Assembly: GCA_963663995.1 (NCBI GenBank)
Contig: OY760660.1
Coordinates: 840,001-872,000 of the forward strand
Reading direction: 5' to 3'
Source: Erysipelotrichaceae bacterium
GTDB taxonomy: Bacteria > Bacillota_I > Bacilli_A > Erysipelotrichales > Erysipelotrichaceae
Length of the DNA stretch: 32,000 bases
In this document: piece after piece, positions 1-32,000 of the stretch
Position numbering within the stretch: the stretch's first letter is position 1
Layout of the letters: every line of letters begins with the position of its first letter
Notes under the pieces: generated by a model
The model's input: the letters and a program-made list of their open reading frames with translations, nothing else
Database searches by the model: none
Told to the model about the DNA's origin: nothing
Translations under genes and position numbers: made by a program

Positions 1-687
1 GGATAGTTTTCTACCTCGTTTAATCCCAACAACATTACTTGCATGTTGACGATAGTTAATTAAAGGTTCATTAATTCCGATGATTTCTTTTCTTAATGCA
101 GCATTTGTTGCAATCCAATCATCGTGATATACATCATCCGGAATATCTTTAATATCCATGAAAAAAGATTTCTTAAATGACATACAACATCCAGCCATTG
201 ATCGCCCTAGATATAAAAGACTAAAAATACTCGCTTGTCCTTTTTCTTTATCTAAGATTAATTTTTCAGGCCATAATGTGGAAATGGTGCTAACTCCATC
301 TTCCTTAACAACATTCGCATTTGAATAGACTAAGTCTACATCAGGGTTATTTCTAAATTCATTTAGATGTTTTTCAAGCTTCATTTTATCCCAAATATCA
401 TCTTGATCACAAGTAAAAACAAGATCACTAGTACACTGCGTAATCGCAAATGGAAAGTTCTTAAAAACACCTAAACCTTTGTCTTGTGTATAGATTTTAT
501 AGTTTATTCCTGATGATTTTAAAACATGATCAATTAATTCAACAGTTCTATCTTTTGAACAATCATCCGAAATAATAATCTCATCTGGTTTATGAGTTTG
601 ATTAATCAATGATTGAATTTGTTCTTCAATATACTTTTCACCATTGTAGGTACAAAGTGCTATTGAAATAGTAAAGTCTTTTCCCAT
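1..687 (-). CDS. Glycosyltransferase family 2 (soluble GT-A), N-terminal 229 codons; 3' end runs off the window
   Basis: Absent from the ORF track because it is open to position 1. My minus-strand translation from ATG 687..685 reads MGKDFTISIALCTYNGEKYIEEQIQSLINQTHKPDEIIISDDCSKDRTV...CDQDDIWDKMKL, a typical GT2 N-terminus with SDD and QDD acidic motifs. The start lies 1 nt after the rmlC stop codon (689..691). Confidence 0.8.
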   Translation of the reverse strand, partial: MGKDFTISIALCTYNGEKYIEEQIQSLINQTHKPDEIIISDDCSKDRTVELIDHVLKSSGINYKIYTQDKGLGVFKNFPFAITQCTSDLVFTCDQDDIWDKMKLEKHLNEFRNNPDVDLVYSNANVVKEDGVSTISTLWPEKLILDKEKGQASIFSLLYLGRSMAGCCMSFKKSFFMDIKDIPDDVYHDDWIATNAALRKEIIGINEPLINYRQHASNVVGIKRGRKLS

Positions 688-688
688 T

Positions 689-1228
689 TTATTTCCAAAG
701 TGGTAACTTAGCATCCTTATCAGAAACAATAATTTCGTTGATATTAATATATTTATTCCACTCAACACCAATGTTTGAATCTAAATAATGAATACCACCA
801 TCATTTTCTTTTGAGTAAATATTATCAACTTTATATGCCACTTCAACATTATCTTCTAAAGTTAGAAAGCCATGAGCAAATCCGCGAGGAATAAACATTT
901 GCTTCTTTTCTTTATCATCTAACACAATACCGAACCATTGTAGATAGGTAGGACTACTTTTTCTTAAATCGACAGCAACATCATAAATTGAGCCTTTTAT
1001 GCACCGAACAAGTTTTGCCTGCTCATAAGGTGCTGTTTGAAAATGTAAGCCTCTTAATGTACCTTTTGACACGGACAGAGATTGATTATCTTGAACAAAA
1101 TTTGAATTTATCCCTACTTTACTGTATTTATCCTCATGATATGTTTCCATAAACCATCCACGGTTATCTTCAAAGATTTGTGGTACGATTACAATCAAAC
1201 TCTCAATTGGGGTTTTTTCAATCTTCAT
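689..1228 (-). CDS. rfbC: dTDP-4-dehydrorhamnose 3,5-epimerase
   Basis: 179 aa with the RmlC cupin signature: FEDNRGWF, LRGLHFQ, KLVRCIKGSIYDVAVDLR, IPRGFAHGF. ATG at 1228..1226 lies 1 nt after the rmlD stop. Confidence 0.93.
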   Translation of the reverse strand: MKIEKTPIESLIVIVPQIFEDNRGWFMETYHEDKYSKVGINSNFVQDNQSLSVSKGTLRGLHFQTAPYEQAKLVRCIKGSIYDVAVDLRKSSPTYLQWFGIVLDDKEKKQMFIPRGFAHGFLTLEDNVEVAYKVDNIYSKENDGGIHYLDSNIGVEWNKYININEIIVSDKDAKLPLWK

Positions 1229-1229
1229 C

Positions 1230-2075
1230 TTATTTCTCCGTATCTATTACTTTTAAATAACGATTTACCGCATCTTTCCAATGTGGTAAAGTTGTAAATC
1301 CAAAATTTTTAATTTTTTCTTTTGATAGACGTGAATTTAATGGTCGATTTGCTTTATATGAATAATCCTTTGTTTTTAAAGATTTGATTAAACAAGTACT
1401 GTTCTTAACTAGTTTAATATAATTTGCTAAATCATACCATGAACAAAAGCCTTCATTACCTATATGAAATGTTCCATATTGGTTACTATTAAAAATCTCA
1501 ATAACACTTGTAGCGATATCAACACTGTAACTAGGACTGCCAATTTGATCGTCCACTATACTTAATGAATCTTTAGAATCCATAAGTTTACTAATGGTTT
1601 TAATAAAGTTGTTCCCATTACCAAACAGCCATGTGACACGTACAATAAAATATTTACTTAAATTTGATTTAAGTTCTTCCTCTGATACATTTTTGGTATA
1701 ACCATAATAGTTAATTGGATTTGTATTATCTTCTTCAACATAGACATCATCTTTAGTCCCATCAAAAACATAATCACTGCTTATAAATAAAAACTTTGCA
1801 TCTTTTTCATTGCATATTTGAATAAGATTATGTGTCGCAACAACATTATTTGAGTAACATAAATCATGATTATCTTCAGCATCATCTACTTTTGTATAGG
1901 CGGCACAGTGAATAATACCTTCTACGTTTTTATCACAAAAGTAAAGTTTCATAGCTTCGAAATCTGTCAAATCAAAATCCTGACGTGATAAACCAATACA
2001 GTCTATGTGTTGTTTGACCAATGCTCTATATATTTCACTTCCTAGTTGTCCATTTACACCAGTTATATAAATCAT
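1230..2075 (-). CDS. rfbD: dTDP-4-dehydrorhamnose reductase
   Basis: 281 aa. N-terminal Rossmann ITGVNGQLGSE, then AAYTKVDDAE, SSDYVFDG and YGYTK (YxxxK), matching RmlD length and motif order. It sits directly upstream of rmlC. Confidence 0.9.
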   Translation of the reverse strand: MIYITGVNGQLGSEIYRALVKQHIDCIGLSRQDFDLTDFEAMKLYFCDKNVEGIIHCAAYTKVDDAEDNHDLCYSNNVVATHNLIQICNEKDAKFLFISSDYVFDGTKDDVYVEEDNTNPINYYGYTKNVSEEELKSNLSKYFIVRVTWLFGNGNNFIKTISKLMDSKDSLSIVDDQIGSPSYSVDIATSVIEIFNSNQYGTFHIGNEGFCSWYDLANYIKLVKNSTCLIKSLKTKDYSYKANRPLNSRLSKEKIKNFGFTTLPHWKDAVNRYLKVIDTEK

Positions 2076-2077
2076 TC

Positions 2078-3043
2078 TTAACCTCTTGTCTTTACTATGT
2101 ATGAAAATATATTCAGTGTGAAGTCACTCAATGTCTTTAAGTACCATCGATACTTTAGTGGTAATTCTTTTATATAAATATTTGATTTCCATTTAGGAAA
2201 ATGATTCGACATCCACTTAAAGCTTTGACTCATTAGTTGTTTACTGAAGTCTGAACGATAAGCTCTGAAACTTCCATACAACATGAGTTGTTCGATCGCT
2301 ACATATTCTAATTCATTTTTAAATTCATTTTCTAAACCTAATTCTGTAAATTTTTTAATAAGTAAATCTAGGATGGTAAATATTTCAAACATTCTGATAT
2401 TAGATTTAGAACCCATAATTGATTGAGTTCTTTGCATATAATGTACTGCTGTTTTATCTGTGTATGAAAAGTTACTGCATAAGGCAAAGATTGGACATGT
2501 TACAGGAATATCTTCATACCATAAATTTAAGGGATATTCAAAATGATGGCATACGAAGAATTCACGTTTGTATAGTTTGTTCCATGCGAAAAGAGGAGAT
2601 AAAAATAGACGTTTTTTATTTATTTCATTTCCTTGATACCCTTTTAAGATCGTAGATTTATCTGTGTTTTCCCACTCATATTTAACATCACATAAAACTA
2701 AGTTTGATTGATCTTTGACGGCAATTGTATAAAGAATTTCAAAGTGATTAGGGTCAATATAATCATCCCCATCAATAAAACCTAAATAATCTCCTGTACA
2801 AAACTTAACCCCATAATTACGGGCATCACTTAGTCCCCCATTTTGTTTTGTAAATGACTTGAAAATGTGAGGATATCTTAAAACAAAATCGTCTATGATT
2901 GATTGAGATTGATCAGTTGATCCATCATTAACGCACAAAACTTCAATCTGATCTAAAGTTTGTTTGGCTAATGAATCTAAACATTTGAAAAGATACTTTT
3001 CTACATTATAGATTGGAACAACTATGCTCACTTTGATGCTCAT
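2078..3043 (-). CDS. Glycosyltransferase family 2 (soluble)
   Basis: 321 aa with VSIVVPIYNVEKYL, VNDGSTDQS, GGLSDARNYG and IDGDDYID motifs. It is a clear paralog of the GT2 at 22153..23100. ATGA start/stop overlap with the upstream gene at 3040..3043. Confidence 0.85.
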   Translation of the reverse strand: MSIKVSIVVPIYNVEKYLFKCLDSLAKQTLDQIEVLCVNDGSTDQSQSIIDDFVLRYPHIFKSFTKQNGGLSDARNYGVKFCTGDYLGFIDGDDYIDPNHFEILYTIAVKDQSNLVLCDVKYEWENTDKSTILKGYQGNEINKKRLFLSPLFAWNKLYKREFFVCHHFEYPLNLWYEDIPVTCPIFALCSNFSYTDKTAVHYMQRTQSIMGSKSNIRMFEIFTILDLLIKKFTELGLENEFKNELEYVAIEQLMLYGSFRAYRSDFSKQLMSQSFKWMSNHFPKWKSNIYIKELPLKYRWYLKTLSDFTLNIFSYIVKTRG

Positions 3044-5103
3044 TGTGTCACCTTACGTAATCTAAATTCATAATTTTCATAGATGACATCTGTACAATCA
3101 TTGATGGCTTGATCAAAGGGAGCATTTTCCCATATTTCATTTATCACATAATCAATATTATATTTAACTAAGTAAGAACAAGATTTTGTGTAGTCTATAT
3201 CCTCAGGACGCTCTTCCCATCCATACCATAGACGCGCTACTTGATAGAAATCTTGATCTATTCTATCCCACGTTGACCAATACTGTCGAGCTGTAAATAC
3301 TTGATAAACGTCTGGTAAAAATGTTCTTAATCCATCAACTTGAGAAACAACTGTAATTTGATGATCACTCGTAATATCTAAACGTTCATATTCATCCTGA
3401 AAAGCTCTAATCACTTCTAATTCACTATTTTTAATTTTATATAAAGGTAAAACAGTTTTACCTTCGTTGATATAGTAGCCATAGGAAGCACCCGTATCTG
3501 CAAGAACAAAACTTTGATAGTTACTAATAATGACAATAGACACAAATGAAACAACGATAAGACTTCGTAAAGATTTGATGTTCCAAAATCGATTTAAAAG
3601 CAGACCAAATATTAATATTTCAGAGAAAACATTGAACAACGATTCAAAAGCTCGATAATATACATTCGAAGCAAACATTCTTGAAATAAAACTTGTTGTG
3701 AGTGGATTTAAGAAGAATAGTAAGACAAATGCTGATTGCCACAAATAATAGTTAATTTGTTTTTGTTTATTTCGGGTAGCGATAAGAGATAGTAAACCTA
3801 ACCATCTAAAAACATTCAACAAGTTATCCATCCAATTAGAATGAATAAATAAATAATCTTTAACCATGTCATAATTTGCATGATTATTAAAATAGTGATA
3901 AATGCTCCAGATATACTCGGGGTGAGTAATCACATCCCAGATCGAATAAGCAATCGCAATTAATGGTAATATCACTAAAAATATTAATTTTGCATGTTTA
4001 GAAACAGTACTATTTATCGATTTTAAGATATTTTGAAATTTCGTATTAAATAACATTGAATAAAATAAAACACTGAAAAGCACTAATGGTAATAAAAGTG
4101 AGATGTAATCTTTATAAACGATGGCTAAAACATATAAAACCATTGGCAATCCAATAAGCGCTACATACTGAAATGCTTCATCATTTTTACTTAAATATAA
4201 ATAAAAAGTAAAACCAAATAAAATTGCAAAACCAATGAATAAAGAAGATGAAGAAGCCGCAATAGATGCACCAAAAATAATGGATGCGAATGCTAAGTAA
4301 TATTTATTGTTTTCTTTAACATAGAGAAATAAGAAGTACATAAACATTGCCATAAACAATGACCGATAGGTATTACCATAAAAAGAAAAAGCTGTTTTCC
4401 AATAATAAAGATTTGTATAAAATAATGTAAAGAAAAGAATGATGTTATCTAACCAAATTGATTTCCAATTAAACGACTTAACAATATTAACAATTAGCAT
4501 CGCAGATATGAGTGAATATATAGAGCCTAATCCCCACATACTAATCACAATACTATCGATTGTAGACCCAATTGAGAGTAAATTTGAAAAAGAATTTACA
4601 AAAACATTTAGGAATGCTGCAAAATGAAAATAACCTTGAAATAAATAGATAGTTACAAACTCACTTCCCCTTAATCCTGTCCATAAATTAAAATCATTTA
4701 ACTTATCAATGTCAACATTTTGCGCAATATAGTTTAAATACATTTGTCCATCAGCACGAGGGATTGATATCGAGGATTTGTAAAAAATCGTGAGAAATAC
4801 AAGAAAAAAAACGAGAATCCAAAGTGTTTCCCATCTTAAATATTCATAAAAAATATCTTTTATATTTAACAAAGAATAAATAAGAAGCAGCCCATAAATT
4901 ATGGTAGTTATTACATGAATATAATAACTACTTAAGTTGAAGAGTTGTATAGGATAATAAAATAATTGAAGTGAAAATAAAAGAAAAGCAAATCCAAGTG
5001 GTGCACTATAGAGTTGTTTAATACTTGTTTTCTTTGTTAAAAAAGAGCCTAAACCTGTTGAAATAAAAATTGTTATTCCAACAACAAAAAATATTTTAAC
5101 CAT
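3040..5103 (-). CDS. Large polytopic membrane protein with soluble C-terminal domain; possible GT-C-type transferase or polymerase
   Basis: 687 aa. Many hydrophobic helices cover the first ~520 aa, followed by a ~150-aa hydrophilic C-terminal domain. ATG at 5103 overlaps the upstream GT2 stop by 8 nt. I recognise no named family motif; the role is inferred only from pairing with the membrane-anchored GT2 upstream. Confidence 0.55.
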   Translation of the reverse strand: MVKIFFVVGITIFISTGLGSFLTKKTSIKQLYSAPLGFAFLLFSLQLFYYPIQLFNLSSYYIHVITTIIYGLLLIYSLLNIKDIFYEYLRWETLWILVFFLVFLTIFYKSSISIPRADGQMYLNYIAQNVDIDKLNDFNLWTGLRGSEFVTIYLFQGYFHFAAFLNVFVNSFSNLLSIGSTIDSIVISMWGLGSIYSLISAMLIVNIVKSFNWKSIWLDNIILFFTLFYTNLYYWKTAFSFYGNTYRSLFMAMFMYFLFLYVKENNKYYLAFASIIFGASIAASSSSLFIGFAILFGFTFYLYLSKNDEAFQYVALIGLPMVLYVLAIVYKDYISLLLPLVLFSVLFYSMLFNTKFQNILKSINSTVSKHAKLIFLVILPLIAIAYSIWDVITHPEYIWSIYHYFNNHANYDMVKDYLFIHSNWMDNLLNVFRWLGLLSLIATRNKQKQINYYLWQSAFVLLFFLNPLTTSFISRMFASNVYYRAFESLFNVFSEILIFGLLLNRFWNIKSLRSLIVVSFVSIVIISNYQSFVLADTGASYGYYINEGKTVLPLYKIKNSELEVIRAFQDEYERLDITSDHQITVVSQVDGLRTFLPDVYQVFTARQYWSTWDRIDQDFYQVARLWYGWEERPEDIDYTKSCSYLVKYNIDYVINEIWENAPFDQAINDCTDVIYENYEFRLRKVTQ

Positions 5104-6052
5104 TACTTACATCTTCACTTATTCTTATTTTTTCATTTGTCACAAACGATTTTAAAGTTTGTTCATAATTTAGTCTATTATAGTAAGCTAACGAATCCAG
5201 TATTAAAGCTACCATAAAAAACAAAAACGCTACAATTGCTAATCCACTTGCTAAGATTGCTAAAGGTACATGAGTAATATATTGAGTATTAATAAATTCA
5301 ATAATAACAGGCGTTCCAAAGCTCAAAGATAATAATATGAATAAAAAAGAAATAATTCCAAAGAACAACATTGGTCTTGTATGTTTAAACAAGGAAGATA
5401 GAACAGATAAGACTCTTATACCATCTCTCACTGTATTTAGTTTTGAAAAACTACCTTCTGGTCGATCACGGTAGATGATAGGAAATTCTAAAATATTAAA
5501 ACGATAACTCAAGGCAAAAATCGTCATCTCTGTTTCAATTTGAAATCCTTCGCTTAATACTGGAAAGTTTTTAACAAAAAATCGACTAAAAACGCGATAC
5601 CCTGTCATAATGTCATTTAAATTACTTTTAAAAATATTATTCACTAATTGTTGTACGAGATTATTTCCGAAATTATGAAAGTTTCTTTTATTCTCTGAAC
5701 TATATGTTCCATTAGACAATCGATCACCGATTAACATATCAATCTTTTTTGCCTCTACCAGATCAATCATCGCTTGTGCAACTTCAGCAGGATAAGTGTC
5801 ATCTCCGTCTACAAGCACATAAACATCCGCATCAATTTCGCGAAACATTGTACGCACAACATTTCCTTTTCCTTGTTTTGTTTCTTTTCGTACAATCGCT
5901 CCAGCATTTAAAGCTTCTTCAATTGTTCGATCTTTTGAATTATTATCATAAACATAGATATCTGAGTTTGGGAGTGATTTTTTAAAATCTAAAACAACTT
6001 TTTTTATAGTTAATTCTTCGTTATAACATGGTATTAAAACTGCAATTTTCAT
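5096..6052 (-). CDS. GT2 glycosyltransferase with C-terminal TM helices (polyprenyl-phosphate sugar synthase-like)
   Basis: MKIAVLIPCYNEE, YDNNSKDRT, GKGN and VDGDDTY motifs, then two C-terminal hydrophobic helices (FFGIISFLFILLSL, LAILASGLAIVAFLFFMVALIL). I prefer ATG 6052..6050 (AGGAG 5 nt upstream) over the ORF-track ATG at 6070, which has no SD. Confidence 0.8.
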   Translation of the reverse strand: MKIAVLIPCYNEELTIKKVVLDFKKSLPNSDIYVYDNNSKDRTIEEALNAGAIVRKETKQGKGNVVRTMFREIDADVYVLVDGDDTYPAEVAQAMIDLVEAKKIDMLIGDRLSNGTYSSENKRNFHNFGNNLVQQLVNNIFKSNLNDIMTGYRVFSRFFVKNFPVLSEGFQIETEMTIFALSYRFNILEFPIIYRDRPEGSFSKLNTVRDGIRVLSVLSSLFKHTRPMLFFGIISFLFILLSLSFGTPVIIEFINTQYITHVPLAILASGLAIVAFLFFMVALILDSLAYYNRLNYEQTLKSFVTNEKIRISEDVSNG

Positions 6053-6073
6053 AGGTACTCCTGTGTCCATTAA

Positions 6074-6082
6074 ATTTTATCA
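6074..6082 (-). promoter_or_regulatory. Possible extended -10 element (TGATAAAAT) for the 6052 transcription unit
   Basis: The minus strand reads TGATAAAAT, 21 nt upstream of ATG 6052 and just downstream of the hairpin at 6109..6129. No convincing -35. AT-rich DNA produces such matches easily. Confidence 0.3.
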
Positions 6083-6108
6083 TAAGTGTTATTTATATTA
6101 AATAAATT

Positions 6109-6129
6109 AAAAGAGGTTCTACCTCTTTT
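6109..6129 (-). terminator. Rho-independent terminator-like hairpin after the LCP gene
   Basis: Perfect 9-bp inverted repeat aaaagaggt / tct / acctctttt, starting 7 nt after the LCP stop (6136..6138). On the minus strand it is followed by a T-rich tail (ttttaatttattt). This is the only sizeable hairpin I found in an intergenic gap. Confidence 0.55.
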
Positions 6130-6135
6130 AATAAG

Positions 6136-8667
6136 TTATGGAGTAGTTGAAGGTTCTGTAACAGTAGGAGCGACATATTTGTAAACTTCGAATGTAACAA
6201 TAGTATCTTTCCAAACTGTCTTAAGTTTGATAGTACCAGCAACAACGTTTTGTGATTTGATAACCCCATCTTTAGTTTGGTCAGCTATTTCGACTTCTAT
6301 ATAATTACAAATCAATATATTTGTAGAACATAAGTCAGTATCTACAACTGTTTTAAGTTTATCTTTATAATCTAATAATTTATAACCTTCACCATAAACC
6401 TGTACAGCTAAATTTTCCTTAACTTTAATTTTTGACTCTGCAATAGGAACAGTTTTCACTACTGTATTGAGTAGAATTGAATCAAGCGTTGGTACATAGG
6501 TAACGACGATATTATTCTTAGAATACATATTTTCTTCAACCCAAGATTTTGCTTCTTCTAGTGTCCAAGTAAGCATATTAGGTACAATTACTGAATAATT
6601 ACTATCCATAATCGTTAAGTTAAGTGAATCTAAGTTTCTCACATCAGTCCATTCAACAGGAGATTGATCATATACATAACCAATAAAGCTCTTATCAAAA
6701 CGTACATCTGTTTCAGGAATAACAGTGTAAGTTAATTTCACATTATAGTTGTTTGCCCAATCAATGACTTTACTGATAAGTGTTTTTGTTGTAGTGAAAT
6801 CGGGTAGTTTATAGTAACATTCATCATATTTCATATTGTCGCTTATATTACAGTCAAGATCATGTTTTATAACTTTTAATGACAAATTTGAAAAGTTACT
6901 AGTTTTAATACCATATCTAACACTTTGTCCAACAATGTAATTATGTTCAACATCAGATGTATATAATGCGTTCCCAGATTTAATTTCTTCTACAGAAAGT
7001 GTAATCCCTCGTGTTGATGCCCATTCTCTTGCCTTCTCTAGAGTCCAATCGTTATAACTCATCGTTGGCATGTAATCCGGAAGTACTTCATGAATTTCTT
7101 TTTCATCATATGTTCTTGAAAAATAGTCTTCTCTGTATAAAACCAAAGATGCATTAAACTGAACTGATAATTCATCAGTAATATTAGTTGGTTGTGCTAA
7201 ATTTGATTCCATTAAACTTCTTAAATCAGCTATTGATCCTTCATAAGGTTTCATTATCCATAACGGTAATTGTAGTTCTTCGTTATAGAAATAATCAGAA
7301 TATCCTAATACTCTTGAACCAGTAGTTAACAAAATTGAATCAGTTGTTAATCCTGTTTTATTCATAGTCCTTAATAATAAATTAAAGATATCAATCATTT
7401 GACTTAATGGCATGTTTGTTTGGACATTTGCACCTGCAGCATCTAAAACTTCAATGGCTCTATTTATATCTTTCAATTCTAAAGTTCTTTGTATTATTGA
7501 CTGAATAACTGCTTGTTGGTTGACTTGTCTAGTATAATCACCATTTGGCATATGATATCTCTCACGAGCTAAAGCTAAAGCCTGTTCACCTGTAGCCCAA
7601 AAACCACCTTCTGGTACCCAAACTGTATAAGTTCCACGCTGATCATCAGAGTTTTGACCAACAAATTCAACTGGTGAAGTTAACCACACTTTATCCAGAG
7701 CATCTACAATATCCACAACCCCTTGAAAATTAACCGTTAAATAATAATCAATATCAATACCAAATAAATTTGAAACAGTATCAACCGCACATTCTTTACT
7801 TACTGCATAAGCGTGACCTAATTTATCCTTTTCTTGATTGGGATAACATGCAATAGGTACATAACTATCACGAGCAATACTAGTCATAGTAATTGATAGC
7901 GTTACAGGATTAAACGTTGTTAAAATCATACTATCTGAACGTCCACCATCTGTTCCAAACACCAAAATGGTAAATGGATCTTTTGTAACATCTAAATCAG
8001 AACTTTCATTAATTACTTCGTATGTATAGTTAAAGGTATAAACAGTATTTGTCTCTTCTAAAAACGTATTATACCCTTCATAATCTCCATATTGTTTTTG
8101 ATAATCTGCTGGTAATACCGCTATATCAATATCATTGTTAAAAAGACCAAGTAACATTTCATTGTAAGAAATATATTCAACATAACTTACATTAAGTCCC
8201 AAATCTATAATTTCATTCTTAACATATGCATTTCGATCATTTTCATCAGTGTTTGATAAAACACCAAACTTTGCATTATTTAAATCTTCAACAGAAGTCC
8301 AATCATTATGTTGGTAGGATGCAAAAGCAGTTTCAACTGTTGTTTGTTGGTTTCTGTCAACAATAACTTGATTAATACTTGCATTAATTCTAATAAGGTA
8401 ATAATTCCCAAATAATGACATTACTAGAAGAATGGACATAAGAATATATCCACCAATCCACAATAGTTTTCGTTTCAGGATATTACCTTCGATGATTAAA
8501 ATGGCTGAACCAATAACTAATAAGTACAATATAAAAAACAATGAAGCATATATTGTTATATTTAATTTACTATAACTGACGCTTTGAATTAATAAAAATG
8601 TCAAGCTAATAAATGAGAATATGATTGCTGTTAAAGCTGTATAATTTTTTACGGTTTTTTTAAACAT
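6136..8667 (-). CDS. LytR-CpsA-Psr (LCP) family glycopolymer-peptidoglycan ligase with C-terminal PASTA-like repeats
   Basis: 843 aa with N-terminal TM helices. LCP core: FTILVFGTDGGRSDSMILTTFNP, SIARDSYVPI, GHAYA, TVNFQGVVDIVDAL, ARERYHMPNGDYTRQVNQQAV. The C-terminal ~310 aa holds 3-4 repeats of PASTA-like pattern. RBS AGGGAG lies 8 nt upstream of ATG 8667. Confidence 0.85.
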   Translation of the reverse strand: MFKKTVKNYTALTAIIFSFISLTFLLIQSVSYSKLNITIYASLFFILYLLVIGSAILIIEGNILKRKLLWIGGYILMSILLVMSLFGNYYLIRINASINQVIVDRNQQTTVETAFASYQHNDWTSVEDLNNAKFGVLSNTDENDRNAYVKNEIIDLGLNVSYVEYISYNEMLLGLFNNDIDIAVLPADYQKQYGDYEGYNTFLEETNTVYTFNYTYEVINESSDLDVTKDPFTILVFGTDGGRSDSMILTTFNPVTLSITMTSIARDSYVPIACYPNQEKDKLGHAYAVSKECAVDTVSNLFGIDIDYYLTVNFQGVVDIVDALDKVWLTSPVEFVGQNSDDQRGTYTVWVPEGGFWATGEQALALARERYHMPNGDYTRQVNQQAVIQSIIQRTLELKDINRAIEVLDAAGANVQTNMPLSQMIDIFNLLLRTMNKTGLTTDSILLTTGSRVLGYSDYFYNEELQLPLWIMKPYEGSIADLRSLMESNLAQPTNITDELSVQFNASLVLYREDYFSRTYDEKEIHEVLPDYMPTMSYNDWTLEKAREWASTRGITLSVEEIKSGNALYTSDVEHNYIVGQSVRYGIKTSNFSNLSLKVIKHDLDCNISDNMKYDECYYKLPDFTTTKTLISKVIDWANNYNVKLTYTVIPETDVRFDKSFIGYVYDQSPVEWTDVRNLDSLNLTIMDSNYSVIVPNMLTWTLEEAKSWVEENMYSKNNIVVTYVPTLDSILLNTVVKTVPIAESKIKVKENLAVQVYGEGYKLLDYKDKLKTVVDTDLCSTNILICNYIEVEIADQTKDGVIKSQNVVAGTIKLKTVWKDTIVTFEVYKYVAPTVTEPSTTP

Positions 8668-8678
8668 ATTATTACTCC

Positions 8679-9329
8679 CTAATAAAATCTAACAACTTCA
8701 ATACGACCATCTTCGCGTTCTATTAAAGTAATAGCGGCTGAATTTGGGAATAATGTTGTATCAATAATTTCACTTTCTTTATATGTCCAAGATAACTCAA
8801 TATAAAAACTCAAATATGATGTTCCATAATAATCATAATCAACACTATAAGAAGCTATTGAATCAGAAACTGTTTCAACTTCAACCAAATCTGTTAAAGC
8901 GATATTAGTATTTATATAGTCATACATTTTATTGTAATAATAAAGGCGAGATGAAAAGTAAAAGTTAGTACCTTCTTCAGGCATGATAAATTCACTACCA
9001 CCTATATCGTATACCCCTGCTTTATTACTCCAAGTATAATAATCTGCAACAAAACTTTTTGCGACTAACTCAGCTATGACTAGTCTTTGGGGATTATCAC
9101 TTTCAATTTCTGAGGTTAATTTGTCAAATAAATCTCTCTCTAAAGAAGTTGGATTACCTTTTAATGAATAATAATCATTAGAATTAATGACTTGCTCTGC
9201 TTCAGATGAACTATTAGACATAATCCCGAAAACAAAAATAAATATGCCTAAAAAGAGTGTAACAATAAATACTATTAGGCCATAATATAATTTTCGATTA
9301 CGATGAAATCCTTTTATAAATTTTTCCAT
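8679..9329 (-). CDS. Hypothetical membrane-anchored extracytoplasmic protein
   Basis: 216 aa with a single N-terminal TM (YYGLIVFIVTLFLGIFIFVFGI) followed by a Tyr/Ser-rich soluble domain. No family recognised. It lies between a YfhO gene and the LCP gene in the same operon. Confidence 0.6.
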   Translation of the reverse strand: MEKFIKGFHRNRKLYYGLIVFIVTLFLGIFIFVFGIMSNSSSEAEQVINSNDYYSLKGNPTSLERDLFDKLTSEIESDNPQRLVIAELVAKSFVADYYTWSNKAGVYDIGGSEFIMPEEGTNFYFSSRLYYYNKMYDYINTNIALTDLVEVETVSDSIASYSVDYDYYGTSYLSFYIELSWTYKESEIIDTTLFPNSAAITLIEREDGRIEVVRFY

Positions 9330-9369
9330 TTTTTACCGCGTCAGATAATAATTAGAGTAGATTTATATT

Positions 9370-11946
9370 CTAACTAATCTTTTTCTTTCTTCTCCTGTTG
9401 ATAAAATTAATACTAATGAGAATTGCAGATATTAATGTTACCCATGCTCCAATTTTTAAATATTTAGGAAAATACTCTGCGTTAATTTGATAATTGCCTG
9501 GTGGTAATTTAAACCCAATAAAGCCACCATTAATTTTCTCAAAATTTATTTTATCGTTATTTGCGTAAATTGTCCATGAATCATCAAATGCAATTGATGT
9601 GACAACATATGATTCATTATTTAATGTTATTTTTGCTTCAAATGAATTCTGTCCTATTTCAATATCATTAGCAAAGCCTTTTGATATCTTGCTGTACCAC
9701 TCACCATAATAGTCAAATGGCTGATCTATATACAAATTGTTAATAAATTCTTCTTCTGGTACATTATATAAATTACTTACTCTAACTTTTATTTGATCAA
9801 CATAAGTATCACAATAAAGACTTACATATTGAGGTTCATAATTATAAAAGGATTTAACTAATTCTCCTCCAAAGTATGCATCAATCCAAACTTCTTCACT
9901 ACGTGGTAATTCAACATAAACTGTAAAATCTTTTTTAGCTTCTTCAAAATTCAGTTCATAATCTGTCCCAAAACTATTAATAAATTCTAAATTGTCGATA
10001 TATGTAGGCTCTGTAACGGGTGAATCATATGTAATAACTTGATTCATCAATGTCCGCATTTTATCCAATGTTGATAACTCTAACCATGCATTATAGTTTA
10101 ATGTATTATTCATACTATAAATAAAAGGTATTGGATAATTGTTTTCGTAAACATCTACCAGCTGATCACTATAAACAACCTGCATTAAATTAGAGTAACC
10201 ATATGGTGCAGCTGCATTATTCGTTAAATCAAACCAATATTTTGAAGCAAACATTTCTTTATACTGCCATTTACCGATATTGTTTGTAACAACCCAACCG
10301 CCTGCACTAGCGATATTGTTTTGAATAAAATCATCCACATTAAAGTTATATACAGAACTATAAAAAGTAAATCCCATATATTCTTTGCTCATTGGATTAT
10401 TAAAGCCTGCATTCTCTAAAACATCGATTCGATAAATCCCATCGTCATATTTTTTAATAGAATCAATTACTGAAGTATTATTCAACTGATAAGCTGGAAT
10501 TTCAGATGCTTTCATTGAAATACTCGAAACAGGATTAAAAAACATATTATACATAGAATATGCACCATCAAAACAAATCGTTAATATTAGTAAATATTTA
10601 AATATTTTATTTTTTTCAAAGTACCATAATGAAAGAAAATAGATAAAAATAACAGCTGATAAAACAATCACATTTCTTTTTGCTATATTGAAATAAATTT
10701 CTTCATTTTGTAATCCATACCAACGTGAGATTAAATAAGTGAATCCTAATAACCCAATTACAAGAAAAGTACTTAATAGAAGTAATTTCTTGTTTATTTG
10801 CTTCAGATCATTAAGTATCAATGAAACAACATAAGCATTAATAAAAATAATGCCAATCATCCATCGCGTGTCACTATTACCTTGAAGTAGAAAATATAAA
10901 CTTGGAAAAAGCAATATCGTGAAGTAAAAAAGATATGTTAATAATAAACTATTTCTTTCAAAGCTTTTTTTATAGACAAGTAGTTGAGGAATTATTAACA
11001 TACTTATAATTAATGAATAAACAGCTGATCCCCCACTATGTCCATAAGAAAGTACAATATTCTTATTCACTAATGGATTAAAGTTATTTCGATCAACCAC
11101 TGGTTGTAGAAAACTGCTTATGTATCTAAATGCATCTCGTAATGAAATCATTGAAAAAGATGAGTTAGTGGTAGTGATACGTGAAGTGGATAAAAGTAAT
11201 TGTAAATTAGGTAAAAATATTACTGATCCTAAGCCTAATCCAATTATATAAATGAGTGTAAATTTCAATCCATCTTTAATAGTATCTGATAAGTTAAATG
11301 TATTCTTCTTAATTTGATAGCGAACTAGTGTGTAAATAAGAATAAAAATGGAAAACAAAATTGTTAAATAAGCATTTATGATAGCCATTACTGCTACACT
11401 AAAAATTAAACCATAGATTTTTTTAGAATCATCCAGATAACTCTCAATAAAATATAGAATTAAAGGGACAAAAATCAAAACATCAGTAAAAAAAGTGTAA
11501 TTATAATAGCCCATTACAAAACCATTGAAGGTTAAGATACTTGCACCTGCATAAATAGCAATTTTATTTGTTCTAATTTTTGAGAAATATAAATATGAAG
11601 TAAAAAATAATAAGAATAATTTTAAGATATTCACAAACATGAATGCGTATGGAATAAATTCAATTTTAGGTAAAATAGCTAATAATATCCAAAATGGTGA
11701 AAATAGAAAGTAATATCCATATACAAAGATTGATGCCCCAAAATAATGATTCCAATCCCAGAATGTTACTCCTTTTTCTCTGACAAGATTATAACCTCTC
11801 ATAATAAAACGAATGACTTGTTCAATCATGTCATAATGAAATACTTGAACAGATGAATTAAAAAATATGTAATAAGAGATTACAGTTATTAAAACTAAAG
11901 CTGTAACATAAATTGGCCAATGTTTTGTGAAATGATTTTTTAGCAT
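9370..11946 (-). CDS. YfhO-family polytopic membrane glycosyltransferase (GT-C)
   Basis: 858 aa, the same size class as B. subtilis YfhO. A multi-TM N-terminal half is followed by a large extracytoplasmic domain and a final TM. The C-terminal signature VTSIAFDDSWTIYANNDKINFEKINGGFIGFKLPPGNYQINAEYFP is shared with the two other YfhO modules in the window. Confidence 0.85.
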   Translation of the reverse strand: MLKNHFTKHWPIYVTALVLITVISYYIFFNSSVQVFHYDMIEQVIRFIMRGYNLVREKGVTFWDWNHYFGASIFVYGYYFLFSPFWILLAILPKIEFIPYAFMFVNILKLFLLFFTSYLYFSKIRTNKIAIYAGASILTFNGFVMGYYNYTFFTDVLIFVPLILYFIESYLDDSKKIYGLIFSVAVMAIINAYLTILFSIFILIYTLVRYQIKKNTFNLSDTIKDGLKFTLIYIIGLGLGSVIFLPNLQLLLSTSRITTTNSSFSMISLRDAFRYISSFLQPVVDRNNFNPLVNKNIVLSYGHSGGSAVYSLIISMLIIPQLLVYKKSFERNSLLLTYLFYFTILLFPSLYFLLQGNSDTRWMIGIIFINAYVVSLILNDLKQINKKLLLLSTFLVIGLLGFTYLISRWYGLQNEEIYFNIAKRNVIVLSAVIFIYFLSLWYFEKNKIFKYLLILTICFDGAYSMYNMFFNPVSSISMKASEIPAYQLNNTSVIDSIKKYDDGIYRIDVLENAGFNNPMSKEYMGFTFYSSVYNFNVDDFIQNNIASAGGWVVTNNIGKWQYKEMFASKYWFDLTNNAAAPYGYSNLMQVVYSDQLVDVYENNYPIPFIYSMNNTLNYNAWLELSTLDKMRTLMNQVITYDSPVTEPTYIDNLEFINSFGTDYELNFEEAKKDFTVYVELPRSEEVWIDAYFGGELVKSFYNYEPQYVSLYCDTYVDQIKVRVSNLYNVPEEEFINNLYIDQPFDYYGEWYSKISKGFANDIEIGQNSFEAKITLNNESYVVTSIAFDDSWTIYANNDKINFEKINGGFIGFKLPPGNYQINAEYFPKYLKIGAWVTLISAILISINFINRRRKKKIS

Positions 11947-11947
11947 T

Positions 11948-12886
11948 CTATTTATTCTTTAATTGTTCTATAGAATCATAAACATATGGTTTGTTTACAG
12001 TTCGTTCTCTTAATAACATATCTAAATATTTTAAAATCATTGAAAGAACTAGAAATAATCCCGAGAAACTAATCGTTAAAAACATCATGGAAGTCGTCCA
12101 ACCACTCGCAATATTTTTTACAACTAGATATGATCCAATGACAAATGCAATCATTAATATTGAGAAGACAAAAAACAACATGGATAGACCTATAGAAATT
12201 GTTGATGCGATATGTGAATAACGAATCATAATCTCATAACCTAAATTAAATTTTTTAGTAAAACTCAATTGATTATAATCTGTTTTAAATGTGGGTTGAT
12301 AGAACTCAACAGTGCTAGGTAAACCAGAATAATGATATGACGCTTTTCGATAATTGATATTTGTGTTTAAAATACCAACTCTATTAATCGCTCTTCTTGA
12401 TAAGATTCTTGCTGTTTCAGTGTACAATTTCATATTTCGAGGAGATGAAATTTCGAGTAAACGATAGAACACTTTATTAAAAAATGATGGTTTAACATTG
12501 GGGGATAATGCCACGATATCAAACCCAGTTAAACTTTTTTTATAGATGTCAATTAAAAGTGAAACATCATAATCTATACTTAAAGTATCAAATTCAAATA
12601 TATAATCACCAATCGCTACTTTTTGGCCTGATACCATTGCTAATTCTAAACCGTGAAAATATGATAGGTTTAAAATTGTAATAGGTGCATGAAACTTGTC
12701 TTGAATTGCTTTTACTTTATCAATTGATTTATCTTGAGAAAAATCATTTATTAAAATAATTTCAAAATTCGTGAAATTTTCAGTAAACATTTCATCGATT
12801 TCAAGTAAATTCTTTTCAATAAAACTTTCATCATTGTGAACATATATAACCAGAGAAATATAGTTCTTTTCTTTTTGTACGTACAT
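11948..12886 (-). CDS. Divergent GtrB/CsbB-like GT2 with C-terminal TM hairpin; catalytic motifs degenerate
   Basis: 312 aa, colinear with the GtrB-like proteins (GT2 domain plus two C-terminal TMs plus a terminal KPYVY box). However NDGS is replaced by NDFS, SRNFGKE by SYFHGLE, and DADLQDPP by FDTLSIDYD. RBS AAGGAG lies 5-6 nt upstream of ATG 12886. Confidence 0.7.
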   Translation of the reverse strand: MYVQKEKNYISLVIYVHNDESFIEKNLLEIDEMFTENFTNFEIILINDFSQDKSIDKVKAIQDKFHAPITILNLSYFHGLELAMVSGQKVAIGDYIFEFDTLSIDYDVSLLIDIYKKSLTGFDIVALSPNVKPSFFNKVFYRLLEISSPRNMKLYTETARILSRRAINRVGILNTNINYRKASYHYSGLPSTVEFYQPTFKTDYNQLSFTKKFNLGYEIMIRYSHIASTISIGLSMLFFVFSILMIAFVIGSYLVVKNIASGWTTSMMFLTISFSGLFLVLSMILKYLDMLLRERTVNKPYVYDSIEQLKNK

Positions 12887-12894
12887 AGGGCTCC

Positions 12895-14013
12895 TTACAA
12901 TACATCATTTAAATCATAAATTGTGTTTATTTTACCTGAGAAAACTGTAATAAATGTTGGGTTTTCAGAATATTGTTTAATAACTGTTGGTCGTGAGTCA
13001 TCAATTTCAGTTGTTTTTAAGATAGGTTTAATCGTGAAAAGTGAATCTACATATTCTATTTGAATATCGTCTCTAAGATATTTTTTTGCTAAATGATACA
13101 TCTTTGGCCATGCAGTTACAGGTTTACAAGGACAAGTATTACAATTCTGCATATTGTGTGGCGTGCAATTTGAACAACCCTTTTGACAATCATATGTTGG
13201 AAATTCATCATATGACGTTTTATGAGGAGTAAAGGTAACCGATGTTAATGAATGATAGCCAGTCTTACCGAATGGCATTAATGAAAAGAATGGACCATCC
13301 ATCACTGTAATTCCTACATTTTCAATCGAACTTGATACCTTACATAAAATAATTTCGCAAAGTTCATATTTAATATTTAAGCTTGGAAAATTCATTAAGC
13401 TCAAAATATGATTTGTCCCAGCATATGTCGCATTTAATAGATAAGGTGTTAAATACTGATTATTTTCTTCATCTATCAAATATAAATCATTTTCTTTTTT
13501 AATAGCTTTAATTCTTTGTTTATATTTAATTGTAAAGTTTGAATATGTTTGGCATTTTGCCATTAACTCATTTCCAACAATTTTCGCATCAAAAGAATAT
13601 TCGACAGTATCATAAACACCATCGGTTGTACCACTTGTAAAAAACAATGATTCTGAAATCGGACTATGAGGTATATTATTATCTATACAAAATTTCTCAA
13701 ATTGTTCACCATTTGTCCAAGAAAAGTCATCTGAAATGGCATATACTTTTCTAAATTCATTGTTGATTGAAGCAGGAAAATCTTGTACAAATTTATCAAA
13801 ATAATCTCGTGATTTTACTGCAGTTGATCGACTTCTTGGGTAATGATAACCATTGTGTACACGAGCTTGATTTATGTAAGTTCCGCGCATAAAAAAACTT
13901 TCATCATATTCCAGAACCAATACATTCATTCCTTTTTCAAGGCTTTTTATAGCTGCGTATAAACCATAAATTCCAGCACCTAATATGATGCGGTCATATT
14001 TGTTTTTAGACAT
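12895..14013 (-). CDS. FAD-dependent oxidoreductase (DAO / hydroxy-acid-oxidase-like) with Cys-rich insert
   Basis: 372 aa. N-terminal dinucleotide fold RIILGAGIYGLYAAIKSLEKGMNVLVLE, then a VHNGYHYPRS motif reminiscent of the LhgO / glycerol-3-phosphate oxidase-type DAO family. Six Cys occur in CQKGCSNCTPHNMQNCNTCPC. AGGAG lies 7 nt upstream of ATG 14013. Confidence 0.8.
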   Translation of the reverse strand: MSKNKYDRIILGAGIYGLYAAIKSLEKGMNVLVLEYDESFFMRGTYINQARVHNGYHYPRSRSTAVKSRDYFDKFVQDFPASINNEFRKVYAISDDFSWTNGEQFEKFCIDNNIPHSPISESLFFTSGTTDGVYDTVEYSFDAKIVGNELMAKCQTYSNFTIKYKQRIKAIKKENDLYLIDEENNQYLTPYLLNATYAGTNHILSLMNFPSLNIKYELCEIILCKVSSSIENVGITVMDGPFFSLMPFGKTGYHSLTSVTFTPHKTSYDEFPTYDCQKGCSNCTPHNMQNCNTCPCKPVTAWPKMYHLAKKYLRDDIQIEYVDSLFTIKPILKTTEIDDSRPTVIKQYSENPTFITVFSGKINTIYDLNDVL

Positions 14014-14824
14014 TAAAGACTCCTACTTGAAATGCTATATCTCTAATATACGTTAAAGTAGATTTTATTTCATCAATATTTGGTCCTGATTTCATTTCAA
14101 TTGAAACAAAATTTGAATAATTTAGACTTTTTAATATCTTCAATAAATCTATGTGTAATTCTTTGTGATTTTTGTCTATAAGAGCTAAATATGGTTCACT
14201 GATATGAACATGTTTAATAAATTTAATTAATTCGCTATTTAATATATCCACAATATTTTCTTCATTTTCTATGATAGTTCCTAAATCTAAGTTAACACCT
14301 ATCATTTCTTCATTAATCTCTTTTACGAATGCGAAAACTTCACTACTTGTATTTAAGAAGTTTGTATTATAAATTTTTGGATTTGCTTCTAAAGCAATAT
14401 TTACATTGAAACGCTTGCACATTTTCCCTAACTCTTTAAAGAAAAATTTGGCATTAGATAATTCATCATTAGTATTAACATTTCTTATTGAGGGTGAACC
14501 AAATACTAAATTAGGAATCTTCATTGTTTGCGCAAACATACAAATATTTTCAAACTGATTTAAATAATATTTAACATTTTTATCAGAACAAAAAATGGGT
14601 TCTTTCTGACCAAATAAAATTGACTGCATGCTTATCGGTTGAATGTTAACTTGTTCAAGTTGATTTATTACATGAATCAAATCATTTTTAGATTGAAAAT
14701 ATGGTTTATCAAACAAACGTGTGGGAGCGATTTCTAAGTGATTAATTTCTAAATCATTTAGGATATCATACATTTTATTATCATCGTCTTTAGTCCATGC
14801 AATATTTGAAATAGCTAACTTCAT
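14006..14824 (-). CDS. Sugar phosphate isomerase/epimerase (xylose-isomerase-like TIM barrel)
   Basis: 272 aa with the strand-end pattern of the AP_endonuc_2 / xylose-isomerase-like fold: LEIAP, LVFGSP, IALEAN, VNLDLG, HVHISE, VSIEM. ATGA overlap with the upstream SDR gene at 14821..14824. Confidence 0.75.
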   Translation of the reverse strand: MKLAISNIAWTKDDDNKMYDILNDLEINHLEIAPTRLFDKPYFQSKNDLIHVINQLEQVNIQPISMQSILFGQKEPIFCSDKNVKYYLNQFENICMFAQTMKIPNLVFGSPSIRNVNTNDELSNAKFFFKELGKMCKRFNVNIALEANPKIYNTNFLNTSSEVFAFVKEINEEMIGVNLDLGTIIENEENIVDILNSELIKFIKHVHISEPYLALIDKNHKELHIDLLKILKSLNYSNFVSIEMKSGPNIDEIKSTLTYIRDIAFQVGVFNV

Positions 14825-15756
14825 TTTTGTTCACCATTTATAAAAATTTCAATCGAATTTAAGACCTCATCTTTATTTATCAAGTAATGAGAATCCTTAT
14901 TAAATAAGTTTGCATATTTTGTCCACATATTATAAAACTGTGGTTTTCGTTCTAATCTATTGTTAAATTGAACTTTATTTATTTTTTCATATATTTCATA
15001 TGCAAAAACAGGTTCAGTCGCCAAATTTAAAACTTGTATTTCATTCTTTATAGCTACTTCAATATCACTAAAAAGTCGATTAAGCCCATAATATTGAAAA
15101 CAGTCATCTTGATCTGTAAACATTAAACTTGTACAGTTATTATTCTTAAGTACAGTTAATAATAATTCTGATTGATTCTCTTTCAATTTATATGAACCAT
15201 TTACAAATTCATACGATTTTATAATTTCTTGAAAGTCTTCTACACTTATTTGTGATTGAAGTTTTTGATAAAGAGGTGTATTTAAACTTGCTGGGACAGG
15301 GTTCATAAGATCGTAAATGAAGTTCTTTTTTAAACCTTTCCCAAATAATGCCGGTAATCTAAGAATGGATACTTTCTCAAAATATTTGATAGCTAATTCT
15401 TCAGCATATTTACGATTTTTACCATAGGCATGATGATTACTTACATCAAAAAAAGTAGATTCATCTACTTCATCACAATCTGGGAACACATCAATTGTGG
15501 ATATTAAAACAAAGTATCTGGTTTTAACATTTTTTAAAACATTGAACAAGTCATCAATTGATTTTAAATCTTCTTCTGGATATTGATTGGCATACCATTT
15601 TTGAGCACGAATACCCGCACAAACAACTAAGTCATAATCCTCATTAACAATTTCTTCAATATTTTTTGAATTATAAAGATGTGTAAAGTCAAATTGATCC
15701 TTTAAGTTTGATCCAACAAAACCTGTATACCCTATTAATGCTGTTTTTTTATTCAT
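14821..15756 (-). CDS. NAD(P)-dependent epimerase/reductase-like (extended SDR)
   Basis: 311 aa. N-terminal ALIGYTGFVGSNL (GxxGxxG), then LISTIDVF, and HAYGKNRKYAE at the catalytic Tyr/Lys position. 8-nt overlap with the upstream GtrB-like gene. Confidence 0.72.
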   Translation of the reverse strand: MNKKTALIGYTGFVGSNLKDQFDFTHLYNSKNIEEIVNEDYDLVVCAGIRAQKWYANQYPEEDLKSIDDLFNVLKNVKTRYFVLISTIDVFPDCDEVDESTFFDVSNHHAYGKNRKYAEELAIKYFEKVSILRLPALFGKGLKKNFIYDLMNPVPASLNTPLYQKLQSQISVEDFQEIIKSYEFVNGSYKLKENQSELLLTVLKNNNCTSLMFTDQDDCFQYYGLNRLFSDIEVAIKNEIQVLNLATEPVFAYEIYEKINKVQFNNRLERKPQFYNMWTKYANLFNKDSHYLINKDEVLNSIEIFINGEQK

Positions 15757-16678
15757 TATTTTTTAAATCACTTTCAAAATATTCTTTAATAATATAATTT
15801 GGTCTTCCCTTTATTTCAATAAACAACAAAGCCATATATTCAGCAATAATACTTAAAAATATAAACACGAAAGCAAATAGCCAAAAATAAACAAGAGCAC
15901 TTATACTTTGTTCAAAGTTTTTCTCGATTAATAAATATATTGAAAAGATAAATAAGATTATTACATATAAACTTGTAAACAAAGAAACAAGCTTTAAAGG
16001 TTGGTTGGTTGAGACCAAAATATTATGTTTTGCTAATTTTAGTTTTTTGGGAATATTATATTTAGTAACCCCTGCTGCTCGATCAATATCTTCATAGCCG
16101 ATATAGGTTGTTTTAAACCCCACCCATGACCATATATTTTTAATATATCTTCTATTTTCCTTTAAACTTAAAATTGTTTGCGCAACTTGTTTAGTAAATA
16201 GTCGATATTCTCTTTCATTATTCATTACTTTATCGTTGCTTAAAATATTAAAAATTCGATAGTAAGTTTCAGAGTAAAGTTTAGTAAAGAGTGATTGTGA
16301 TTTACGTGAAGTACGATATGTTCCAACTTGATCATAACCTTCATTTTCAATTTTACTAATCATTTCAGATAATAAATAAGGGGGATCTTGTAGGTCAGCA
16401 TCCATTAAAGCTATTAAATCACCTTTAGCACTTTTTAAACCTGCTTCAATGACACCTTCTTTACCAAAGTTTCGAGATAAACTAATACCAGTAATATTTT
16501 TATCTTTTTCTGACAAGTTTTTAATAATATTAAAAGTATCATCGTTACTACCATCATTCACAAAGATAATTTCATAGTTTCTTTTTAATGATATTAGAAC
16601 TTTAGTTAATTCAAGATAAGTTGTTTCAATAACTGCTTCTTCATTGAAACAAGGGATGATAACTGATAAAGTTTTCAT
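15749..16678 (-). CDS. Polyprenyl-phosphate sugar synthase, GtrB/CsbB-type GT2
   Basis: 309 aa with LSVIIPCFNEE, VNDGSNDDT, SRNFGKE and DADLQDPP motifs, two C-terminal TMs and a terminal GRPNYIIKE box. ATGA overlap with the upstream fusion gene at 16675..16678. Confidence 0.9.
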   Translation of the reverse strand: MKTLSVIIPCFNEEAVIETTYLELTKVLISLKRNYEIIFVNDGSNDDTFNIIKNLSEKDKNITGISLSRNFGKEGVIEAGLKSAKGDLIALMDADLQDPPYLLSEMISKIENEGYDQVGTYRTSRKSQSLFTKLYSETYYRIFNILSNDKVMNNEREYRLFTKQVAQTILSLKENRRYIKNIWSWVGFKTTYIGYEDIDRAAGVTKYNIPKKLKLAKHNILVSTNQPLKLVSLFTSLYVIILFIFSIYLLIEKNFEQSISALVYFWLFAFVFIFLSIIAEYMALLFIEIKGRPNYIIKEYFESDLKNNE

Positions 16679-19600
16679 ACTTTTTTAAATCTCCTATTAC
16701 CTTTTATCTTTTCAAATGACTTCAAACCAAAGATTACAGAAATTAATCCAACAAAAATAGCAGATAAATATCCACTAATCTTTTGTATAAGTGTACCATT
16801 ATAAAAAATATAAAGTCTACCTTCTTTAATATCACCTAAATCAACATTTAAAAGTGATTTGCTATCTTTTGTTGTTTTCAATAAGATATATTTACCATTA
16901 TCATCATAGAATGCTCCATAACCTTTATAGTACAAAAGTGGTAATTCTAATTGCGTATTTATATAAGCACCCTGATTAAAATCAACTACATAATTTAGTT
17001 GATTGTTTGAGTATGATATTTCAATAGGGTTTGAGGCATTTATAACTTTATTAGATGCATTTTGAGCTAAATTATCCATGTCAGCACTTTCAGGTAAAAA
17101 TTCAGCATAGTAATATTCAATTGAATACCTAGGGAAATTATCATACCAATACCCAATCATTTTTACATTATAGTAATAGTTAGTCATATATAGGTATTGA
17201 ACAGATATTAAAACTAAAGTTAAAACTTGGATCCACTTGCCTTTTTCAATAACGATTTCATTTATAAAATATGCGGTTAAAATACTTAAGAAAAAAGTTA
17301 ATACAAAATATAGTCTAAATGGAAATTGAATAAAATTAAGGAAAGATATCCAGTTAATTGGTATCACATTTGACACAATAAATAAAGTTGCTAGTGAAAT
17401 AATAAAAGAAAATAATAGTACTTGATTTTTTATAATACTCTTAAATCTAAAAATCAATCCAATAATTGGAATTAAAAATAAATACCATTCTATACCATTA
17501 GGAAATACAGCGAGTTGAGGACTGATAAAAACCAATTGAAAAATGTTATTTATTACATGTTCATGTAAATTAGTCCATGGTGTTTGATATTGGAAAGTAT
17601 CACTAAACATCATTTCTAGTAAAGGTAACCAATAGAATGCTGTTAATCCCAACGTAATGAATATTGCGAACAATATTTGTTTAATTTTATTTAATGAATG
17701 AATAAGAATTTTATAATTGAAAAGCGCGAAAATGAATAAAATAATAACCATAACAATGGTTGTAATCGTATGCGTTAAAATTAATCCAGACATGGAAAAA
17801 GCTAAAAGATAAGCTCTTGGTTTTTCATCATTTATTATTTTATATAATCCTAGAAAAACTAAAGGTACAAAGATGAATGCAACCCATTCACCTAAGGCTG
17901 CTCTTTCAAAAAAATCAGTGTAATTTCTATACACTGAAAAAGTATATAAAAAACTTGCTAATAGAGCTGCAGAACTTGATTTAAATAGATACTTTGAAGT
18001 CCAATACATTGAAAGTGCTGTAAGTAACGTTATTATTACTGCAAATATTTTATAGCTCAATATGAGGCTTAAACCAAAGTCCATCAAATAAACCGGAATA
18101 TAAAATAAACCTAAAGGGTAAAACAAGTTCACTGGATATCCATAACCATAATAAAAACCAGGTAATATTTTTAATTCACTAATATTAGATCTTAAAAGTT
18201 CAAATGATCCAACGATTCGTGAAAAATGATAAATAAGATCATGCCCAGAAGGTATACCTTTTAAAAGCATTGGAAAAATAAAAACAATTGGGATTAAAGT
18301 TAAAGAAATTAAATTTCTTTTTATTTTAAAAAATTTCATTAAATTTTGTTGTTTGTTTTTATGTTTAAAGAATTTTCGAACTTCGAAAAAGATTAAGAAA
18401 ATCAGTAAAATAAATCCAATAAATGTAGTTATCGCTCCTAACTTAAATCCTTCAGGCATAAAATACATTTTTATTGTGTTATCACCTGCATTAATAGGAA
18501 AACCTACAAACCCACCATTTACAGCATAGATTGGCACTGACTCATTGTTGACTGTTACTTTCCATCCCTTATCAAAAGCAATTGATGTTACAACAAAATT
18601 TCTATCTTCACTATAAATGTCTCCTAATAATAGATTCTGATATTTTTCAACATTTTTTATTGAAGCACTCGATGCATCTGATAAATAGGTTTTAATTATT
18701 TCAACATCATTTTCATCTGCAATTATTGTTTGATTTATGAGTGATATATCAGGATTTTTTACATAATCATCATAACTAATAACAAAATTATATGAGTTTG
18801 CGATAGGTCTATATTGATTATTTAGATAAAGTGGTAATCCATAAAAATCACCTATTAAAATAAAGTTTGAATGAGGCAATTCAGATTCACTAGTTACAAT
18901 TGAGTATTTAACACTCGCAAAATCTATGATGTCAGGGTTTGTAATATTCCAAGTCCAACCAAAACCTCGATCTAAACTAATAAGCTTAGATAAATTATCA
19001 ACACTATATTGATAGGTTGAATCATATGTTTTAACATCTGAATAATTATATAAAAGATTCATATTCAAACTTGAATACCAATAAATTGAATCATACGGTG
19101 CATAAATTCGATAATAACCATAATCACCATCTAATTCTTGAAGGTATTGGTTCAATTGATCCGGTGTTTTACCTAAAACAGTTTCTGATTTATTTACAAA
19201 GTCCCAATCTAACTTCTTATAGTTTGGATTCATATTAAACGTAAGATAACTTGCGAATATTATCTCAACTACTGAAATTATGATAATCCAAGTCTTTTTA
19301 TTCTTGTTATCCTTGAATAACACAAAATATATAACCCAAATAAAAATAATAGTTATGATGAACACTATCCATTGAAATGTATTATTGAAAGGATTTACAT
19401 TTAAAATCATAGATAAAACAGGAATATTCAAAAAAATTAGAAGCGAAATAATTAGTGATGTTTTTTTGAGTATTTTTAAATCAATAAATTCTATTTTATT
19501 AAAATATTTCATAGCTAGAACAATATTTAAAAAAATTAAGAACAAAGTCCATCGAAAAGAGTGTTCACTTAATCCATGCATAAATGAACCACCAATTGGA

Positions 19601-20652
19601 AATACTAAAAGAATTATCATAATGCTATAAAATATTCTATTTATTAGTTTATTTTCTTTATCAAAGATACTTTGTCCTAACATTAATGCTGTGAAAGATC
19701 CGCTAAATAACATAAGTTCACGTGTTTGATAAGTTATAGATTCATAAATAGACGTATATTGTTCAATTCCATTATTATTAACAATTTGACTGATAAAAGT
19801 CGAACTAGGGACAAAATGTGCAATTAACAAATGAAAATATACTCTTATATCCTCAAAATAAAAATGTGAATTTGTTGAATTAAACAATCTTGAATTTTGT
19901 AATAATAATAAGACACCAGGTACTATAAGAATAGCTGATAACAAAAAACCAAGTAAATATAAAGCAATTAAAGGAAATGCACTTTTTAAATATTGCTTTC
20001 TATGTTCTTCAAAAAATCGATAAGTATAATAAATTAGTGTAAAAATCGACAATGTATAAAACAAATAAAAATTCATAATCAACATTAAAGCAGTCATTAT
20101 GGCATAAAAAAAGTAAACTTTCTTTTTCATAGCCAATTCTAAACTTGCAAAATATAAAGGTACGAAGCTATAAAAACTTAAATATATTGGAACTTCTACA
20201 TATTTTAATGCCCAAGCAGAAAAAGTAAACAATAGAGCACCAAGAATTCTTGTATATTTATCCCAGTTTCTAACTCTTCCATAGATGTAAAAAGAAAGAG
20301 CAGCTGAAATAAATTTTAAAACGCTCAATATCATCACTATATTGTAGTAATGATTATTTATAAGAATTCCTAAATAGCTATATATATCTCCAAAAATGTA
20401 ATATGACTTAGCCGCTAAAAAATTATTCCCAAAAAACATATTCCAAGACCAAAAGGGAAAAGTTTTTTGTTTTATAGCATTTACGATTAAACGTCTAAAC
20501 TCAATAAAAAATAAACGATATTGTGTTCTTGAGTCAAACCCAATAACAAAAGCTTTACCCTCAATAATATAAGGTACCATTATGAAAGCAGTAATTAATA
20601 TTACAAAACTAATTAAAATTAATATTGGAAAGTATTTCTTTATTAATTTCAT
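16675..20652 (-). CDS. Fusion of two GT-C-like membrane modules: N-terminal YfhO-family plus C-terminal COG5617/PTPS-related-like
   Basis: Continuous ORF. ORF-track residues 1-777 form a complete YfhO: multi-TM region, extracytoplasmic domain, VTSIAFDKGWKVTVNNESVPIYAVNGGFVGFPINAGDNTIKMYF, final TM, basic tail. Residues 778-1331 begin MKFFKIKRN..GIPSGHDLIYHFSRIV..GYGYPVNLFYPLGLFYIP and form a second multi-TM protein with its own extracytoplasmic domain and terminal TM. The ORF-track start at 20670 is TTG. I prefer ATG 20652..20650, which has GGAAGGA upstream and shares one base with the upstream TGA (TGATG). Confidence 0.8.
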   Translation of the reverse strand: MKLIKKYFPILILISFVILITAFIMVPYIIEGKAFVIGFDSRTQYRLFFIEFRRLIVNAIKQKTFPFWSWNMFFGNNFLAAKSYYIFGDIYSYLGILINNHYYNIVMILSVLKFISAALSFYIYGRVRNWDKYTRILGALLFTFSAWALKYVEVPIYLSFYSFVPLYFASLELAMKKKVYFFYAIMTALMLIMNFYLFYTLSIFTLIYYTYRFFEEHRKQYLKSAFPLIALYLLGFLLSAILIVPGVLLLLQNSRLFNSTNSHFYFEDIRVYFHLLIAHFVPSSTFISQIVNNNGIEQYTSIYESITYQTRELMLFSGSFTALMLGQSIFDKENKLINRIFYSIMIILLVFPIGGSFMHGLSEHSFRWTLFLIFLNIVLAMKYFNKIEFIDLKILKKTSLIISLLIFLNIPVLSMILNVNPFNNTFQWIVFIITIIFIWVIYFVLFKDNKNKKTWIIIISVVEIIFASYLTFNMNPNYKKLDWDFVNKSETVLGKTPDQLNQYLQELDGDYGYYRIYAPYDSIYWYSSLNMNLLYNYSDVKTYDSTYQYSVDNLSKLISLDRGFGWTWNITNPDIIDFASVKYSIVTSESELPHSNFILIGDFYGLPLYLNNQYRPIANSYNFVISYDDYVKNPDISLINQTIIADENDVEIIKTYLSDASSASIKNVEKYQNLLLGDIYSEDRNFVVTSIAFDKGWKVTVNNESVPIYAVNGGFVGFPINAGDNTIKMYFMPEGFKLGAITTFIGFILLIFLIFFEVRKFFKHKNKQQNLMKFFKIKRNLISLTLIPIVFIFPMLLKGIPSGHDLIYHFSRIVGSFELLRSNISELKILPGFYYGYGYPVNLFYPLGLFYIPVYLMDFGLSLILSYKIFAVIITLLTALSMYWTSKYLFKSSSAALLASFLYTFSVYRNYTDFFERAALGEWVAFIFVPLVFLGLYKIINDEKPRAYLLAFSMSGLILTHTITTIVMVIILFIFALFNYKILIHSLNKIKQILFAIFITLGLTAFYWLPLLEMMFSDTFQYQTPWTNLHEHVINNIFQLVFISPQLAVFPNGIEWYLFLIPIIGLIFRFKSIIKNQVLLFSFIISLATLFIVSNVIPINWISFLNFIQFPFRLYFVLTFFLSILTAYFINEIVIEKGKWIQVLTLVLISVQYLYMTNYYYNVKMIGYWYDNFPRYSIEYYYAEFLPESADMDNLAQNASNKVINASNPIEISYSNNQLNYVVDFNQGAYINTQLELPLLYYKGYGAFYDDNGKYILLKTTKDSKSLLNVDLGDIKEGRLYIFYNGTLIQKISGYLSAIFVGLISVIFGLKSFEKIKGNRRFKKV

Positions 20653-22145
20653 CAATATGATTCCTTCCAATAAAAGATAACATCTGTGTCCATTGGAATA
20701 TTATTATAAATTTTAAAGGCTTCCATGTGATAGCTATCTTCTTCTTCGATATCACCAGCATGTATGGTATAGATAGGATAGCGAGGTAACCAAATGCCTG
20801 TTGTATACTGATCTGAATATAGATGATAATCATCTAGTATCATTTCACGTTCATGATAAATATTGGCTACAGCATTATATTTGATATAAAAGGTACGCAC
20901 ATCTATAAATGACATAACAATTAAAATTACGATCATTCCATTTTTTATTAGCCTATTAATTTCTATGATTTCCAAAATTAATACAAAACTTATAAACATA
21001 TAAAATACAGCATATAAAATTAAGCGAGAACCAATAACTGGTGACATCAAAAGGCTTGCACTACTTAAACTTGCAATGCCCATAAATATAATTAAATACG
21101 GTTGTTTTAATTTATAAATATTTAAACGTATTATCTGACTCAAAAGTAAAACAATATAAAGAACCCAAAACAACATTGACCACCACTGTGTCACATCAAA
21201 TAAACGAGCAGTTTGGGGTAAATATTGTATTAATCTTGTGTTTAATAAATATATTATCGCTATTCCATAAACCAGAATACTCATTACAAATTCAATTTTT
21301 GAGAAAGTCTTATAACTTACATAGATTAATAGGCAAGATAGAGAAAAAATAATGACTTTATTTTGAATGAATACATAATTTATAATTTGAGGTAAATTTC
21401 TAAGTACTTTTTCAAAAATGCTTAATGTTTGCCATTCAGGCATAGTAGCTAATCGGATATTTGATCCAGGACTTAAATACCATATGACAAAGGCAATTCC
21501 ATAAAAAATAATCGAAACAATTAGTATCGGATGAACTTTTTTTTGTTTATAAAAATCATAAACAATTAAACTTAAAACCACAAATCCAATAGCTATACTT
21601 ATATTTTCCATACCTAATGGTAGATAAAAAGATGTAAATGCAACTAGGATATAAGAAATCCAATTTTCTTTACCTTTAAATAGTGAATTTGTTATTGTGA
21701 ATAATAATACTATAGATAACCATAAGGGTATTCCATAATAGATAGAACCTGTTATCCAAGTATAGGTTTCCATACGAATATTATCTTTTATAGATACTAT
21801 AAAGAAAAATAAAAATAATAATGATAATTTTTGATTCTCTTTTTTAATAAATGAAGATAACAAATAAAATGTATTGGCAAAAATAAATGCATTTAATAGA
21901 TTCCATATTTCTTTATATTGAATCAGTGTATGCATAGAAAACAGGGTCATTAAACGACCTTCCCAGTGAAAATACATACCAATAGCAGCATCTACAACAT
22001 TAGATTTGACGACGTTGTTATGGAATGCCCAATCATCTCCTGACAAAGGTGTTTTATAGGAAATATAATAAAACAAACAAAAAACAATAGATGTCATCAT
22101 TAATCTAAAACGATTATCTTTTACATATTTGATTATTTCACCCAT
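20652..22145 (-). CDS. Polytopic membrane protein, GT-C-like (acidic DD motif in first external loop)
   Basis: 497 aa, hydrophobic throughout. The first loop after TM1 reads KTPLSGDDWAFHN, placing a DD pair where GT-C enzymes carry catalytic Asp residues. The same feature occurs in the 451-aa protein at 24159 (GFIDDNAY). GAGGG RBS lies 5 nt upstream of ATG 22145. Confidence 0.6.
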   Translation of the reverse strand: MGEIIKYVKDNRFRLMMTSIVFCLFYYISYKTPLSGDDWAFHNNVVKSNVVDAAIGMYFHWEGRLMTLFSMHTLIQYKEIWNLLNAFIFANTFYLLSSFIKKENQKLSLLFLFFFIVSIKDNIRMETYTWITGSIYYGIPLWLSIVLLFTITNSLFKGKENWISYILVAFTSFYLPLGMENISIAIGFVVLSLIVYDFYKQKKVHPILIVSIIFYGIAFVIWYLSPGSNIRLATMPEWQTLSIFEKVLRNLPQIINYVFIQNKVIIFSLSCLLIYVSYKTFSKIEFVMSILVYGIAIIYLLNTRLIQYLPQTARLFDVTQWWSMLFWVLYIVLLLSQIIRLNIYKLKQPYLIIFMGIASLSSASLLMSPVIGSRLILYAVFYMFISFVLILEIIEINRLIKNGMIVILIVMSFIDVRTFYIKYNAVANIYHEREMILDDYHLYSDQYTTGIWLPRYPIYTIHAGDIEEEDSYHMEAFKIYNNIPMDTDVIFYWKESY

Positions 22146-22152
22146 ATTACCC

Positions 22153-23100
22153 TCAAAATAAAATTGCCAATATTAAGTTTAATTTATATTTAATTAAATT
22201 AAAAATAATTTTTTGTTTAATTGAATAAGTTCTTAATAATTCAGCTTTAAACCAATGTGGTACACGTTGTCTGATTTCTAAATTATTTCTTTTATAATAT
22301 GTATATTTATCTTGGAAAGAATCTGATTCTTTTATACGTAAAGTTGTTGCAATTAAACCATGCGTAATAATGTATTTCTGATAAACAGTCTCCCATTTTT
22401 CATCATCAATACCTTTTCCTCTGAAATAACTATCTAAAGAATCAATAGCTGAATAGATATCAAATATTTTAGGATTAATTTGATGAGCTATAGAAGTACT
22501 TCGTTGAACATAAAAATAAAAGGCTTCATTTATATAACTTATTTTTTTAGCATTATATACAACCTTAGGAATTGTTTCTAAATCTTCATACCATTTCCCT
22601 TTAGGAAATCTAACATCTTGAAACAATGAAGTTTTATATATTTTATTGCATGCACTGTTATTTATTAGTAATAAATCTAATGGATTAGAAACATCAAAGT
22701 TCCCAGCACTTGAATATTTCTCTTCATCATTATCGAATACGTATTTCATGTCACAACAAACAATATCGCTCTTTTCAGTTTCACAAAGATCCATCATTCT
22801 TCTAAACATTGTTGTATCAATATAATCATCTGAATCGATAAAAGCTAAATATTCACCTTGTGCATGATCAATTCCAAAGTTACGCGCATCACTGAGTCCG
22901 CCATTAACTTTTTTAAGCACTTTAACTTTTGACTGATTTTCATGTTTTAAAGAACAAGCAATATCAATCGATTTATCCAATGAGCCATCATCCACTAGTA
23001 ATATTTCGAAATTATCAAAGTCTTGATTTAATAAACTGACCATGCATTTCTCAATATAATTTTCTACGTTGTAGACAGGTACAATAACACTTAATTTCAT
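22153..23100 (-). CDS. Glycosyltransferase family 2 (soluble)
   Basis: MKLSVIVPVYNVENYI, VDDGSLDKS, GGLSDARNFG and IDSDDYID motifs; paralog of 2078..3043. The ORF-track start at 23124 is GTG and would lie inside the putative promoter. ATG 23100 gives the canonical GT2 N-terminus. Confidence 0.85.
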   Translation of the reverse strand: MKLSVIVPVYNVENYIEKCMVSLLNQDFDNFEILLVDDGSLDKSIDIACSLKHENQSKVKVLKKVNGGLSDARNFGIDHAQGEYLAFIDSDDYIDTTMFRRMMDLCETEKSDIVCCDMKYVFDNDEEKYSSAGNFDVSNPLDLLLINNSACNKIYKTSLFQDVRFPKGKWYEDLETIPKVVYNAKKISYINEAFYFYVQRSTSIAHQINPKIFDIYSAIDSLDSYFRGKGIDDEKWETVYQKYIITHGLIATTLRIKESDSFQDKYTYYKRNNLEIRQRVPHWFKAELLRTYSIKQKIIFNLIKYKLNLILAILF

Positions 23101-23189
23101 CCTTGCTATTATAACATGAACCACTATTTAGACTTGACTTGGTTTCTAGGAATAATAATTTGATGCTATAATTCTATAAGGTAAAAAAT
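23101..23189. promoter_or_regulatory. Divergent promoter region with two opposed extended -10 elements
   Basis: This is the only strand switch of divergent type in the window. The plus strand has TGCTATAAT at 23164..23172, 17 nt before ATG 23190 (AAGG RBS at 23178..23181). The minus strand has TGTTATAAT (complement of 23108..23116), only 7 nt before ATG 23100. No good -35 is present on either side. Confidence 0.45.
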
Positions 23190-24119
23190 ATGAAAAAATT
23201 GTCTATTATAGTTCCATGTTATAACGAGGAAAAAGCACTACCTCATTTTATTGACGCAGTCATTAATGAAAGTAATAAAGTTGATTATCATTTTGAATAT
23301 ATCTTTGTAAATGATGGCTCAAAAGATAAAACACTGAATGTTCTAAAAAAATTAAAAGAAGAAAATAATAATTTAGATATTCAAATTATCGATTTTAGTC
23401 GTAATTTTGGTAAAGAAGCTGGAATATTAGCTGGGTTAAGCGAATCTACTGGTGATTTAGTTGTCATTATGGATGCCGATATGCAAGATCCCCCAGCATT
23501 ATTACCTGAAATGTTAAAACGAATAATTGTGGAAGATATTGATAGTGTCGCCACTTATCGTGTCACACGTACTGGTGAACCAAAAATCAGAAGTTATTTT
23601 GCAAGGAAATTTTATCAACTCATAAACAAAATAAGTGAAGTCGATATTGTAGACGGATCACGTGATTATCGTATGATGACACGTACAATGGTCGATGCCA
23701 TACTTTCTTTAACTGAATATCATCGATTCTCTAAAGGCATCTTTGTTTGGGTTGGATTTAAAACTGATTATCTAGAGTTTGAAAATGTTGAGCGTATAGC
23801 TGGTGAAACTAAATGGTCTTTTTGGAAATTATTTAAATATGCCATTGAAGGCATAGTTGCTTTTACTACTTTCCCATTAAGAATATCTACATTTGTCGGT
23901 TTTATATTTTCATTAATTGCTTTCATCTATATGATTTTTGTTATTGTAAAAGCATTCTTGTTTGGTGATCCAGTTGCTGGGTACCCATCAATGATGGCTA
24001 TTATCCTATTCTTAGGCGGTATTCAACTTCTTTCATTTGGCATTCTTGGCGAATATTTGGCAAAAACATACATGGAAGTCAAACATAGACCTAATTATGT
24101 AGTACGTAAAAGATATTAG
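23190..24119 (+). CDS. Polyprenyl-phosphate sugar synthase, GtrB/CsbB-type GT2
   Basis: 309 aa with LSIIVPCYNEE, VNDGSKDKT, SRNFGKE and DADMQDPP motifs, two C-terminal TMs, and GEYLAKTYMEVKHRPNYVV. Confidence 0.9.
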   Translation: MKKLSIIVPCYNEEKALPHFIDAVINESNKVDYHFEYIFVNDGSKDKTLNVLKKLKEENNNLDIQIIDFSRNFGKEAGILAGLSESTGDLVVIMDADMQDPPALLPEMLKRIIVEDIDSVATYRVTRTGEPKIRSYFARKFYQLINKISEVDIVDGSRDYRMMTRTMVDAILSLTEYHRFSKGIFVWVGFKTDYLEFENVERIAGETKWSFWKLFKYAIEGIVAFTTFPLRISTFVGFIFSLIAFIYMIFVIVKAFLFGDPVAGYPSMMAIILFLGGIQLLSFGILGEYLAKTYMEVKHRPNYVVRKRY

Positions 24120-24158
24120 TTTAATCATTTTATTCATTTAAACATTAAGGGTTAATTT

Positions 24159-25514
24159 ATGAAAAAAAATAGAATTTTAAATATGATAACTATTAATAAA
24201 GAGAAACTTCCTTTGGTTTTTCTTATAACTAGTTTAATAACACTTTACTCTACTGCAAAACTAGGATTTATTGATGATAATGCATATCTTTCATTAATTG
24301 GGAATCGTTCTTTTGTTGAATTTATAAAATACAATTATGACACTTGGTCATCAAGAATTTTTGGAGCATCACTACATGTACTTATATCACCACATCATTG
24401 GATGTGGTTTATTCTGAATATTGTTGTTTGGGTAATATTGTATTACTCGTTAGATAAAATAATAAATGATTCAAAATCAGTTTATGTAAAATGGGCTATT
24501 GTATTATCATTGCTCTCATATCGTCACTACTATATGGCTTCCGCTGGATGGATAGGAACGACAATAAATTATAGTTGGCCTTTAGCTTTAGGAGTTTTTT
24601 CATTAATTCCTTTTACAAAAATTTTAAGAAACATAAAAATAACTTCTTGGGAATGGTTCTTATTTTATCTTGCACTCTTATTTGCATCAAATTTTGAACA
24701 AATGACATTAATATTAGGTGTTTTATATTTTACTTTTTGGATATATCAGTTATTAAAAAAAGAATCTCACTGGCCAATCTTCATAGGTGGTATCCTAATC
24801 GGAATAAATGTGTTACTGATTGTTTTTAGTCAAGGTAATTTTTCTAGAAGAGTTGCAGAAGTAGATAGATGGTTTCCAGAATATTCTACACTAAGTAATT
24901 TCAGATTAATTGATTTGGGGTTCTCTTCTTCACTCTATCCAGTATATTTTAAACCAGATGTTATTTATTTGCTATTTGCTTTAATATTGGCGCTATTAAT
25001 TTACAAAAAAGACGGATCTATTAAAAATACTATTATCTCTTTTATTCCATTTTCCATAATGATTATATTTGGCATTTTTAACGATAATATAAACAATTTA
25101 TTTCCAACGATTGAATATATTAATAATTCGCTAACTGATATTGGTACTGGTATGAGTTTCACATCTGCTATTAGTTTTATTCCTAATATCATTTTATTAA
25201 TAGCACTAGTTTCATCTATTTATACTATATATGTAGGTTTTGGTAATAGTAACAAATCCTTATTTTTAGTATTGATATTTGTTCTTGGCTTATTAAGTCG
25301 AATGATTATGGCACTTTCACCGACAATATGGGCTTCTGTTGATAGAACATTTATATTTATGCAATTTTCATTTGTAATAGTTGGATTGTTTGCTTTTAAT
25401 GAGCTGATAATTCTAAATTCAATTAATAAGAGAGTATTTACATACATATCATTCATAGTCTTTGTATTAACATTTATTGATAATTTTTATAATATGACTT
25501 TCTTTTTTAGATAG
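24159..25514 (+). CDS. Polytopic membrane protein, GT-C-like partner of the 23190 synthase
   Basis: 451 aa, hydrophobic throughout, with first-loop motif AKLGFIDDNAYLS. AAGGG RBS lies 9 nt upstream of ATG 24159. It follows a GtrB-like gene after a 39-nt gap. Confidence 0.6.
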   Translation: MKKNRILNMITINKEKLPLVFLITSLITLYSTAKLGFIDDNAYLSLIGNRSFVEFIKYNYDTWSSRIFGASLHVLISPHHWMWFILNIVVWVILYYSLDKIINDSKSVYVKWAIVLSLLSYRHYYMASAGWIGTTINYSWPLALGVFSLIPFTKILRNIKITSWEWFLFYLALLFASNFEQMTLILGVLYFTFWIYQLLKKESHWPIFIGGILIGINVLLIVFSQGNFSRRVAEVDRWFPEYSTLSNFRLIDLGFSSSLYPVYFKPDVIYLLFALILALLIYKKDGSIKNTIISFIPFSIMIIFGIFNDNINNLFPTIEYINNSLTDIGTGMSFTSAISFIPNIILLIALVSSIYTIYVGFGNSNKSLFLVLIFVLGLLSRMIMALSPTIWASVDRTFIFMQFSFVIVGLFAFNELIILNSINKRVFTYISFIVFVLTFIDNFYNMTFFFR

Positions 25515-28012
25515 AAATATTCAAGAATCAAAAAAATTAATGTTACTCCACTTATAATTGATCCGATTTTTAAGAAAGGTTGCTCATATACAAATTCAAT
25601 ATTATGCTGACCTTTACTAATATCAAATCCAATAAATGAGTAATTTACTTTATAAGTTTCTACTGGAATACCATCTATTTTTACTTTCCATCCTTTATTA
25701 AAAGCAATTGTTGAAAATACTATAGAATTATCCTTTGTAATATTTATATCTGCTATTATCTTGTCTTCTTCAATTATTAAATTCTCAAATTTATCTTTAT
25801 CATTTATAGAAGAATATATTTCATCGATTAAATCGTTAGATACAAAATAAGCACTATAAATTGGATATTCATTTTTATTATAAATTGCCGTGCAATATAC
25901 ACCTACTCTATCAGCATCTAAATTATTTTCAATTGCGATATAAGCATACTCATTAACAACTTGTGAATTTAGCACATTATTTTCTTTATACCACTCTAAA
26001 TAACATTCAGTATACGGATTAGAAAACGAATAATCAATAAAGAAATATCCATTTTCTTCTTCTGATGTCAGTTGGATATTTGTGACATTTTCAGCAATAA
26101 TTTTCGGTAATATTAGATCATCCAATGTTACTGTTGTCTTTTTATCACTCACAATGGAATTTAACATAGTAATTTCTTTTTCAAATGATGAACTTTTTTC
26201 AATTTCTTTATAATTTGTTAGCTTATCTGATGCAAACCCTAATCCAACGACTAGATTATTTTTATAAATATCAAAATTATCAACTGTTTCTAAATAATCG
26301 TAACCATATGGAGCAACATAATCATTTAAAGCTACATAGTATTTCGAGCCTAATAAACTCTTAAACAAAAATTTTGATTCATTATTACTAATGTTCCATC
26401 CTGTGCCAAAACTGTTATCTAATATTGCTCGCGAATCATGATTATAAATTGTTGAATAAAATGTAAACCCTGAATAATCAAAAGCCAAAGGTTGATTTGG
26501 ATTGTCCACAATACTATCAATTCTATAAAAGTTTTTATCAATATCAATTATATAATCAAATGCCCTGTTTACACTAATGTCTTTACTTATATAATCAGTT
26601 GAACGTACAAATCTTAAATCGAAATTATAGTACAAACGACTTCCAATGCTTAATATTGCTTCAAAAGAAATAATTAAAAAAATCAAAAAATGAAATGTTT
26701 TTTTAAGTTTGATAGAAAAAACAATAATAATCGTATATATGATTACAAAAATAAAAATTAACAATAGTATCACATAAGTAAACCAACGATCTGAATTGTT
26801 GATTAAATTTAAATTTCTACCAAAATATAAAAAGCTTAAAATTAAAGATAAATTTAAAATACTTGTGAATAAAATAGATTTAATATTTAAATTCTTTATA
26901 TTATCTAAAATATATACAACAATTAATGCATTAAAAAAAACAATACCATTTTGCCATCGAACATCACCATTTCCGCTAAATAGTTTGCTTAAAAATGGAA
27001 ATATATTTCCTGAAAAATATATAATATAAAAAATTAAATAATATTTTGTTTCTTTGTTTTTTATAAAAAATAGCAAAGGGAATAACAAAGGAAAAATAAT
27101 AAAAGAATAATAATAATTAAGACTTACATTGTTATTAATTATTCGACTAATAAATAAGTTAGTACTATAATCACTTGAAACTGGAGAGTAAAAACTCGTA
27201 ATTAATTGATATAAATATGAGAAAGACATTCTAATCAAATCAGAATTTATATTTTGAATATTCAAACGAGGAGAACTAAGTAAAATATCAATACTTGGTA
27301 ATAATACAAAACTAGAAAGCAATATTCCGTATATATATAGTTTGATTAAAGGAAAAACAACTGAAACAAAATGTTTAAAATTAAGATTATTATATTGTTT
27401 AAAATAAAGAAAGAGTTGATAAATTATTAAAAACCAAGAAAACATATAAAAACTATAAGAGTTTGAAATGATAAAAAAAGTGACACTTAAAATAAATAAA
27501 TACTTCTTTCTACCAGTCTTAACTTCTTCTACTAAATATAAAAGTATAATAGCCCACAAGTAACTTTCTAGAAAAACATTGAAATGCAACCAATAAGAAA
27601 CATATCCCGAGAAAGTTATAATCAAAGATCCAATTATTGCATTATTTTTAACTAGAGTATGATGGTTTAACCATTTATATGAAAAAACAGAAATTAGGAT
27701 TAAAATTAAAATTTGTTGTAAAAAAAGAAATTGACCTATTAGTACGTACTTATTAATTAATACATAAATATATGTAAAAATTGATCCTAAAATTGAATTA
27801 AAGAAAAAAACATAATTAGTAGCACCAAAGCCAATAGAGTTATTCCATAGGGATATAGAAAAATCTTTCAATAAAAAAAGAATCTGTTTATAAACTGGTA
27901 ACAAAGTATCTAAAGGATCACCATAAAATATTAAAATACCATTATTAAAAAAAATAATATAAAAATATAAAAAACTAAAAATAATAAAATTTATAAATAA
28001 TAGTTTTCTCAT
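25487..28012 (-). CDS. YfhO-family polytopic membrane glycosyltransferase (GT-C)
   Basis: 841 aa with YfhO architecture and the C-terminal signature FSTIAFNKGWKVKIDGIPVETYKVNYSFIGFDISKGQHNIEFVY plus a final TM. Its 3' end overlaps the convergent gene by 28 nt. Confidence 0.85.
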   Translation of the reverse strand: MRKLLFINFIIFSFLYFYIIFFNNGILIFYGDPLDTLLPVYKQILFLLKDFSISLWNNSIGFGATNYVFFFNSILGSIFTYIYVLINKYVLIGQFLFLQQILILILISVFSYKWLNHHTLVKNNAIIGSLIITFSGYVSYWLHFNVFLESYLWAIILLYLVEEVKTGRKKYLFILSVTFFIISNSYSFYMFSWFLIIYQLFLYFKQYNNLNFKHFVSVVFPLIKLYIYGILLSSFVLLPSIDILLSSPRLNIQNINSDLIRMSFSYLYQLITSFYSPVSSDYSTNLFISRIINNNVSLNYYYSFIIFPLLFPLLFFIKNKETKYYLIFYIIYFSGNIFPFLSKLFSGNGDVRWQNGIVFFNALIVVYILDNIKNLNIKSILFTSILNLSLILSFLYFGRNLNLINNSDRWFTYVILLLIFIFVIIYTIIIVFSIKLKKTFHFLIFLIISFEAILSIGSRLYYNFDLRFVRSTDYISKDISVNRAFDYIIDIDKNFYRIDSIVDNPNQPLAFDYSGFTFYSTIYNHDSRAILDNSFGTGWNISNNESKFLFKSLLGSKYYVALNDYVAPYGYDYLETVDNFDIYKNNLVVGLGFASDKLTNYKEIEKSSSFEKEITMLNSIVSDKKTTVTLDDLILPKIIAENVTNIQLTSEEENGYFFIDYSFSNPYTECYLEWYKENNVLNSQVVNEYAYIAIENNLDADRVGVYCTAIYNKNEYPIYSAYFVSNDLIDEIYSSINDKDKFENLIIEEDKIIADINITKDNSIVFSTIAFNKGWKVKIDGIPVETYKVNYSFIGFDISKGQHNIEFVYEQPFLKIGSIISGVTLIFLILEYFYLKKKVIL

Positions 28013-28062
28013 TATCTTATTCTATCGAATCCAATTTTTTTATTCAACTTTATAAGTGAAAT

Positions 28063-28992
28063 TTAAAAATTTATTCTTTTCTCTTCTATTACAAGTGGAC
28101 GGTTCATAATTCGTTGATTAATACTAATAATGTACTCACCAATTATTCCTAAAAAAACAAGTGTTACTGAATTAAACAAAAACAAACCAATGATAATTGG
28201 CGCAAATCCAGCTGTAAAAGTATCCCAATACATAAGCTTTAAGAAGAGATAAATCATTGCAATTCCTAGGCTTATAATTGCTCCGCTAAATCCAATAAAT
28301 GATGCTATCCTTAATCCAATTTTAGTATAAGAAACAAAACCTATCATGGCTGCATCATATAGTTTAAAAAAATTATTACTGGATTTACCTGCTCTTCTCT
28401 TTGCCTGCAAAAAATCAATTTTTTTAATTTTAAATCCTAATTCACTAACTATACCTCTGAAATACGGTTGAGGGTCCTTTAAATCCCGTAACACTTGTAT
28501 AAAATCTTTATCATATAGTCCAAATCCAGTGAAATGTTCAATTTGTTCGACATCTGATGCATATTTAATTAATTTATAAAAAAGTGTTCTAAGAAAGTGC
28601 AATACTGGATTTACTAAACTTTTACTCTTAATTCCAATTACAATTTTATTGCCAGCTTCCCATTCTTTTATAAAGTCTGGGATTCTTTCCAATGGATCTT
28701 GAAAATCTGCAGACATTGTTATAACACAATCACCTGATGTCTGTAATAAACCATAATAAGGTGAATTAAATTGGCCAAAATTTCTTGCATTAAATATTGC
28801 TTTTATATTTGGGTTTTTATTGCATATATTTTCAAGCAAAGCTTGTGTCTTATCTATAGAATGGTTATCTATAAATATTATTTCATAAGTATATTTCTCG
28901 AAAGACTTAAGAATTTTACTTAATTCTTGTGCCATCAATTCAATATTCTCTTCTTCATTATATGTTGGAATTAATATACTAATTTTTTTCAT
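28063..28992 (-). CDS. Polyprenyl-phosphate sugar synthase, GtrB/ArnC-type GT2
   Basis: 309 aa with ISILIPTYNEEENI, IDNHSIDKT, ARNFGQ and SADFQDPL motifs, two C-terminal TMs, and GEYIISINQRIMNRPLVI. ATGA overlap with the upstream epimerase at 28989..28992. Confidence 0.85.
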   Translation of the reverse strand: MKKISILIPTYNEEENIELMAQELSKILKSFEKYTYEIIFIDNHSIDKTQALLENICNKNPNIKAIFNARNFGQFNSPYYGLLQTSGDCVITMSADFQDPLERIPDFIKEWEAGNKIVIGIKSKSLVNPVLHFLRTLFYKLIKYASDVEQIEHFTGFGLYDKDFIQVLRDLKDPQPYFRGIVSELGFKIKKIDFLQAKRRAGKSSNNFFKLYDAAMIGFVSYTKIGLRIASFIGFSGAIISLGIAMIYLFLKLMYWDTFTAGFAPIIIGLFLFNSVTLVFLGIIGEYIISINQRIMNRPLVIEEKRINF

Positions 28993-29897
28993 AATTTTTC
29001 CCCTAAAATAATATTCTTTATACCCTCATTAAAAAGAGTTATCGGTTCAAATCCAACATCTAACTTTAAGTCAGAAATATCTGCTATTAAATGCATAACT
29101 TGGTTTTGTGAATATGGATTTTCTCCGAAAACTAAATCATACTTTGGATTTATTATATCTCTAACATCTTTTATATAATCTTTTAAAGGTTTTCCAATTC
29201 CGCCACCTAAACAATATATCTTATTATTTAAGTCTTTAGATTTAGCAAGTAAATAAAATGCTTGAGCAGCATCAGCTGAATATAAATAATCCCATATCTG
29301 TTCTCCAGCAGTAAGCCGTATGGATGTATTTGTGGATATATTATTAATTAAACTCATAATTAAAGTGTTTTTATCATCATTTGGCCCATAGATACTAAAA
29401 ACTCTTACCCATAAATTTCTTATATTAAGTGTTTTACATAAACTTCTGCTCATATGACCTGCAGTCAATTTAGCAATTCCATATCCTGTTTCCGGATTCG
29501 TTAGTGATTTAGGACTGAGAATTGTATTACTTCTTCCAAACTCAGCCTGTGAACCAGCACCAATAAATAATGAACACCCTAGCTTATTGGCCAAATGGAC
29601 AGCATCTAATGTATAAATAACATTGTCCAGTTGATGATATAAATCATCTCTACCAATACCTATTGTTCCGTCCCACGCAAAATGAAAAAATACATCATAT
29701 TGCTTTGAAATATTTAAAATTTTAAGATTATTTAAATTGCATTCTATAACTTCTACATATATTGATTTAGGAATCAAATTAATATTTTGTGATCCTTCAC
29801 GAACAATTGCTAAAACATATATCTTTTCAGATATCATTTTTTTAATTAAAGCTATTCCAATTGTTCCTGTTGGTCCAGTAATAACAATACTATTCAT
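28989..29897 (-). CDS. NAD-dependent sugar epimerase/dehydratase family (extended SDR)
   Basis: 302 aa with IVITGPTGTIGIAL (GxxGxxG), FIGAGSQAEFG, and YGIAK (YxxxK). Confidence 0.8.
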   Translation of the reverse strand: MNSIVITGPTGTIGIALIKKMISEKIYVLAIVREGSQNINLIPKSIYVEVIECNLNNLKILNISKQYDVFFHFAWDGTIGIGRDDLYHQLDNVIYTLDAVHLANKLGCSLFIGAGSQAEFGRSNTILSPKSLTNPETGYGIAKLTAGHMSRSLCKTLNIRNLWVRVFSIYGPNDDKNTLIMSLINNISTNTSIRLTAGEQIWDYLYSADAAQAFYLLAKSKDLNNKIYCLGGGIGKPLKDYIKDVRDIINPKYDLVFGENPYSQNQVMHLIADISDLKLDVGFEPITLFNEGIKNIILGEKL

Positions 29898-29900
29898 TTC

Positions 29901-30954
29901 TTACTCAACAATAAATGGTGTAAATTCAAAACCATATTTAATTTCATCAATATTAATATCATCAACTACAGATAAGTTCATACTATCATCAATTAAAATT
30001 GCTCTTATTGAGTCGTTTAATTGCTTTTTGTCTTTTTTAATTGAATCAACCAAATCTGTTAACTTTAAATTATATTTCTTTGTTTTTATAATTTGATTTA
30101 AAATAGTTTCAGTTCTAGAGATATAGTTTTCGTTAAGGAGTCCTCGTTTAAATGAAATTCTATTAGCAACTATCATTCCAATCGCAACAGCAGTTCCATG
30201 TGGTACTTTATAATTTGTTGCTGATTCGATAGCATGTCCAAAGGTATGGGCAAAGTTTAACAATACTCTCTCATTACGATCAAATTCATCTTTTTGAATA
30301 TAATTTTTTTTAAAATTTAATGAAAAAGTATTATATTTTATGATAGTTTTTGAATCTCTCTTTAATAATAAATCAACATCTTTTTCAAGTCGATTTAACC
30401 CCTCAAATCCATACATTAAGTTGAATTTAACAACTTCTCCTAGACCACTTAAATAATCCATTTCAAGTAAACTTTTAAAAAAAATTTGTATTTATATATA
30501 TTTTTGTTGGTGGATAAAAAGTTCCTAATAAATTCTTAAAATTCTTGTAGTTAAGAGATGTTTTCCCTCCAATACAACTATCAGCTGATGCTAACAATGT
30601 TGTTGGAAAAAACACCCAATCTATCCCTCGATATAACACATTCGCAATAAAACCAGTTAAATCTTGAACAATACCACCGCCAATTGAAACTAATCTAGCA
30701 TTTCTTTTCCCTGGTATTTCAATCATCTTATCTAAAATATTAAATACTGTTTTTATGTTTTTATTTTTTTCAGTGGCTTTTAACAAAAATAATCTATTTG
30801 AAGGTATGCCATCTAAAAAATCATTGCTATAAAGTGAATAGACTTTGCTATCAACAACATAAAATGTGTTTTTGTTATCATAAATGATGTCAAATATTGA
30901 TGATTTTTTTGTAAATGTAACTTCGTAATTTTTTAGTTGTGATTTAATTTTCAT
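29901..30954 (-). pseudogene. 3-dehydroquinate synthase-like sugar-phosphate cyclase family gene, split by a +1-base frameshift in a T8 (plus-strand A8) tract
   Basis: ORF 30475..30954 carries the N-terminal DHQS motifs (GGGIVQDLTGFIANVLYRGIDWVFFPTTLLASADSCIGGKTSLN, KNLLGTFYPP). ORF 29901..30461 carries the C-terminal motifs (GLGEVVKFNLMYG, LNFAHTFGHAIE, HGTAVAIGM). Removing one base from A8 at 30477..30484 joins them as ...INTNFFKSLLEMDYLSGLGEVVKF..., about 349 aa. I prefer start ATG 30954 (ATGA overlap with the SDR stop) over ATG 31020, which lies inside the SDR gene. Confidence 0.8.
30477..30484. repeat. A8/T8 homopolymer at the frameshift site of the DHQS-like gene
   Basis: Read directly from the sequence: cttttAAAAAAAAtttg. 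The premature TAA (complement of 30475..30477) uses the last T of the tract. Confidence 0.95.
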
Positions 30955-31616
30955 TGAACTGAATAGCCCCCATCGATTACAATTTCTTGACCTGTAATAT
31001 ATGTATTTTTTTCGGAACATAAATAAAAAACTATTTCAGCAATTTCTTCTGGTTGAGCTAGTCTTTTTAATGGAATGGTTTCTGCTATTTTTCCTATTTG
31101 TTCTGTTGAATTATTTTTACTTGTTAGTTCTGTTAATGTAAACCCTGGGCATACTGTATTAACGAGTATATTTTCATTTGCTACTTCAAGAGCTAACGTT
31201 GTTGTGATTCCATGAATACCTCTTTTTGTTGCACTATAAATTCCTCTTCCAGGTTTTGAAACAACTGACCATATTGATGCAATATTTACAATCCTTCCAT
31301 ACTTTTGAGTTTTCATTTTTGGAACAAATGATTTAAGTAGATAGATAGGCGCGATTAAATTTATATTGAATGTATTTTCGATATCTGTTTCTTTAACATT
31401 TTCAATAAGATTAATTTCATTTATTCCAGCATTATTTACTAAAACATCATAGGTATCATTTTTATGATTCTCAATAAATTTTTTAATTGAGTCTATATTG
31501 CTTAAATCTAGTTCATTTCTTGTGGGTGCATAAACAAAATAACCATTACTTTCAAATATTTTTTTAATTTCTAATCCAATCCCTCTAGAACCACCTGTCA
31601 ATAAAACTTTTTTCAT
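30951..31616 (-). CDS. Short-chain dehydrogenase/reductase (classical SDR, FabG-like)
   Basis: MKKVLLTGGSRGIG (TGxxxGxG), NNAGI, and SxxxxxxxxxxxxYSATK (catalytic Ser/Tyr/Lys). I prefer ATG 31616 (GGAG 8 nt upstream, 1 nt after the upstream stop) over ATG 31643, which lies inside the TPP-enzyme gene. Confidence 0.88.
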   Translation of the reverse strand: MKKVLLTGGSRGIGLEIKKIFESNGYFVYAPTRNELDLSNIDSIKKFIENHKNDTYDVLVNNAGINEINLIENVKETDIENTFNINLIAPIYLLKSFVPKMKTQKYGRIVNIASIWSVVSKPGRGIYSATKRGIHGITTTLALEVANENILVNTVCPGFTLTELTSKNNSTEQIGKIAETIPLKRLAQPEEIAEIVFYLCSEKNTYITGQEIVIDGGYSVQ

Positions 31617-31617
31617 T

Positions 31618-32000
31618 TTATTCTCCAAATTTAATACTTTCATATTCTTCTCGATCTAAGAATGGAAACATATCATCTATTCTTGGAGAAACTATCGTTC
31701 CATCTTCTAAAACTTTTGATGATAATTTTGGTTCAAAGTTTTGTTCTACATCTAAAATAACTTCGCATAGAATTGGACCTTTTTCTCTTAACACATTGTT
31801 TAATATTTCATCTAATTTGGAATGGTTATCAATTTTTTTATATTTTATATCATATGCATATGCAATTTTTTCCAACTCAGGAAAACTTACACCATTATCA
31901 GAACACACACCTATTAAATCTTTTTTAGTCAAGTTCTTTTGAGTTTGTCTAATCGAGTGATATCCATTATTATTTAGCACAAATAAAACAATATCTAAAT
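31618..32000 (-). CDS. Thiamine-diphosphate-dependent enzyme (acetolactate-synthase-like), C-terminal part; 5' end off the window
   Basis: The frame stays open to position 32000: translation upstream of the ORF-track GTG reads LDIVLFVLNNNGYHSIRQTQ, the NN-GY-x-IR-x-Q segment of the TPP-binding C-terminal domain of ALS/IolD/YerE-type enzymes. Only ~127 codons are visible, so the subfamily is unknown. Confidence 0.72.
   Translation of the reverse strand, partial: LDIVLFVLNNNGYHSIRQTQKNLTKKDLIGVCSDNGVSFPELEKIAYAYDIKYKKIDNHSKLDEILNNVLREKGPILCEVILDVEQNFEPKLSSKVLEDGTIVSPRIDDMFPFLDREEYESIKFGE

Follow-up and report, generated by a model that had tools for sequence, protein, structure and literature searches.

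The locus is of the cell-wall polysaccharide type, tightly packed yet mechanistically ordinary, and the stretch of 32,000 nucleotides analysed here (the window), from an Erysipelotrichaceae-like bacterium of low GC content (~28%) and lying on a genome contig of ~1.95 Mb, is probably the variable, decoration-rich part of a rhamnose-containing locus carrying multi-component transmembrane glycosylation systems. Some 26 kb accommodates five anchored GT2s together with seven GT-C modules, of which three are YfhO, one is YfhO-like, two are of GtrC/STM0557 type and one is DUF6077-like; that rmlC, rmlD and an LCP ligase share the gene string supports the wall polysaccharide reading (Table 1). Six pairs of a GT2 and a polytopic membrane protein had been proposed in an earlier, sequence-only reading, and all six hold: the coordinates match the ORF list, and Pfam Glycos_transf_2 matches every GT2. 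The starts 6052, 20652 and 23100 used there are in-frame ATGs inside longer listed ORFs (5096-6070, 16675-20670 and 22153-23124). Two further GT2 genes lie beyond the pairs, at 2078-3043 and, cut by the window edge, at 1-684; the former keeps its place beside the DUF6077-like gene in relatives, and a GT2 of 330-339 aa follows rmlC there, matching the place of the latter. The paralogs share just 22-37% identity and are therefore old rather than the outcome of recent duplication, a divergence that also implies distinct specificities. The adjacencies of anchored GT2 with DUF6077, anchored GT2 with YfhO, and GT2 with DUF6056 are found again in related contigs, so the pairing is not due to chance.

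Table 1 Features of the window, ordered by position.
Feature	Coordinates	Strand	Basis and remarks
Soluble GT2, N-terminal part	1-684	-	Gene crosses left window edge; frame translation; Pfam Glycos_transf_2 100 bits
rmlC	689-1228	-	Pfam dTDP_sugar_isom 235 bits; dTDP-L-rhamnose synthesis
rmlD	1230-2075	-	Pfam RmlD_sub_bind 275 bits; dTDP-L-rhamnose synthesis
Soluble Leloir-type GT2	2078-3043	-	Pfam 116 bits; TM segments 0
DUF6077-like GT-C-fold glycosyltransferase, 687 aa	3040-5103	-	Fold and hhalign; invariant Asp118 motif
AglJ/dolichyl-phosphate-hexose-synthase-like anchored GT2	5096-6052	-	Pfam Glycos_transf_2 66 bits; DGDD motif; two C-terminal TM
Promoter-like site	6101-6074	-	Downstream of the hairpin
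Terminator-like 12-bp hairpin	6106-6132	-	Directly after LCP stop codon
LCP (LytR-CpsA-Psr) glycopolymer-peptidoglycan ligase	6136-8667	-	Pfam LytR_cpsA_psr 123 bits, PASTA 33 bits
Single-TM protein, 216 aa	8679-9329	-	Conserved just upstream of LCP gene
YfhO-family GT-C glycosyltransferase, 858 aa	9370-11946	-	Pfam YfhO (PF09586) 194 bits
Anchored GT2, degenerate catalytic motifs	11948-12886	-	Pfam Glycos_transf_2 only 37 bits
FAD-dependent oxidoreductase	12895-14013	-	Weak Pfam match
Xylose-isomerase-like TIM barrel	14006-14824	-	Pfam match
Divergent SDR/epimerase-like protein	14821-15756	-	Weak Pfam match
Canonical GtrB/CsbB/ArnC-type anchored GT2	15749-16678	-	Pfam 110 bits; DADLQDP motif; two TM
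Second GT-C module, 554 aa	16675-18339	-	GHDxxYH motif; distantly YfhO/PMT_2/PTPS_related-like; in-frame fusion to upstream YfhO
YfhO module of 1325-aa ORF	18340-20652	-	Pfam YfhO (PF09586) 227 bits
GtrC/STM0557-type GT-C glycosyltransferase (DUF6056)	20652-22145	-	Pfam PF19528 103 bits
Soluble Leloir-type GT2 without TM	22153-23100	-	Pfam Glycos_transf_2 120 bits
Canonical GtrB/PgfS-like anchored GT2	23190-24119	+	Divergently transcribed; Pfam 110 bits; DADMQDP motif
Divergent GtrC/STM0557-type GT-C protein, 451 aa	24159-25514	+	Pfam DUF6056 24.7 bits, just under cut-off 27
YfhO-family GT-C glycosyltransferase, 841 aa	25487-28012	-	Pfam YfhO (PF09586) 189 bits
GtrB-type anchored GT2	28063-28992	-	Variant motif SADFQDP; Pfam 81 bits; two TM
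NAD-dependent sugar epimerase/dehydratase	28989-29897	-	Pfam Epimerase 104 bits; just upstream of GT2 28063, co-directional

The two-TM C-terminal hairpin attributed to five of the paired GT2s was seen in five of the six by hydropathy scan, the exception being 22153-23124. For the pair at 22153/20652, the adjacency is real and recurs in two related loci (L007 and L008), but its GT2 (NCBIfam PRK10073 143 bits, under cut-off) is soluble and Leloir-type. Usable catalytic motifs are present in four of the five anchored GT2s. Three of these match NCBIfam PgfS under its cut-off: 23190-24119 (320 bits versus a cut-off of 500; its L008 ortholog is 77% identical), 15749-16678 (221 bits, with ArnC at 144 bits likewise under cut-off) and 28063-28992 (169 bits). 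The fourth, 5096-6052, scores 222 bits against AglJ (under the cut-off of 325), is 70-74% identical in relatives, where the DUF6077-like gene adjoins it every time, and is predicted to be the polyprenyl-phosphate sugar synthase serving the partner at 3040-5103. In the remaining anchored GT2, 11948-12886, FDTLSIDY stands where MDADLQDP is expected, and the canonical metal-binding DXD/Q motif is absent from the alignment; the protein is strongly conserved (70-76% identity in relatives). With one paired GT2 soluble and another without the DXD/Q motif, no more than four pairs can be called canonical.

On the membrane side, Pfam, hhalign and fold comparison agree with the proposed division into three YfhO proteins and three others, except that the 1325-aa YfhO partner comprises two GT-C modules. 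The YfhO protein at 9370-11946 has ~12 TM segments plus one C-terminal TM by hydropathy scan. In the 1325-aa ORF, all 27 close homologs are 732-771 aa long and span 55-58% of the query, and one A less in an A5 run (about 18356-18360) yields a 770-aa YfhO ending in a TAA that shares bases with the following ATG. The second module, searched alone, matches YfhO at 36 bits (cut-off 28.5), PMT_2 (E 9e-4) and PTPS_related (E 0.011), and is 45% identical to a stand-alone 546-aa gene in L008. Judged from these comparisons, the partner is two GT-C genes joined through one extra A.

Two of the other partners belong with DUF6056, renamed 'GT_STM0557_N' in a newer Pfam release after the Salmonella gtr locus STM0557-0559. 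In the protein at 20652-22145, the GDD at residues 36-38 is invariant, and its AF2 model (pLDDT 93.4) has only GT-C enzymes among its high-probability Foldseek matches; the one at 24159-25514 aligns with the DUF6056 profile (hhalign probability 97%, E 6e-11), and the DD motifs are in register. The protein at 3040-5103 gave no match in the Pfam search; its AF2 model (pLDDT 92.9) matches DPY19 (1.6e-6), AglB, STT3, AftA and ArnT, and hhalign against DUF6056 (E 2.8e-5) lines up GDD with D118. Its DUF6077-like family is rare, with 189 cluster representatives among 1.84 billion. The confident Foldseek matches of the two non-YfhO families (pLDDT 93) comprise DPY19, AglB/STT3, AftA, ArnT and Pmt only; AftB and AftD also occur among the matches. 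The proposal that the non-YfhO partners are GT-C proteins is thereby upheld, and an identity as Wzy, Wzx or EpsG was rejected because the confident fold matches are GT-C enzymes only. On profiles and structural models, all membrane partners are predicted GT-C glycosyltransferases (three YfhO, two DUF6056, one DUF6077-like).

The LCP protein has three N-terminal TM segments, a PASTA-like C-terminal region and a short C-terminal tail rich in Thr/Ser/Pro; NCBIfam CpsA/TagU/LytR models match it, all under their cut-offs. Its stop codon is trailed by the hairpin and then by a promoter-like site, an arrangement consistent with the suggestion that the main operon ends here. The 216-aa protein encoded just upstream has no family or PDB match (Pfam, NCBIfam and PDB searched) and occupies the same position in L001, L003, L005, L006 and L007. 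The FAD-oxidoreductase, TIM-barrel and SDR-like trio (12895-15756) has weak NCBIfam matches to keto-sugar epimerases and none in a PDB sequence search, is kept in L001, L003, L005 and L007 (FAD enzyme 74% identical), and provides candidate sugar-remodelling enzymes.

Across five related Erysipelotrichaceae metagenome contigs, a core including rmlCD and the LCP ligase is kept and the upstream modules are reshuffled; GT-C count and type differ, and Wzx-type, Wzy/O-antigen-ligase-like and LtaS-like genes are also present. Old paralogs, and upstream modules shuffled around a conserved core, fit the earlier notion of a combinatorial decoration island, and the relatives suggest a Wzx/Wzy-type route. 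As claimed, the window holds no GtrA, Wzx, small 4-TM or other small multi-TM ORF (Pfam; ORFs from 40 aa upwards), and its genes are tightly packed. That this is remarkable was not borne out. B. subtilis, S. aureus, Listeria and L. lactis all keep the GT-A and GT-C genes adjacent, with GtcA/CflA encoded elsewhere and common to several pairs (PMC8035078 Table 1; PMC9574508), and for the two pairs of the S. mutans SCC locus no flippase has been identified (PMC11754754); a window without a flippase is therefore expected. Relatives' loci hold candidate flippases, namely Wzx-type (Polysacc_synt) and paired EamA/SMR-like genes, and one of these sits just past rmlC-GT2, which here forms the left window edge, making a flippase of Wzx form immediately outside the window plausible.

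There is published precedent for LTA, WTA and rhamnopolysaccharides being decorated by adjacent GT-A/GT-C pairs whose flippase is either unlinked or not known (PMC8035078; PMC9574508; PMC11754754). The closest are CsbB-GtcA-YfhO (B. subtilis, S. aureus, Listeria) and CsdAB/CsdCD/CsdEF with CflA (L. lactis), in which an anchored GT2 adjoins a polytopic GT-C, YfhO included, the flippase gene is unlinked and common to pairs, and the sugars go onto wall or lipoteichoic polymers (PMC8035078 Table 1; PMC9574508). However, Firmicutes model genomes carry 2-3 chromosomally scattered pairs, unlike the dense array here, and the predicted GtrC/STM0557-like and DUF6077-like GT-Cs here are absent among characterised Gram-positive examples. 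Proteins or LTA can be the substrates of YfhO-family enzymes in place of wall polysaccharide, a counterpoint to the wall polysaccharide reading (PMC8035078). S. mutans SCC region 2 likewise places more than one pair (SccN/SccM, SccP/SccQ) within a rhamnose-polysaccharide locus, each making a different side-chain linkage with a flippase still unidentified (PMC11754754); there, two pairs accompany an ABC-exported polyrhamnose backbone, whereas here the pairs are more numerous and backbone and export genes are lacking from the window. In GtrABC O-antigen glucosylation (Salmonella, Shigella; STM0557-0559), a serotype-specific GtrC is partnered by a GtrB-type GT2, and two partners here fall in the STM0557-named family; gtrA adjoins gtrB there, whereas the present window has no gtrA, the host is Gram-positive and the locus includes an LCP ligase. 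The three-component systems for Citrobacter youngae O1/O2 pentofuranose side chains and mycobacterial DPA/arabinan synthesis also combine lipid-phosphate donors and GT-Cs with auxiliary epimerases modifying the lipid-linked sugar, a precedent for epimerases acting on Und-P-sugars (PMC11127046). The trio here, which has an anchored GT2 on one side and a GT2/YfhO pair on the other, is drawn from different enzyme families, and the PRPP-dependent polyprenyl-phosphoribose synthase and MATE or SMR flippase of those systems are absent from the window.

Some or all YfhO/GT2 pairs might instead glycosylate proteins, targeting extracytoplasmic Ser/Thr-rich stretches in membrane proteins, adhesins or S-layer proteins, which we consider unlikely. 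The best NCBIfam models for several anchored GT2s and YfhO proteins are PgfS, PgfM1 and PgfM2, as in S. mutans Pgf and streptococcal GtrB/PgtC2, where a PgfS/GtrB-like anchored GT2 works with YfhO-family GT-Cs; products of the Pgf operon act on surface adhesins (PMC5856776), and in S. pyogenes and S. pneumoniae GtrB with PgtC2 glucosylates Ser/Thr-rich regions of PrsA, PBP1a, PknB and LytR (PMC12041528). The 687-aa protein has protein glycosyltransferases (DPY19, AglB, STT3) as its best fold matches, and the Thr/Ser/Pro-rich LCP tail points the same way. However, the scores lie far under equivalog cut-offs (best PgfS 320 versus 500, PgfM1/M2 at most 73 versus 1400-1500 bits), pgf is a four-gene operon whereas the context here is wall polysaccharide (rmlCD and LCP ligase, with Wzx and Wzy-like genes in relatives), and the window holds no obvious glycoprotein substrate gene.

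It is quite unlikely that all or much of the glycan is built up beyond the membrane, with GT-Cs acting in succession to polymerise it from undecaprenyl-phosphate monosaccharides, by the logic of mycobacterial arabinan. Seven GT-C modules against three soluble Leloir-type GT2s, the absence of an ABC exporter, Wzx, Wzy and priming transferase from the window, and the AftA, AftB and AftD fold matches may be cited for it, though the window as a whole does not favour it; the Wzx-type and Wzy/O-antigen-ligase-like genes and additional soluble GT2s of relatives point to conventional repeat-unit assembly, varying GT-C number and type is expected of side-chain decoration rather than a backbone, and characterised Firmicutes GT2/GT-C pairs of such type add single sugars (PMC8035078). 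A lipoteichoic acid or membrane glycolipid target for one or more pairs, in place of a peptidoglycan-linked polymer, is very improbable: LTA is the target of CsbB/YfhO in B. subtilis and S. aureus and of CsdEF in L. lactis (PMC8035078), and one related locus has an LtaS-like sulfatase-family gene, but the window has no LtaS-type gene and the operon links to the LCP ligase and rml genes.

Gene content, the assignment to families and folds, the membrane anchors, the conserved adjacencies and the lack of a flippase gene in the window are direct observations. In the preferred reading of wall polysaccharide decoration, for which we infer the lipid carrier, sugars, acceptor polymer, transfer direction and flipping protein, the anchored GtrB/CsbB/ArnC-type GT2s would each load one sugar from a nucleotide sugar onto undecaprenyl phosphate at the cytoplasmic face, some donors perhaps having first been remodelled by neighbouring epimerase or oxidoreductase gene products. 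A protein encoded elsewhere (shared GtrA/GtcA-type, Wzx-type or paired EamA/SMR-type) would flip the lipid-linked sugars, and outside the membrane the seven GT-C modules would move them onto a wall glycopolymer, which the window does not define, as a priming phosphoglycosyltransferase, an ABC exporter, Wzx and Wzy are all missing from it. The LCP-PASTA protein would then join the decorated polymer to peptidoglycan. Each GT-C probably serves a separate linkage or acceptor site, with the set of modules varying across related strains.

Pfam and NCBIfam scans of every window ORF of at least 80 aa bear out the six pairs of a GT2 gene (GT-A-type glycosyltransferase) and a large membrane protein that had been proposed from the sequence alone, at the positions then assigned to them, and add several genes that the earlier list had lacked (see table). 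Nearly all of the window (G+C ~28%) is coding, mainly in the minus orientation, and neighboring genes overlap or lie close together. Whether or not the longest membrane protein is a real fusion (see below), it encodes seven modules of the GT-C class (polytopic, outward-facing membrane glycosyltransferases) and five anchored GT2s, i.e., GT2s with a C-terminal two-TM hairpin; in four of the latter the catalytic motifs are plausible. Of the genes expected in a rhamnose-rich wall-polysaccharide locus of the Rgp/Gac/Epa/cwps type, Pfam assigns rmlC, rmlD and an LCP ligase gene; no rmlA/B, priming enzyme or exporter gene lies within the window. Placing the end of the main operon at the LCP ligase was reasonable, because a terminator-like hairpin of 12 bp and a promoter-like site come directly after the gene. 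At 843 aa the ligase is longer than usual, and its C-terminus is a short tail rich in Thr, Ser and Pro (APTVTEPSTTP); in streptococcal LytR, segments of this kind carry O-glycans. Directly upstream of the ligase gene, in every related locus examined, lies the gene for a 216-aa single-TM protein, which had no match in family, PDB or NCBIfam searches.

Features of the window (positions in nucleotides)
Feature	Position	Remark
GT2 genes	28063-28992, 23190-24119, 22153-23124, 15749-16678, 11948-12886, 5096-6070	each adjoins a large polytopic membrane protein
YfhO-family partners	9370-11946, 16675-20670, 25487-28012	Pfam
DUF6056 partners	20652-22145, 24159-25514	Pfam; 103 bits and 24.7 bits (just below threshold), respectively
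Partner without family match	3040-5103	Pfam
Soluble GT2	2078-3043	added to the earlier list
N-terminus of a further GT2	1-684	added to the earlier list; runs off the left window edge
rmlC and rmlD	689-2075	added to the earlier list
LCP ligase with PASTA-like C-terminal region	6136-8667	
Single-TM protein, 216 aa	8679-9329	
FAD oxidoreductase, xylose-isomerase-like TIM barrel, SDR-like protein	12895-15756	
TPP-enzyme C-terminal fragment, SDR, split DHQS-like gene, NAD epimerase	28989-32000	upstream of and on the same strand as 28063

In a hydropathy scan, the GT2 at 22153 is the only one of the six paired GT2s to lack a C-terminal two-helix anchor, so that five are anchored, as had been noted from the sequence. 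The anchored enzymes align over their full length with the NCBIfam PgfS and ArnC models and have the features of predicted polyprenyl-phosphate sugar synthases of the GtrABC or CsbB-GtcA-YfhO type. In alignments, the DXD-type motif is canonical in the GT2s at 15749 and 23190, takes the variant form SAD..Q at 28063 and is of the DGDD type at 5096. The GT2 at 11948 reads FDTLSIDY in place of the MDADLQDP of its paralogs and is devoid of the DXD/Q, NEE and SRNFGK motifs; its ortholog on the related metagenome contig L005 (2203-3141) has suffered the same loss. Few proteins of the locus are as well conserved as this degenerate GT2 (70-76% identity to relatives), and its gene lies directly upstream of a YfhO gene, always so in relatives. 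It may act as a non-catalytic partner or as an enzyme of altered chemistry. The best NCBIfam matches of the soluble GT2 at 22153 are ordinary Leloir transferases (e.g., PRK10073, TuaG and PglI), and this protein need not be a lipid-sugar synthase despite an adjacency to the DUF6056 gene that is conserved in relatives. Because identity is only 22-37% among the anchored GT2s and 26-27% among the YfhO proteins, these paralogs are old, functionally diverged modules, and a recent tandem duplication or amplification is rejected on the same values.

Three large membrane proteins score 194, 227 and 189 bits against the YfhO family (PF09586; gathering threshold 28.5 bits). One of them, the 1325-aa ORF, consists of two GT-C genes in a single frame, a YfhO followed by a 554-aa YfhO-like module, with the junction at ~18339-18366 on the minus strand. 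Scanned alone, the C-terminal module matches YfhO above threshold (36 bits) and PMT_2 and PTPS_related weakly. The close homologs of the ORF are all 732-771 aa long and span only 55-58% of its length, and L008, another related contig, has a 771-aa YfhO and, after it, a distinct 546-aa gene that is 45% identical to the fused C-terminal module. With one A removed from an A5 run (~18356-18360), the YfhO is again 770 aa long and its TAA stop shares bases with the next ATG (TAATG); two genes with such a stop/start overlap are the arrangement of the relatives. A genuine, conserved GT-C fusion with two catalytic modules is thereby rejected, since the homologs are all separate genes and a single A decides the matter. 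The fused form may stem from a true +1 change or from an error in a homopolymer, and the latter is a live possibility because a T8 run (~30465-30475) also interrupts a second gene of the window. In that gene, which resembles 3-dehydroquinate synthase (DHQS; 29901-31020), the N-terminal and C-terminal ORFs lie in two frames, with the break at ~30461-30477; it is a pseudogene, a site of phase variation or an artifact of assembly. Five window proteins are singletons by exact-sequence look-up, as is the 1325-aa form by homology search.

The three partners outside the YfhO family could have been flippases or polymerases of the Wzx, Wzy or EpsG type rather than transferases, and both family and fold searches bear on this point. 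The protein at 20652 scores 103 bits against PF19528 (formerly DUF6056; GtrC/STM0557-type GT-C; gathering threshold 27 bits) and retains the invariant G36-D37-D38. PF19528 is labelled 'GT_STM0557_N' in the precomputed labels of a newer Pfam release, and STM0557-0559 is the Salmonella gtr operon for O-antigen glucosylation (PMC3688519). The AlphaFold model of this protein (pLDDT 93.4) has only GT-C enzymes as high-probability Foldseek matches (STT3, ArnT, AglB, DPY19, Pmt1/4 and AftB), with weak E-values. The 451-aa protein at 24159 falls under the PF19528 threshold; hhalign places it with the DUF6056 profile at 97% probability (E 6e-11), its DD motif aligning with the invariant GDD. The 687-aa protein at 3040 was modeled with AlphaFold from 40 homologs (mean pLDDT 92.9); in Foldseek, the model has significant PDB matches to GT-C proteins only (DPY19 at 1.6e-6, then AglB, STT3, AftA and ArnT), and the DUF6056 profile aligns with that of the protein's family at E 2.8e-5, with GDD opposite the invariant Asp118. 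Because these profiles link DUF6056, the 451-aa protein and the 687-aa family, all three partners are predicted to be related GT-C proteins. No window protein has a Pfam match to a Wzx/MOP flippase or a Wzy/O-antigen polymerase, no structure of either type is among the Foldseek matches listed for the two models, and transporter matches have a probability of at most 0.13. A Wzy, Wzx or EpsG identity is therefore rejected for want of support from family and fold searches, and Pfam, hhalign, AlphaFold and Foldseek agree with the GT-C assignment made earlier. The adjacent polytopic transferase of GT-C fold is thus recognized here through YfhO, PF19528 or Foldseek matches confined to GT-C.

The 687-aa protein has no Pfam match of its own, PF19554 (DUF6077) included, even at E 10, whereas homologs at 33-43% identity have a precomputed PF19554 label, so we describe it as DUF6077-like rather than as a DUF6077 member. 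Its family comprises 189 cluster representatives at E <=0.001 among 1.84 billion; the few named matches are from Erysipelotrichaceae and Solobacterium, and L008 carries a second paralog with 24% identity. PDB sequence searches gave nothing meaningful for the DUF6077-like and DUF6056 profiles, the FAD oxidoreductase, the SDR-like protein or the 216-aa protein.

The nearest relatives of the locus are found in Erysipelotrichaceae metagenome assemblies and Logan contigs, at ~45-75% protein identity. They share a core in the order anchored GT2, SDR-like protein, TIM barrel, FAD oxidoreductase, degenerate GT2, YfhO, 215-aa protein, LCP-PASTA, anchored GT2, DUF6077-like GT-C, GT2, rmlD, rmlC and GT2, and the modules upstream of this core differ between them. 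On the related contig L007, an Arn-like module (2960-8942) comprises an anchored GT2, two EamA/SMR-like proteins of 113/114 aa, an acetyltransferase, a DegT aminotransferase and a YfhO; its gene content points to decoration with an amino sugar that the window lacks. The 113/114-aa pair is an ArnE/F-like candidate flippase. L008 has instead Wzy, GT2, Wzx, the second DUF6077-like protein and a GT2/DUF6056/YfhO/546-aa string, with the Wzx-type and O-antigen-ligase/Wzy-like genes within 1-2957. Because relatives share the core and carry differing upstream modules, multi-GT-C arrays appear typical of the wall-polysaccharide locus of this lineage; a search of the literature turned up no work on arrays of this type in the Erysipelotrichaceae. 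The conserved core with differing modules, together with the age of the paralogs (22-37% identity), supports the modular, combinatorial decoration island that the sequence-only reading had entertained.

That reading also stressed the want of a flippase. Among all window ORFs of at least 40 aa there is indeed no GtrA, Wzx or small multi-TM protein, nor is there intergenic room for one, and no dedicated flippase of the GtrA, Wzx, MATE or SMR type is encoded within the window. The absence is unremarkable, a GtrA gene that does not lie beside the pairs being the rule in known systems. In Bacillus subtilis, the csbB-yfhO, ykoT-ykoS and ykcC-ykcB pairs are far from gtcA, the arrangements in Staphylococcus aureus and Listeria are similar, and in Lactococcus lactis one CflA, encoded elsewhere, serves three pairs (PMC8035078); a review of rhamnose-containing cell-wall polysaccharides (Rha-CWPS) concurs that the flippase is encoded apart from the pairs (PMC9574508). 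The rhamnopolysaccharide locus of Streptococcus mutans has two pairs, SccN/SccM and SccP/SccQ, with a flippase described as 'currently unidentified' (PMC11754754). The B. subtilis, L. lactis and S. mutans cases also bear out the earlier statement that well-studied genomes carry one to a few such pairs. Wzx-type (Polysacc_synt), EamA-pair and Wzy-like genes do occur in the corresponding loci of relatives. On L005, the region directly after the rmlC-GT2 end, where the window stops, encodes a weak Wzx-type protein, an O-antigen-ligase-like protein, an LtaS-like sulfatase and a GT2 (15474-20557), and on L006, a further related contig, a strong Wzx-type gene (98 bits; 4193-5650) lies between YfhO and a 214-aa protein. 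With these Wzx-type and paired EamA/SMR-like genes, the wall-polysaccharide locus of relatives includes candidate flippases. The locus in the window offers no fresh way into the problem of the flippase; for this gene to be unlinked or unidentified is already the norm.

[quoted passage not shown] YfhO-family enzymes also glycosylate proteins, as do PgtC2 with GtrB (PMC12041528) and the Pgf system (PMC5856776), so the acceptor cannot be read from the family alone. All scores against the models of the S. mutans Pgf system are far under the NCBIfam equivalog cut-offs (500 for PgfS, 1400 for PgfM1 and 1500 for PgfM2), the best being 320 bits for PgfS and at most 73 bits for PgfM1/PgfM2.

A polymer built outside the membrane is a possibility that we do not favor. 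In its fullest form, a substantial part of the wall glycan would be assembled there by GT-C relays on undecaprenyl-phosphate monosaccharides, an arabinan-like logic in a Firmicute, with the degenerate GT2-TM protein and the FAD-oxidoreductase/TIM-barrel/SDR-like set making an unusual lipid-linked donor and a not-yet-recognized type of flippase translocating it; we regard this as improbable. 

The FAD-oxidoreductase/TIM-barrel/SDR-like set itself is conserved between two anchored GT2 genes, and its FAD oxidoreductase (74% identity to relatives), like the degenerate GT2 beside it, ranks at the top of the locus in conservation. The three enzymes could oxidize, epimerize and reduce a sugar donor, and since auxiliary epimerases acting on Und-P-sugars have precedent (PMC11127046), a donor-remodeling unit is plausible by analogy. 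For the FAD protein, sequence searches of the PDB gave no match, and since Pfam finds no GLF domain in it, a UDP-galactopyranose mutase identity is rejected. The genes at the right end of the window (from 28989) may, judging from their families, form a pathway to an unusual sugar or cyclitol that feeds the pair at 28063.

Under the favored reading, decoration of a wall glycopolymer, the locus is an unusually dense example of an already known kind of system. Its side features worth noting are the rare GT-C family, the conserved degenerate GT2, which together with the redox enzymes may make an unusual lipid-linked sugar, and the one-nucleotide GT-C fusion. The modeled structures provide putative fold-level assignments for two poorly known families, the rare DUF6077-like proteins and a Gram-positive branch of GtrC/STM0557. 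With seven GT-C modules of four sequence families in one wall-polysaccharide locus, the window illustrates the extent to which decoration by GT2/GT-C can be multiplied, in a lineage that is gut-associated and whose cell envelope has received hardly any study.

Follow-up and report, generated by a model that had tools for sequence, protein, structure and literature searches.

The DNA window analysed here (the whole stretch of 32,000 nucleotides, from an Erysipelotrichaceae bacterium) carries a five-gene cassette that is very widespread in bacteria. Together with the YfhO gene that follows them, we consider it reasonably likely that these genes encode a three-component glycosylation module in which the donor sugar is remodelled on its lipid carrier before transfer. 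The gene set recurs, whole or in part, in all 80 loci that we retrieved from other species, and therefore its order is not a chance arrangement. Both the tailoring chemistry and its level, that of the lipid carrier, are what we infer from the enzyme families and gene neighborhoods described below.

Cassette layout and enzyme families

The features of the locus are listed in the table below. As given by the ORF coordinates, consecutive reading frames overlap at 16675-16678 (4 nt), 15749-15756 (8 nt), 14821-14824 (4 nt), and 14006-14013 (8 nt). Upstream of the second GT2 gene start at 12886, an AAGGAG lies 4 nt from the ATG and overlaps the TAA stop of the FAD enzyme gene, and a single nucleotide separates the TAG stop of the second GT2 gene from the YfhO ATG. 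The original prediction of five translationally coupled genes with YfhO immediately downstream was thus borne out, with every ORF, every overlap, and the AAGGAG-led start where it had placed them. The hairpin directly follows the stop of the LCP gene (6136-8667) and is probably the end of the transcription unit holding the cassette; a search for a comparable terminator-like site within 9370-16678 returned one weak intragenic match only. Additional GT2 and GT-C genes and the gene for an LCP ligase belong to the operon around the cassette, and rmlC/rmlD are located past its terminator. The window was found to contain neither a flippase gene nor an orthologue of the soluble GT2, which counts against the explanation that we favor.

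Features of the cassette and its surroundings
Feature	Coordinates	Strand	Basis and remarks
GtrB_1 GT2	15749..16678	(-)	ORF and family match
SDR	14821..15756	(-)	ORF and family match
TIM barrel	14006..14824	(-)	ORF and family match
FAD enzyme	12895..14013	(-)	ORF, family match, and fold
Second GT2 (DXD-less GtrB homologue)	11948..12886	(-)	ORF and profile match
YfhO-family GT-C	9370..11946	(-)	ORF and family match; downstream of the five-gene set
Terminator-like hairpin	6106..6132	(-)	12-bp stem, then T-rich tail; after the LCP gene

The family labels first given to the cassette genes were confirmed by Pfam and NCBIfam matches and, for the FAD enzyme, also by fold. GtrB_1 has a GT2 domain (PF00535, 1.8e-31; NCBIfam PgfS, 1.5e-65, and ArnC, 4.8e-42), an MDADLQD motif that is intact in the alignment, and two C-terminal transmembrane (TM) segments in the hydropathy profile. 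These features identify it as a canonical polyprenyl-phosphate glycosyltransferase, which we propose loads the starting hexose onto undecaprenyl phosphate. The SDR (PF01370, 2.8e-6) is assigned as an atypical extended SDR of the RmlD/Cap5F-like kind, since its family profile matches dTDP-4-dehydrorhamnose reductase (1.6e-6) and Cap5F (2e-3) in the PDB. GxxGxxG, S86, and Y111 are invariant, and the position of the catalytic Lys is taken by an equally invariant R115 (YGxNR); its proposed role is that of a keto-sugar reductase. The TIM barrel (PF01261, 9.7e-14) matches the NCBIfam models IolO (5e-10), psicose 3-epimerase (5e-8), and IolE (9e-4), and its profile matches D-tagatose 3-epimerase (1.2e-8) and the 3-keto-D-glucoside 4-epimerase YcjR (7e-6) in the PDB. 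From Firmicutes to Escherichia coli, its residues E146, D180, H205/H207, and E243 do not vary, which points to a xylose-isomerase fold with an intact metal/acid-base tetrad. We propose that it acts beside a carbonyl by elimination and/or epimerization.

The FAD enzyme matches PF01266 (DAO) with an E-value of 5.3e-6, slightly below the Pfam gathering score. Its AlphaFold model (pLDDT 89.6) gave glycine oxidase, D-arginine dehydrogenase, GlpD, sarcosine oxidase, and L2HGDH as top Foldseek matches, with a TM of about 0.7 and 11-13% identity. The model thus supports a DAO/GlpD fold, in line with the DAO-type fold originally proposed, and by analogy the enzyme is proposed to be a sugar-hydroxyl dehydrogenase. 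It displays a lineage-specific motif of four cysteines (C276, C283, C291, and C294) and has at least 7991 homologues at E<=0.001 among the best 8000 candidates; the best 120 of these are 55-77% identical, with several phyla among them. No close characterized soluble homologue of the SDR, TIM barrel, or FAD enzyme was found in family, profile, and homologue searches, a finding that speaks for the original prediction, which had named such a homologue beforehand as grounds for rejection.

A conserved core with variable ends

The module is found in at least 568 species across phyla. In what follows, conservation counts refer to 44 well-flanked loci, and distances of the second GT2 start to 78 loci. 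The SDR and TIM barrel are present in 34 of the 44 loci and are fused (SDR::TIM) in four loci. The DXD-less GT2 lies beside the FAD enzyme in all 44, and its start falls within -60 to +30 nt of the FAD stop in 74 of 78 loci, with a median of -4. It has two TM segments and matches PF00535 (4.7e-9) over its N-terminal half only, while its family profile aligns over the full length with the GtrB sll0501 (3e-37) and also with ArnC and DPMS. At the second-Asp position, T, L, I, V, A, and M are the six commonest residues of the family (63 of 75 members) with no Asp among them, and the Q position is mainly I, M, L, or V, with Q in three of 75. In place of the canonical DXD/Q, E98-F-D100 is conserved, and the N-terminal GT-A half is well conserved in the Firmicute/Bacteroidete subfamily, including the first nucleotide-binding Asp, D48. 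Elsewhere the acidic site reads LYDHQ (E. coli), NLN (Psychrobacter, where the homologue is fused to a soluble GT2), or DPL (phage), or is near-unrecognizable (Cereibacter), and in E. coli the homologue escapes a Pfam search altogether. The earlier label of a degenerate GtrB paralog therefore stands as far as a GtrB homologue without DXD is concerned, but this protein has not decayed, since all 44 loci keep it: it is a distinct family and an obligate partner of the flavoenzyme rather than a decaying duplicate. Its sequence suggests a pseudo-glycosyltransferase or a non-canonical GT2, probably serving as a membrane dock or substrate-presenting subunit for the flavoenzyme; conservation of E98 and D100 in this subfamily may reflect residual or non-canonical catalysis.

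A second, active-type polyprenyl-phosphate GT2 accompanies it in 40 of the 44 loci, with none within 6 kb in the other four. The role of GtrB_1 is filled by a soluble GT2 in 29/44 other loci, whose nearest relatives are AglJ, PpgS, Dol-P-hexose transferase, and ArnC. The lipid-sugar synthase is in most genomes a small soluble DPM1/AglJ/PpgS-like GT2, and the full GtrB type seen in the window is a minority solution. In one syntenic relative, GtrB_1 still adjoins the SDR despite rearranged upstream genes, and YfhO keeps its position.

YfhO itself (PF09586, 8.3e-57; about 12 TM segments) is proposed to act outside the cytoplasm, transferring the tailored sugar from its lipid carrier. The predicted linkage of the trio (FAD, TIM, and SDR enzymes) to YfhO was not conserved, since YfhO is present in only two of the 44 loci. 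Other genomes have an unrelated large polytopic protein at this position, and at least one such protein lies within 6 kb in 35/44 loci. These terminal proteins are mutually unrelated, and the final transferase is thus a variable polytopic protein; in Cereibacter, a soluble GT2 is fused to PMT_2. Putative flippase genes often occur inside modules, encoding SMR proteins in E. coli, Citrobacter, Psychrobacter, and a phage, GtrA in Cereibacter, and an EamA pair in one further locus; known systems use members of these families as flippases. The conserved module includes neither a nucleotidyltransferase nor any other NDP-sugar gene. The neighborhoods thus agree with the original grouping of the trio with polyprenyl-phosphate glycosyltransferases rather than nucleotide-sugar genes, in a conserved unit with putative flippases and polytopic transferases. 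A 10.8-kb plasmid of Psychrobacter bears the complete module, and a temperate phage encodes it in the lysogenic-conversion slot, with the lysis genes on one side and the CI repressor on the other, where gtrABC is likewise found in temperate phages.

Predicted remodeling and the sugar product

In the scheme that we favor, GtrB_1, whose family assignment is established, would move a common hexose from a nucleotide sugar to undecaprenyl phosphate. The GlpD/DAO-fold flavoenzyme, probably docked at the membrane or presented with its substrate by the coupled, membrane-anchored GtrB homologue without a nucleotide-sugar/metal site, would convert one of the ring hydroxyls of the sugar on the lipid into a ketone by oxidation. 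The metal-dependent TIM barrel would then take the proton beside the carbonyl (carbanion chemistry) and either eliminate the beta-hydroxyl as IolE does, giving a deoxy-diketo sugar, or invert a carbon as do YcjR and ketose 3-epimerases. Reduction of the ketone by the RmlD-like SDR would use NAD(P)H, a flippase from another locus of the genome would expose the product, and YfhO would hand the sugar to a wall polymer. Many hosts are strict anaerobes, which leaves the flavin's electron acceptor in question and counts against this scheme.

Along their entire length, the window proteins show homology to the products of the gnd-ugd genes in an E. coli strain whose wzm/wzt are of the O89/O101/O162 type; between gnd and ugd, both the E. 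coli and the Citrobacter module are limited to seven genes. The FAD enzyme is 31% identical to its O162-locus counterpart (E 6e-56), with which it has in common the motifs NQARVHNGYHYPRS, GPFFSxMPF, and DDSRP, the TIM barrel 30% (4e-39), and the SDR 33% (3e-52). By homology, this gene set is the Gram-negative version of the module. Liu et al. describe a 4-deoxy-D-arabino-hexose branch that distinguishes O162 from O101, where an IS lies in the first gene of the gnd-ugd module (PMC7685785), and that this set adds the side branch was still a hypothesis in 2026 (PMC13168486). The E. coli evidence amounts to a correlation across two serogroups, and the IS, sitting in the first gene, would also have a polar effect on the genes after it. 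Because the orthologous O162 module is the only candidate for the branch, the cassette most likely makes a 4-deoxyhexose or another rare hexose close to it, possibly 4-deoxy-D-arabino-hexose itself. The catalytic and signature residues of the FAD, TIM, and SDR enzymes do not vary between the window and E. coli, an argument for the same chemistry, although identities are only 24-39% and the product could therefore differ. The simple epimer first envisaged may give way to a deoxy sugar.

It is nevertheless possible, if rather unlikely, that the trio purely epimerizes the lipid-linked sugar to a rare hexose epimer (e.g., C3/C4-inverted), the E. coli 4-deoxyhexose link being coincidental or specific to the proteobacterial branch. 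The best characterized matches of the TIM barrel are ketose 3-epimerases and YcjR, and its sequence, closer to these than to the dehydratase IolE, favors epimerization over deoxygenation. On-lipid epimerization has precedents in DprE1/E2 and ORF13, and the E. coli module has a soluble GT2, which is different from the window loader GtrB_1. Against this, a single GalE-like SDR would be enough, and the invariant residues tie the trio to its E. coli counterparts.

Alternative routes and known systems

An unlikely alternative to remodeling on the lipid is a cytoplasmic pathway, in which the trio turns a common NDP-hexose into a rare NDP-sugar before a GT2 loads undecaprenyl phosphate for YfhO. RmlD and Cap5F, the nearest characterized relatives of the SDR, act on NDP-sugars, and that RmlD-like SDRs normally bind such substrates counts against a lipid-level reading. 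All three enzymes are without predicted TM segments, and the DXD-less GT2, with E98 and D100 conserved, could be a specialized loader of an unusual donor. However, this route has to contend with a conserved module free of NDP-sugar genes, down to the seven-gene E. coli and Citrobacter versions, and with proteobacterial SDRs that, at only about 260 aa, fall short of the usual size of extended SDRs that bind NDP-sugars. It leaves unexplained the two polyprenyl-phosphate-type GT2s per module and the joining of the flavoenzyme gene to that of a membrane-anchored, DXD-less GT2, whose metal site is NLN in Psychrobacter and which escapes Pfam in E. coli.

We think it quite improbable that the DXD-less GT2 itself catalyzes a non-canonical glycosyl transfer, making a second lipid intermediate or using a non-nucleotide donor, rather than serving as a docking subunit. 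Conservation of the GT-A half, E98-F-D100, and D48 in the Firmicute/Bacteroidete subfamily would fit such activity, as would the four loci without another GT2 inside 6 kb, but in the family at large the acidic motif fails to be conserved, and a normal polyprenyl-phosphate GT2 stands alongside in the other 40. An unrelated metabolic role of the soluble enzymes (in polyol-phosphate or ketose metabolism, or in modifying the polyprenol chain), their genes just happening to lie inside a glycan locus, is disfavored as extremely improbable: the FAD enzyme has GlpD among its top structural neighbors and weak N-terminal matches to glycerol-3-phosphate oxidase and geranylgeranyl reductase models, but the latter matches span the dinucleotide-binding motif only, the module is syntenic with GT2s, putative flippases, and polytopic proteins in six or more phyla and occupies a small plasmid and a phage moron slot, and O162 and O101 differ by a sugar residue (PMC7685785).

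Returning to remodeling on the lipid carrier, the nearest characterized relatives (a GlpD-type dehydrogenase, a ketose-3/3-ketoglucoside-4-epimerase-type TIM barrel, and an RmlD/Cap5F-type ketoreductase) fit the oxidize-rearrange-reduce logic originally suggested for the trio. The accompanying statement that no equivalent had been described was too strong, since a homologous set has been noted in E. coli O101/O162 (PMC7685785 and PMC13168486) and a published SDR epimerizes Und-P-ribofuranose as part of a three-component system (PMC11127046). Precedents for on-lipid tailoring are DprE1/E2 and Citrobacter youngae ORF13 (PMC11127046). DprE1/E2 perform a lipid-level epimerization; the flavoenzyme of the module is predicted to have a DAO/GlpD fold and, as foreseen, to be non-homologous to DprE1.

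Genetic organization of the locus

The window (GC ~27%) is a wall-polysaccharide locus with rmlC and rmlD, eight family-2 glycosyltransferases (GT2), one of which lacks the DXD motif, five GT-C–type proteins, and an LCP ligase. With rmlC and rmlD present at the edge of the window, the product of the locus is probably a wall polysaccharide containing rhamnose. The original prediction had singled out a cassette of five genes feeding a downstream YfhO, and its coordinates match the ORF table exactly, its 4- and 8-nt gene overlaps follow from the ORF coordinates, and each of its family assignments was confirmed by Pfam and NCBIfam. The AAGGAG that it placed before the start at 12886 sits 4 nt ahead of the ATG, overlapping the stop codon of the FAD enzyme gene, and YfhO starts 1 nt past the stop codon of the DXD-less GT2. 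Because a hairpin follows the LCP gene and the nearest divergently transcribed gene is at 23190, we place the cassette within one transcription unit of ~17 kb. A promoter scan was uninformative, with 130 matches vs. 141 ± 12 in shuffled sequence. In the closest relative, an Erysipelotrichaceae MAG (locus L001), gene order is identical, and the FAD enzyme is 74% identical.

Features of the window, in order of coordinates
Feature	Coordinates	Strand	Basis or remark
rmlC	689-1228	-	window edge
rmlD	1230-2075	-	window edge
687-aa protein, 10 TM segments	3040-5103		no Pfam match; flanked by two GT2 genes
Terminator-like hairpin	6132-6106	-	3' of LCP gene
LCP/PASTA protein, 843 aa	6136-8667	-	Pfam PASTA 6.5e-8
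216-aa protein, single TM segment	8679-9329	-	between YfhO and LCP genes
YfhO	9370-11946	-	ORF table, Pfam/NCBIfam
Second GT2 (DXD-less)	11948-12886	-	ORF table, Pfam/NCBIfam
FAD enzyme	12895-14013	-	ORF table, Pfam/NCBIfam
TIM barrel	14006-14824	-	ORF table, Pfam/NCBIfam
SDR	14821-15756	-	ORF table, Pfam/NCBIfam
GtrB_1	15749-16678	-	ORF table, Pfam/NCBIfam
YfhO/PMT_2-like double GT-C, 1331 aa	16675-20670	-	ORF table
DUF6056 protein	20652-22145		paired with GT2 22153-23124
GT2	22153-23124		paired with DUF6056 protein
GT2	23190-24119	+	divergent; paired with DUF6056-like protein
DUF6056-like protein	24159-25514	+	paired with GT2 23190-24119
YfhO	25487-28012		paired with GT2 28063-28992
GT2	28063-28992		paired with YfhO 25487-28012
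GalE-like epimerase	28989-29897		adjoins split gene
3-dehydroquinate-synthase–like gene, split	29901-31020	-	different frames: N-terminal domain 30475-31020, C-terminal domain 29901-30461
Classical SDR	30951-31643		adjoins split gene

Several neighboring genes have features of their own. The 1331-aa ORF, directly upstream of GtrB_1 and overlapping it, has a TTG start and ~19 TM segments in total, and is a tandem double GT-C protein in which a YfhO domain (residues ~18–760) is fused to a second GT-C–like half with a weak PMT_2 match (870–1005). Six of the eight GT2s belong to four synthase/GT-C sets, with three extra pairs within 20652–28992, a crowding that suggests several independent side-chain decorations on one wall polymer. 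The LytR-CpsA-Psr ligase, the final gene ahead of the hairpin, carries its PASTA-like repeats near the C terminus. The adjacent 216-aa protein has no Pfam or NCBIfam match, and its position is conserved in L001. Finally, the split 3-dehydroquinate-synthase–like gene is frameshifted, is a pseudogene, or owes its split to sequencing error.

Composition of the module and properties of its proteins

When the neighborhoods of FAD-enzyme homologs in other genomes were compared, the same set (SDR, TIM barrel, FAD enzyme, and "degenerate" GT2) recurred in the 80 best loci. Components were counted in the 44 loci flanked by 5 kb or more on each side. The SDR and the TIM barrel are each present in 34/44, with SDR::TIM fusion proteins in four loci, which bears out the proposal that the three soluble enzymes form one conserved unit with glycosyltransferase genes. 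The DXD-less GT2, which had been described as a degenerate GtrB paralog, is actually a core partner: it is found in all 44 loci (44/44), and its gene overlaps or abuts that of the FAD enzyme in 74 of 78 (median gap of −4 nt). A second polyprenyl-phosphate–type GT2 is present in 40/44 loci, but YfhO in only 2/44, so that the link to YfhO is not conserved. This second GT2 is small and soluble in 29 of the 40, and among named proteins it is most closely related to AglJ, PpgS, Dol-P-hexose transferase, and ArnC. In 35/44 loci, one or more large polytopic proteins are encoded on the same strand within 6 kb, often directly after the DXD-less GT2 like YfhO in the window. They are drawn from different families, among them PMT_2 and YfhO, and several match nothing in Pfam. 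Small paired ORFs with three to four TM segments lie inside the module in several loci, the pair in L081 being EamA-like by Pfam.

In the window, the synthase and transferase expected of three-component glycosylation are readily recognized. GtrB_1 (PF00535, 1.8e-31; PgfS, 1.5e-65; ArnC, 4.8e-42) has an MDADLQD motif and two TM segments and is therefore a GT2 with a DXD and a C-terminal TM hairpin. YfhO (PF09586, 8.3e-57; ~12 TM segments) is a polytopic GT-C transferase, which we propose transfers the sugar from Und-P-sugar (Und-P, undecaprenyl phosphate) to an envelope polymer outside the membrane. As for a dedicated flippase, the whole 32-kb window encodes no GtrA, SMR, or EamA homolog, nor any small ORF with at least three TM segments; homologous modules in other genomes do encode SMR, EamA, or GtrA. 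GtcA is often encoded elsewhere in the genome in Gram-positive systems.

The FAD enzyme matches PF01266 (DAO), and its AlphaFold model (pLDDT 89.6) aligns to glycine oxidase, D-arginine dehydrogenase, GlpD, sarcosine oxidase, and L-2-hydroxyglutarate dehydrogenase (TM ~0.7, 11–13% identity). As originally predicted, it is thus of the DAO type rather than of the VAO fold of DprE1; the VAO/PCMH fold was not found, and there was no DprE1-type match. The model places it in the DAO/GR2 family, whose members dehydrogenate CH-OH or CH-NH groups. PDB sequence searches with the single FAD and SDR proteins returned nothing informative, and family profiles were needed for informative PDB matches. A CX6CX7CX2C motif (C276, C283, C291, and C294) is nearly invariant in an alignment of 64 close homologs from Flavobacterium, Clostridium, Cetobacterium, Anaerorhabdus, and others, and is absent in the E. 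coli ortholog. The four Cys might coordinate Zn or an Fe-S cluster, with a possible connection to electron transfer in anaerobes. Two other activities were rejected: a ring contraction like that of UDP-galactopyranose mutase, suggested by protein size and N-terminal motif, since there is no GLF domain and the fold matches amine, hydroxy-acid, and G3P dehydrogenases instead, and a geranylgeranyl-reductase–like saturation of polyprenol, since the matches are limited to the dinucleotide-binding motif and the fold is DAO-type.

The DXD-less GT2 is a full-length homolog of GtrB, ArnC, and DPMS, its family profile matching Synechocystis GtrB sll0501 (3e-37, residues 10–306), ArnC (2e-12), and DPMS (1.5e-8). 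Neither the DXD nor the Gln site is retained: among 75 members, T/L/I/V/A/M are commonest at the position of the second Asp, with Asp not among the six most frequent residues, and the Gln position is mainly I/M/L/V. Proteobacterial and phage members have LYDHQ, NLN, or DPL at the metal site, and the E. coli homolog is invisible to Pfam. Retained are the TM hairpin (two TM segments) and the juxtamembrane basic motifs SRRAINR and PYRKA. We infer that this protein is a pseudo-glycosyltransferase in which the fold's lipid-phosphate-sugar side has been retained and which may serve as a membrane dock or substrate presenter for the flavoenzyme. Since the DXD-less GT2 is kept even though GtrB_1 has a TM hairpin of its own, its function seems bound up with the flavoenzyme and not with membrane anchoring of a soluble synthase. 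The comparison thereby picks out a conserved pseudo-glycosyltransferase as the probable flavoenzyme partner.

The TIM barrel has a xylose-isomerase–like fold (PF01261, 9.7e-14) with a metal/acid-base Glu-Asp-His-Glu tetrad (E146, D180, H205/H207, and E243) that is invariant in 27 family members and through to E. coli. Its best characterized relatives are ketose 3-epimerases, IolO, and the 3-keto-D-glucoside 4-epimerase YcjR, with epimerases matching at 1e-8 to 7e-6 (YcjR, 6wn6, at 7e-6 with the family profile) and the dehydratase IolE more weakly at 9e-4. Judged by sequence, it is nearer to epimerases than to this dehydratase. The nearest characterized relatives of the SDR are the RmlD and Cap5F ketoreductases. 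G9/G12/G15 of GxxGxxG, S86, and Y111 are invariant, and so is Arg115, which occupies the catalytic Lys position and aligns with the RmlD Lys. With its S86, Y111, and R115, the SDR is RmlD/Cap5F-like and not a DprE2 homolog, and it could plausibly be a reductase acting after the flavoenzyme.

Mobile and enterobacterial versions of the module

The module is very widespread and mobile. At least 7991 homologs of the FAD enzyme were found at E ≤ 0.001 among the 8000 candidates listed, and a scan with one genome per species found it in at least 568 species. The best 120 homologs are 55–77% identical and include proteins from Flavobacterium, Cetobacterium, Clostridium, and Anaerorhabdus. Acetobacterium, Lacrimispora xylanisolvens, Allofournierella massiliensis, and Mucispirillum schaedleri are among the carriers in culture. 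More distant full-length homologs (28–32% identity) are found on proteobacterial plasmids. The 10.8-kb Psychrobacter plasmid pA22P4 (L082) has replication and mobilization genes, the module (2336–8624), and little else. Its module comprises an SDR, a TIM barrel, an SMR, a FAD enzyme, a 592-aa fusion ORF (5410–7188), in which a DXD-less GT2 with NLN at the metal site reads through into a soluble GT2, and a 479-aa polytopic protein; database annotation covers only the second half of the fusion ORF. Cereibacter sphaeroides has an SDR, a TIM barrel, a barely recognizable GT2 remnant, a FAD enzyme, GtrA, and a fusion of a soluble GT2 with PMT_2.

A version is also found in a bona fide temperate phage (L092, IMGVR_UViG_3300014635_000026), with tape measure and tail proteins, endolysin, Rz-like spanin, DNA methylase, and CI-like repressor. 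There, the module (8943–15907) encodes a DXD-less GT2, a FAD enzyme, an SDR, a TIM barrel, an SMR transporter 75% identical to that of E. coli, a soluble GT2, and a 522-aa protein with eight TM segments. It lies between the lysis genes and the repressor, a position equivalent to that of gtrABC in serotype-converting phages, which makes it a candidate serotype-converting cassette. The terminal polytopic proteins of two E. coli strains, Citrobacter, Psychrobacter, and the phage show no mutual BLAST similarity, and the SMR proteins of these modules are 47–75% similar to one another. A conserved donor side together with a variable transferase is the hallmark of three-component glycosylation. Among other viral sequences, a 4-kb scaffold from human feces (L089, MT839812.1, "UNVERIFIED: Bacteriophage sp."), a putative phage, encodes an SDR, a TIM barrel, a soluble GT2, and a partial FAD enzyme 47% identical to that of the window (module genes at 460–4013). 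Two IMG/VR "viral" contigs of 180–190 kb (L090 and L091) have a FAD-enzyme homolog at 9989–11122 (47–48% identity), and no other module genes were detected within 10 kb of it.

The original prediction knew of no described equivalent in Gram-positive three-component glycosylation, but there is prior art in E. coli (PMC7685785) and in an SDR of a pentofuranose three-component system (PMC11127046). E. coli O101 and O162 have nearly identical ABC-transporter–type O-antigen clusters, with an extra 4-deoxy-D-arabino-hexose branch in O162, and the pathway to this sugar was called unknown in the same review (PMC7685785). That the gnd-ugd gene set accounts for it is a published hypothesis based on the O162 vs. 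O101 correlation (PMC7685785, PMC13168486), and the role of this set was still termed hypothetical or unclear in 2024–2026 (PMC13168486; PMC11231755). We located the module in an E. coli genome with O89/O101/O162-type wzm/wzt (L084). All four window proteins have full-length, reciprocal similarity to their counterparts there, i.e., FAD enzyme (31% identity, E 6e-56), TIM barrel (30%, 4e-39), SDR (33%, 3e-52), and DXD-less GT2 (24%, 4e-14), with signature motifs and catalytic residues in common. As in the window, a polytopic membrane protein comes after the homologous genes. In contrast, gene order differs, the E. coli FAD enzyme is devoid of the four-Cys motif, and the final transferases are unrelated (YfhO vs. 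a 452-aa protein without Pfam match). E. coli also has a soluble DPM1/AglJ-like GT2 and an SMR transporter, while the window has orthologs of neither and no flippase gene, the synthase role being filled by GtrB_1, a full GtrB-type GT2. Few E. coli strains carry the module (6 plus 1 of 5426 complete genomes), and a megablast of E. coli genomes found intact copies only (six genomes) and no IS-interrupted O101-type copy. In Citrobacter, the same module lies between gnd and ugd with a different terminal protein, and titles cited in PMC6240886 report 4-deoxy-D-arabino-hexose O antigens in this genus.

Proposed pathway and comparison with known systems

Taken together, the idea that the cassette tailors a sugar donor for extracytoplasmic glycosylation survived comparative testing, with corrections to its core partner, its link to YfhO, and its prior art. 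We are fairly confident that the cassette is such a donor-tailoring module. From genomic context, i.e., obligate pairing with a membrane-anchored GtrB homolog and with putative flippases, we infer that the FAD enzyme, TIM barrel, and SDR act on a polyprenyl-phosphate sugar; the full statement, donor tailoring including action on lipid, is somewhat better than evenly supported, and tailoring at the nucleotide-sugar level instead is a serious alternative.

In the on-lipid pathway, a GT2 would load a hexose onto Und-P, the flavoenzyme would generate a ketone, the TIM barrel would deprotonate the adjacent carbon, and the SDR would reduce. To arrive at 4-deoxy-D-arabino-hexose, the tailoring trio would jointly have to remove the 4-OH and set C-2 and C-3. 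In one economical route, C-2, the position that DprE1 attacks on its substrate, would be oxidized. H-3 would then be abstracted and the 4-OH lost by metal-assisted E1cB, as with IolE and 2-keto-inositol, giving a 2,3-diketo-4-deoxy sugar, whose dicarbonyl would finally be reduced. The reduced flavin may return its electrons to an intermediate, making an external acceptor unnecessary, so that one NAD(P)H would be enough for net deoxygenation, which would also explain turnover in the many carriers that are strict anaerobes. A pure epimerization, yielding no deoxy sugar, is a serious alternative because the TIM barrel is closer by sequence to epimerases. For the organism of the window, we consider a 4-deoxyhexose product possible but rather doubtful. 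We put forward a shade more tentatively still the broader proposal that flavoenzyme/pseudo-GtrB, TIM barrel, and RmlD-like reductase constitute a new route of Und-P-hexose deoxygenation to 4-deoxy-D-arabino-hexose, non-homologous to known deoxysugar pathways.

If the module is what we propose, it represents a large uncharacterized enzyme system, with at least 7991 flavoenzyme homologs, at least 568 species from a single scan, and, in proteobacteria, a second branch about as large, in which sugars are edited on the lipid carrier ahead of extracytoplasmic transfer. To date, the main examples of such editing are ArnD, a single SDR described recently, and DprE1/E2 of mycobacteria, which is a validated drug target. 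The cassette is mobile, as its plasmid and temperate-phage copies show, and may therefore drive antigenic variation among bacteria of the gut and the environment. It would also add a new donor to the glycoengineering toolbox. It also offers a concrete candidate gene set for the biosynthesis of 4-deoxy-D-arabino-hexose, a sugar of E. coli O162, Citrobacter, and Franconibacter O antigens, reported for Citrobacter O4/O6/O27/O36 reference strains and Franconibacter pulveris G3872. Were deoxygenation correct, thousands of species, among them gut Clostridia, Flavobacteria, and Enterobacteriaceae, would have envelope glycans carrying 4-deoxyhexoses, with phages and plasmids spreading these modules as serotype-converting cassettes.

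A literature search (Und-P, 3-keto, FAD, GT-C, pseudo-glycosyltransferase) found no description of the module. The Rgg/SHP-regulated locus of S. pneumoniae (PMC5597970) has a different gene set, and the eustigmatophyte/Bacteroidetes "ebo" cluster appears to be unrelated (PMC5133447). Known systems resemble the module in part. GtrA/GtrB/GtrC of Shigella and Salmonella phages and Gram-positive CsbB(GtrB)/GtcA/YfhO also combine a GT2 polyprenyl-phosphate sugar synthase with a GT-C, and have conserved donor genes and a variable, acceptor-specific transferase; modules homologous to that of the window occupy a phage lysogenic-conversion position. However, these classical systems transfer unmodified Glc, GlcNAc, or Gal, and lack both tailoring enzymes and a DXD-less GtrB paralog. 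In ArnC/ArnD/ArnE-F/ArnT, a GT2 likewise loads Und-P with a sugar that is edited on the lipid by a soluble enzyme, flipped by an SMR-type pair, and transferred by a GT-C. Paired small ORFs with three to four TM segments also lie in the modules of L004, L009, and L081 (EamA-like by Pfam in L081). Arn editing is a hydrolytic deformylation (Und-P-Ara4FN) rather than redox/carbanion chemistry, and the enzymes are unrelated. The soluble keto-sugar pathways of YcjS/YcjR (3-keto-glucoside 4-epimerase) and IolG/IolE (inosose dehydratase), each with a dehydrogenase and a xylose-isomerase-fold enzyme, share the logic in which a carbonyl is made and a metal-dependent TIM barrel deprotonates the adjacent carbon, leading to epimerization or β-elimination, but they are catabolic, act on free glycosides or inositols with NAD-dependent dehydrogenases, and are not linked to GT2, flippase, or GT-C.

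The O2 system of Citrobacter youngae (Kelly et al. 2024, PMC11127046), a side-chain glycosylation with a pentofuranose, is similar in that an auxiliary cytoplasmic SDR, the ORF13 epimerase, alters the Und-P-linked donor before export and GT-C transfer; its authors were not aware of another epimerase-type enzyme in side-chain systems for O antigens. One GalE-like SDR is enough there, Und-P-ribofuranose is made from PRPP, the flippase is of the MATE type, and no flavoenzyme, TIM barrel, or GT2 is involved (PMC11127046).

Mycobacterial DprE1/DprE2, the decaprenyl-phosphoribose 2'-epimerase, would work in a similar way: a flavoenzyme oxidizes a hydroxyl of a lipid-linked sugar, and the ketone is then reduced by a distinct SDR that uses NAD(P)H, with the product, as proposed here, going to GT-C enzymes outside the membrane (PMC11127046). 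The setting there is a UbiA-type DPPRS, an SMR flippase, and GT-C arabinosyltransferases, and the lipid sugar comes from PRPP via the UbiA-type enzyme, while the window uses a GT2. The flavoenzymes are not homologous (VAO/PCMH fold vs. DAO/GlpD fold), DprE2 is a classical SDR while that of the window is RmlD-like, and DprE1/E2 has neither a TIM-barrel step nor a pseudo-GT2 partner. By this comparison, the module would follow a DprE1/E2-like logic with enzymes that are not homologous, and with a TIM-barrel step and a pseudo-GtrB as partner in addition.

Follow-up and report, generated by a model that had tools for sequence, protein, structure and literature searches.

The 32,000-nt stretch of an Erysipelotrichaceae genome analysed here (contig OY760660.1, positions 840,001 to 872,000; hereafter, the window) contains on its minus strand one open reading frame (ORF) that passes from a complete YfhO module into a second multi-transmembrane (TM) module. 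There is no stop codon between the two modules, as the original prediction had stated and as the ORF listing of the window confirmed. In that listing, the maximal ORF lies at 16675..20670 and counts 1331 amino acid (aa) residues from a TTG codon at 20670; the stop codon is at 16675-16677. Translation more likely begins from the ATG at 20652, because this codon overlaps the stop codon of the upstream gene by 1 nt, has AAGGA 9 nt upstream, and yields a protein 100% identical to a public record of 1325 aa (P0121). The length of 1331 aa and the internal methionine at residue 778 given earlier are thus correct if numbered from the TTG, but the fused ORF at 16675..20652 encodes 1325 aa. The predicted mass of its product is 155.2 kDa. 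An open frame of 1325 codons in DNA of 27.5% GC is far beyond chance.

The upstream gene (20652..22145, minus strand) encodes a DUF6056/GT_STM0557_N membrane protein of 497 aa; relatives also have it in synteny with the YfhO gene. The downstream gene (15749..16678, minus strand) overlaps the stop of the fused ORF by 4 nt and is translationally coupled to it. Its 309-aa product was classified as a GtrB/ArnC/PgfS-like polyprenyl-phosphate glycosyltransferase on the basis of PDB, NCBIfam, and Pfam GT2 matches. The match to GtrB (PDB 5EKP) was full length (E = 7.9e-49), that to ArnC had an E value of 1e-36, and the best NCBIfam match was PgfS, with 221 bits, under the 500-bit cut-off. From these similarities, the downstream GT2 likely makes a lipid-linked sugar donor. 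In all, the window encodes three GtrB-like membrane GT-A enzymes of 309 aa, with E values against 5EKP of 8e-49, 6e-80, and 9e-41. The locus also has rmlCD, an LCP gene, and many GT2 genes, which point to a wall-polysaccharide context. Among the scanned ORFs of 100 aa or longer in the window, which were all but a 119-aa ORF on the plus strand (29737..30096), none matched a GtrA or Polysacc_synt flippase. The latter ORF runs antisense to annotated genes. Relatives have a Polysacc_synt gene nearby, and the flippase gene may lie outside the window. About 12 kb off, the window has a dehydroquinate-synthase-like gene that is broken in two by a frameshift at a T8 run (30477-30484).

Module 1 (residues 1-771; 18340..20652, minus strand) was assigned to the full-length YfhO-family GT-C glycosyltransferases. 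It matched Pfam YfhO (PF09586) with 204.7 bits (E = 3.6e-60; gathering cut-off, 28.5 bits) over profile positions 2-599 and the C-terminal part, and its C-terminal domain matched NCBIfam PgfM1/PgfM2. In the AF2 model (pLDDT 88.7), helices extend to about residue 473 and are followed by a mixed ectodomain at 480-731 and a helix at 736-770. The module has the TM core, the ectodomain of about 260 aa (about 475-733), and the final TM helix (736-770) of the full-length YfhO architecture. Its PDB structure matches included AftD, ArnT, STT3, and PglB, with E values down to 1e-6, and the significant ones were GT-C enzymes only. The claim that the N-terminal half is a complete YfhO protein is borne out by these results.

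Module 2 (residues 772-1325, 554 aa; 16678..18339, minus strand) is smaller and consists of a TM core, a small beta-sandwich (about residues 440-513 of the module), and a terminal TM helix. Its AF2 model had a pLDDT of 89.6. In a Foldseek comparison with the PDB, the top 28 matches were all GT-C enzymes (E values down to 3e-5; TM scores of 0.40-0.48), among them STT3, AftA, AglB, PglB, ArnT, DPY19, AftD, Pmt4, and EmbB. These models and matches agree with the prediction of a second complete membrane enzyme in the C-terminal half, one of GT-C fold that has an ectodomain and a final TM helix of its own; the GT-C similarity, whose lack would have spoken against that prediction, is present.

The family assignment of module 2 was corrected. 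It had been regarded as another class of enzyme, but it matched Pfam YfhO with 36.2 bits (E = 3.2e-9), above the cut-off of 28.5 bits, although only at positions 75-386 of the 835 in the profile. This match, together with the profile comparison described below, ruled out a different enzyme class. The module does not have the full-length YfhO architecture: it is only 554 aa long, and its ectodomain amounts to a single beta-sandwich of some 75 residues. The suggested resemblance to PTPS-related proteins holds for the family, in which 16 of 51 relatives match PTPS_related (PF10131; E <= 1e-3) and some carry the PTPS-related name at NCBI, but not for the sequence in the window, which scored 14.7 bits (E = 0.011) against a cut-off of 26.4 bits. 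Pfam YfhO matched 20 of the 51 relatives and DUF6541 (PF20176; cut-off, 29 bits) matched 13, and the window's module 2 gave no match to the latter. From these scores, module 2 is best described as a short YfhO paralogue in a borderline family between YfhO, PTPS_related, and DUF6541.

When the profiles of the two families were aligned with hhalign, they matched with 98.1% (E = 7e-14) over 214 columns. In this alignment, D40 of module 1 was paired with D34 of module 2 (D805 of the fused protein). Both lie in the first extracytoplasmic loop, where each is the acidic residue conserved in its family. D40 (GFD motif; codon at 20533..20535, minus strand) is invariant after TM1 in alignment A2 and is the putative catalytic acid; D805 (GHD motif; codon at 18238..18240, minus strand) is invariant after TM1 in the 51-sequence alignment A1. 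Each family alignment has 22 invariant columns, all of which are in the window's sequence by construction. The models and matches show the GT-C glycosyltransferase fold in both halves. From context, as the gene of a GtrB/ArnC-like synthase overlaps the stop of the ORF, their donor would be a polyprenyl-phosphate-linked sugar.

At the junction, the seam reads ...FFEVRKFFKHKNKQQNL followed by MKFFKIKRNLISL..., with an internal ATG at 18339..18337. From sequence and topology, residues 764-778 in ATG numbering (EVRKFFKHKNKQQNL-M...; 18319..18363, minus strand) form a basic cytoplasmic linker, which has five K/R and no D/E residues and is flanked by two strong hydrophobic segments. The junction had been called topologically compatible, and the linker, as well as the existence of fusions in both orders elsewhere, agrees with this. 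The seam ATG (Met772) coincides with the position of the start codon in stand-alone homologues. As predicted, there is no Shine-Dalgarno (SD) sequence before it, and the 25 nt upstream are without any G. The A-rich tail before the seam is aaa caa caa aat tta ATG, in which the candidate runs measure just 3-4 nt. In the window, a single-base indel within the final few codons of this tail makes the difference between fused and split. As the in-frame tail EVRKFFKHKNK can be aligned with the tails of relatives (EYRKKFRWKKNA*), any indel is confined to about the last five codons. The retention of the seam ATG means that either the fusion is young or an indel arose in the assembly. Programmed frameshifting was dropped as an explanation, because the sequence as deposited needs no frame change to be read through.

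The possibility of an assembly indel is raised by the relatives. In all of the five nearest syntenic relatives (43-52% identity), the modules are encoded by a pair of genes that overlap but differ in frame; the gene order is GT2-DUF6056-YfhO-short GT-C, and the last two genes overlap by at least 8 nt. On this explanation, the window also has two overlapping genes, and the A-rich tail has gained or lost a base by error, which has merged their frames. If one base is removed, the tail becomes ...KHKNKQQI-TAA with the TAA overlapping the ATG, in the stop/start overlap style of the cluster, and the remaining off-frame runs into a stop as well, 14 nt beyond the ATG. The seam does contain TAATG (18337..18341, minus strand), in which the TAA (18341-18339) is off the frame by one base and overlaps the ATG (18339-18337), which is how a one-base error would look. 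This is not a near-decisive sign of a very recent indel or error, however, since both alternative frames reach a stop no more than 14 nt from the ATG, and such stops are frequent and expected in DNA of 27% GC. The T8 frameshift, which breaks a conserved enzyme, indicates that indels, real or artefactual, occur in this region. The source is a single contig of 1.95 Mb, which would fit a long-read assembly, and the fused protein is known from one assembly and record, the next relatives being at most 52% identical and all split. Searching species-representative genomes with the single protein yielded no relatives, and no same-species sequence was found in metagenomes with DNA anchors that were specific to the species and placed around the junction, or with a junction-spanning protein fragment.

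Several observations weigh against such an error. Some 850 A/T runs with a length of 4-7 nt occur in the window, and no gene is broken at any of them; the only other breakage is at the T8 run; thus, an error in a run of merely 3-4 nt precisely at the junction is a priori unlikely. Four of the five split relatives have an SD sequence ahead of the second gene's ATG, and the window does not. Real fusions of both modules occur in at least three other lineages. Orthologues with a stop or frameshift at the junction had been named as a sign of two ordinary adjacent genes, and formally all five relatives have both a stop and a change of frame; yet they are different species, and independent stable fusions exist elsewhere. 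We consider a sequencing or assembly error possible but, on balance, improbable.

Those other fusions were found in both orders. P0238 and P0324 (1351 and 1358 aa, 67% identical) have YfhO first, and the C-terminal module of P0238 matches DUF6541 with 34 bits. The order is reversed in P0328 (1374 aa), which has five members on five contigs and in which the SD sequence and the ATG have been erased, and in L062 (1449 aa). The fusions of both module types sit in four separate clades, and the sequences point to at least four independent fusion events (P0238/P0324, P0328, and L062, with both orders represented). YfhO and short GT-C genes are also adjacent, in both orders, in about 15 further loci. 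The independent fusions suggest that YfhO and the short GT-C work together. A GT-C-GT-C fusion is not described in the review PMC8035078, in which the words 'fusion' and 'fused' are absent, or in the literature searched.

The fusions elsewhere also bear on whether module 2 might be made as a separate protein. If the ORF is real but translation also, or only, starts at Met772, or if the linker is cleaved, there would functionally be two enzymes. The ATG is kept exactly at the start of the stand-alone homologues, the leader is A/U-rich, and about one-third of the genes in the window are without a recognisable SD sequence, so SD-less initiation occurs in this genome. However, no SD sequence precedes this ATG, the fused state provides no upstream termination for coupled re-initiation, and the mature fusions P0328 and P0238 have lost both the ATG and the SD sequence, which indicates that a single chain is viable. 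We infer that a single polypeptide is made, and regard separate production of module 2 as quite unlikely.

A disabling lesion in a decaying locus, with one or both modules non-functional, appears very improbable to us. A nearby gene of the cluster is frameshifted and the window's fusion is unique to one genome, but all the invariant and nearly invariant residues of both families are kept, both halves fold confidently in AF2 with compatible topology, and equivalent fusions persist across 67% identity and on five contigs.

The tandem GT-C enzyme is thus probably real, and the best explanation overall, to which we give a probability of about 0.6, is a real and young gene fusion. An indel of one base, in the final few codons of the cytoplasmic tail of YfhO, would have deleted the stop and joined the frame of the next gene, which previously would have overlapped YfhO and been translationally coupled to it. 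The product would be a tandem enzyme of about 155 kDa, in which a full YfhO is tethered to a short YfhO paralogue via a 15-residue basic cytoplasmic linker. In the pathway that we propose, the GtrB/PgfS-like GT2 would, on the cytoplasmic side, put a sugar on undecaprenyl phosphate, a flippase would carry the lipid-linked sugar outward, and each GT-C module would transfer the sugar of the lipid donor to an extracytoplasmic acceptor by means of its invariant Asp (D40 or D805). The likeliest acceptor may be a rhamnose-containing wall polysaccharide or a teichoic-acid-like polymer built by the locus and attached by its LCP enzyme. The donors and acceptors are putative, and the modules could act sequentially or at different positions; the two could add two different sugars, or prime and extend, as had been suggested for a bifunctional enzyme.

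GT-Cs that decorate Gram-positive wall polymers have been treated as single-module enzymes, each with one lipid-sugar synthase. The repeated neighbourhood in both orders and the at least four fusions are genomic evidence for joint action on one polymer. A more tentative idea, which we hold to be doubtful at present, is that YfhO and the short GT-C form an obligate pair, as a heterodimer or a sequential two-step machine, in which the large ectodomain of YfhO binds the acceptor polymer for the small GT-C. If so, the adjacency and the independent fusions would be a 'Rosetta stone' trace of the pair, and such a partnership would answer a question from PMC8035078, namely whether the small GT-Cs rely on a second protein to recognise their acceptor. 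The uncharacterised short family (PTPS_related/DUF6541) gains a testable role, and the fused ORF offers structural studies of a GT-C pair a construct that is single-chain by nature. As the fused and split states are one base apart in an A-rich tail, such architectures should be checked against reads before they are catalogued.

Transmembrane glycosylation is framed as the work of a GT-A enzyme, a flippase, and a GT-C enzyme (PMC8035078). Module 2 resembles the stand-alone short YfhO-like/PTPS_related/DUF6541 proteins (about 545-570 aa), the best of which are 43-46% identical to it over more than 90% of the length, and has in common with them the GHD, GYGY, RAALGE, and LPLLYYKGY motifs; all 273 homologues retrieved with it as the query are unfused, whereas module 2 is fused. 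Module 1 shares with the described YfhO enzymes (PMC8035078, PMC5836110) the Pfam YfhO match, the GT-C fold, the Asp after TM1, and an adjoining Und-P sugar synthase of the GtrB/CsbB type, but those enzymes have a single module, whereas here YfhO is covalently joined to a second GT-C. The side-chain systems SccN/SccM and SccP/SccQ of S. mutans and those of the GacI/GacL type are similar in having rml genes and several GtrB-like synthases and GT-Cs per polymer, and several GT-A/GT-C pairs act on one rhamnan (10.1101/2024.05.09.593426), but their GT-Cs belong to other families and no fusions are described. In the Pgf system of S. mutans (PgfS, PgfM1, PgfE, PgfM2), one operon contains, besides a GT-A Und-P sugar synthase and an epimerase-family gene, two GT-Cs of the YfhO type, PgfM1 and PgfM2, which act in one pathway (PMC12041528). 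The window similarly has YfhO fused to the short GT-C, then the PgfS-like GT2, and then an epimerase-family ORF. Its scores are far below the Pgf equivalog cut-offs (PgfS, 221 of 500 bits; PgfM1, 47.6 of 1400; PgfM2, 61.4 of 1500), and the Pgf GT-Cs are separate full-length proteins with a protein acceptor, whereas those in the window are fused and their context points to a wall polysaccharide. By analogy, the locus would work like the Pgf system but is not a member of it.

An uninterrupted open reading frame (ORF) occupies positions 16675..20670 on the minus strand, and the ORF listing of the window gives it 1331 aa, counted from a TTG. The ATG at 20652 is the likelier start codon, because it shares one base with the stop of the upstream DUF6056 gene, AAGGA lies 9 nt upstream of it, and a public protein record (P0121, 1325 aa, on a 1,948,504-bp contig) is 100% identical to the product from this ATG. 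Thus, the 1331 aa and the internal Met at residue 778 of the original prediction are correct when counted from the TTG, but the likelier start gives 1325 aa. As the GC content of the window is only 27.5%, an open frame of 1325 codons cannot have arisen by chance. The junction reads exactly as first described (...FFEVRKFFKHKNKQQNL/MKFFKIKRNLISL..., with the ATG at 18339-18337), and the reported absence of an SD was also confirmed: the 25 nt preceding this ATG contain neither an SD-like motif nor any G.

The fused protein is a tandem of two paralogous GT-C enzymes, as Pfam, fold and profile-profile evidence on both halves indicates. Residues 1-771 (module 1) match Pfam YfhO (E 3.6e-60), with a C-terminal domain that matches NCBIfam PgfM1/PgfM2. 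In the case of residues 772-1325 (module 2, 554 aa), the Pfam signals are weak: YfhO, 36.2 bits (cut-off 28.5, profile positions 75-386); PMT_2, 20 bits; and PTPS_related, 14.7 bits. Its relatives are membrane proteins of 545-570 aa, matching YfhO (20 of 51), PTPS_related (16 of 51) or DUF6541 (13 of 51). In the alignment of these 51 sequences, 22 columns are invariant; one of them is D34, part of a GHDxxFH motif directly following TM1. The AlphaFold models predicted for the two halves are confident (module 1, pLDDT 88.7, pTM 0.90; module 2, pLDDT 89.6, pTM 0.90). The GT-C-like fold proposed for the C-terminal half was borne out, since the best 28 Foldseek matches of the module 2 model in the PDB are all GT-C glycosyltransferases (STT3, AftA, AglB, PglB, ArnT, DPY19, AftD, Pmt4 and EmbB); the module 1 model matches AftD, ArnT, STT3 and PglB. 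Profile-profile comparison relates the YfhO and module 2 families with 98.1% probability (E 7.4e-14), and pairs the invariant D34 (D805 of the fusion) with the invariant D40 of YfhO. Module 2 is a short YfhO with its ectodomain cut down to a single beta-sandwich.

The closest homologues of module 1 are 49-52% identical and 765-771 aa long, and none of 273 homologues of module 2 is fused. The contigs of five relatives share a block of GT2, DUF6056, YfhO (768-771 aa) and short GT-C (542-561 aa). The predicted fusion does not extend to these syntenic relatives: in all five, YfhO and the short GT-C are encoded by two genes that are read in different frames and overlap by at least 8 nt. In four of the five, the YfhO tail contains an SD (AGGAG, AGGTG or AAGG) located 7-8 nt upstream of the second ATG. 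On a further contig (L084:5001-9576), the YfhO of a more distant relative (P0133, 36% identity) has a second full-length YfhO (758 aa), instead of the short GT-C, as its downstream neighbor, again with an overlap of 8 nt.

The in-frame tail EVRKFFKHKNK of the window aligns with the tails of the relatives (for example, EYRKKFRWKKNA followed by a stop); therefore, if the ancestor was split, the frame change must, judging from this alignment, be confined to about the last five codons, aaa caa caa aat tta. Removal of one base from these codons gives ...QQI-TAA overlapping the ATG, and in the remaining frame a stop is reached 14 nt beyond the ATG. The start position of the stand-alone homologues coincides with the Met at the seam. 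The fused state is therefore one base removed from the ordinary two-gene state, and the fusion either arose recently in evolution or reflects an assembly indel joining two genes that are really separate.

The latter explanation is favored by the occurrence of the fusion in one assembly only, the split state of all close relatives, and the ATG and overlapping out-of-frame TAA retained at the seam. The window also contains a second frameshift: a T8 run (30477-30484) is the exact point at which a dehydroquinate-synthase-like gene (29901-31020, minus strand) breaks into N-domain (30475..31020) and C-domain (29901..30461) ORFs in different frames. Deletion of one T restores a continuous protein, ...TNFFKSLLEMDYLSGLGEVVKF, and this gene is either a pseudogene, a phase-variable gene or the product of an assembly indel. 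The homopolymer runs at the junction, however, are just 3-4 nt. Although A/T runs of 4-7 nt number about 850 in the window, no other gene is disrupted or of abnormal length; thus, the indel rate at short runs is very low. The SD present in four of the five relatives is missing, and independent fusions of YfhO and short GT-C are frequent (in roughly 4 of about 20 lineages in which the two are adjacent). No same-species sequence covering the junction was found among the species-representative genomes and metagenomes scanned. We consider the ORF a real fusion with a probability of about 0.6-0.7.

When 1.84 billion representatives were searched exhaustively with HMMER, a 1200-aa junction-spanning query returned P0238 (1351 aa) in one alignment crossing the seam; a full-length YfhO (466 bits) is directly followed by the short module, the order also seen in P0121. 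P0324 (1358 aa), of the same order and 67% identical to P0238 over its full length, is carried by a 393-kb contig and one further contig. The reverse order occurs in P0328 (five members on five contigs, all 1374 aa; L083:3877-8001), at whose seam the SD and ATG of split relatives are erased, and in a 1449-aa protein of an Oscillospiraceae MAG (JAFLUB010000006.1; L062:3890-8236). P0263 (1150 aa) consists of two short modules in tandem. YfhO and short GT-C adjoin directly, in both orders, in about 10 of 76 named-genome loci, as well as in the five metagenomic relatives. In a rough NJ tree, the fused forms fall into four separate clades amid split or solitary relatives; the fusion has therefore arisen at least four times and can be stable. 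Because both module orders exist with short basic linkers, both termini of each module must lie in the cytoplasm, in agreement with hydropathy analysis.

Other short GT-C proteins carry a C-terminal CelD_N and GH9-like domain (P0321, 999 aa) or a 470-aa unknown extension (P0192, 1014 aa). PF04138, which we take to be the GtrA family, is also present in many YfhO proteins (P0400-P0439; about 990 aa), which would then be YfhO-flippase fusions. In Bacteroidota (Dysgonomonas/Prevotella), three to six or more paralogous short GT-C genes form tandem arrays (L020-L022, L029, L031, L035, L038, L041, L044, L048, L050, L057, L058 and L066) that lack an adjacent YfhO.

The window covers a wall-polysaccharide locus whose genes lie mostly on one strand, with rmlC, rmlD, an LCP ligase, nine GT2 genes (three encoding full-length GtrB/ArnC-type polyprenyl-phosphate glycosyltransferases), three YfhO modules, one short GT-C and two DUF6056 proteins. 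A GtrB-like gene (15749..16678) overlaps the stop of the fused ORF by 4 nt, and its product scores highest in NCBIfam against PgfS (221 bits, where the cut-off is 500). No flippase was identified with Pfam GtrA or Polysacc_synt among the scanned ORFs of at least 100 aa. The LCP (LytR-CpsA-Psr) glycopolymer ligase (6136-8667, minus strand, 843 aa) has C-terminal PASTA-like repeats (Pfam PASTA, 693-754; NCBIfam PknB_PASTA, 655-812), an unusual combination. Pfam and NCBIfam gave no match for a 687-aa protein with about 10 hydrophobic segments (3040-5103, minus strand) or a 216-aa single-TM protein (8679-9329, minus strand); unannotated proteins of 690 and 686 aa, close in size to the former, are present in two relatives (L002 and L003). 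At 28063-32000 (minus strand), genes for a TPP-dependent enzyme, an SDR, a DHQS-like protein and an epimerase precede those for a GtrB-like GT2 and a YfhO. In L084:1-4926, a TPP enzyme is directly upstream of YfhO; next come a GT2 (310 aa) and two more YfhO genes. These arrangements hint that one of the YfhO enzymes is tied to a donor pathway for an unusual sugar or cyclitol.

In the established scheme of multi-component transmembrane glycosylation, C55-P-sugar is made by a GT-A and brought to the outer side by a flippase, and a GT-C then transfers the sugar outside the membrane (PMC8035078). The locus fits this scheme, and both modules would transfer sugar from putative lipid donors to a presumed wall-polymer acceptor. 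They may each act at a position of their own, like SccM and SccQ (10.1101/2024.05.09.593426), or in succession, as has been proposed for PgfM1 and PgfM2 (PMC12041528). Covalent GT-C-GT-C tandems are not mentioned in the review PMC8035078 and were not found in the literature searched; such proteins are present but unannotated in public databases. The same review asks if acceptor recognition by small GT-C enzymes requires a partner, a question on which the recurrent pairing and fusion of YfhO and short GT-C bear. The component parts come from known families. The system would work like Pgf, but scores below the Pgf equivalog cut-offs, and would likewise resemble CsbB/YfhO in its mode of action.

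Follow-up and report, generated by a model that had tools for sequence, protein, structure and literature searches.

The minus-strand cassette at the end of the 32,000-nt stretch of DNA analyzed (the window) would form the downstream half of a conserved module for the synthesis of an acyl-branched 3,6-dideoxyhexose and for its delivery by three-component lipid-carrier glycosylation; we give this reading an even chance. It adds to the published scheme for such sugars a DHQS-like enzyme/SDR pair and the lipid-carrier delivery route.

Open reading frames and profile searches gave the minus-strand order TPP enzyme, classical SDR, DHQS-fold enzyme, extended SDR, GT2 and YfhO. The first gene (31618–32000) runs off the window end and codes for the C-terminal 126 aa of a putative YerE/JanthE-like ThDP carboligase (Pfam TPP_enzyme_C, 1.4e-08). 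By direct reading, its stop codon is 1 nt from the start of the gene for a FabG-like classical SDR ketoreductase of 221 aa (30951–31616; Pfam adh_short_C2, 2.9e-44), which is joined to the DHQS-like gene (29901–30954) by an ATGA overlap. Three nucleotides after the stop of the latter begins the gene for an extended SDR of 302 aa, of the "epimerase/dehydratase" family (28989–29897; Pfam Epimerase, 8.1e-30), with the motifs TGxxGxxG and YxxxK read from the translation. A second ATGA overlap joins it to the gene for a module-specific GtrB/ArnC-type polyprenyl-phosphate GT2 of 309 aa (28063–28992). Between the stop of this gene (28063) and the next start (28012) lie 50 nt, and there begins the gene for a YfhO-family GT-C membrane glycosyltransferase of 841 aa (25487–28012; Pfam YfhO, 2.8e-55, full length). 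The gene order and junctions are those given by the sequence-only reading; the DHQS-like gene, however, is not intact.

A run of eight A (A8 on the plus strand, T8 on the coding strand) at positions 30477–30484 causes a +1 frameshift in this gene and splits it into pieces of 159 and 186 aa, and these halves match Pfam DHQ_synthase and DHQS_C. Removal of one base from the run restored an open reading frame of 350 aa. Orthologues with 67% identity have T7 at the matching Phe-Phe codons, and GAT TTT TTT AGA was read at the frameshift site in the orthologues of loci L083 and L084; seven bases would correspond to the intact allele. With its DHQS-like gene frameshifted, the pathway is probably inactive in the sequence as it stands, and this frameshift counts against the proposed module. 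It could be phase-variable, mark a pseudogene or stem from a sequencing error in the homopolymer.

The survey of neighborhood conservation showed that the same gene set recurs, with its order shuffled, in 80 loci of other genomes; its arrangement is not a matter of chance. Co-occurrence was counted in the 42 related loci, spread over many phyla, that had flanks of at least 8 kb on each side. The YerE-like TPP enzyme was found in 38 of them, a pyruvate aldolase in 40 (HMGL-like in 33 and of the unrelated HpcH/HpaI type in seven, the two types never together), and rfbF or rfbH, the CDP-glucose genes, in 34. The Rfb partners exceeded the curated cutoffs (RfbF 399.5, RfbG 425.2 and RfbH 715.2 bits), and Pfam matches confirmed the second aldolase type as well as GtrA and a GT87-type GT-C. 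The presence of rfbF, rfbG, rfbH and a pyruvate aldolase beside the module in related loci places it in the scheme of Steitz et al. 2022 (PMC9306805), who show that the synthesis of erwiniose, caryophyllose and gastriose takes rfb genes together with a pyruvate aldolase, a reductase and an enzyme of the YerE kind. The window itself has no gene for an aldolase, RfbF/G/H or GtrA, and the pathway as a whole is drawn by extrapolation from other genomes; the aldolase and rfbF/G/H genes are predicted to lie just past position 32000. Their absence from the window, and that of both rfbF and rfbH within 10 kb in eight of the 42 loci, are further points against the proposed module.

The only PDB match of the TPP fragment at E ≤ 1e-3 was JanthE (8rph, PMC12188165; 7.3e-23). 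With the C-terminus of a 596-aa orthologue (locus L001) the fragment shares 71% identity; the best PDB matches of this orthologue, JanthE (1.4e-113) and PpYerE (5ahk, 1e-68), outscore all ALS entries. By these comparisons the enzyme is of the YerE/JanthE-like ketone-branching type and neither an ALS nor an IolD; of the two ALS-like types named beforehand, YerE is the one borne out, and no IolD model was among the NCBIfam matches.

We infer every substrate of the pathway, and the order of its steps from the aldolase to the extended SDR, from these family assignments and the observed co-occurrence. RfbF, RfbG and RfbH would give CDP-4-keto-3,6-dideoxy-D-glucose, and the class II pyruvate aldolase would join pyruvate and a phosphorylated aldose to a DAHP-like 3-deoxy-2-ulosonate phosphate. 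The DHQS-like enzyme would then oxidize this acid transiently with NAD+ and eliminate the phosphate, and the coupled classical SDR would reduce the leftover ketone to leave a methyl-terminated polyhydroxy 2-oxo acid. Decarboxylation of this acid by the YerE/JanthE-like enzyme would put the acyl anion onto the C4 ketone of the CDP-sugar, and the extended SDR would reduce the ketone of the branch, completing a long-branched nucleotide sugar. Finally, the GtrB-like GT2 would load the sugar onto undecaprenyl phosphate and, after flipping, YfhO, the presumed extracytoplasmic transferase, would attach it to the wall polymer, which contains rhamnose and is encoded by the remaining genes of the locus.

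The repaired 350-aa DHQS-like protein scored 413.3 bits with TIGR04425 (cutoff 400) and 261.6 bits with the aroB model (cutoff 305), and the outcome was reversed for the control, E. coli AroB; on these scores it belongs to TIGR04425 and lies under the AroB cutoff. Its identity to plasmid-borne true AroBs is at most 35%, as compared with 46–67% to family members. All the DHQS catalytic residues (metal, phosphate and substrate) are kept in the window protein and are at least 90% conserved in 73 other members of the family, and this suggests a DAHP-like acid phosphate as the substrate. The protein is nearer to DHQS than to DOIS (1e-34), ValA (7e-27) and DDGS (8e-21), so the earlier analogy with SH7P cyclases such as DOIS is weak. 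Since no conserved kinase or phosphatase was found among the module genes of related loci, this enzyme is the only candidate for phosphate removal. In 50 of 78 related loci its gene is directly preceded by an SDR gene, the classical SDRs of the 221-aa type being 48–69% identical to that of the window.

The role of the enzyme may be side-chain tailoring, as proposed above, or carbocycle formation. In the latter case, which is possible but doubtful, the aldolase and the DHQS-like enzyme would be a cyclase pair converting pyruvate and a tetrose phosphate, through a DAHP-like acid, to a dehydroquinate-like ring. The SDR would reduce the ring ketone, the carbocycle would either accept the acyl group from the YerE-like enzyme as its ketone substrate or become a branch or substituent of cyclitol type on the deoxysugar, and the wall decoration would be cyclitol-derived, in line with the suggestion of the sequence-only reading. 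The retention of every DHQS catalytic residue and the curation of TIGR04425 as a "(cyclizing)" phospho-lyase agree with this, as does the spontaneous cyclization of the enol-pyranose intermediate of DHQS chemistry; carbocycles are known to arise from an aldolase paired with a cyclase (archaeal ADH synthase/DHQS-II, GriI/GriH). A non-cyclizing outcome needs a hydride to be handed back to the terminal carbon in the manner of sugar 4,6-dehydratases, for which we know of no precedent within the DHQS fold, and this weighs against side-chain tailoring. So does locus L010, an isolated SDR/DHQS-like pair with neither aldolase nor TPP enzyme within 10 kb, suggestive of a self-contained product. In addition, YerE-like enzymes take cyclic ketones (PMC12247030). 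However, the 2-oxo acid function is lost in a dehydroquinate-like product, which could not be the aldolase-supplied ThDP donor of the published scheme. Nor would any conserved gene attach the ring to the sugar or a nucleotide, and the strong co-occurrence with rfbF/G/H would be only half explained.

The extended SDR is probably an NDP-sugar ketoreductase or epimerase of the acyl-branched pathway. Against the PDB it showed a weak likeness to GalE-type enzymes and 4-hexulose reductases, the best matches being UDP-glucose 4-epimerases (1.8e-13). The GT2 matched GtrB sll0501 (8.6e-41), ArnC (2.9e-24) and DPMS (1.7e-14) in the PDB, and PgfS was its best NCBIfam match (1.3e-49). These matches would also suit two adjacent unrelated units, an improbable arrangement in which the extended SDR (as a PgfE-like epimerase), GT2 and YfhO would transfer a common hexose from a UDP-sugar in the Pgf/Gtr manner, the branched sugar of the TPP/SDR/DHQS-like genes being used elsewhere by soluble Leloir transferases. 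The Pgf system of S. mutans pairs an epimerase with its synthase, the module-type GT2 is absent from half of the related loci, and in locus L009 a single TPP/DHQS set is accompanied by three SDR-GT2 pairs. To our knowledge, no GtrB-type enzyme uses a CDP-sugar, as we infer for the GT2 here, and this counts against the acyl-branched module. On the other hand, the GT2 belongs to a distinct orthologue group that tracks the DHQS-like gene across phyla, with 45–63% identity to module-linked GT2s of other taxa versus 29–30% to the GtrB paralogues in the window. The extended SDR had no match to the GalE NCBIfam model and, of the 28 of 42 loci in which it was found, lies without a GT2, amid biosynthetic genes, in ten. 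GtrA is often encoded between rfbH and the aldolase gene, and all the junctions from TPP to GT2 are overlapping or of at most 3 nt. In agreement with the earlier expectation that the cassette is accompanied by a GtrB-like synthase of its own, this enzyme was found in 21 of the 42 loci, and since it travels with the cassette, the Arn-like logic (tailoring enzymes beside a lipid-carrier synthase and a GT-C transferase) holds. The partnership with YfhO, in contrast, is not conserved: the GT-C enzyme varies among lineages, and the window YfhO is not orthologous to those of other loci. The chance placement of a primary-metabolism operon (ilvB-type acetolactate synthase, FabG and AroB) would fit a generic annotation, the NCBIfam lists being dominated by sub-cutoff ALS, FabG and aroB models, but it is most improbable and is refuted as far as sequence analysis allows, as no ALS or aroB model reached its curated cutoff, the TPP fragment matched only JanthE in the PDB, and the set recurs alongside rfb genes in polysaccharide loci but never among shikimate or ilv genes; the cassette stands as the sugar-precursor module first proposed.

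The closest known systems are the acyl-branched 3,6-dideoxyhexose pathways of yersiniose (YerE/YerF), erwiniose (ErwE/F/I/J), caryophyllose (MMAR_2331/2332) and gastriose (MyGE), described in PMC9306805, where the pyruvate aldolases are the BphI-like ErwI or the citrate-lyase-type MMAR_2331. They share with the module and its related loci the YerE-subclass ThDP enzyme, NAD(P)H reductases, a class II pyruvate aldolase (BphI/HMGL or HpcH/citrate-lyase type), rfbF/G/H for CDP-4-keto-3,6-dideoxyglucose and placement inside surface-glycan loci. The module differs in the coupled AroB-related phospho-lyase/SDR pair, absent from the accessible published descriptions (the clusters described there need no DHQS-like enzyme, a point against our reading), in having no acetaldehyde dehydrogenase partner, in its mainly Gram-positive and gut clostridial hosts and, in about half of the loci, in a GtrB-like synthase with GtrA/GT-C in place of a soluble glycosyltransferase. 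With AroB and the sugar-phosphate cyclases (DOIS, EEVS, DDGS) the DHQS-like protein has in common the fold, and it keeps every catalytic, metal and phosphate residue of DHQS; it differs in its separate curated family, in the family motifs CDSC, LNFAHT and HGT, and in the position of its gene in glycan loci beside an SDR, with no shikimate genes near. The three-component systems (GtrA/B/V, CsbB/YfhO, GtlA/GtlB, S. mutans Pgf) likewise have a GtrB/ArnC-type synthase followed by a GT-C enzyme (YfhO), although the window has no GtrA and the GT-C partner of the module is not kept between lineages. In the Arn pathway (ArnA-D, ArnC, ArnT), as here, precursor-tailoring genes lie immediately upstream of the synthase, and the donor in the window would be a CDP-activated branched deoxysugar in place of a UDP-hexose or UDP-Ara4FN.

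The genes at the end of the window, all on the minus strand, are the 3' end (126 codons) of a gene for a thiamine-diphosphate (TPP) enzyme (31618–32000), which continues past the window end, a classical SDR (30951–31616), a frameshifted DHQS-fold gene (29901–30954), an extended SDR or "epimerase" (28989–29897), a GtrB/ArnC-like GT2 of 309 aa (28063–28992) and a full-length YfhO (25487–28012; 188.5 bits). This order was as first read from the sequence, as were the junctions, which run from the TPP gene as 1 nt, an ATGA overlap, 3 nt, a second ATGA overlap and a 50-nt gap between the GT2 and YfhO genes. No aldolase, rfbF/G/H or gtrA gene was found in positions 1–32000, GtrA being searched for by tblastn; if present, these genes lie beyond position 32000, and a GtrA-type flippase may be encoded outside the window. 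Look-ups of proteins identical to the classical SDR and the extended SDR gave no record, and the nearest relatives are on short contigs (8.2 kb for L001 and 3.4 kb for L083).

The DHQS-like gene is split by a run of eight A residues at 30477–30484, and deletion of one base gives an ORF of 350 aa, the product of which is called here the repaired protein. Orthologues of 67% identity show GAT TTT TTT AGA at the corresponding codons. Seven A/T runs of 8 bases are present in the window, and the one at 30477–30484 is the only one that breaks an ORF. As read, this gene has its frame broken within a homopolymer, and the wall decoration is probably off in this sequence; a frameshift of this type also suggests possible on/off switching of the decoration. 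The cause of the frameshift may be phase variation, decay or a sequencing error.

The repaired protein scored 413.3 bits (cutoff 400) on TIGR04425, a curated family named "AroB-related putative sugar phosphate phospholyase", and 261.6 bits (cutoff 305) on the aroB model TIGR01357. The control E. coli AroB gave the mirror image (409.3 bits for aroB and 231.7 for TIGR04425), and two relatives of the repaired protein, P0003 and P0027, reached 427.5 and 439.9 bits on TIGR04425, respectively. By these scores the repaired protein is a member of TIGR04425. Family members are 46–67% identical to the window protein, and a plasmid search with the DHQS-like protein returned true AroBs only, at no more than 35% identity. 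Motifs of the family's own (CDSC, LNFAHT and HGT) were found in the TIGR04425-type relatives. Alignment with E. coli AroB and the PDB alignments showed that all the DHQS catalytic residues, with metal, phosphate and substrate contacts, are kept, and they are conserved at 90% or more in 73 further family members. We take these residues to be R130, D146, K152, N162, E194, K197, K250, R264, N268, H271, H275, H287 and K356 in A. nidulans numbering, and they presumably include the carboxylate-binding ones of DHQS. AroB (the shikimate 3-dehydroquinate synthase) was rejected as the identity of the protein, its aroB score being below the cutoff. In the PDB ranking DHQS (5.7e-48 to 1e-35) stood above DOIS (9.6e-35), ValA (7.4e-27) and DDGS (8.3e-21); an SH7P-cyclase identity was rejected on these scores, and the analogy initially drawn with DOIS, EEVS and DDGS is weak. 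The literature search returned nothing relevant on TIGR04425, on DHQS-like genes within the gene clusters for caryophyllose or bradyrhizose, or on the roles of DHQS residues.

The only PDB match of the TPP fragment at E ≤ 1e-3 was 8rph (7.3e-23), which is JanthE, a YerE-like carboligase taking ketones (PMC12188165). A full-length orthologue occurs in L001, the closest related locus; its C-terminus shares 71% identity with the fragment, and it matched JanthE with 383.9 bits (1.4e-113) and PpYerE (5ahk) with 235.8 bits (1e-68), both ahead of the best ALS (225.4 bits). No ALS model of NCBIfam reached its cutoff for either the fragment or the full-length orthologue, and no IolD model was among the NCBIfam matches of the fragment or the 25 best listed for the orthologue. 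These matches place the window enzyme in the YerE subclass, and not with ALS, IolD or pyruvate oxidase. IlvB was rejected as its identity, the ALS models being below cutoff and JanthE the only PDB match of the fragment. The branched-sugar, YerE and Arn-like elements of the sequence-only reading were retained and its IolD and SH7P-cyclase analogies were dropped; for the TPP enzyme, PDB matches ahead of every ALS agree with the YerE kind that it had named.

When genomes were scanned for the repaired protein, 80 loci were returned, from Lachnospiraceae and other Clostridia, Selenomonadaceae (Selenomonas), Erysipelotrichales, Treponema, Leptospirales, Smithella, Eggerthellaceae and others, largely gut Clostridia and Lachnospiraceae. 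All their ORFs were clustered, the recurrent families were annotated, and co-occurrence was counted in those 42 loci that had 8 kb or more of sequence to either side. Two recurrent neighbourhood "families" were discarded as spurious antisense ORFs of high-GC loci. The co-travelling module, shuffled in gene order between loci, comprises RfbF (glucose-1-P cytidylyltransferase), RfbG (CDP-glucose 4,6-dehydratase), RfbH (3-dehydrase), a pyruvate aldolase, the YerE-like enzyme, the SDR, the DHQS-like enzyme, the extended SDR, a GtrB-like GT2, often GtrA, and a GT-C enzyme that is GT87-like, YfhO or of another type. The TPP enzyme was present in 38 of the 42 loci, an aldolase in 40, rfbF or rfbH in 34 (assigned with scores above curated cutoffs), the extended SDR in 28, ten of them without the GT2, and GtrA in 10. 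In 50 of 78 loci an SDR gene immediately precedes the DHQS-like gene. The aldolase is of one of two unrelated kinds, HMGL/DmpG-like (~530 aa) or of the HpcH/HpaI type (263 aa), and the two never occur together. L001 has exactly the gene order of the window; an aldolase gene directly precedes its TPP gene, and the GT2 gene is followed by that of a different membrane protein. No conserved E3 reductase, kinase or phosphatase was found in the neighbourhoods of the related loci.

The HMGL-like aldolase has a conserved C-terminal extension of ~270 aa (e.g., L002 5420–7015 and L001 2–1018), for which no Pfam match was obtained even at E = 10; the HpcH-type aldolase lacks it. Locus L009, from a Lachnospiraceae genome, contains three extended-SDR/GtrB-like GT2 pairs beside a single TPP/DHQS-like set (7728–14982), a layout that suggests one precursor giving several lipid-linked sugar variants. 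Four loci (L022, L039, L057 and L061) combine the SDR/DHQS-like pair with a split transketolase, a LuxC/LuxE-like acyl reductase and synthetase and a further SDR, as assigned from the sequence by eye, and may represent a different branching chemistry. The SDR/DHQS-like pair of Sporofaciens musculi (L010, 9351–11029) is isolated, there being no gene for an aldolase or TPP enzyme and no rfb gene within 10 kb, and it may therefore act by itself on a primary metabolite.

A unifying scheme for acyl-branched sugars has been proposed and partly demonstrated by Steitz et al. (2022, PMC9306805). As described there, rfb genes provide CDP-4-keto-3,6-dideoxy-D-glucose, a pyruvate aldolase, BphI-like (ErwI of Pectobacterium) or of the citrate-lyase type (MMAR_2331 of M. 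marinum), forms a hydroxylated 2-oxo acid, a YerE-like ThDP enzyme (ErwE, MMAR_2332 or MyGE) decarboxylates this acid and joins the rest to C4, and a reductase completes the branch to give erwiniose, caryophyllose or gastriose. The module of the related loci has every part of this scheme, including both alternative aldolase families. For the branch-ketone reductase (the YerF/ErwF role) the window offers two candidates, the classical SDR (30951–31616) and the extended SDR (28989–29897).

We put forward, tentatively, that a repurposed dehydroquinate-synthase homologue, either a phosphate-eliminating "deoxygenase" or a true cyclase, would make the side chain of an undescribed higher-carbon sugar based on CDP-3,6-dideoxyhexose and destined for wall polymers, and that this sugar would reach the surface by way of the first CDP-sugar-dependent GtrB-type synthase. 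The CDP-sugar, ThDP, extended-SDR and GT2/YfhO steps are proposed from published precedent and GtrB/GT-C logic. The substrate of the DHQS-like enzyme would be the phosphorylated product of the aldolase in free form, a DAHP-like acid; this is suggested by the lack of a module kinase or phosphatase, by the kept phosphate-binding and presumed carboxylate-binding residues and by the ketoreductase with which the enzyme is nearly always operon-coupled. The phosphate would be stripped through NAD+-dependent beta-elimination, and a return of the hydride to the terminal carbon, of the kind that sugar 4,6-dehydratases carry out, would leave a ring ketone for reduction by the SDR. We know of no such hydride return in the DHQS fold so far. 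Cyclisation as in DHQS, leading to a carbocycle, would be the chemical default, and is here considered a doubtful alternative, one that explains neither the ThDP donor nor how the ring is attached. The deoxygenation reading would use each conserved gene once, the DHQS-like/SDR pair giving a methyl-terminated 3-deoxy-2-ulosonate. A seven-carbon acid of this kind would provide exactly the 1,3,4,5-tetrahydroxyhexyl side chain of caryophyllose, the structure of which is quoted in PMC5706390.

In PDB searches the GT2 matched GtrB sll0501 over residues 3–302 of 309 (8.6e-41) and ArnC (2.9e-24), its translation ends in two hydrophobic segments as in a membrane anchor, and the adjoining YfhO would supply the GT-C enzyme of a three-component system. 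With this GtrB/ArnC-type GT2 and YfhO beside tailoring genes, the Arn-like layout recognised at the outset holds. The GT2 is 45–63% identical to module-linked GT2s as against 29–30% to the GtrB-like paralogues in the window. The predicted co-occurrence with a GtrB/YfhO pair was borne out for the synthase, a module-type GT2 being present in 21 of the 42 loci, and not for YfhO, which was rejected as a conserved partner, being non-orthologous across module loci with a GT-C that varies by lineage. The synthase is therefore the conserved delivery component, with an acceptor-specific GT-C that is swapped between lineages. An independent Pgf-like unit that is made up of the extended SDR, GT2 and YfhO and serves a common hexose is unlikely, given that the co-travel of the GT2 with the module is orthologue-specific, that the extended SDR occurs without the GT2 and that gtrA is interleaved among the biosynthetic genes. 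Within the reach of sequence analysis, a primary-metabolism operon located here by chance is ruled out, and we hold it to be extremely improbable.

The whole window is a locus for wall polysaccharide, in which at least five pairs of genes for lipid-carrier glycosylation occur (1–28012). It contains RmlC (689–1228), RmlD (1230–2075), several GtrB-like and other GT2 genes, three YfhO genes (9370–11946, 16675–20670 and 25487–28012) and two DUF6056 membrane proteins (20652–22145 and 24159–25514). A second unit of a tailoring cassette plus GtrB/YfhO, with overlapping junctions, occupies 12895–20670 on the minus strand and encodes an FAD-dependent oxidoreductase (372 aa), a xylose-isomerase-like TIM-barrel protein (272 aa) with weak likeness to IolO/psicose-3-epimerase, an epimerase-like extended SDR (311 aa), a GtrB-like GT2 (309 aa) and a giant YfhO (1331 aa); it may carry out oxidation and epimerisation of a sugar or lipid-linked sugar. 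The sole plus-strand genes of the region are a divergent pair (23190–25514) encoding a GtrB-like GT2, which matches PgfS better than any other protein of the window (319.7 bits), and a DUF6056-like membrane protein of 451 aa. An 843-aa protein encoded on the minus strand (6136–8667) shows an unusual combination of a LytR-CpsA-Psr ligase domain and a PASTA domain.

The acyl-branched deoxysugars known so far, such as yersiniose, erwiniose and caryophyllose, are found in glycolipids of Gram-negative bacteria and mycobacteria and shape the antigenicity of these. More than 6,000 proteins matched the DHQS-like protein at E ≤ 1e-10, possibly including true AroBs, the best 120 being all 50–67% identical to the window protein, and by the number of these relatives the module is very common. 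If the model is true, it predicts a new class of surface sugars on abundant commensals, a function for TIGR04425, whose curated function is hypothetical, and new ThDP and aldolase biocatalysts. The carriers would be anaerobic Bacillota, those of the gut among them, and members of several further phyla, with a caryophyllose-like methyl-terminated branch in the case of a deoxygenase and a carbocycle-bearing sugar in that of a cyclase.

No product structure for the module was described in the literature found. An in-silico survey given in a review (PMC12247030) counts more than 200 YerE-like clusters, with products that are, by that account, mostly unknown. The cassette is predicted from its gene content to be a variant of the acyl-branched deoxysugar pathways that is widespread in gut anaerobes, and it is distinguished from them by what the module adds, namely the AroB-like enzyme, the SDR and a lipid-carrier delivery route.

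Follow-up and report, generated by a model that had tools for sequence, protein, structure and literature searches.

Gene organization of the locus

In the window (the whole stretch of 32,000 nucleotides that was analyzed), one gene of the dehydroquinate synthase (DHQS) fold occupies positions 30954..29901 of the minus strand and is split at a run of eight T residues (T8; A8 on the plus strand, 30477..30484). The gene encodes an AroB-like sugar-phosphate cyclase and belongs to a cassette (window 28063-32000) with the order ALS-like TPP enzyme, SDR, AroB-like cyclase and epimerase, after which a GtrB/PgfS-like GT2 gene and a YfhO gene follow. The features are listed below in the direction of transcription.

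31618..32000, minus strand: 3′ end of the gene of an acetolactate-synthase-like (ALS-like) TPP enzyme, a member of the conserved cassette, which runs off the window
30951..31643, minus strand: SDR-family oxidoreductase, upstream of the cyclase in the cassette
30475..30954, minus strand: N-terminal half of the AroB-like sugar-phosphate cyclase, 159 codons plus TAA
30477..30484, minus strand: T8 run as read in the mRNA, corresponding to A8 on the plus strand
29901..30476, minus strand: C-terminal part of the cyclase, K160 to E350 plus TAA, in the +1 frame, with the DHQS_C domain
28989..29897, minus strand: NAD-dependent epimerase/dehydratase-family gene, downstream and intact, starting 3 nt past the cyclase stop codon
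28063..28992, minus strand: GtrB/PgfS-like GT2 (polyprenyl-phosphate glycosyltransferase type), intact
25487..28012, minus strand: YfhO-family membrane glycosyltransferase, intact, covering positions 3-835 of the 835 of the Pfam model

The start codon of the cyclase gene and the stop codon of the SDR gene before it share bases in the sequence ATGA. The ORF listing places the start of the N-terminal half at an upstream ATG at 31020, and the alignment with homologs indicates that the true start is at 30954. The downstream epimerase, GtrB-like and YfhO genes had been described as intact in the original prediction, and their full-length Pfam coverage bears this out.

The remainder of the window carries genes of a cell-wall glycan locus, namely rmlC, rmlD, several GT2 genes, an LCP-PASTA gene, two further GT2/YfhO pairs and two DUF6056 genes.

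9370-12886, 15749-20670 and 25487-28992: three pairs of GT2 (GtrB-like) and YfhO-family genes, one of which is a 1331-aa YfhO fusion
20652-22145 and 24159-25514: DUF6056 proteins
6136-8667: LCP-PASTA protein
689-2075: rmlC/rmlD

With its three GT2/YfhO pairs and the DUF6056, LCP-PASTA and rmlC/rmlD genes, this is a multi-decoration cell-wall glycan locus. Two of its ORFs, at 3040-5103 (687 aa) and 8679-9329 (216 aa), gave no Pfam match at E <= 1e-4. Beyond its self match (100%), the RmlD protein (1230-2075) has one relative at 81% identity, and those from named Clostridium, Culicoidibacterales and other taxa do not exceed 50%.

A cyclase gene split into two ORFs

As encoded, the cyclase consists of a 159-aa ORF and a 186-aa ORF, not of one continuous ORF of about 350 amino acids. 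From the ATG at 30954, 159 codons lead to a TAA codon at 30477..30475, and this frame spans the Rossmann-type DHQ_synthase N domain. The +1 frame is free of stop codons from AAA (K160, 30476) to the TAA codon at 29903..29901. At the break, the mRNA reads AUA AAU ACA AAU UUU UUU UAA AAG; the original prediction had given the A8 position and the context from ACA onward exactly. The T8 run starts with the third base of Asn157, takes in the codons of Phe158 and Phe159, and ends with the first T of the premature TAA codon. The run lies inside the 18-nt overlap window that extends from the stop codon of the +1 frame to that of the 0 frame.

Deletion of one T residue (T7) gives a 350-aa protein that reads ...NTNFFKSLLEMDYLSGLGEVVKF... 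over the junction. The junction peptide of this T7-restored cyclase is NTNFFKSLLEMDYLSGLGEVVK, also given as FFKSLLEMDYLSGLGEVVK. The restored protein was aligned with 13 full-length homologs and has no gap at the junction. It has a Pfam DHQ_synthase domain (PF01761, residues 57-164, E 2e-33) and a DHQS_C domain (PF24621, residues 170-310, E 8e-33), and the boundary between them (164 | 170) coincides exactly with the break. It also matches the NCBIfam model TIGR04425 with 413.3 bits against a curated cutoff of 400, over residues 3-339 and model positions 1-338 of 348. TIGR04425 is named 'AroB-related putative sugar phosphate phospholyase (cyclizing)' and has the model type 'hypoth_equivalog'; a literature search for this accession found no mention of it. 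More than 100 family-invariant columns of the 13-homolog alignment are kept, including the H236/H240/H252 region. Among PDB structures, the closest relatives are DHQS (5hvn, E 6e-48) and DOIS (2d2x; 2-deoxy-scyllo-inosose synthase). The two ORFs are two halves of one gene, far beyond chance, as had been proposed from the sequence, and removal of one U does restore the conserved region between them. An addition of two T residues (T10) would restore the same protein with one extra Phe, which is present in none of the 13 aligned homologs, and is less likely than T7.

The restored cyclase shares both DHQS domains and the invariant residues with the superfamily of TIGR04425, DHQS, 2-deoxy-scyllo-inosose synthase and EEVS, and the SDR/TPP/epimerase neighborhood of the TIGR04425 family is present here as well. 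The family is encoded by a continuous ORF, whereas the window gene is not a single ORF.

The junction site in homologs

Is the interrupted layout found in other members of the family? The restored protein was searched against 5.8 billion proteins. The full-length homologs among the matches listed are single chains of about 350 amino acids, and the closest of them are P0001 and P0002, with 67% and 62% identity, respectively. The DNA of the closest relatives at the homologous codons is GAT TTT TTT AGA (L081 and L082) or TCT TTT TTT CTA (L083), so that both relatives, at 67% and 62%, have exactly T7 within an uninterrupted ORF. The window has AAT TTT TTT T|AA AAG at the same codons, which is T7 plus one T. 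These alignments show that T7 is the ancestral state.

I then used 83 homolog loci, of which 80 are from GTDB species representatives and three from Logan assemblies. A local tblastn search with the restored protein gave one unbroken HSP across the junction in every one of the 83 loci, and a stop codon or a change of frame at the junction site was found in none of them. The T run here is between 2 and 8 nt long, with T6 in 28 loci, T7 in 10 loci and an in-frame T8 in one locus. The run exists because of conserved Phe-Phe codons and is a by-product of them. By this comparison, the site is an ordinary weak spot that results from Phe-Phe codons in AT-rich genomes, and not a conserved recoding site. 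A comparison of tract length among orthologs had been proposed earlier as a check, and it gave T7 in the closest relatives, variation from T2 to T8, and a frameshift in 0/83 loci.

Some database proteins consist of the C-terminal half only, and it was considered whether they reflect a recurrent break at this site. This was rejected: L084 is truncated by a contig end, and the frameshifts of L085 lie elsewhere. The L085 cyclase homolog (L085:2555-3627), which was assembled by Logan, has two frameshifts, one close to the GGG motif and the other close to PPDDIY, and reflects either decay of this copy or a noisy assembly. This shows that disrupted copies of the TIGR04425-type cyclase arise at differing sites.

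A second strain was sought for comparison of the tract length, and exact look-ups of the SDR, the epimerase and the C-terminal half (P0121) found no contig encoding them. A protein search with the C-terminal half only gave the self match and then partial matches at 63% identity or less, and the best match in a scan of GTDB genomes was 55% identical. Both halves and every neighbor tested are singleton protein clusters from one contig of 1,948,504 bp. The source organism is poorly sampled.

The out-of-frame C-terminal half bears no mark of decay. The ratio of C-terminal to N-terminal identity to the homologs is 0.854, compared with 0.893 +/- 0.083 among the homologs themselves; thus, the C-terminal half shows no excess divergence relative to the N-terminal half, and it keeps every family-invariant residue. 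Furthermore, the 25 other large ORFs of the window are all free of interruptions and lie close together. Since the out-of-frame half has not decayed and the neighbors are intact, the event is inferred to be either very recent or an artifact. The earlier argument that intact downstream genes speak against long-term decay of the operon therefore holds, and it is strengthened by the undiverged half.

A/T homopolymers in the window

The window has a GC content of 27% and contains 44 A/T runs of at least 7 nt, all but one of which lie within ORFs; none reaches 9 nt. The 43 runs other than the one at the break (42 inside ORFs) leave the reading frames intact. Six of these are 8-mers, which are in-frame in intact genes or, in one case, in the C-terminal half of the cyclase gene. 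The latter run, at 30304-30311, is A8 in the mRNA sense, is in-frame in the context AAT TTT AAA AAA AAT TAT, and is a potential further hotspot of slippage or mutation.

The number of such runs was compared with 300 synonymous-codon shuffles of all coding sequence of the window, with the cyclase set to T7.

Coding A/T runs of at least 6 nt: observed 122, expected 121.8 +/- 6.4, shuffles at or below observed 55%
Coding A/T runs of at least 7 nt: observed 42, expected 46.9 +/- 4.4, shuffles at or below observed 16%
Coding A/T runs of at least 8 nt: observed 6, expected 18.0 +/- 3.1, shuffles at or below observed 0/300
Coding A/T runs of at least 9 nt: observed 0, expected 5.6 +/- 1.6, shuffles at or below observed 0/300

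Runs of 6 and 7 nt are at expectation, those of at least 8 nt occur about 3-fold less often than expected, and none reaches 9 nt. Selection against slippery runs usually starts at 9 nt and varies by organism, and slippage is productive on 8-nt A runs in some organisms (Baranov et al., PMC1088944). By the logic of that study, the depletion places the onset of harm from such runs at 8-9 nt here. Thus, this genome, with 27% GC, seems to select against slippery runs from 8 nt upward, which hints that 8-mers slip measurably in replication or transcription in the source organism.

These counts bear on slipped-strand phase variation, in which the T tract would be an evolved contingency locus whose frequent length changes turn a glycan-precursor pathway on with T7 and off with T8. 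The surroundings would suit such a switch: the locus is devoted to surface-glycan decoration and has three GtrB-like/YfhO pairs, and genes of this class are often phase-variable. Moreover, the frameshift is reversible in principle, and the depletion of coding runs of at least 8 nt suggests that such runs are unstable. The window tract resembles the simple-sequence-repeat contingency loci in the glycan genes of Campylobacter, Neisseria, Helicobacter and Mycoplasma in that it is a homopolymer within a gene for a surface glycan and its length decides between an ON and an OFF state. It differs from them in that it is explained by Phe-Phe codons and in that such runs are depleted here. Its 7 or 8 nt are also below the PhasomeIt cutoff of at least 10 nt for poly-A/T, and even tracts at the PhasomeIt cutoffs may switch at less than 1e-5 (PMC6321876). 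In addition, six other in-frame 8-mers occupy ordinary genes of the window, and the T2 to T8 of the homologs, as set by the Phe-Phe codons, give no sign that a long tract is maintained. Since long A/T runs are avoided and not enriched in the coding sequence of the window, T8 is a disfavored state and not a maintained one, which counts against an evolved contingency tract. Phase variation, which had been among the earlier suggestions, is therefore not supported and is regarded as quite improbable.

Search for signals of recoding or reinitiation

It had been pointed out that the break permits slippage in the manner of RF2. The geometry is real: at UUU UAA, with an in-frame stop codon in the A site, the P-site tRNA-Phe finds a perfect match in the UUU of the +1 frame, and the product of the +1 shift is identical to the native sequence. 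This is the 'shifty stop' principle (Weiss 1987, as cited in PMC5009743). However, when a T is added to T7 ahead of an AAA Lys codon, the UAA codon and the RF2-like geometry arise automatically. The RF2-like configuration calls for no explanation of its own.

Stimulatory elements were searched for around the site. The 30 nt upstream of the run (CAAAAAUAUAUAUAAAUACAAAUUUUUUUU) contain no SD-like stimulator, as had been noted before, and not a single G. Folding of the 141 nt that surround the site was compared with that of shuffled sequence and gave no excess stability (z = -0.08). A search of Rfam over 29500-31500 gave one chance-level, irrelevant match, to a Tetrahymena snoRNA family (E 0.38, far under the gathering score). 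An alternative genetic code was also considered and rejected; TAA, TGA and TAG end intact ORFs of the window 12, 7 and 5 times, respectively, so that the standard code applies.

Programmed recoding would mean that the full-length enzyme is intended and is made either by an RF2-like +1 shift at UUU UAA or by programmed transcriptional slippage on T8. The prfB (RF2) frameshift and the window gene have in common the re-pairing of the P-site tRNA beside an in-frame stop codon and a functional product in the +1 frame. In contrast to prfB, the window gene lacks an SD-like stimulator, has UAA and not the RF2-specific UGA as the stop codon, lacks an autoregulatory logic, and has a layout that is conserved in none of the 83 homologs, the 67% and 62% relatives included. 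The known cases of transcriptional slippage (A9 in Thermus dnaX, T9 in Shigella mxiE, poly(A) rescue in Buchnera and Blochmannia, and Citrobacter tssM) also have an A/T homopolymer in coding sequence, and frame-restoring slippage is conceivable here, the more so as 8-nt A runs can be productive in some organisms. However, efficient slippage typically takes 9 nt, a threshold that depends on the organism, and the run here is 8 nt (PMC1088944). The run with its two-frame layout is absent from the 83 homolog loci, so that programmed transcriptional slippage as a route of recoding, which had also been brought up, is disfavored. No regulatory rationale for recoding is apparent. With neither a stimulator, nor a structure, nor a relevant Rfam match, and with no frameshift among the homologs, programmed recoding is extremely improbable, and of the earlier RF2-style suggestion only the re-pairing geometry remains.

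Might the two halves be made separately? The first internal ATG of the C-terminal half is M165 (30461), 13 nt past the premature stop codon. It has no SD-like motif, whereas 13 of 24 window genes have one. Furthermore, L162, which is invariant in the alignment with the homologs, would be missing from a split form that starts at M165, and no natural two-gene version of the cyclase family was found among the database matches checked. A two-piece enzyme through reinitiation at M165 is conceivable and is considered unlikely.

A broader possibility is that T8 is real and is rescued by unprogrammed leakiness, by a few U7 or U10 transcripts, by a few ribosomes in the +1 frame, or by association of the N-terminal fragment with one reinitiated at M165. 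The first two routes would restore the frame at a low level that might still provide enough enzyme. The position of the break exactly at the domain boundary is consistent with this, and so is the presence of the run inside the 18-nt overlap window. Unprogrammed frameshift suppression is about 1% in E. coli (PMC10861913), and 'savior indels', in which compensatory frameshifting occurs at a low level, are a recognized category (PMC5009743). The depletion of runs of at least 8 nt fits proneness to slippage. Against the association of fragments stand the features of M165 described above and the finding that full-length matches listed are single chains; of the C-terminal-only entries checked, one was cut off by a contig end and the other had two frameshifts. 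Leaky rescue in any of these forms is unlikely. As for a narrower version, in which T8 is a leaky 'savior indel' or a low-rate switch and slippage from U8 to U7 or at the shifty stop yields a few percent of native cyclase, I regard it as improbable. In such a case, occasional T8-to-T7 reversion would add to the yield, and an uncharacterized cyclitol-like or unusual-sugar decoration, delivered by the GtrB-like/YfhO system, might be tuned or toggled in a low-GC, Bacillota-like lineage that is poorly sampled.

Possible origins and consequences of the extra T

The T8 tract is most simply explained as a plain, unprogrammed one-base insertion into a homopolymer, which is either a real recent mutation or a miscall of the assembly; the probability of this reading is estimated at about 0.85. 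The conserved Phe-Phe pair at the boundary of the DHQS domains is encoded by TTT TTT, with a T before it to make T7 and an AAA Lys codon after it. One extra T turns T7 into T8 here, shifts the frame by +1 and leads to an immediate TAA codon. This is a known kind of event. An ordinary 'frameshifted' CDS shows a single-base change in an A/T run, an immediate stop codon, adjacent half ORFs and an otherwise perfect gene, all of which are seen here, and neither an ordinary frameshifted pseudogene nor an assembly frameshift has any structural difference from the window case. Recoding and phase variation, on the other hand, gave negative results in the defining tests that were run, namely conservation, stimulators, tract length and tract maintenance. 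Taken together, the evolved or exotic readings are unlikely. Thus, of the four explanations that the original prediction listed, the assembly error and the genuine, recent frameshift survive, and recoding and phase variation are unsupported.

The one-base insertion has two sub-cases. In the first, the assembly or its consensus is in error, and the genome actually carries T7 and an undamaged, working cyclase gene. The insertion lies within one of the longest homopolymers of the window, the cyclase is otherwise perfect and the operon is intact throughout. With its single contig of 1.95 Mb, the source is typical of long-read assemblies, and the residual errors of such assemblies concentrate in homopolymers. 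However, the other 43 A/T runs of at least 7 nt keep their reading frames, which indicates that miscalling of homopolymers is not rampant, and real frameshifts likewise favor homopolymer runs. An assembly error is a substantial possibility that is put forward only tentatively. In the second sub-case, T8 is a real and very recent loss-of-function mutation in one sequenced strain, to which I would give roughly an even chance.

If T8 is real, the AroB-like cyclase would be essentially off. The unusual glycan precursor made by the TPP-SDR-cyclase-epimerase cassette would then be absent, and the downstream GtrB-like/YfhO pair would be left with no substrate. In the strain that was sequenced, this decoration pathway would most likely be inactive, and the genes downstream, which are translationally coupled, may suffer polar effects in addition. 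Reversion from T8 to T7 by replication slippage would be possible, at the ordinary rates of a mutation hotspot.

Both halves of the cyclase stand as separate entries in public protein collections. The cyclase is best annotated as a frameshifted gene or pseudogene, or corrected once the reads have been inspected, and not as two proteins or as a candidate for recoding or phase variation.

The interrupted cassette

The frameshift matters very little in itself, and the cassette that it interrupts is more interesting. If the frameshift is real, the strain is a natural knockout of a widespread, uncharacterized TPP-SDR-TIGR04425 cyclase-epimerase cassette, which feeds the GtrB-like/YfhO decoration here, and such a strain could help to find what the cassette makes. 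The same order of the cassette genes was found in L083:1018-6358, where a GtrB/PgfS-like GT2 gene and the gene of a large membrane protein follow directly, as in the window, in which the membrane protein is YfhO. The cassette is also present in L028:5659-11920. It is conserved among distant Bacillota-type genomes. The gene arrangement suggests that an unusual, possibly carbocyclic or branched, sugar decorates a cell-wall polymer via the cassette. The core set of the cassette recurs in Clostridium thailandense, there with an HMGL-like gene.
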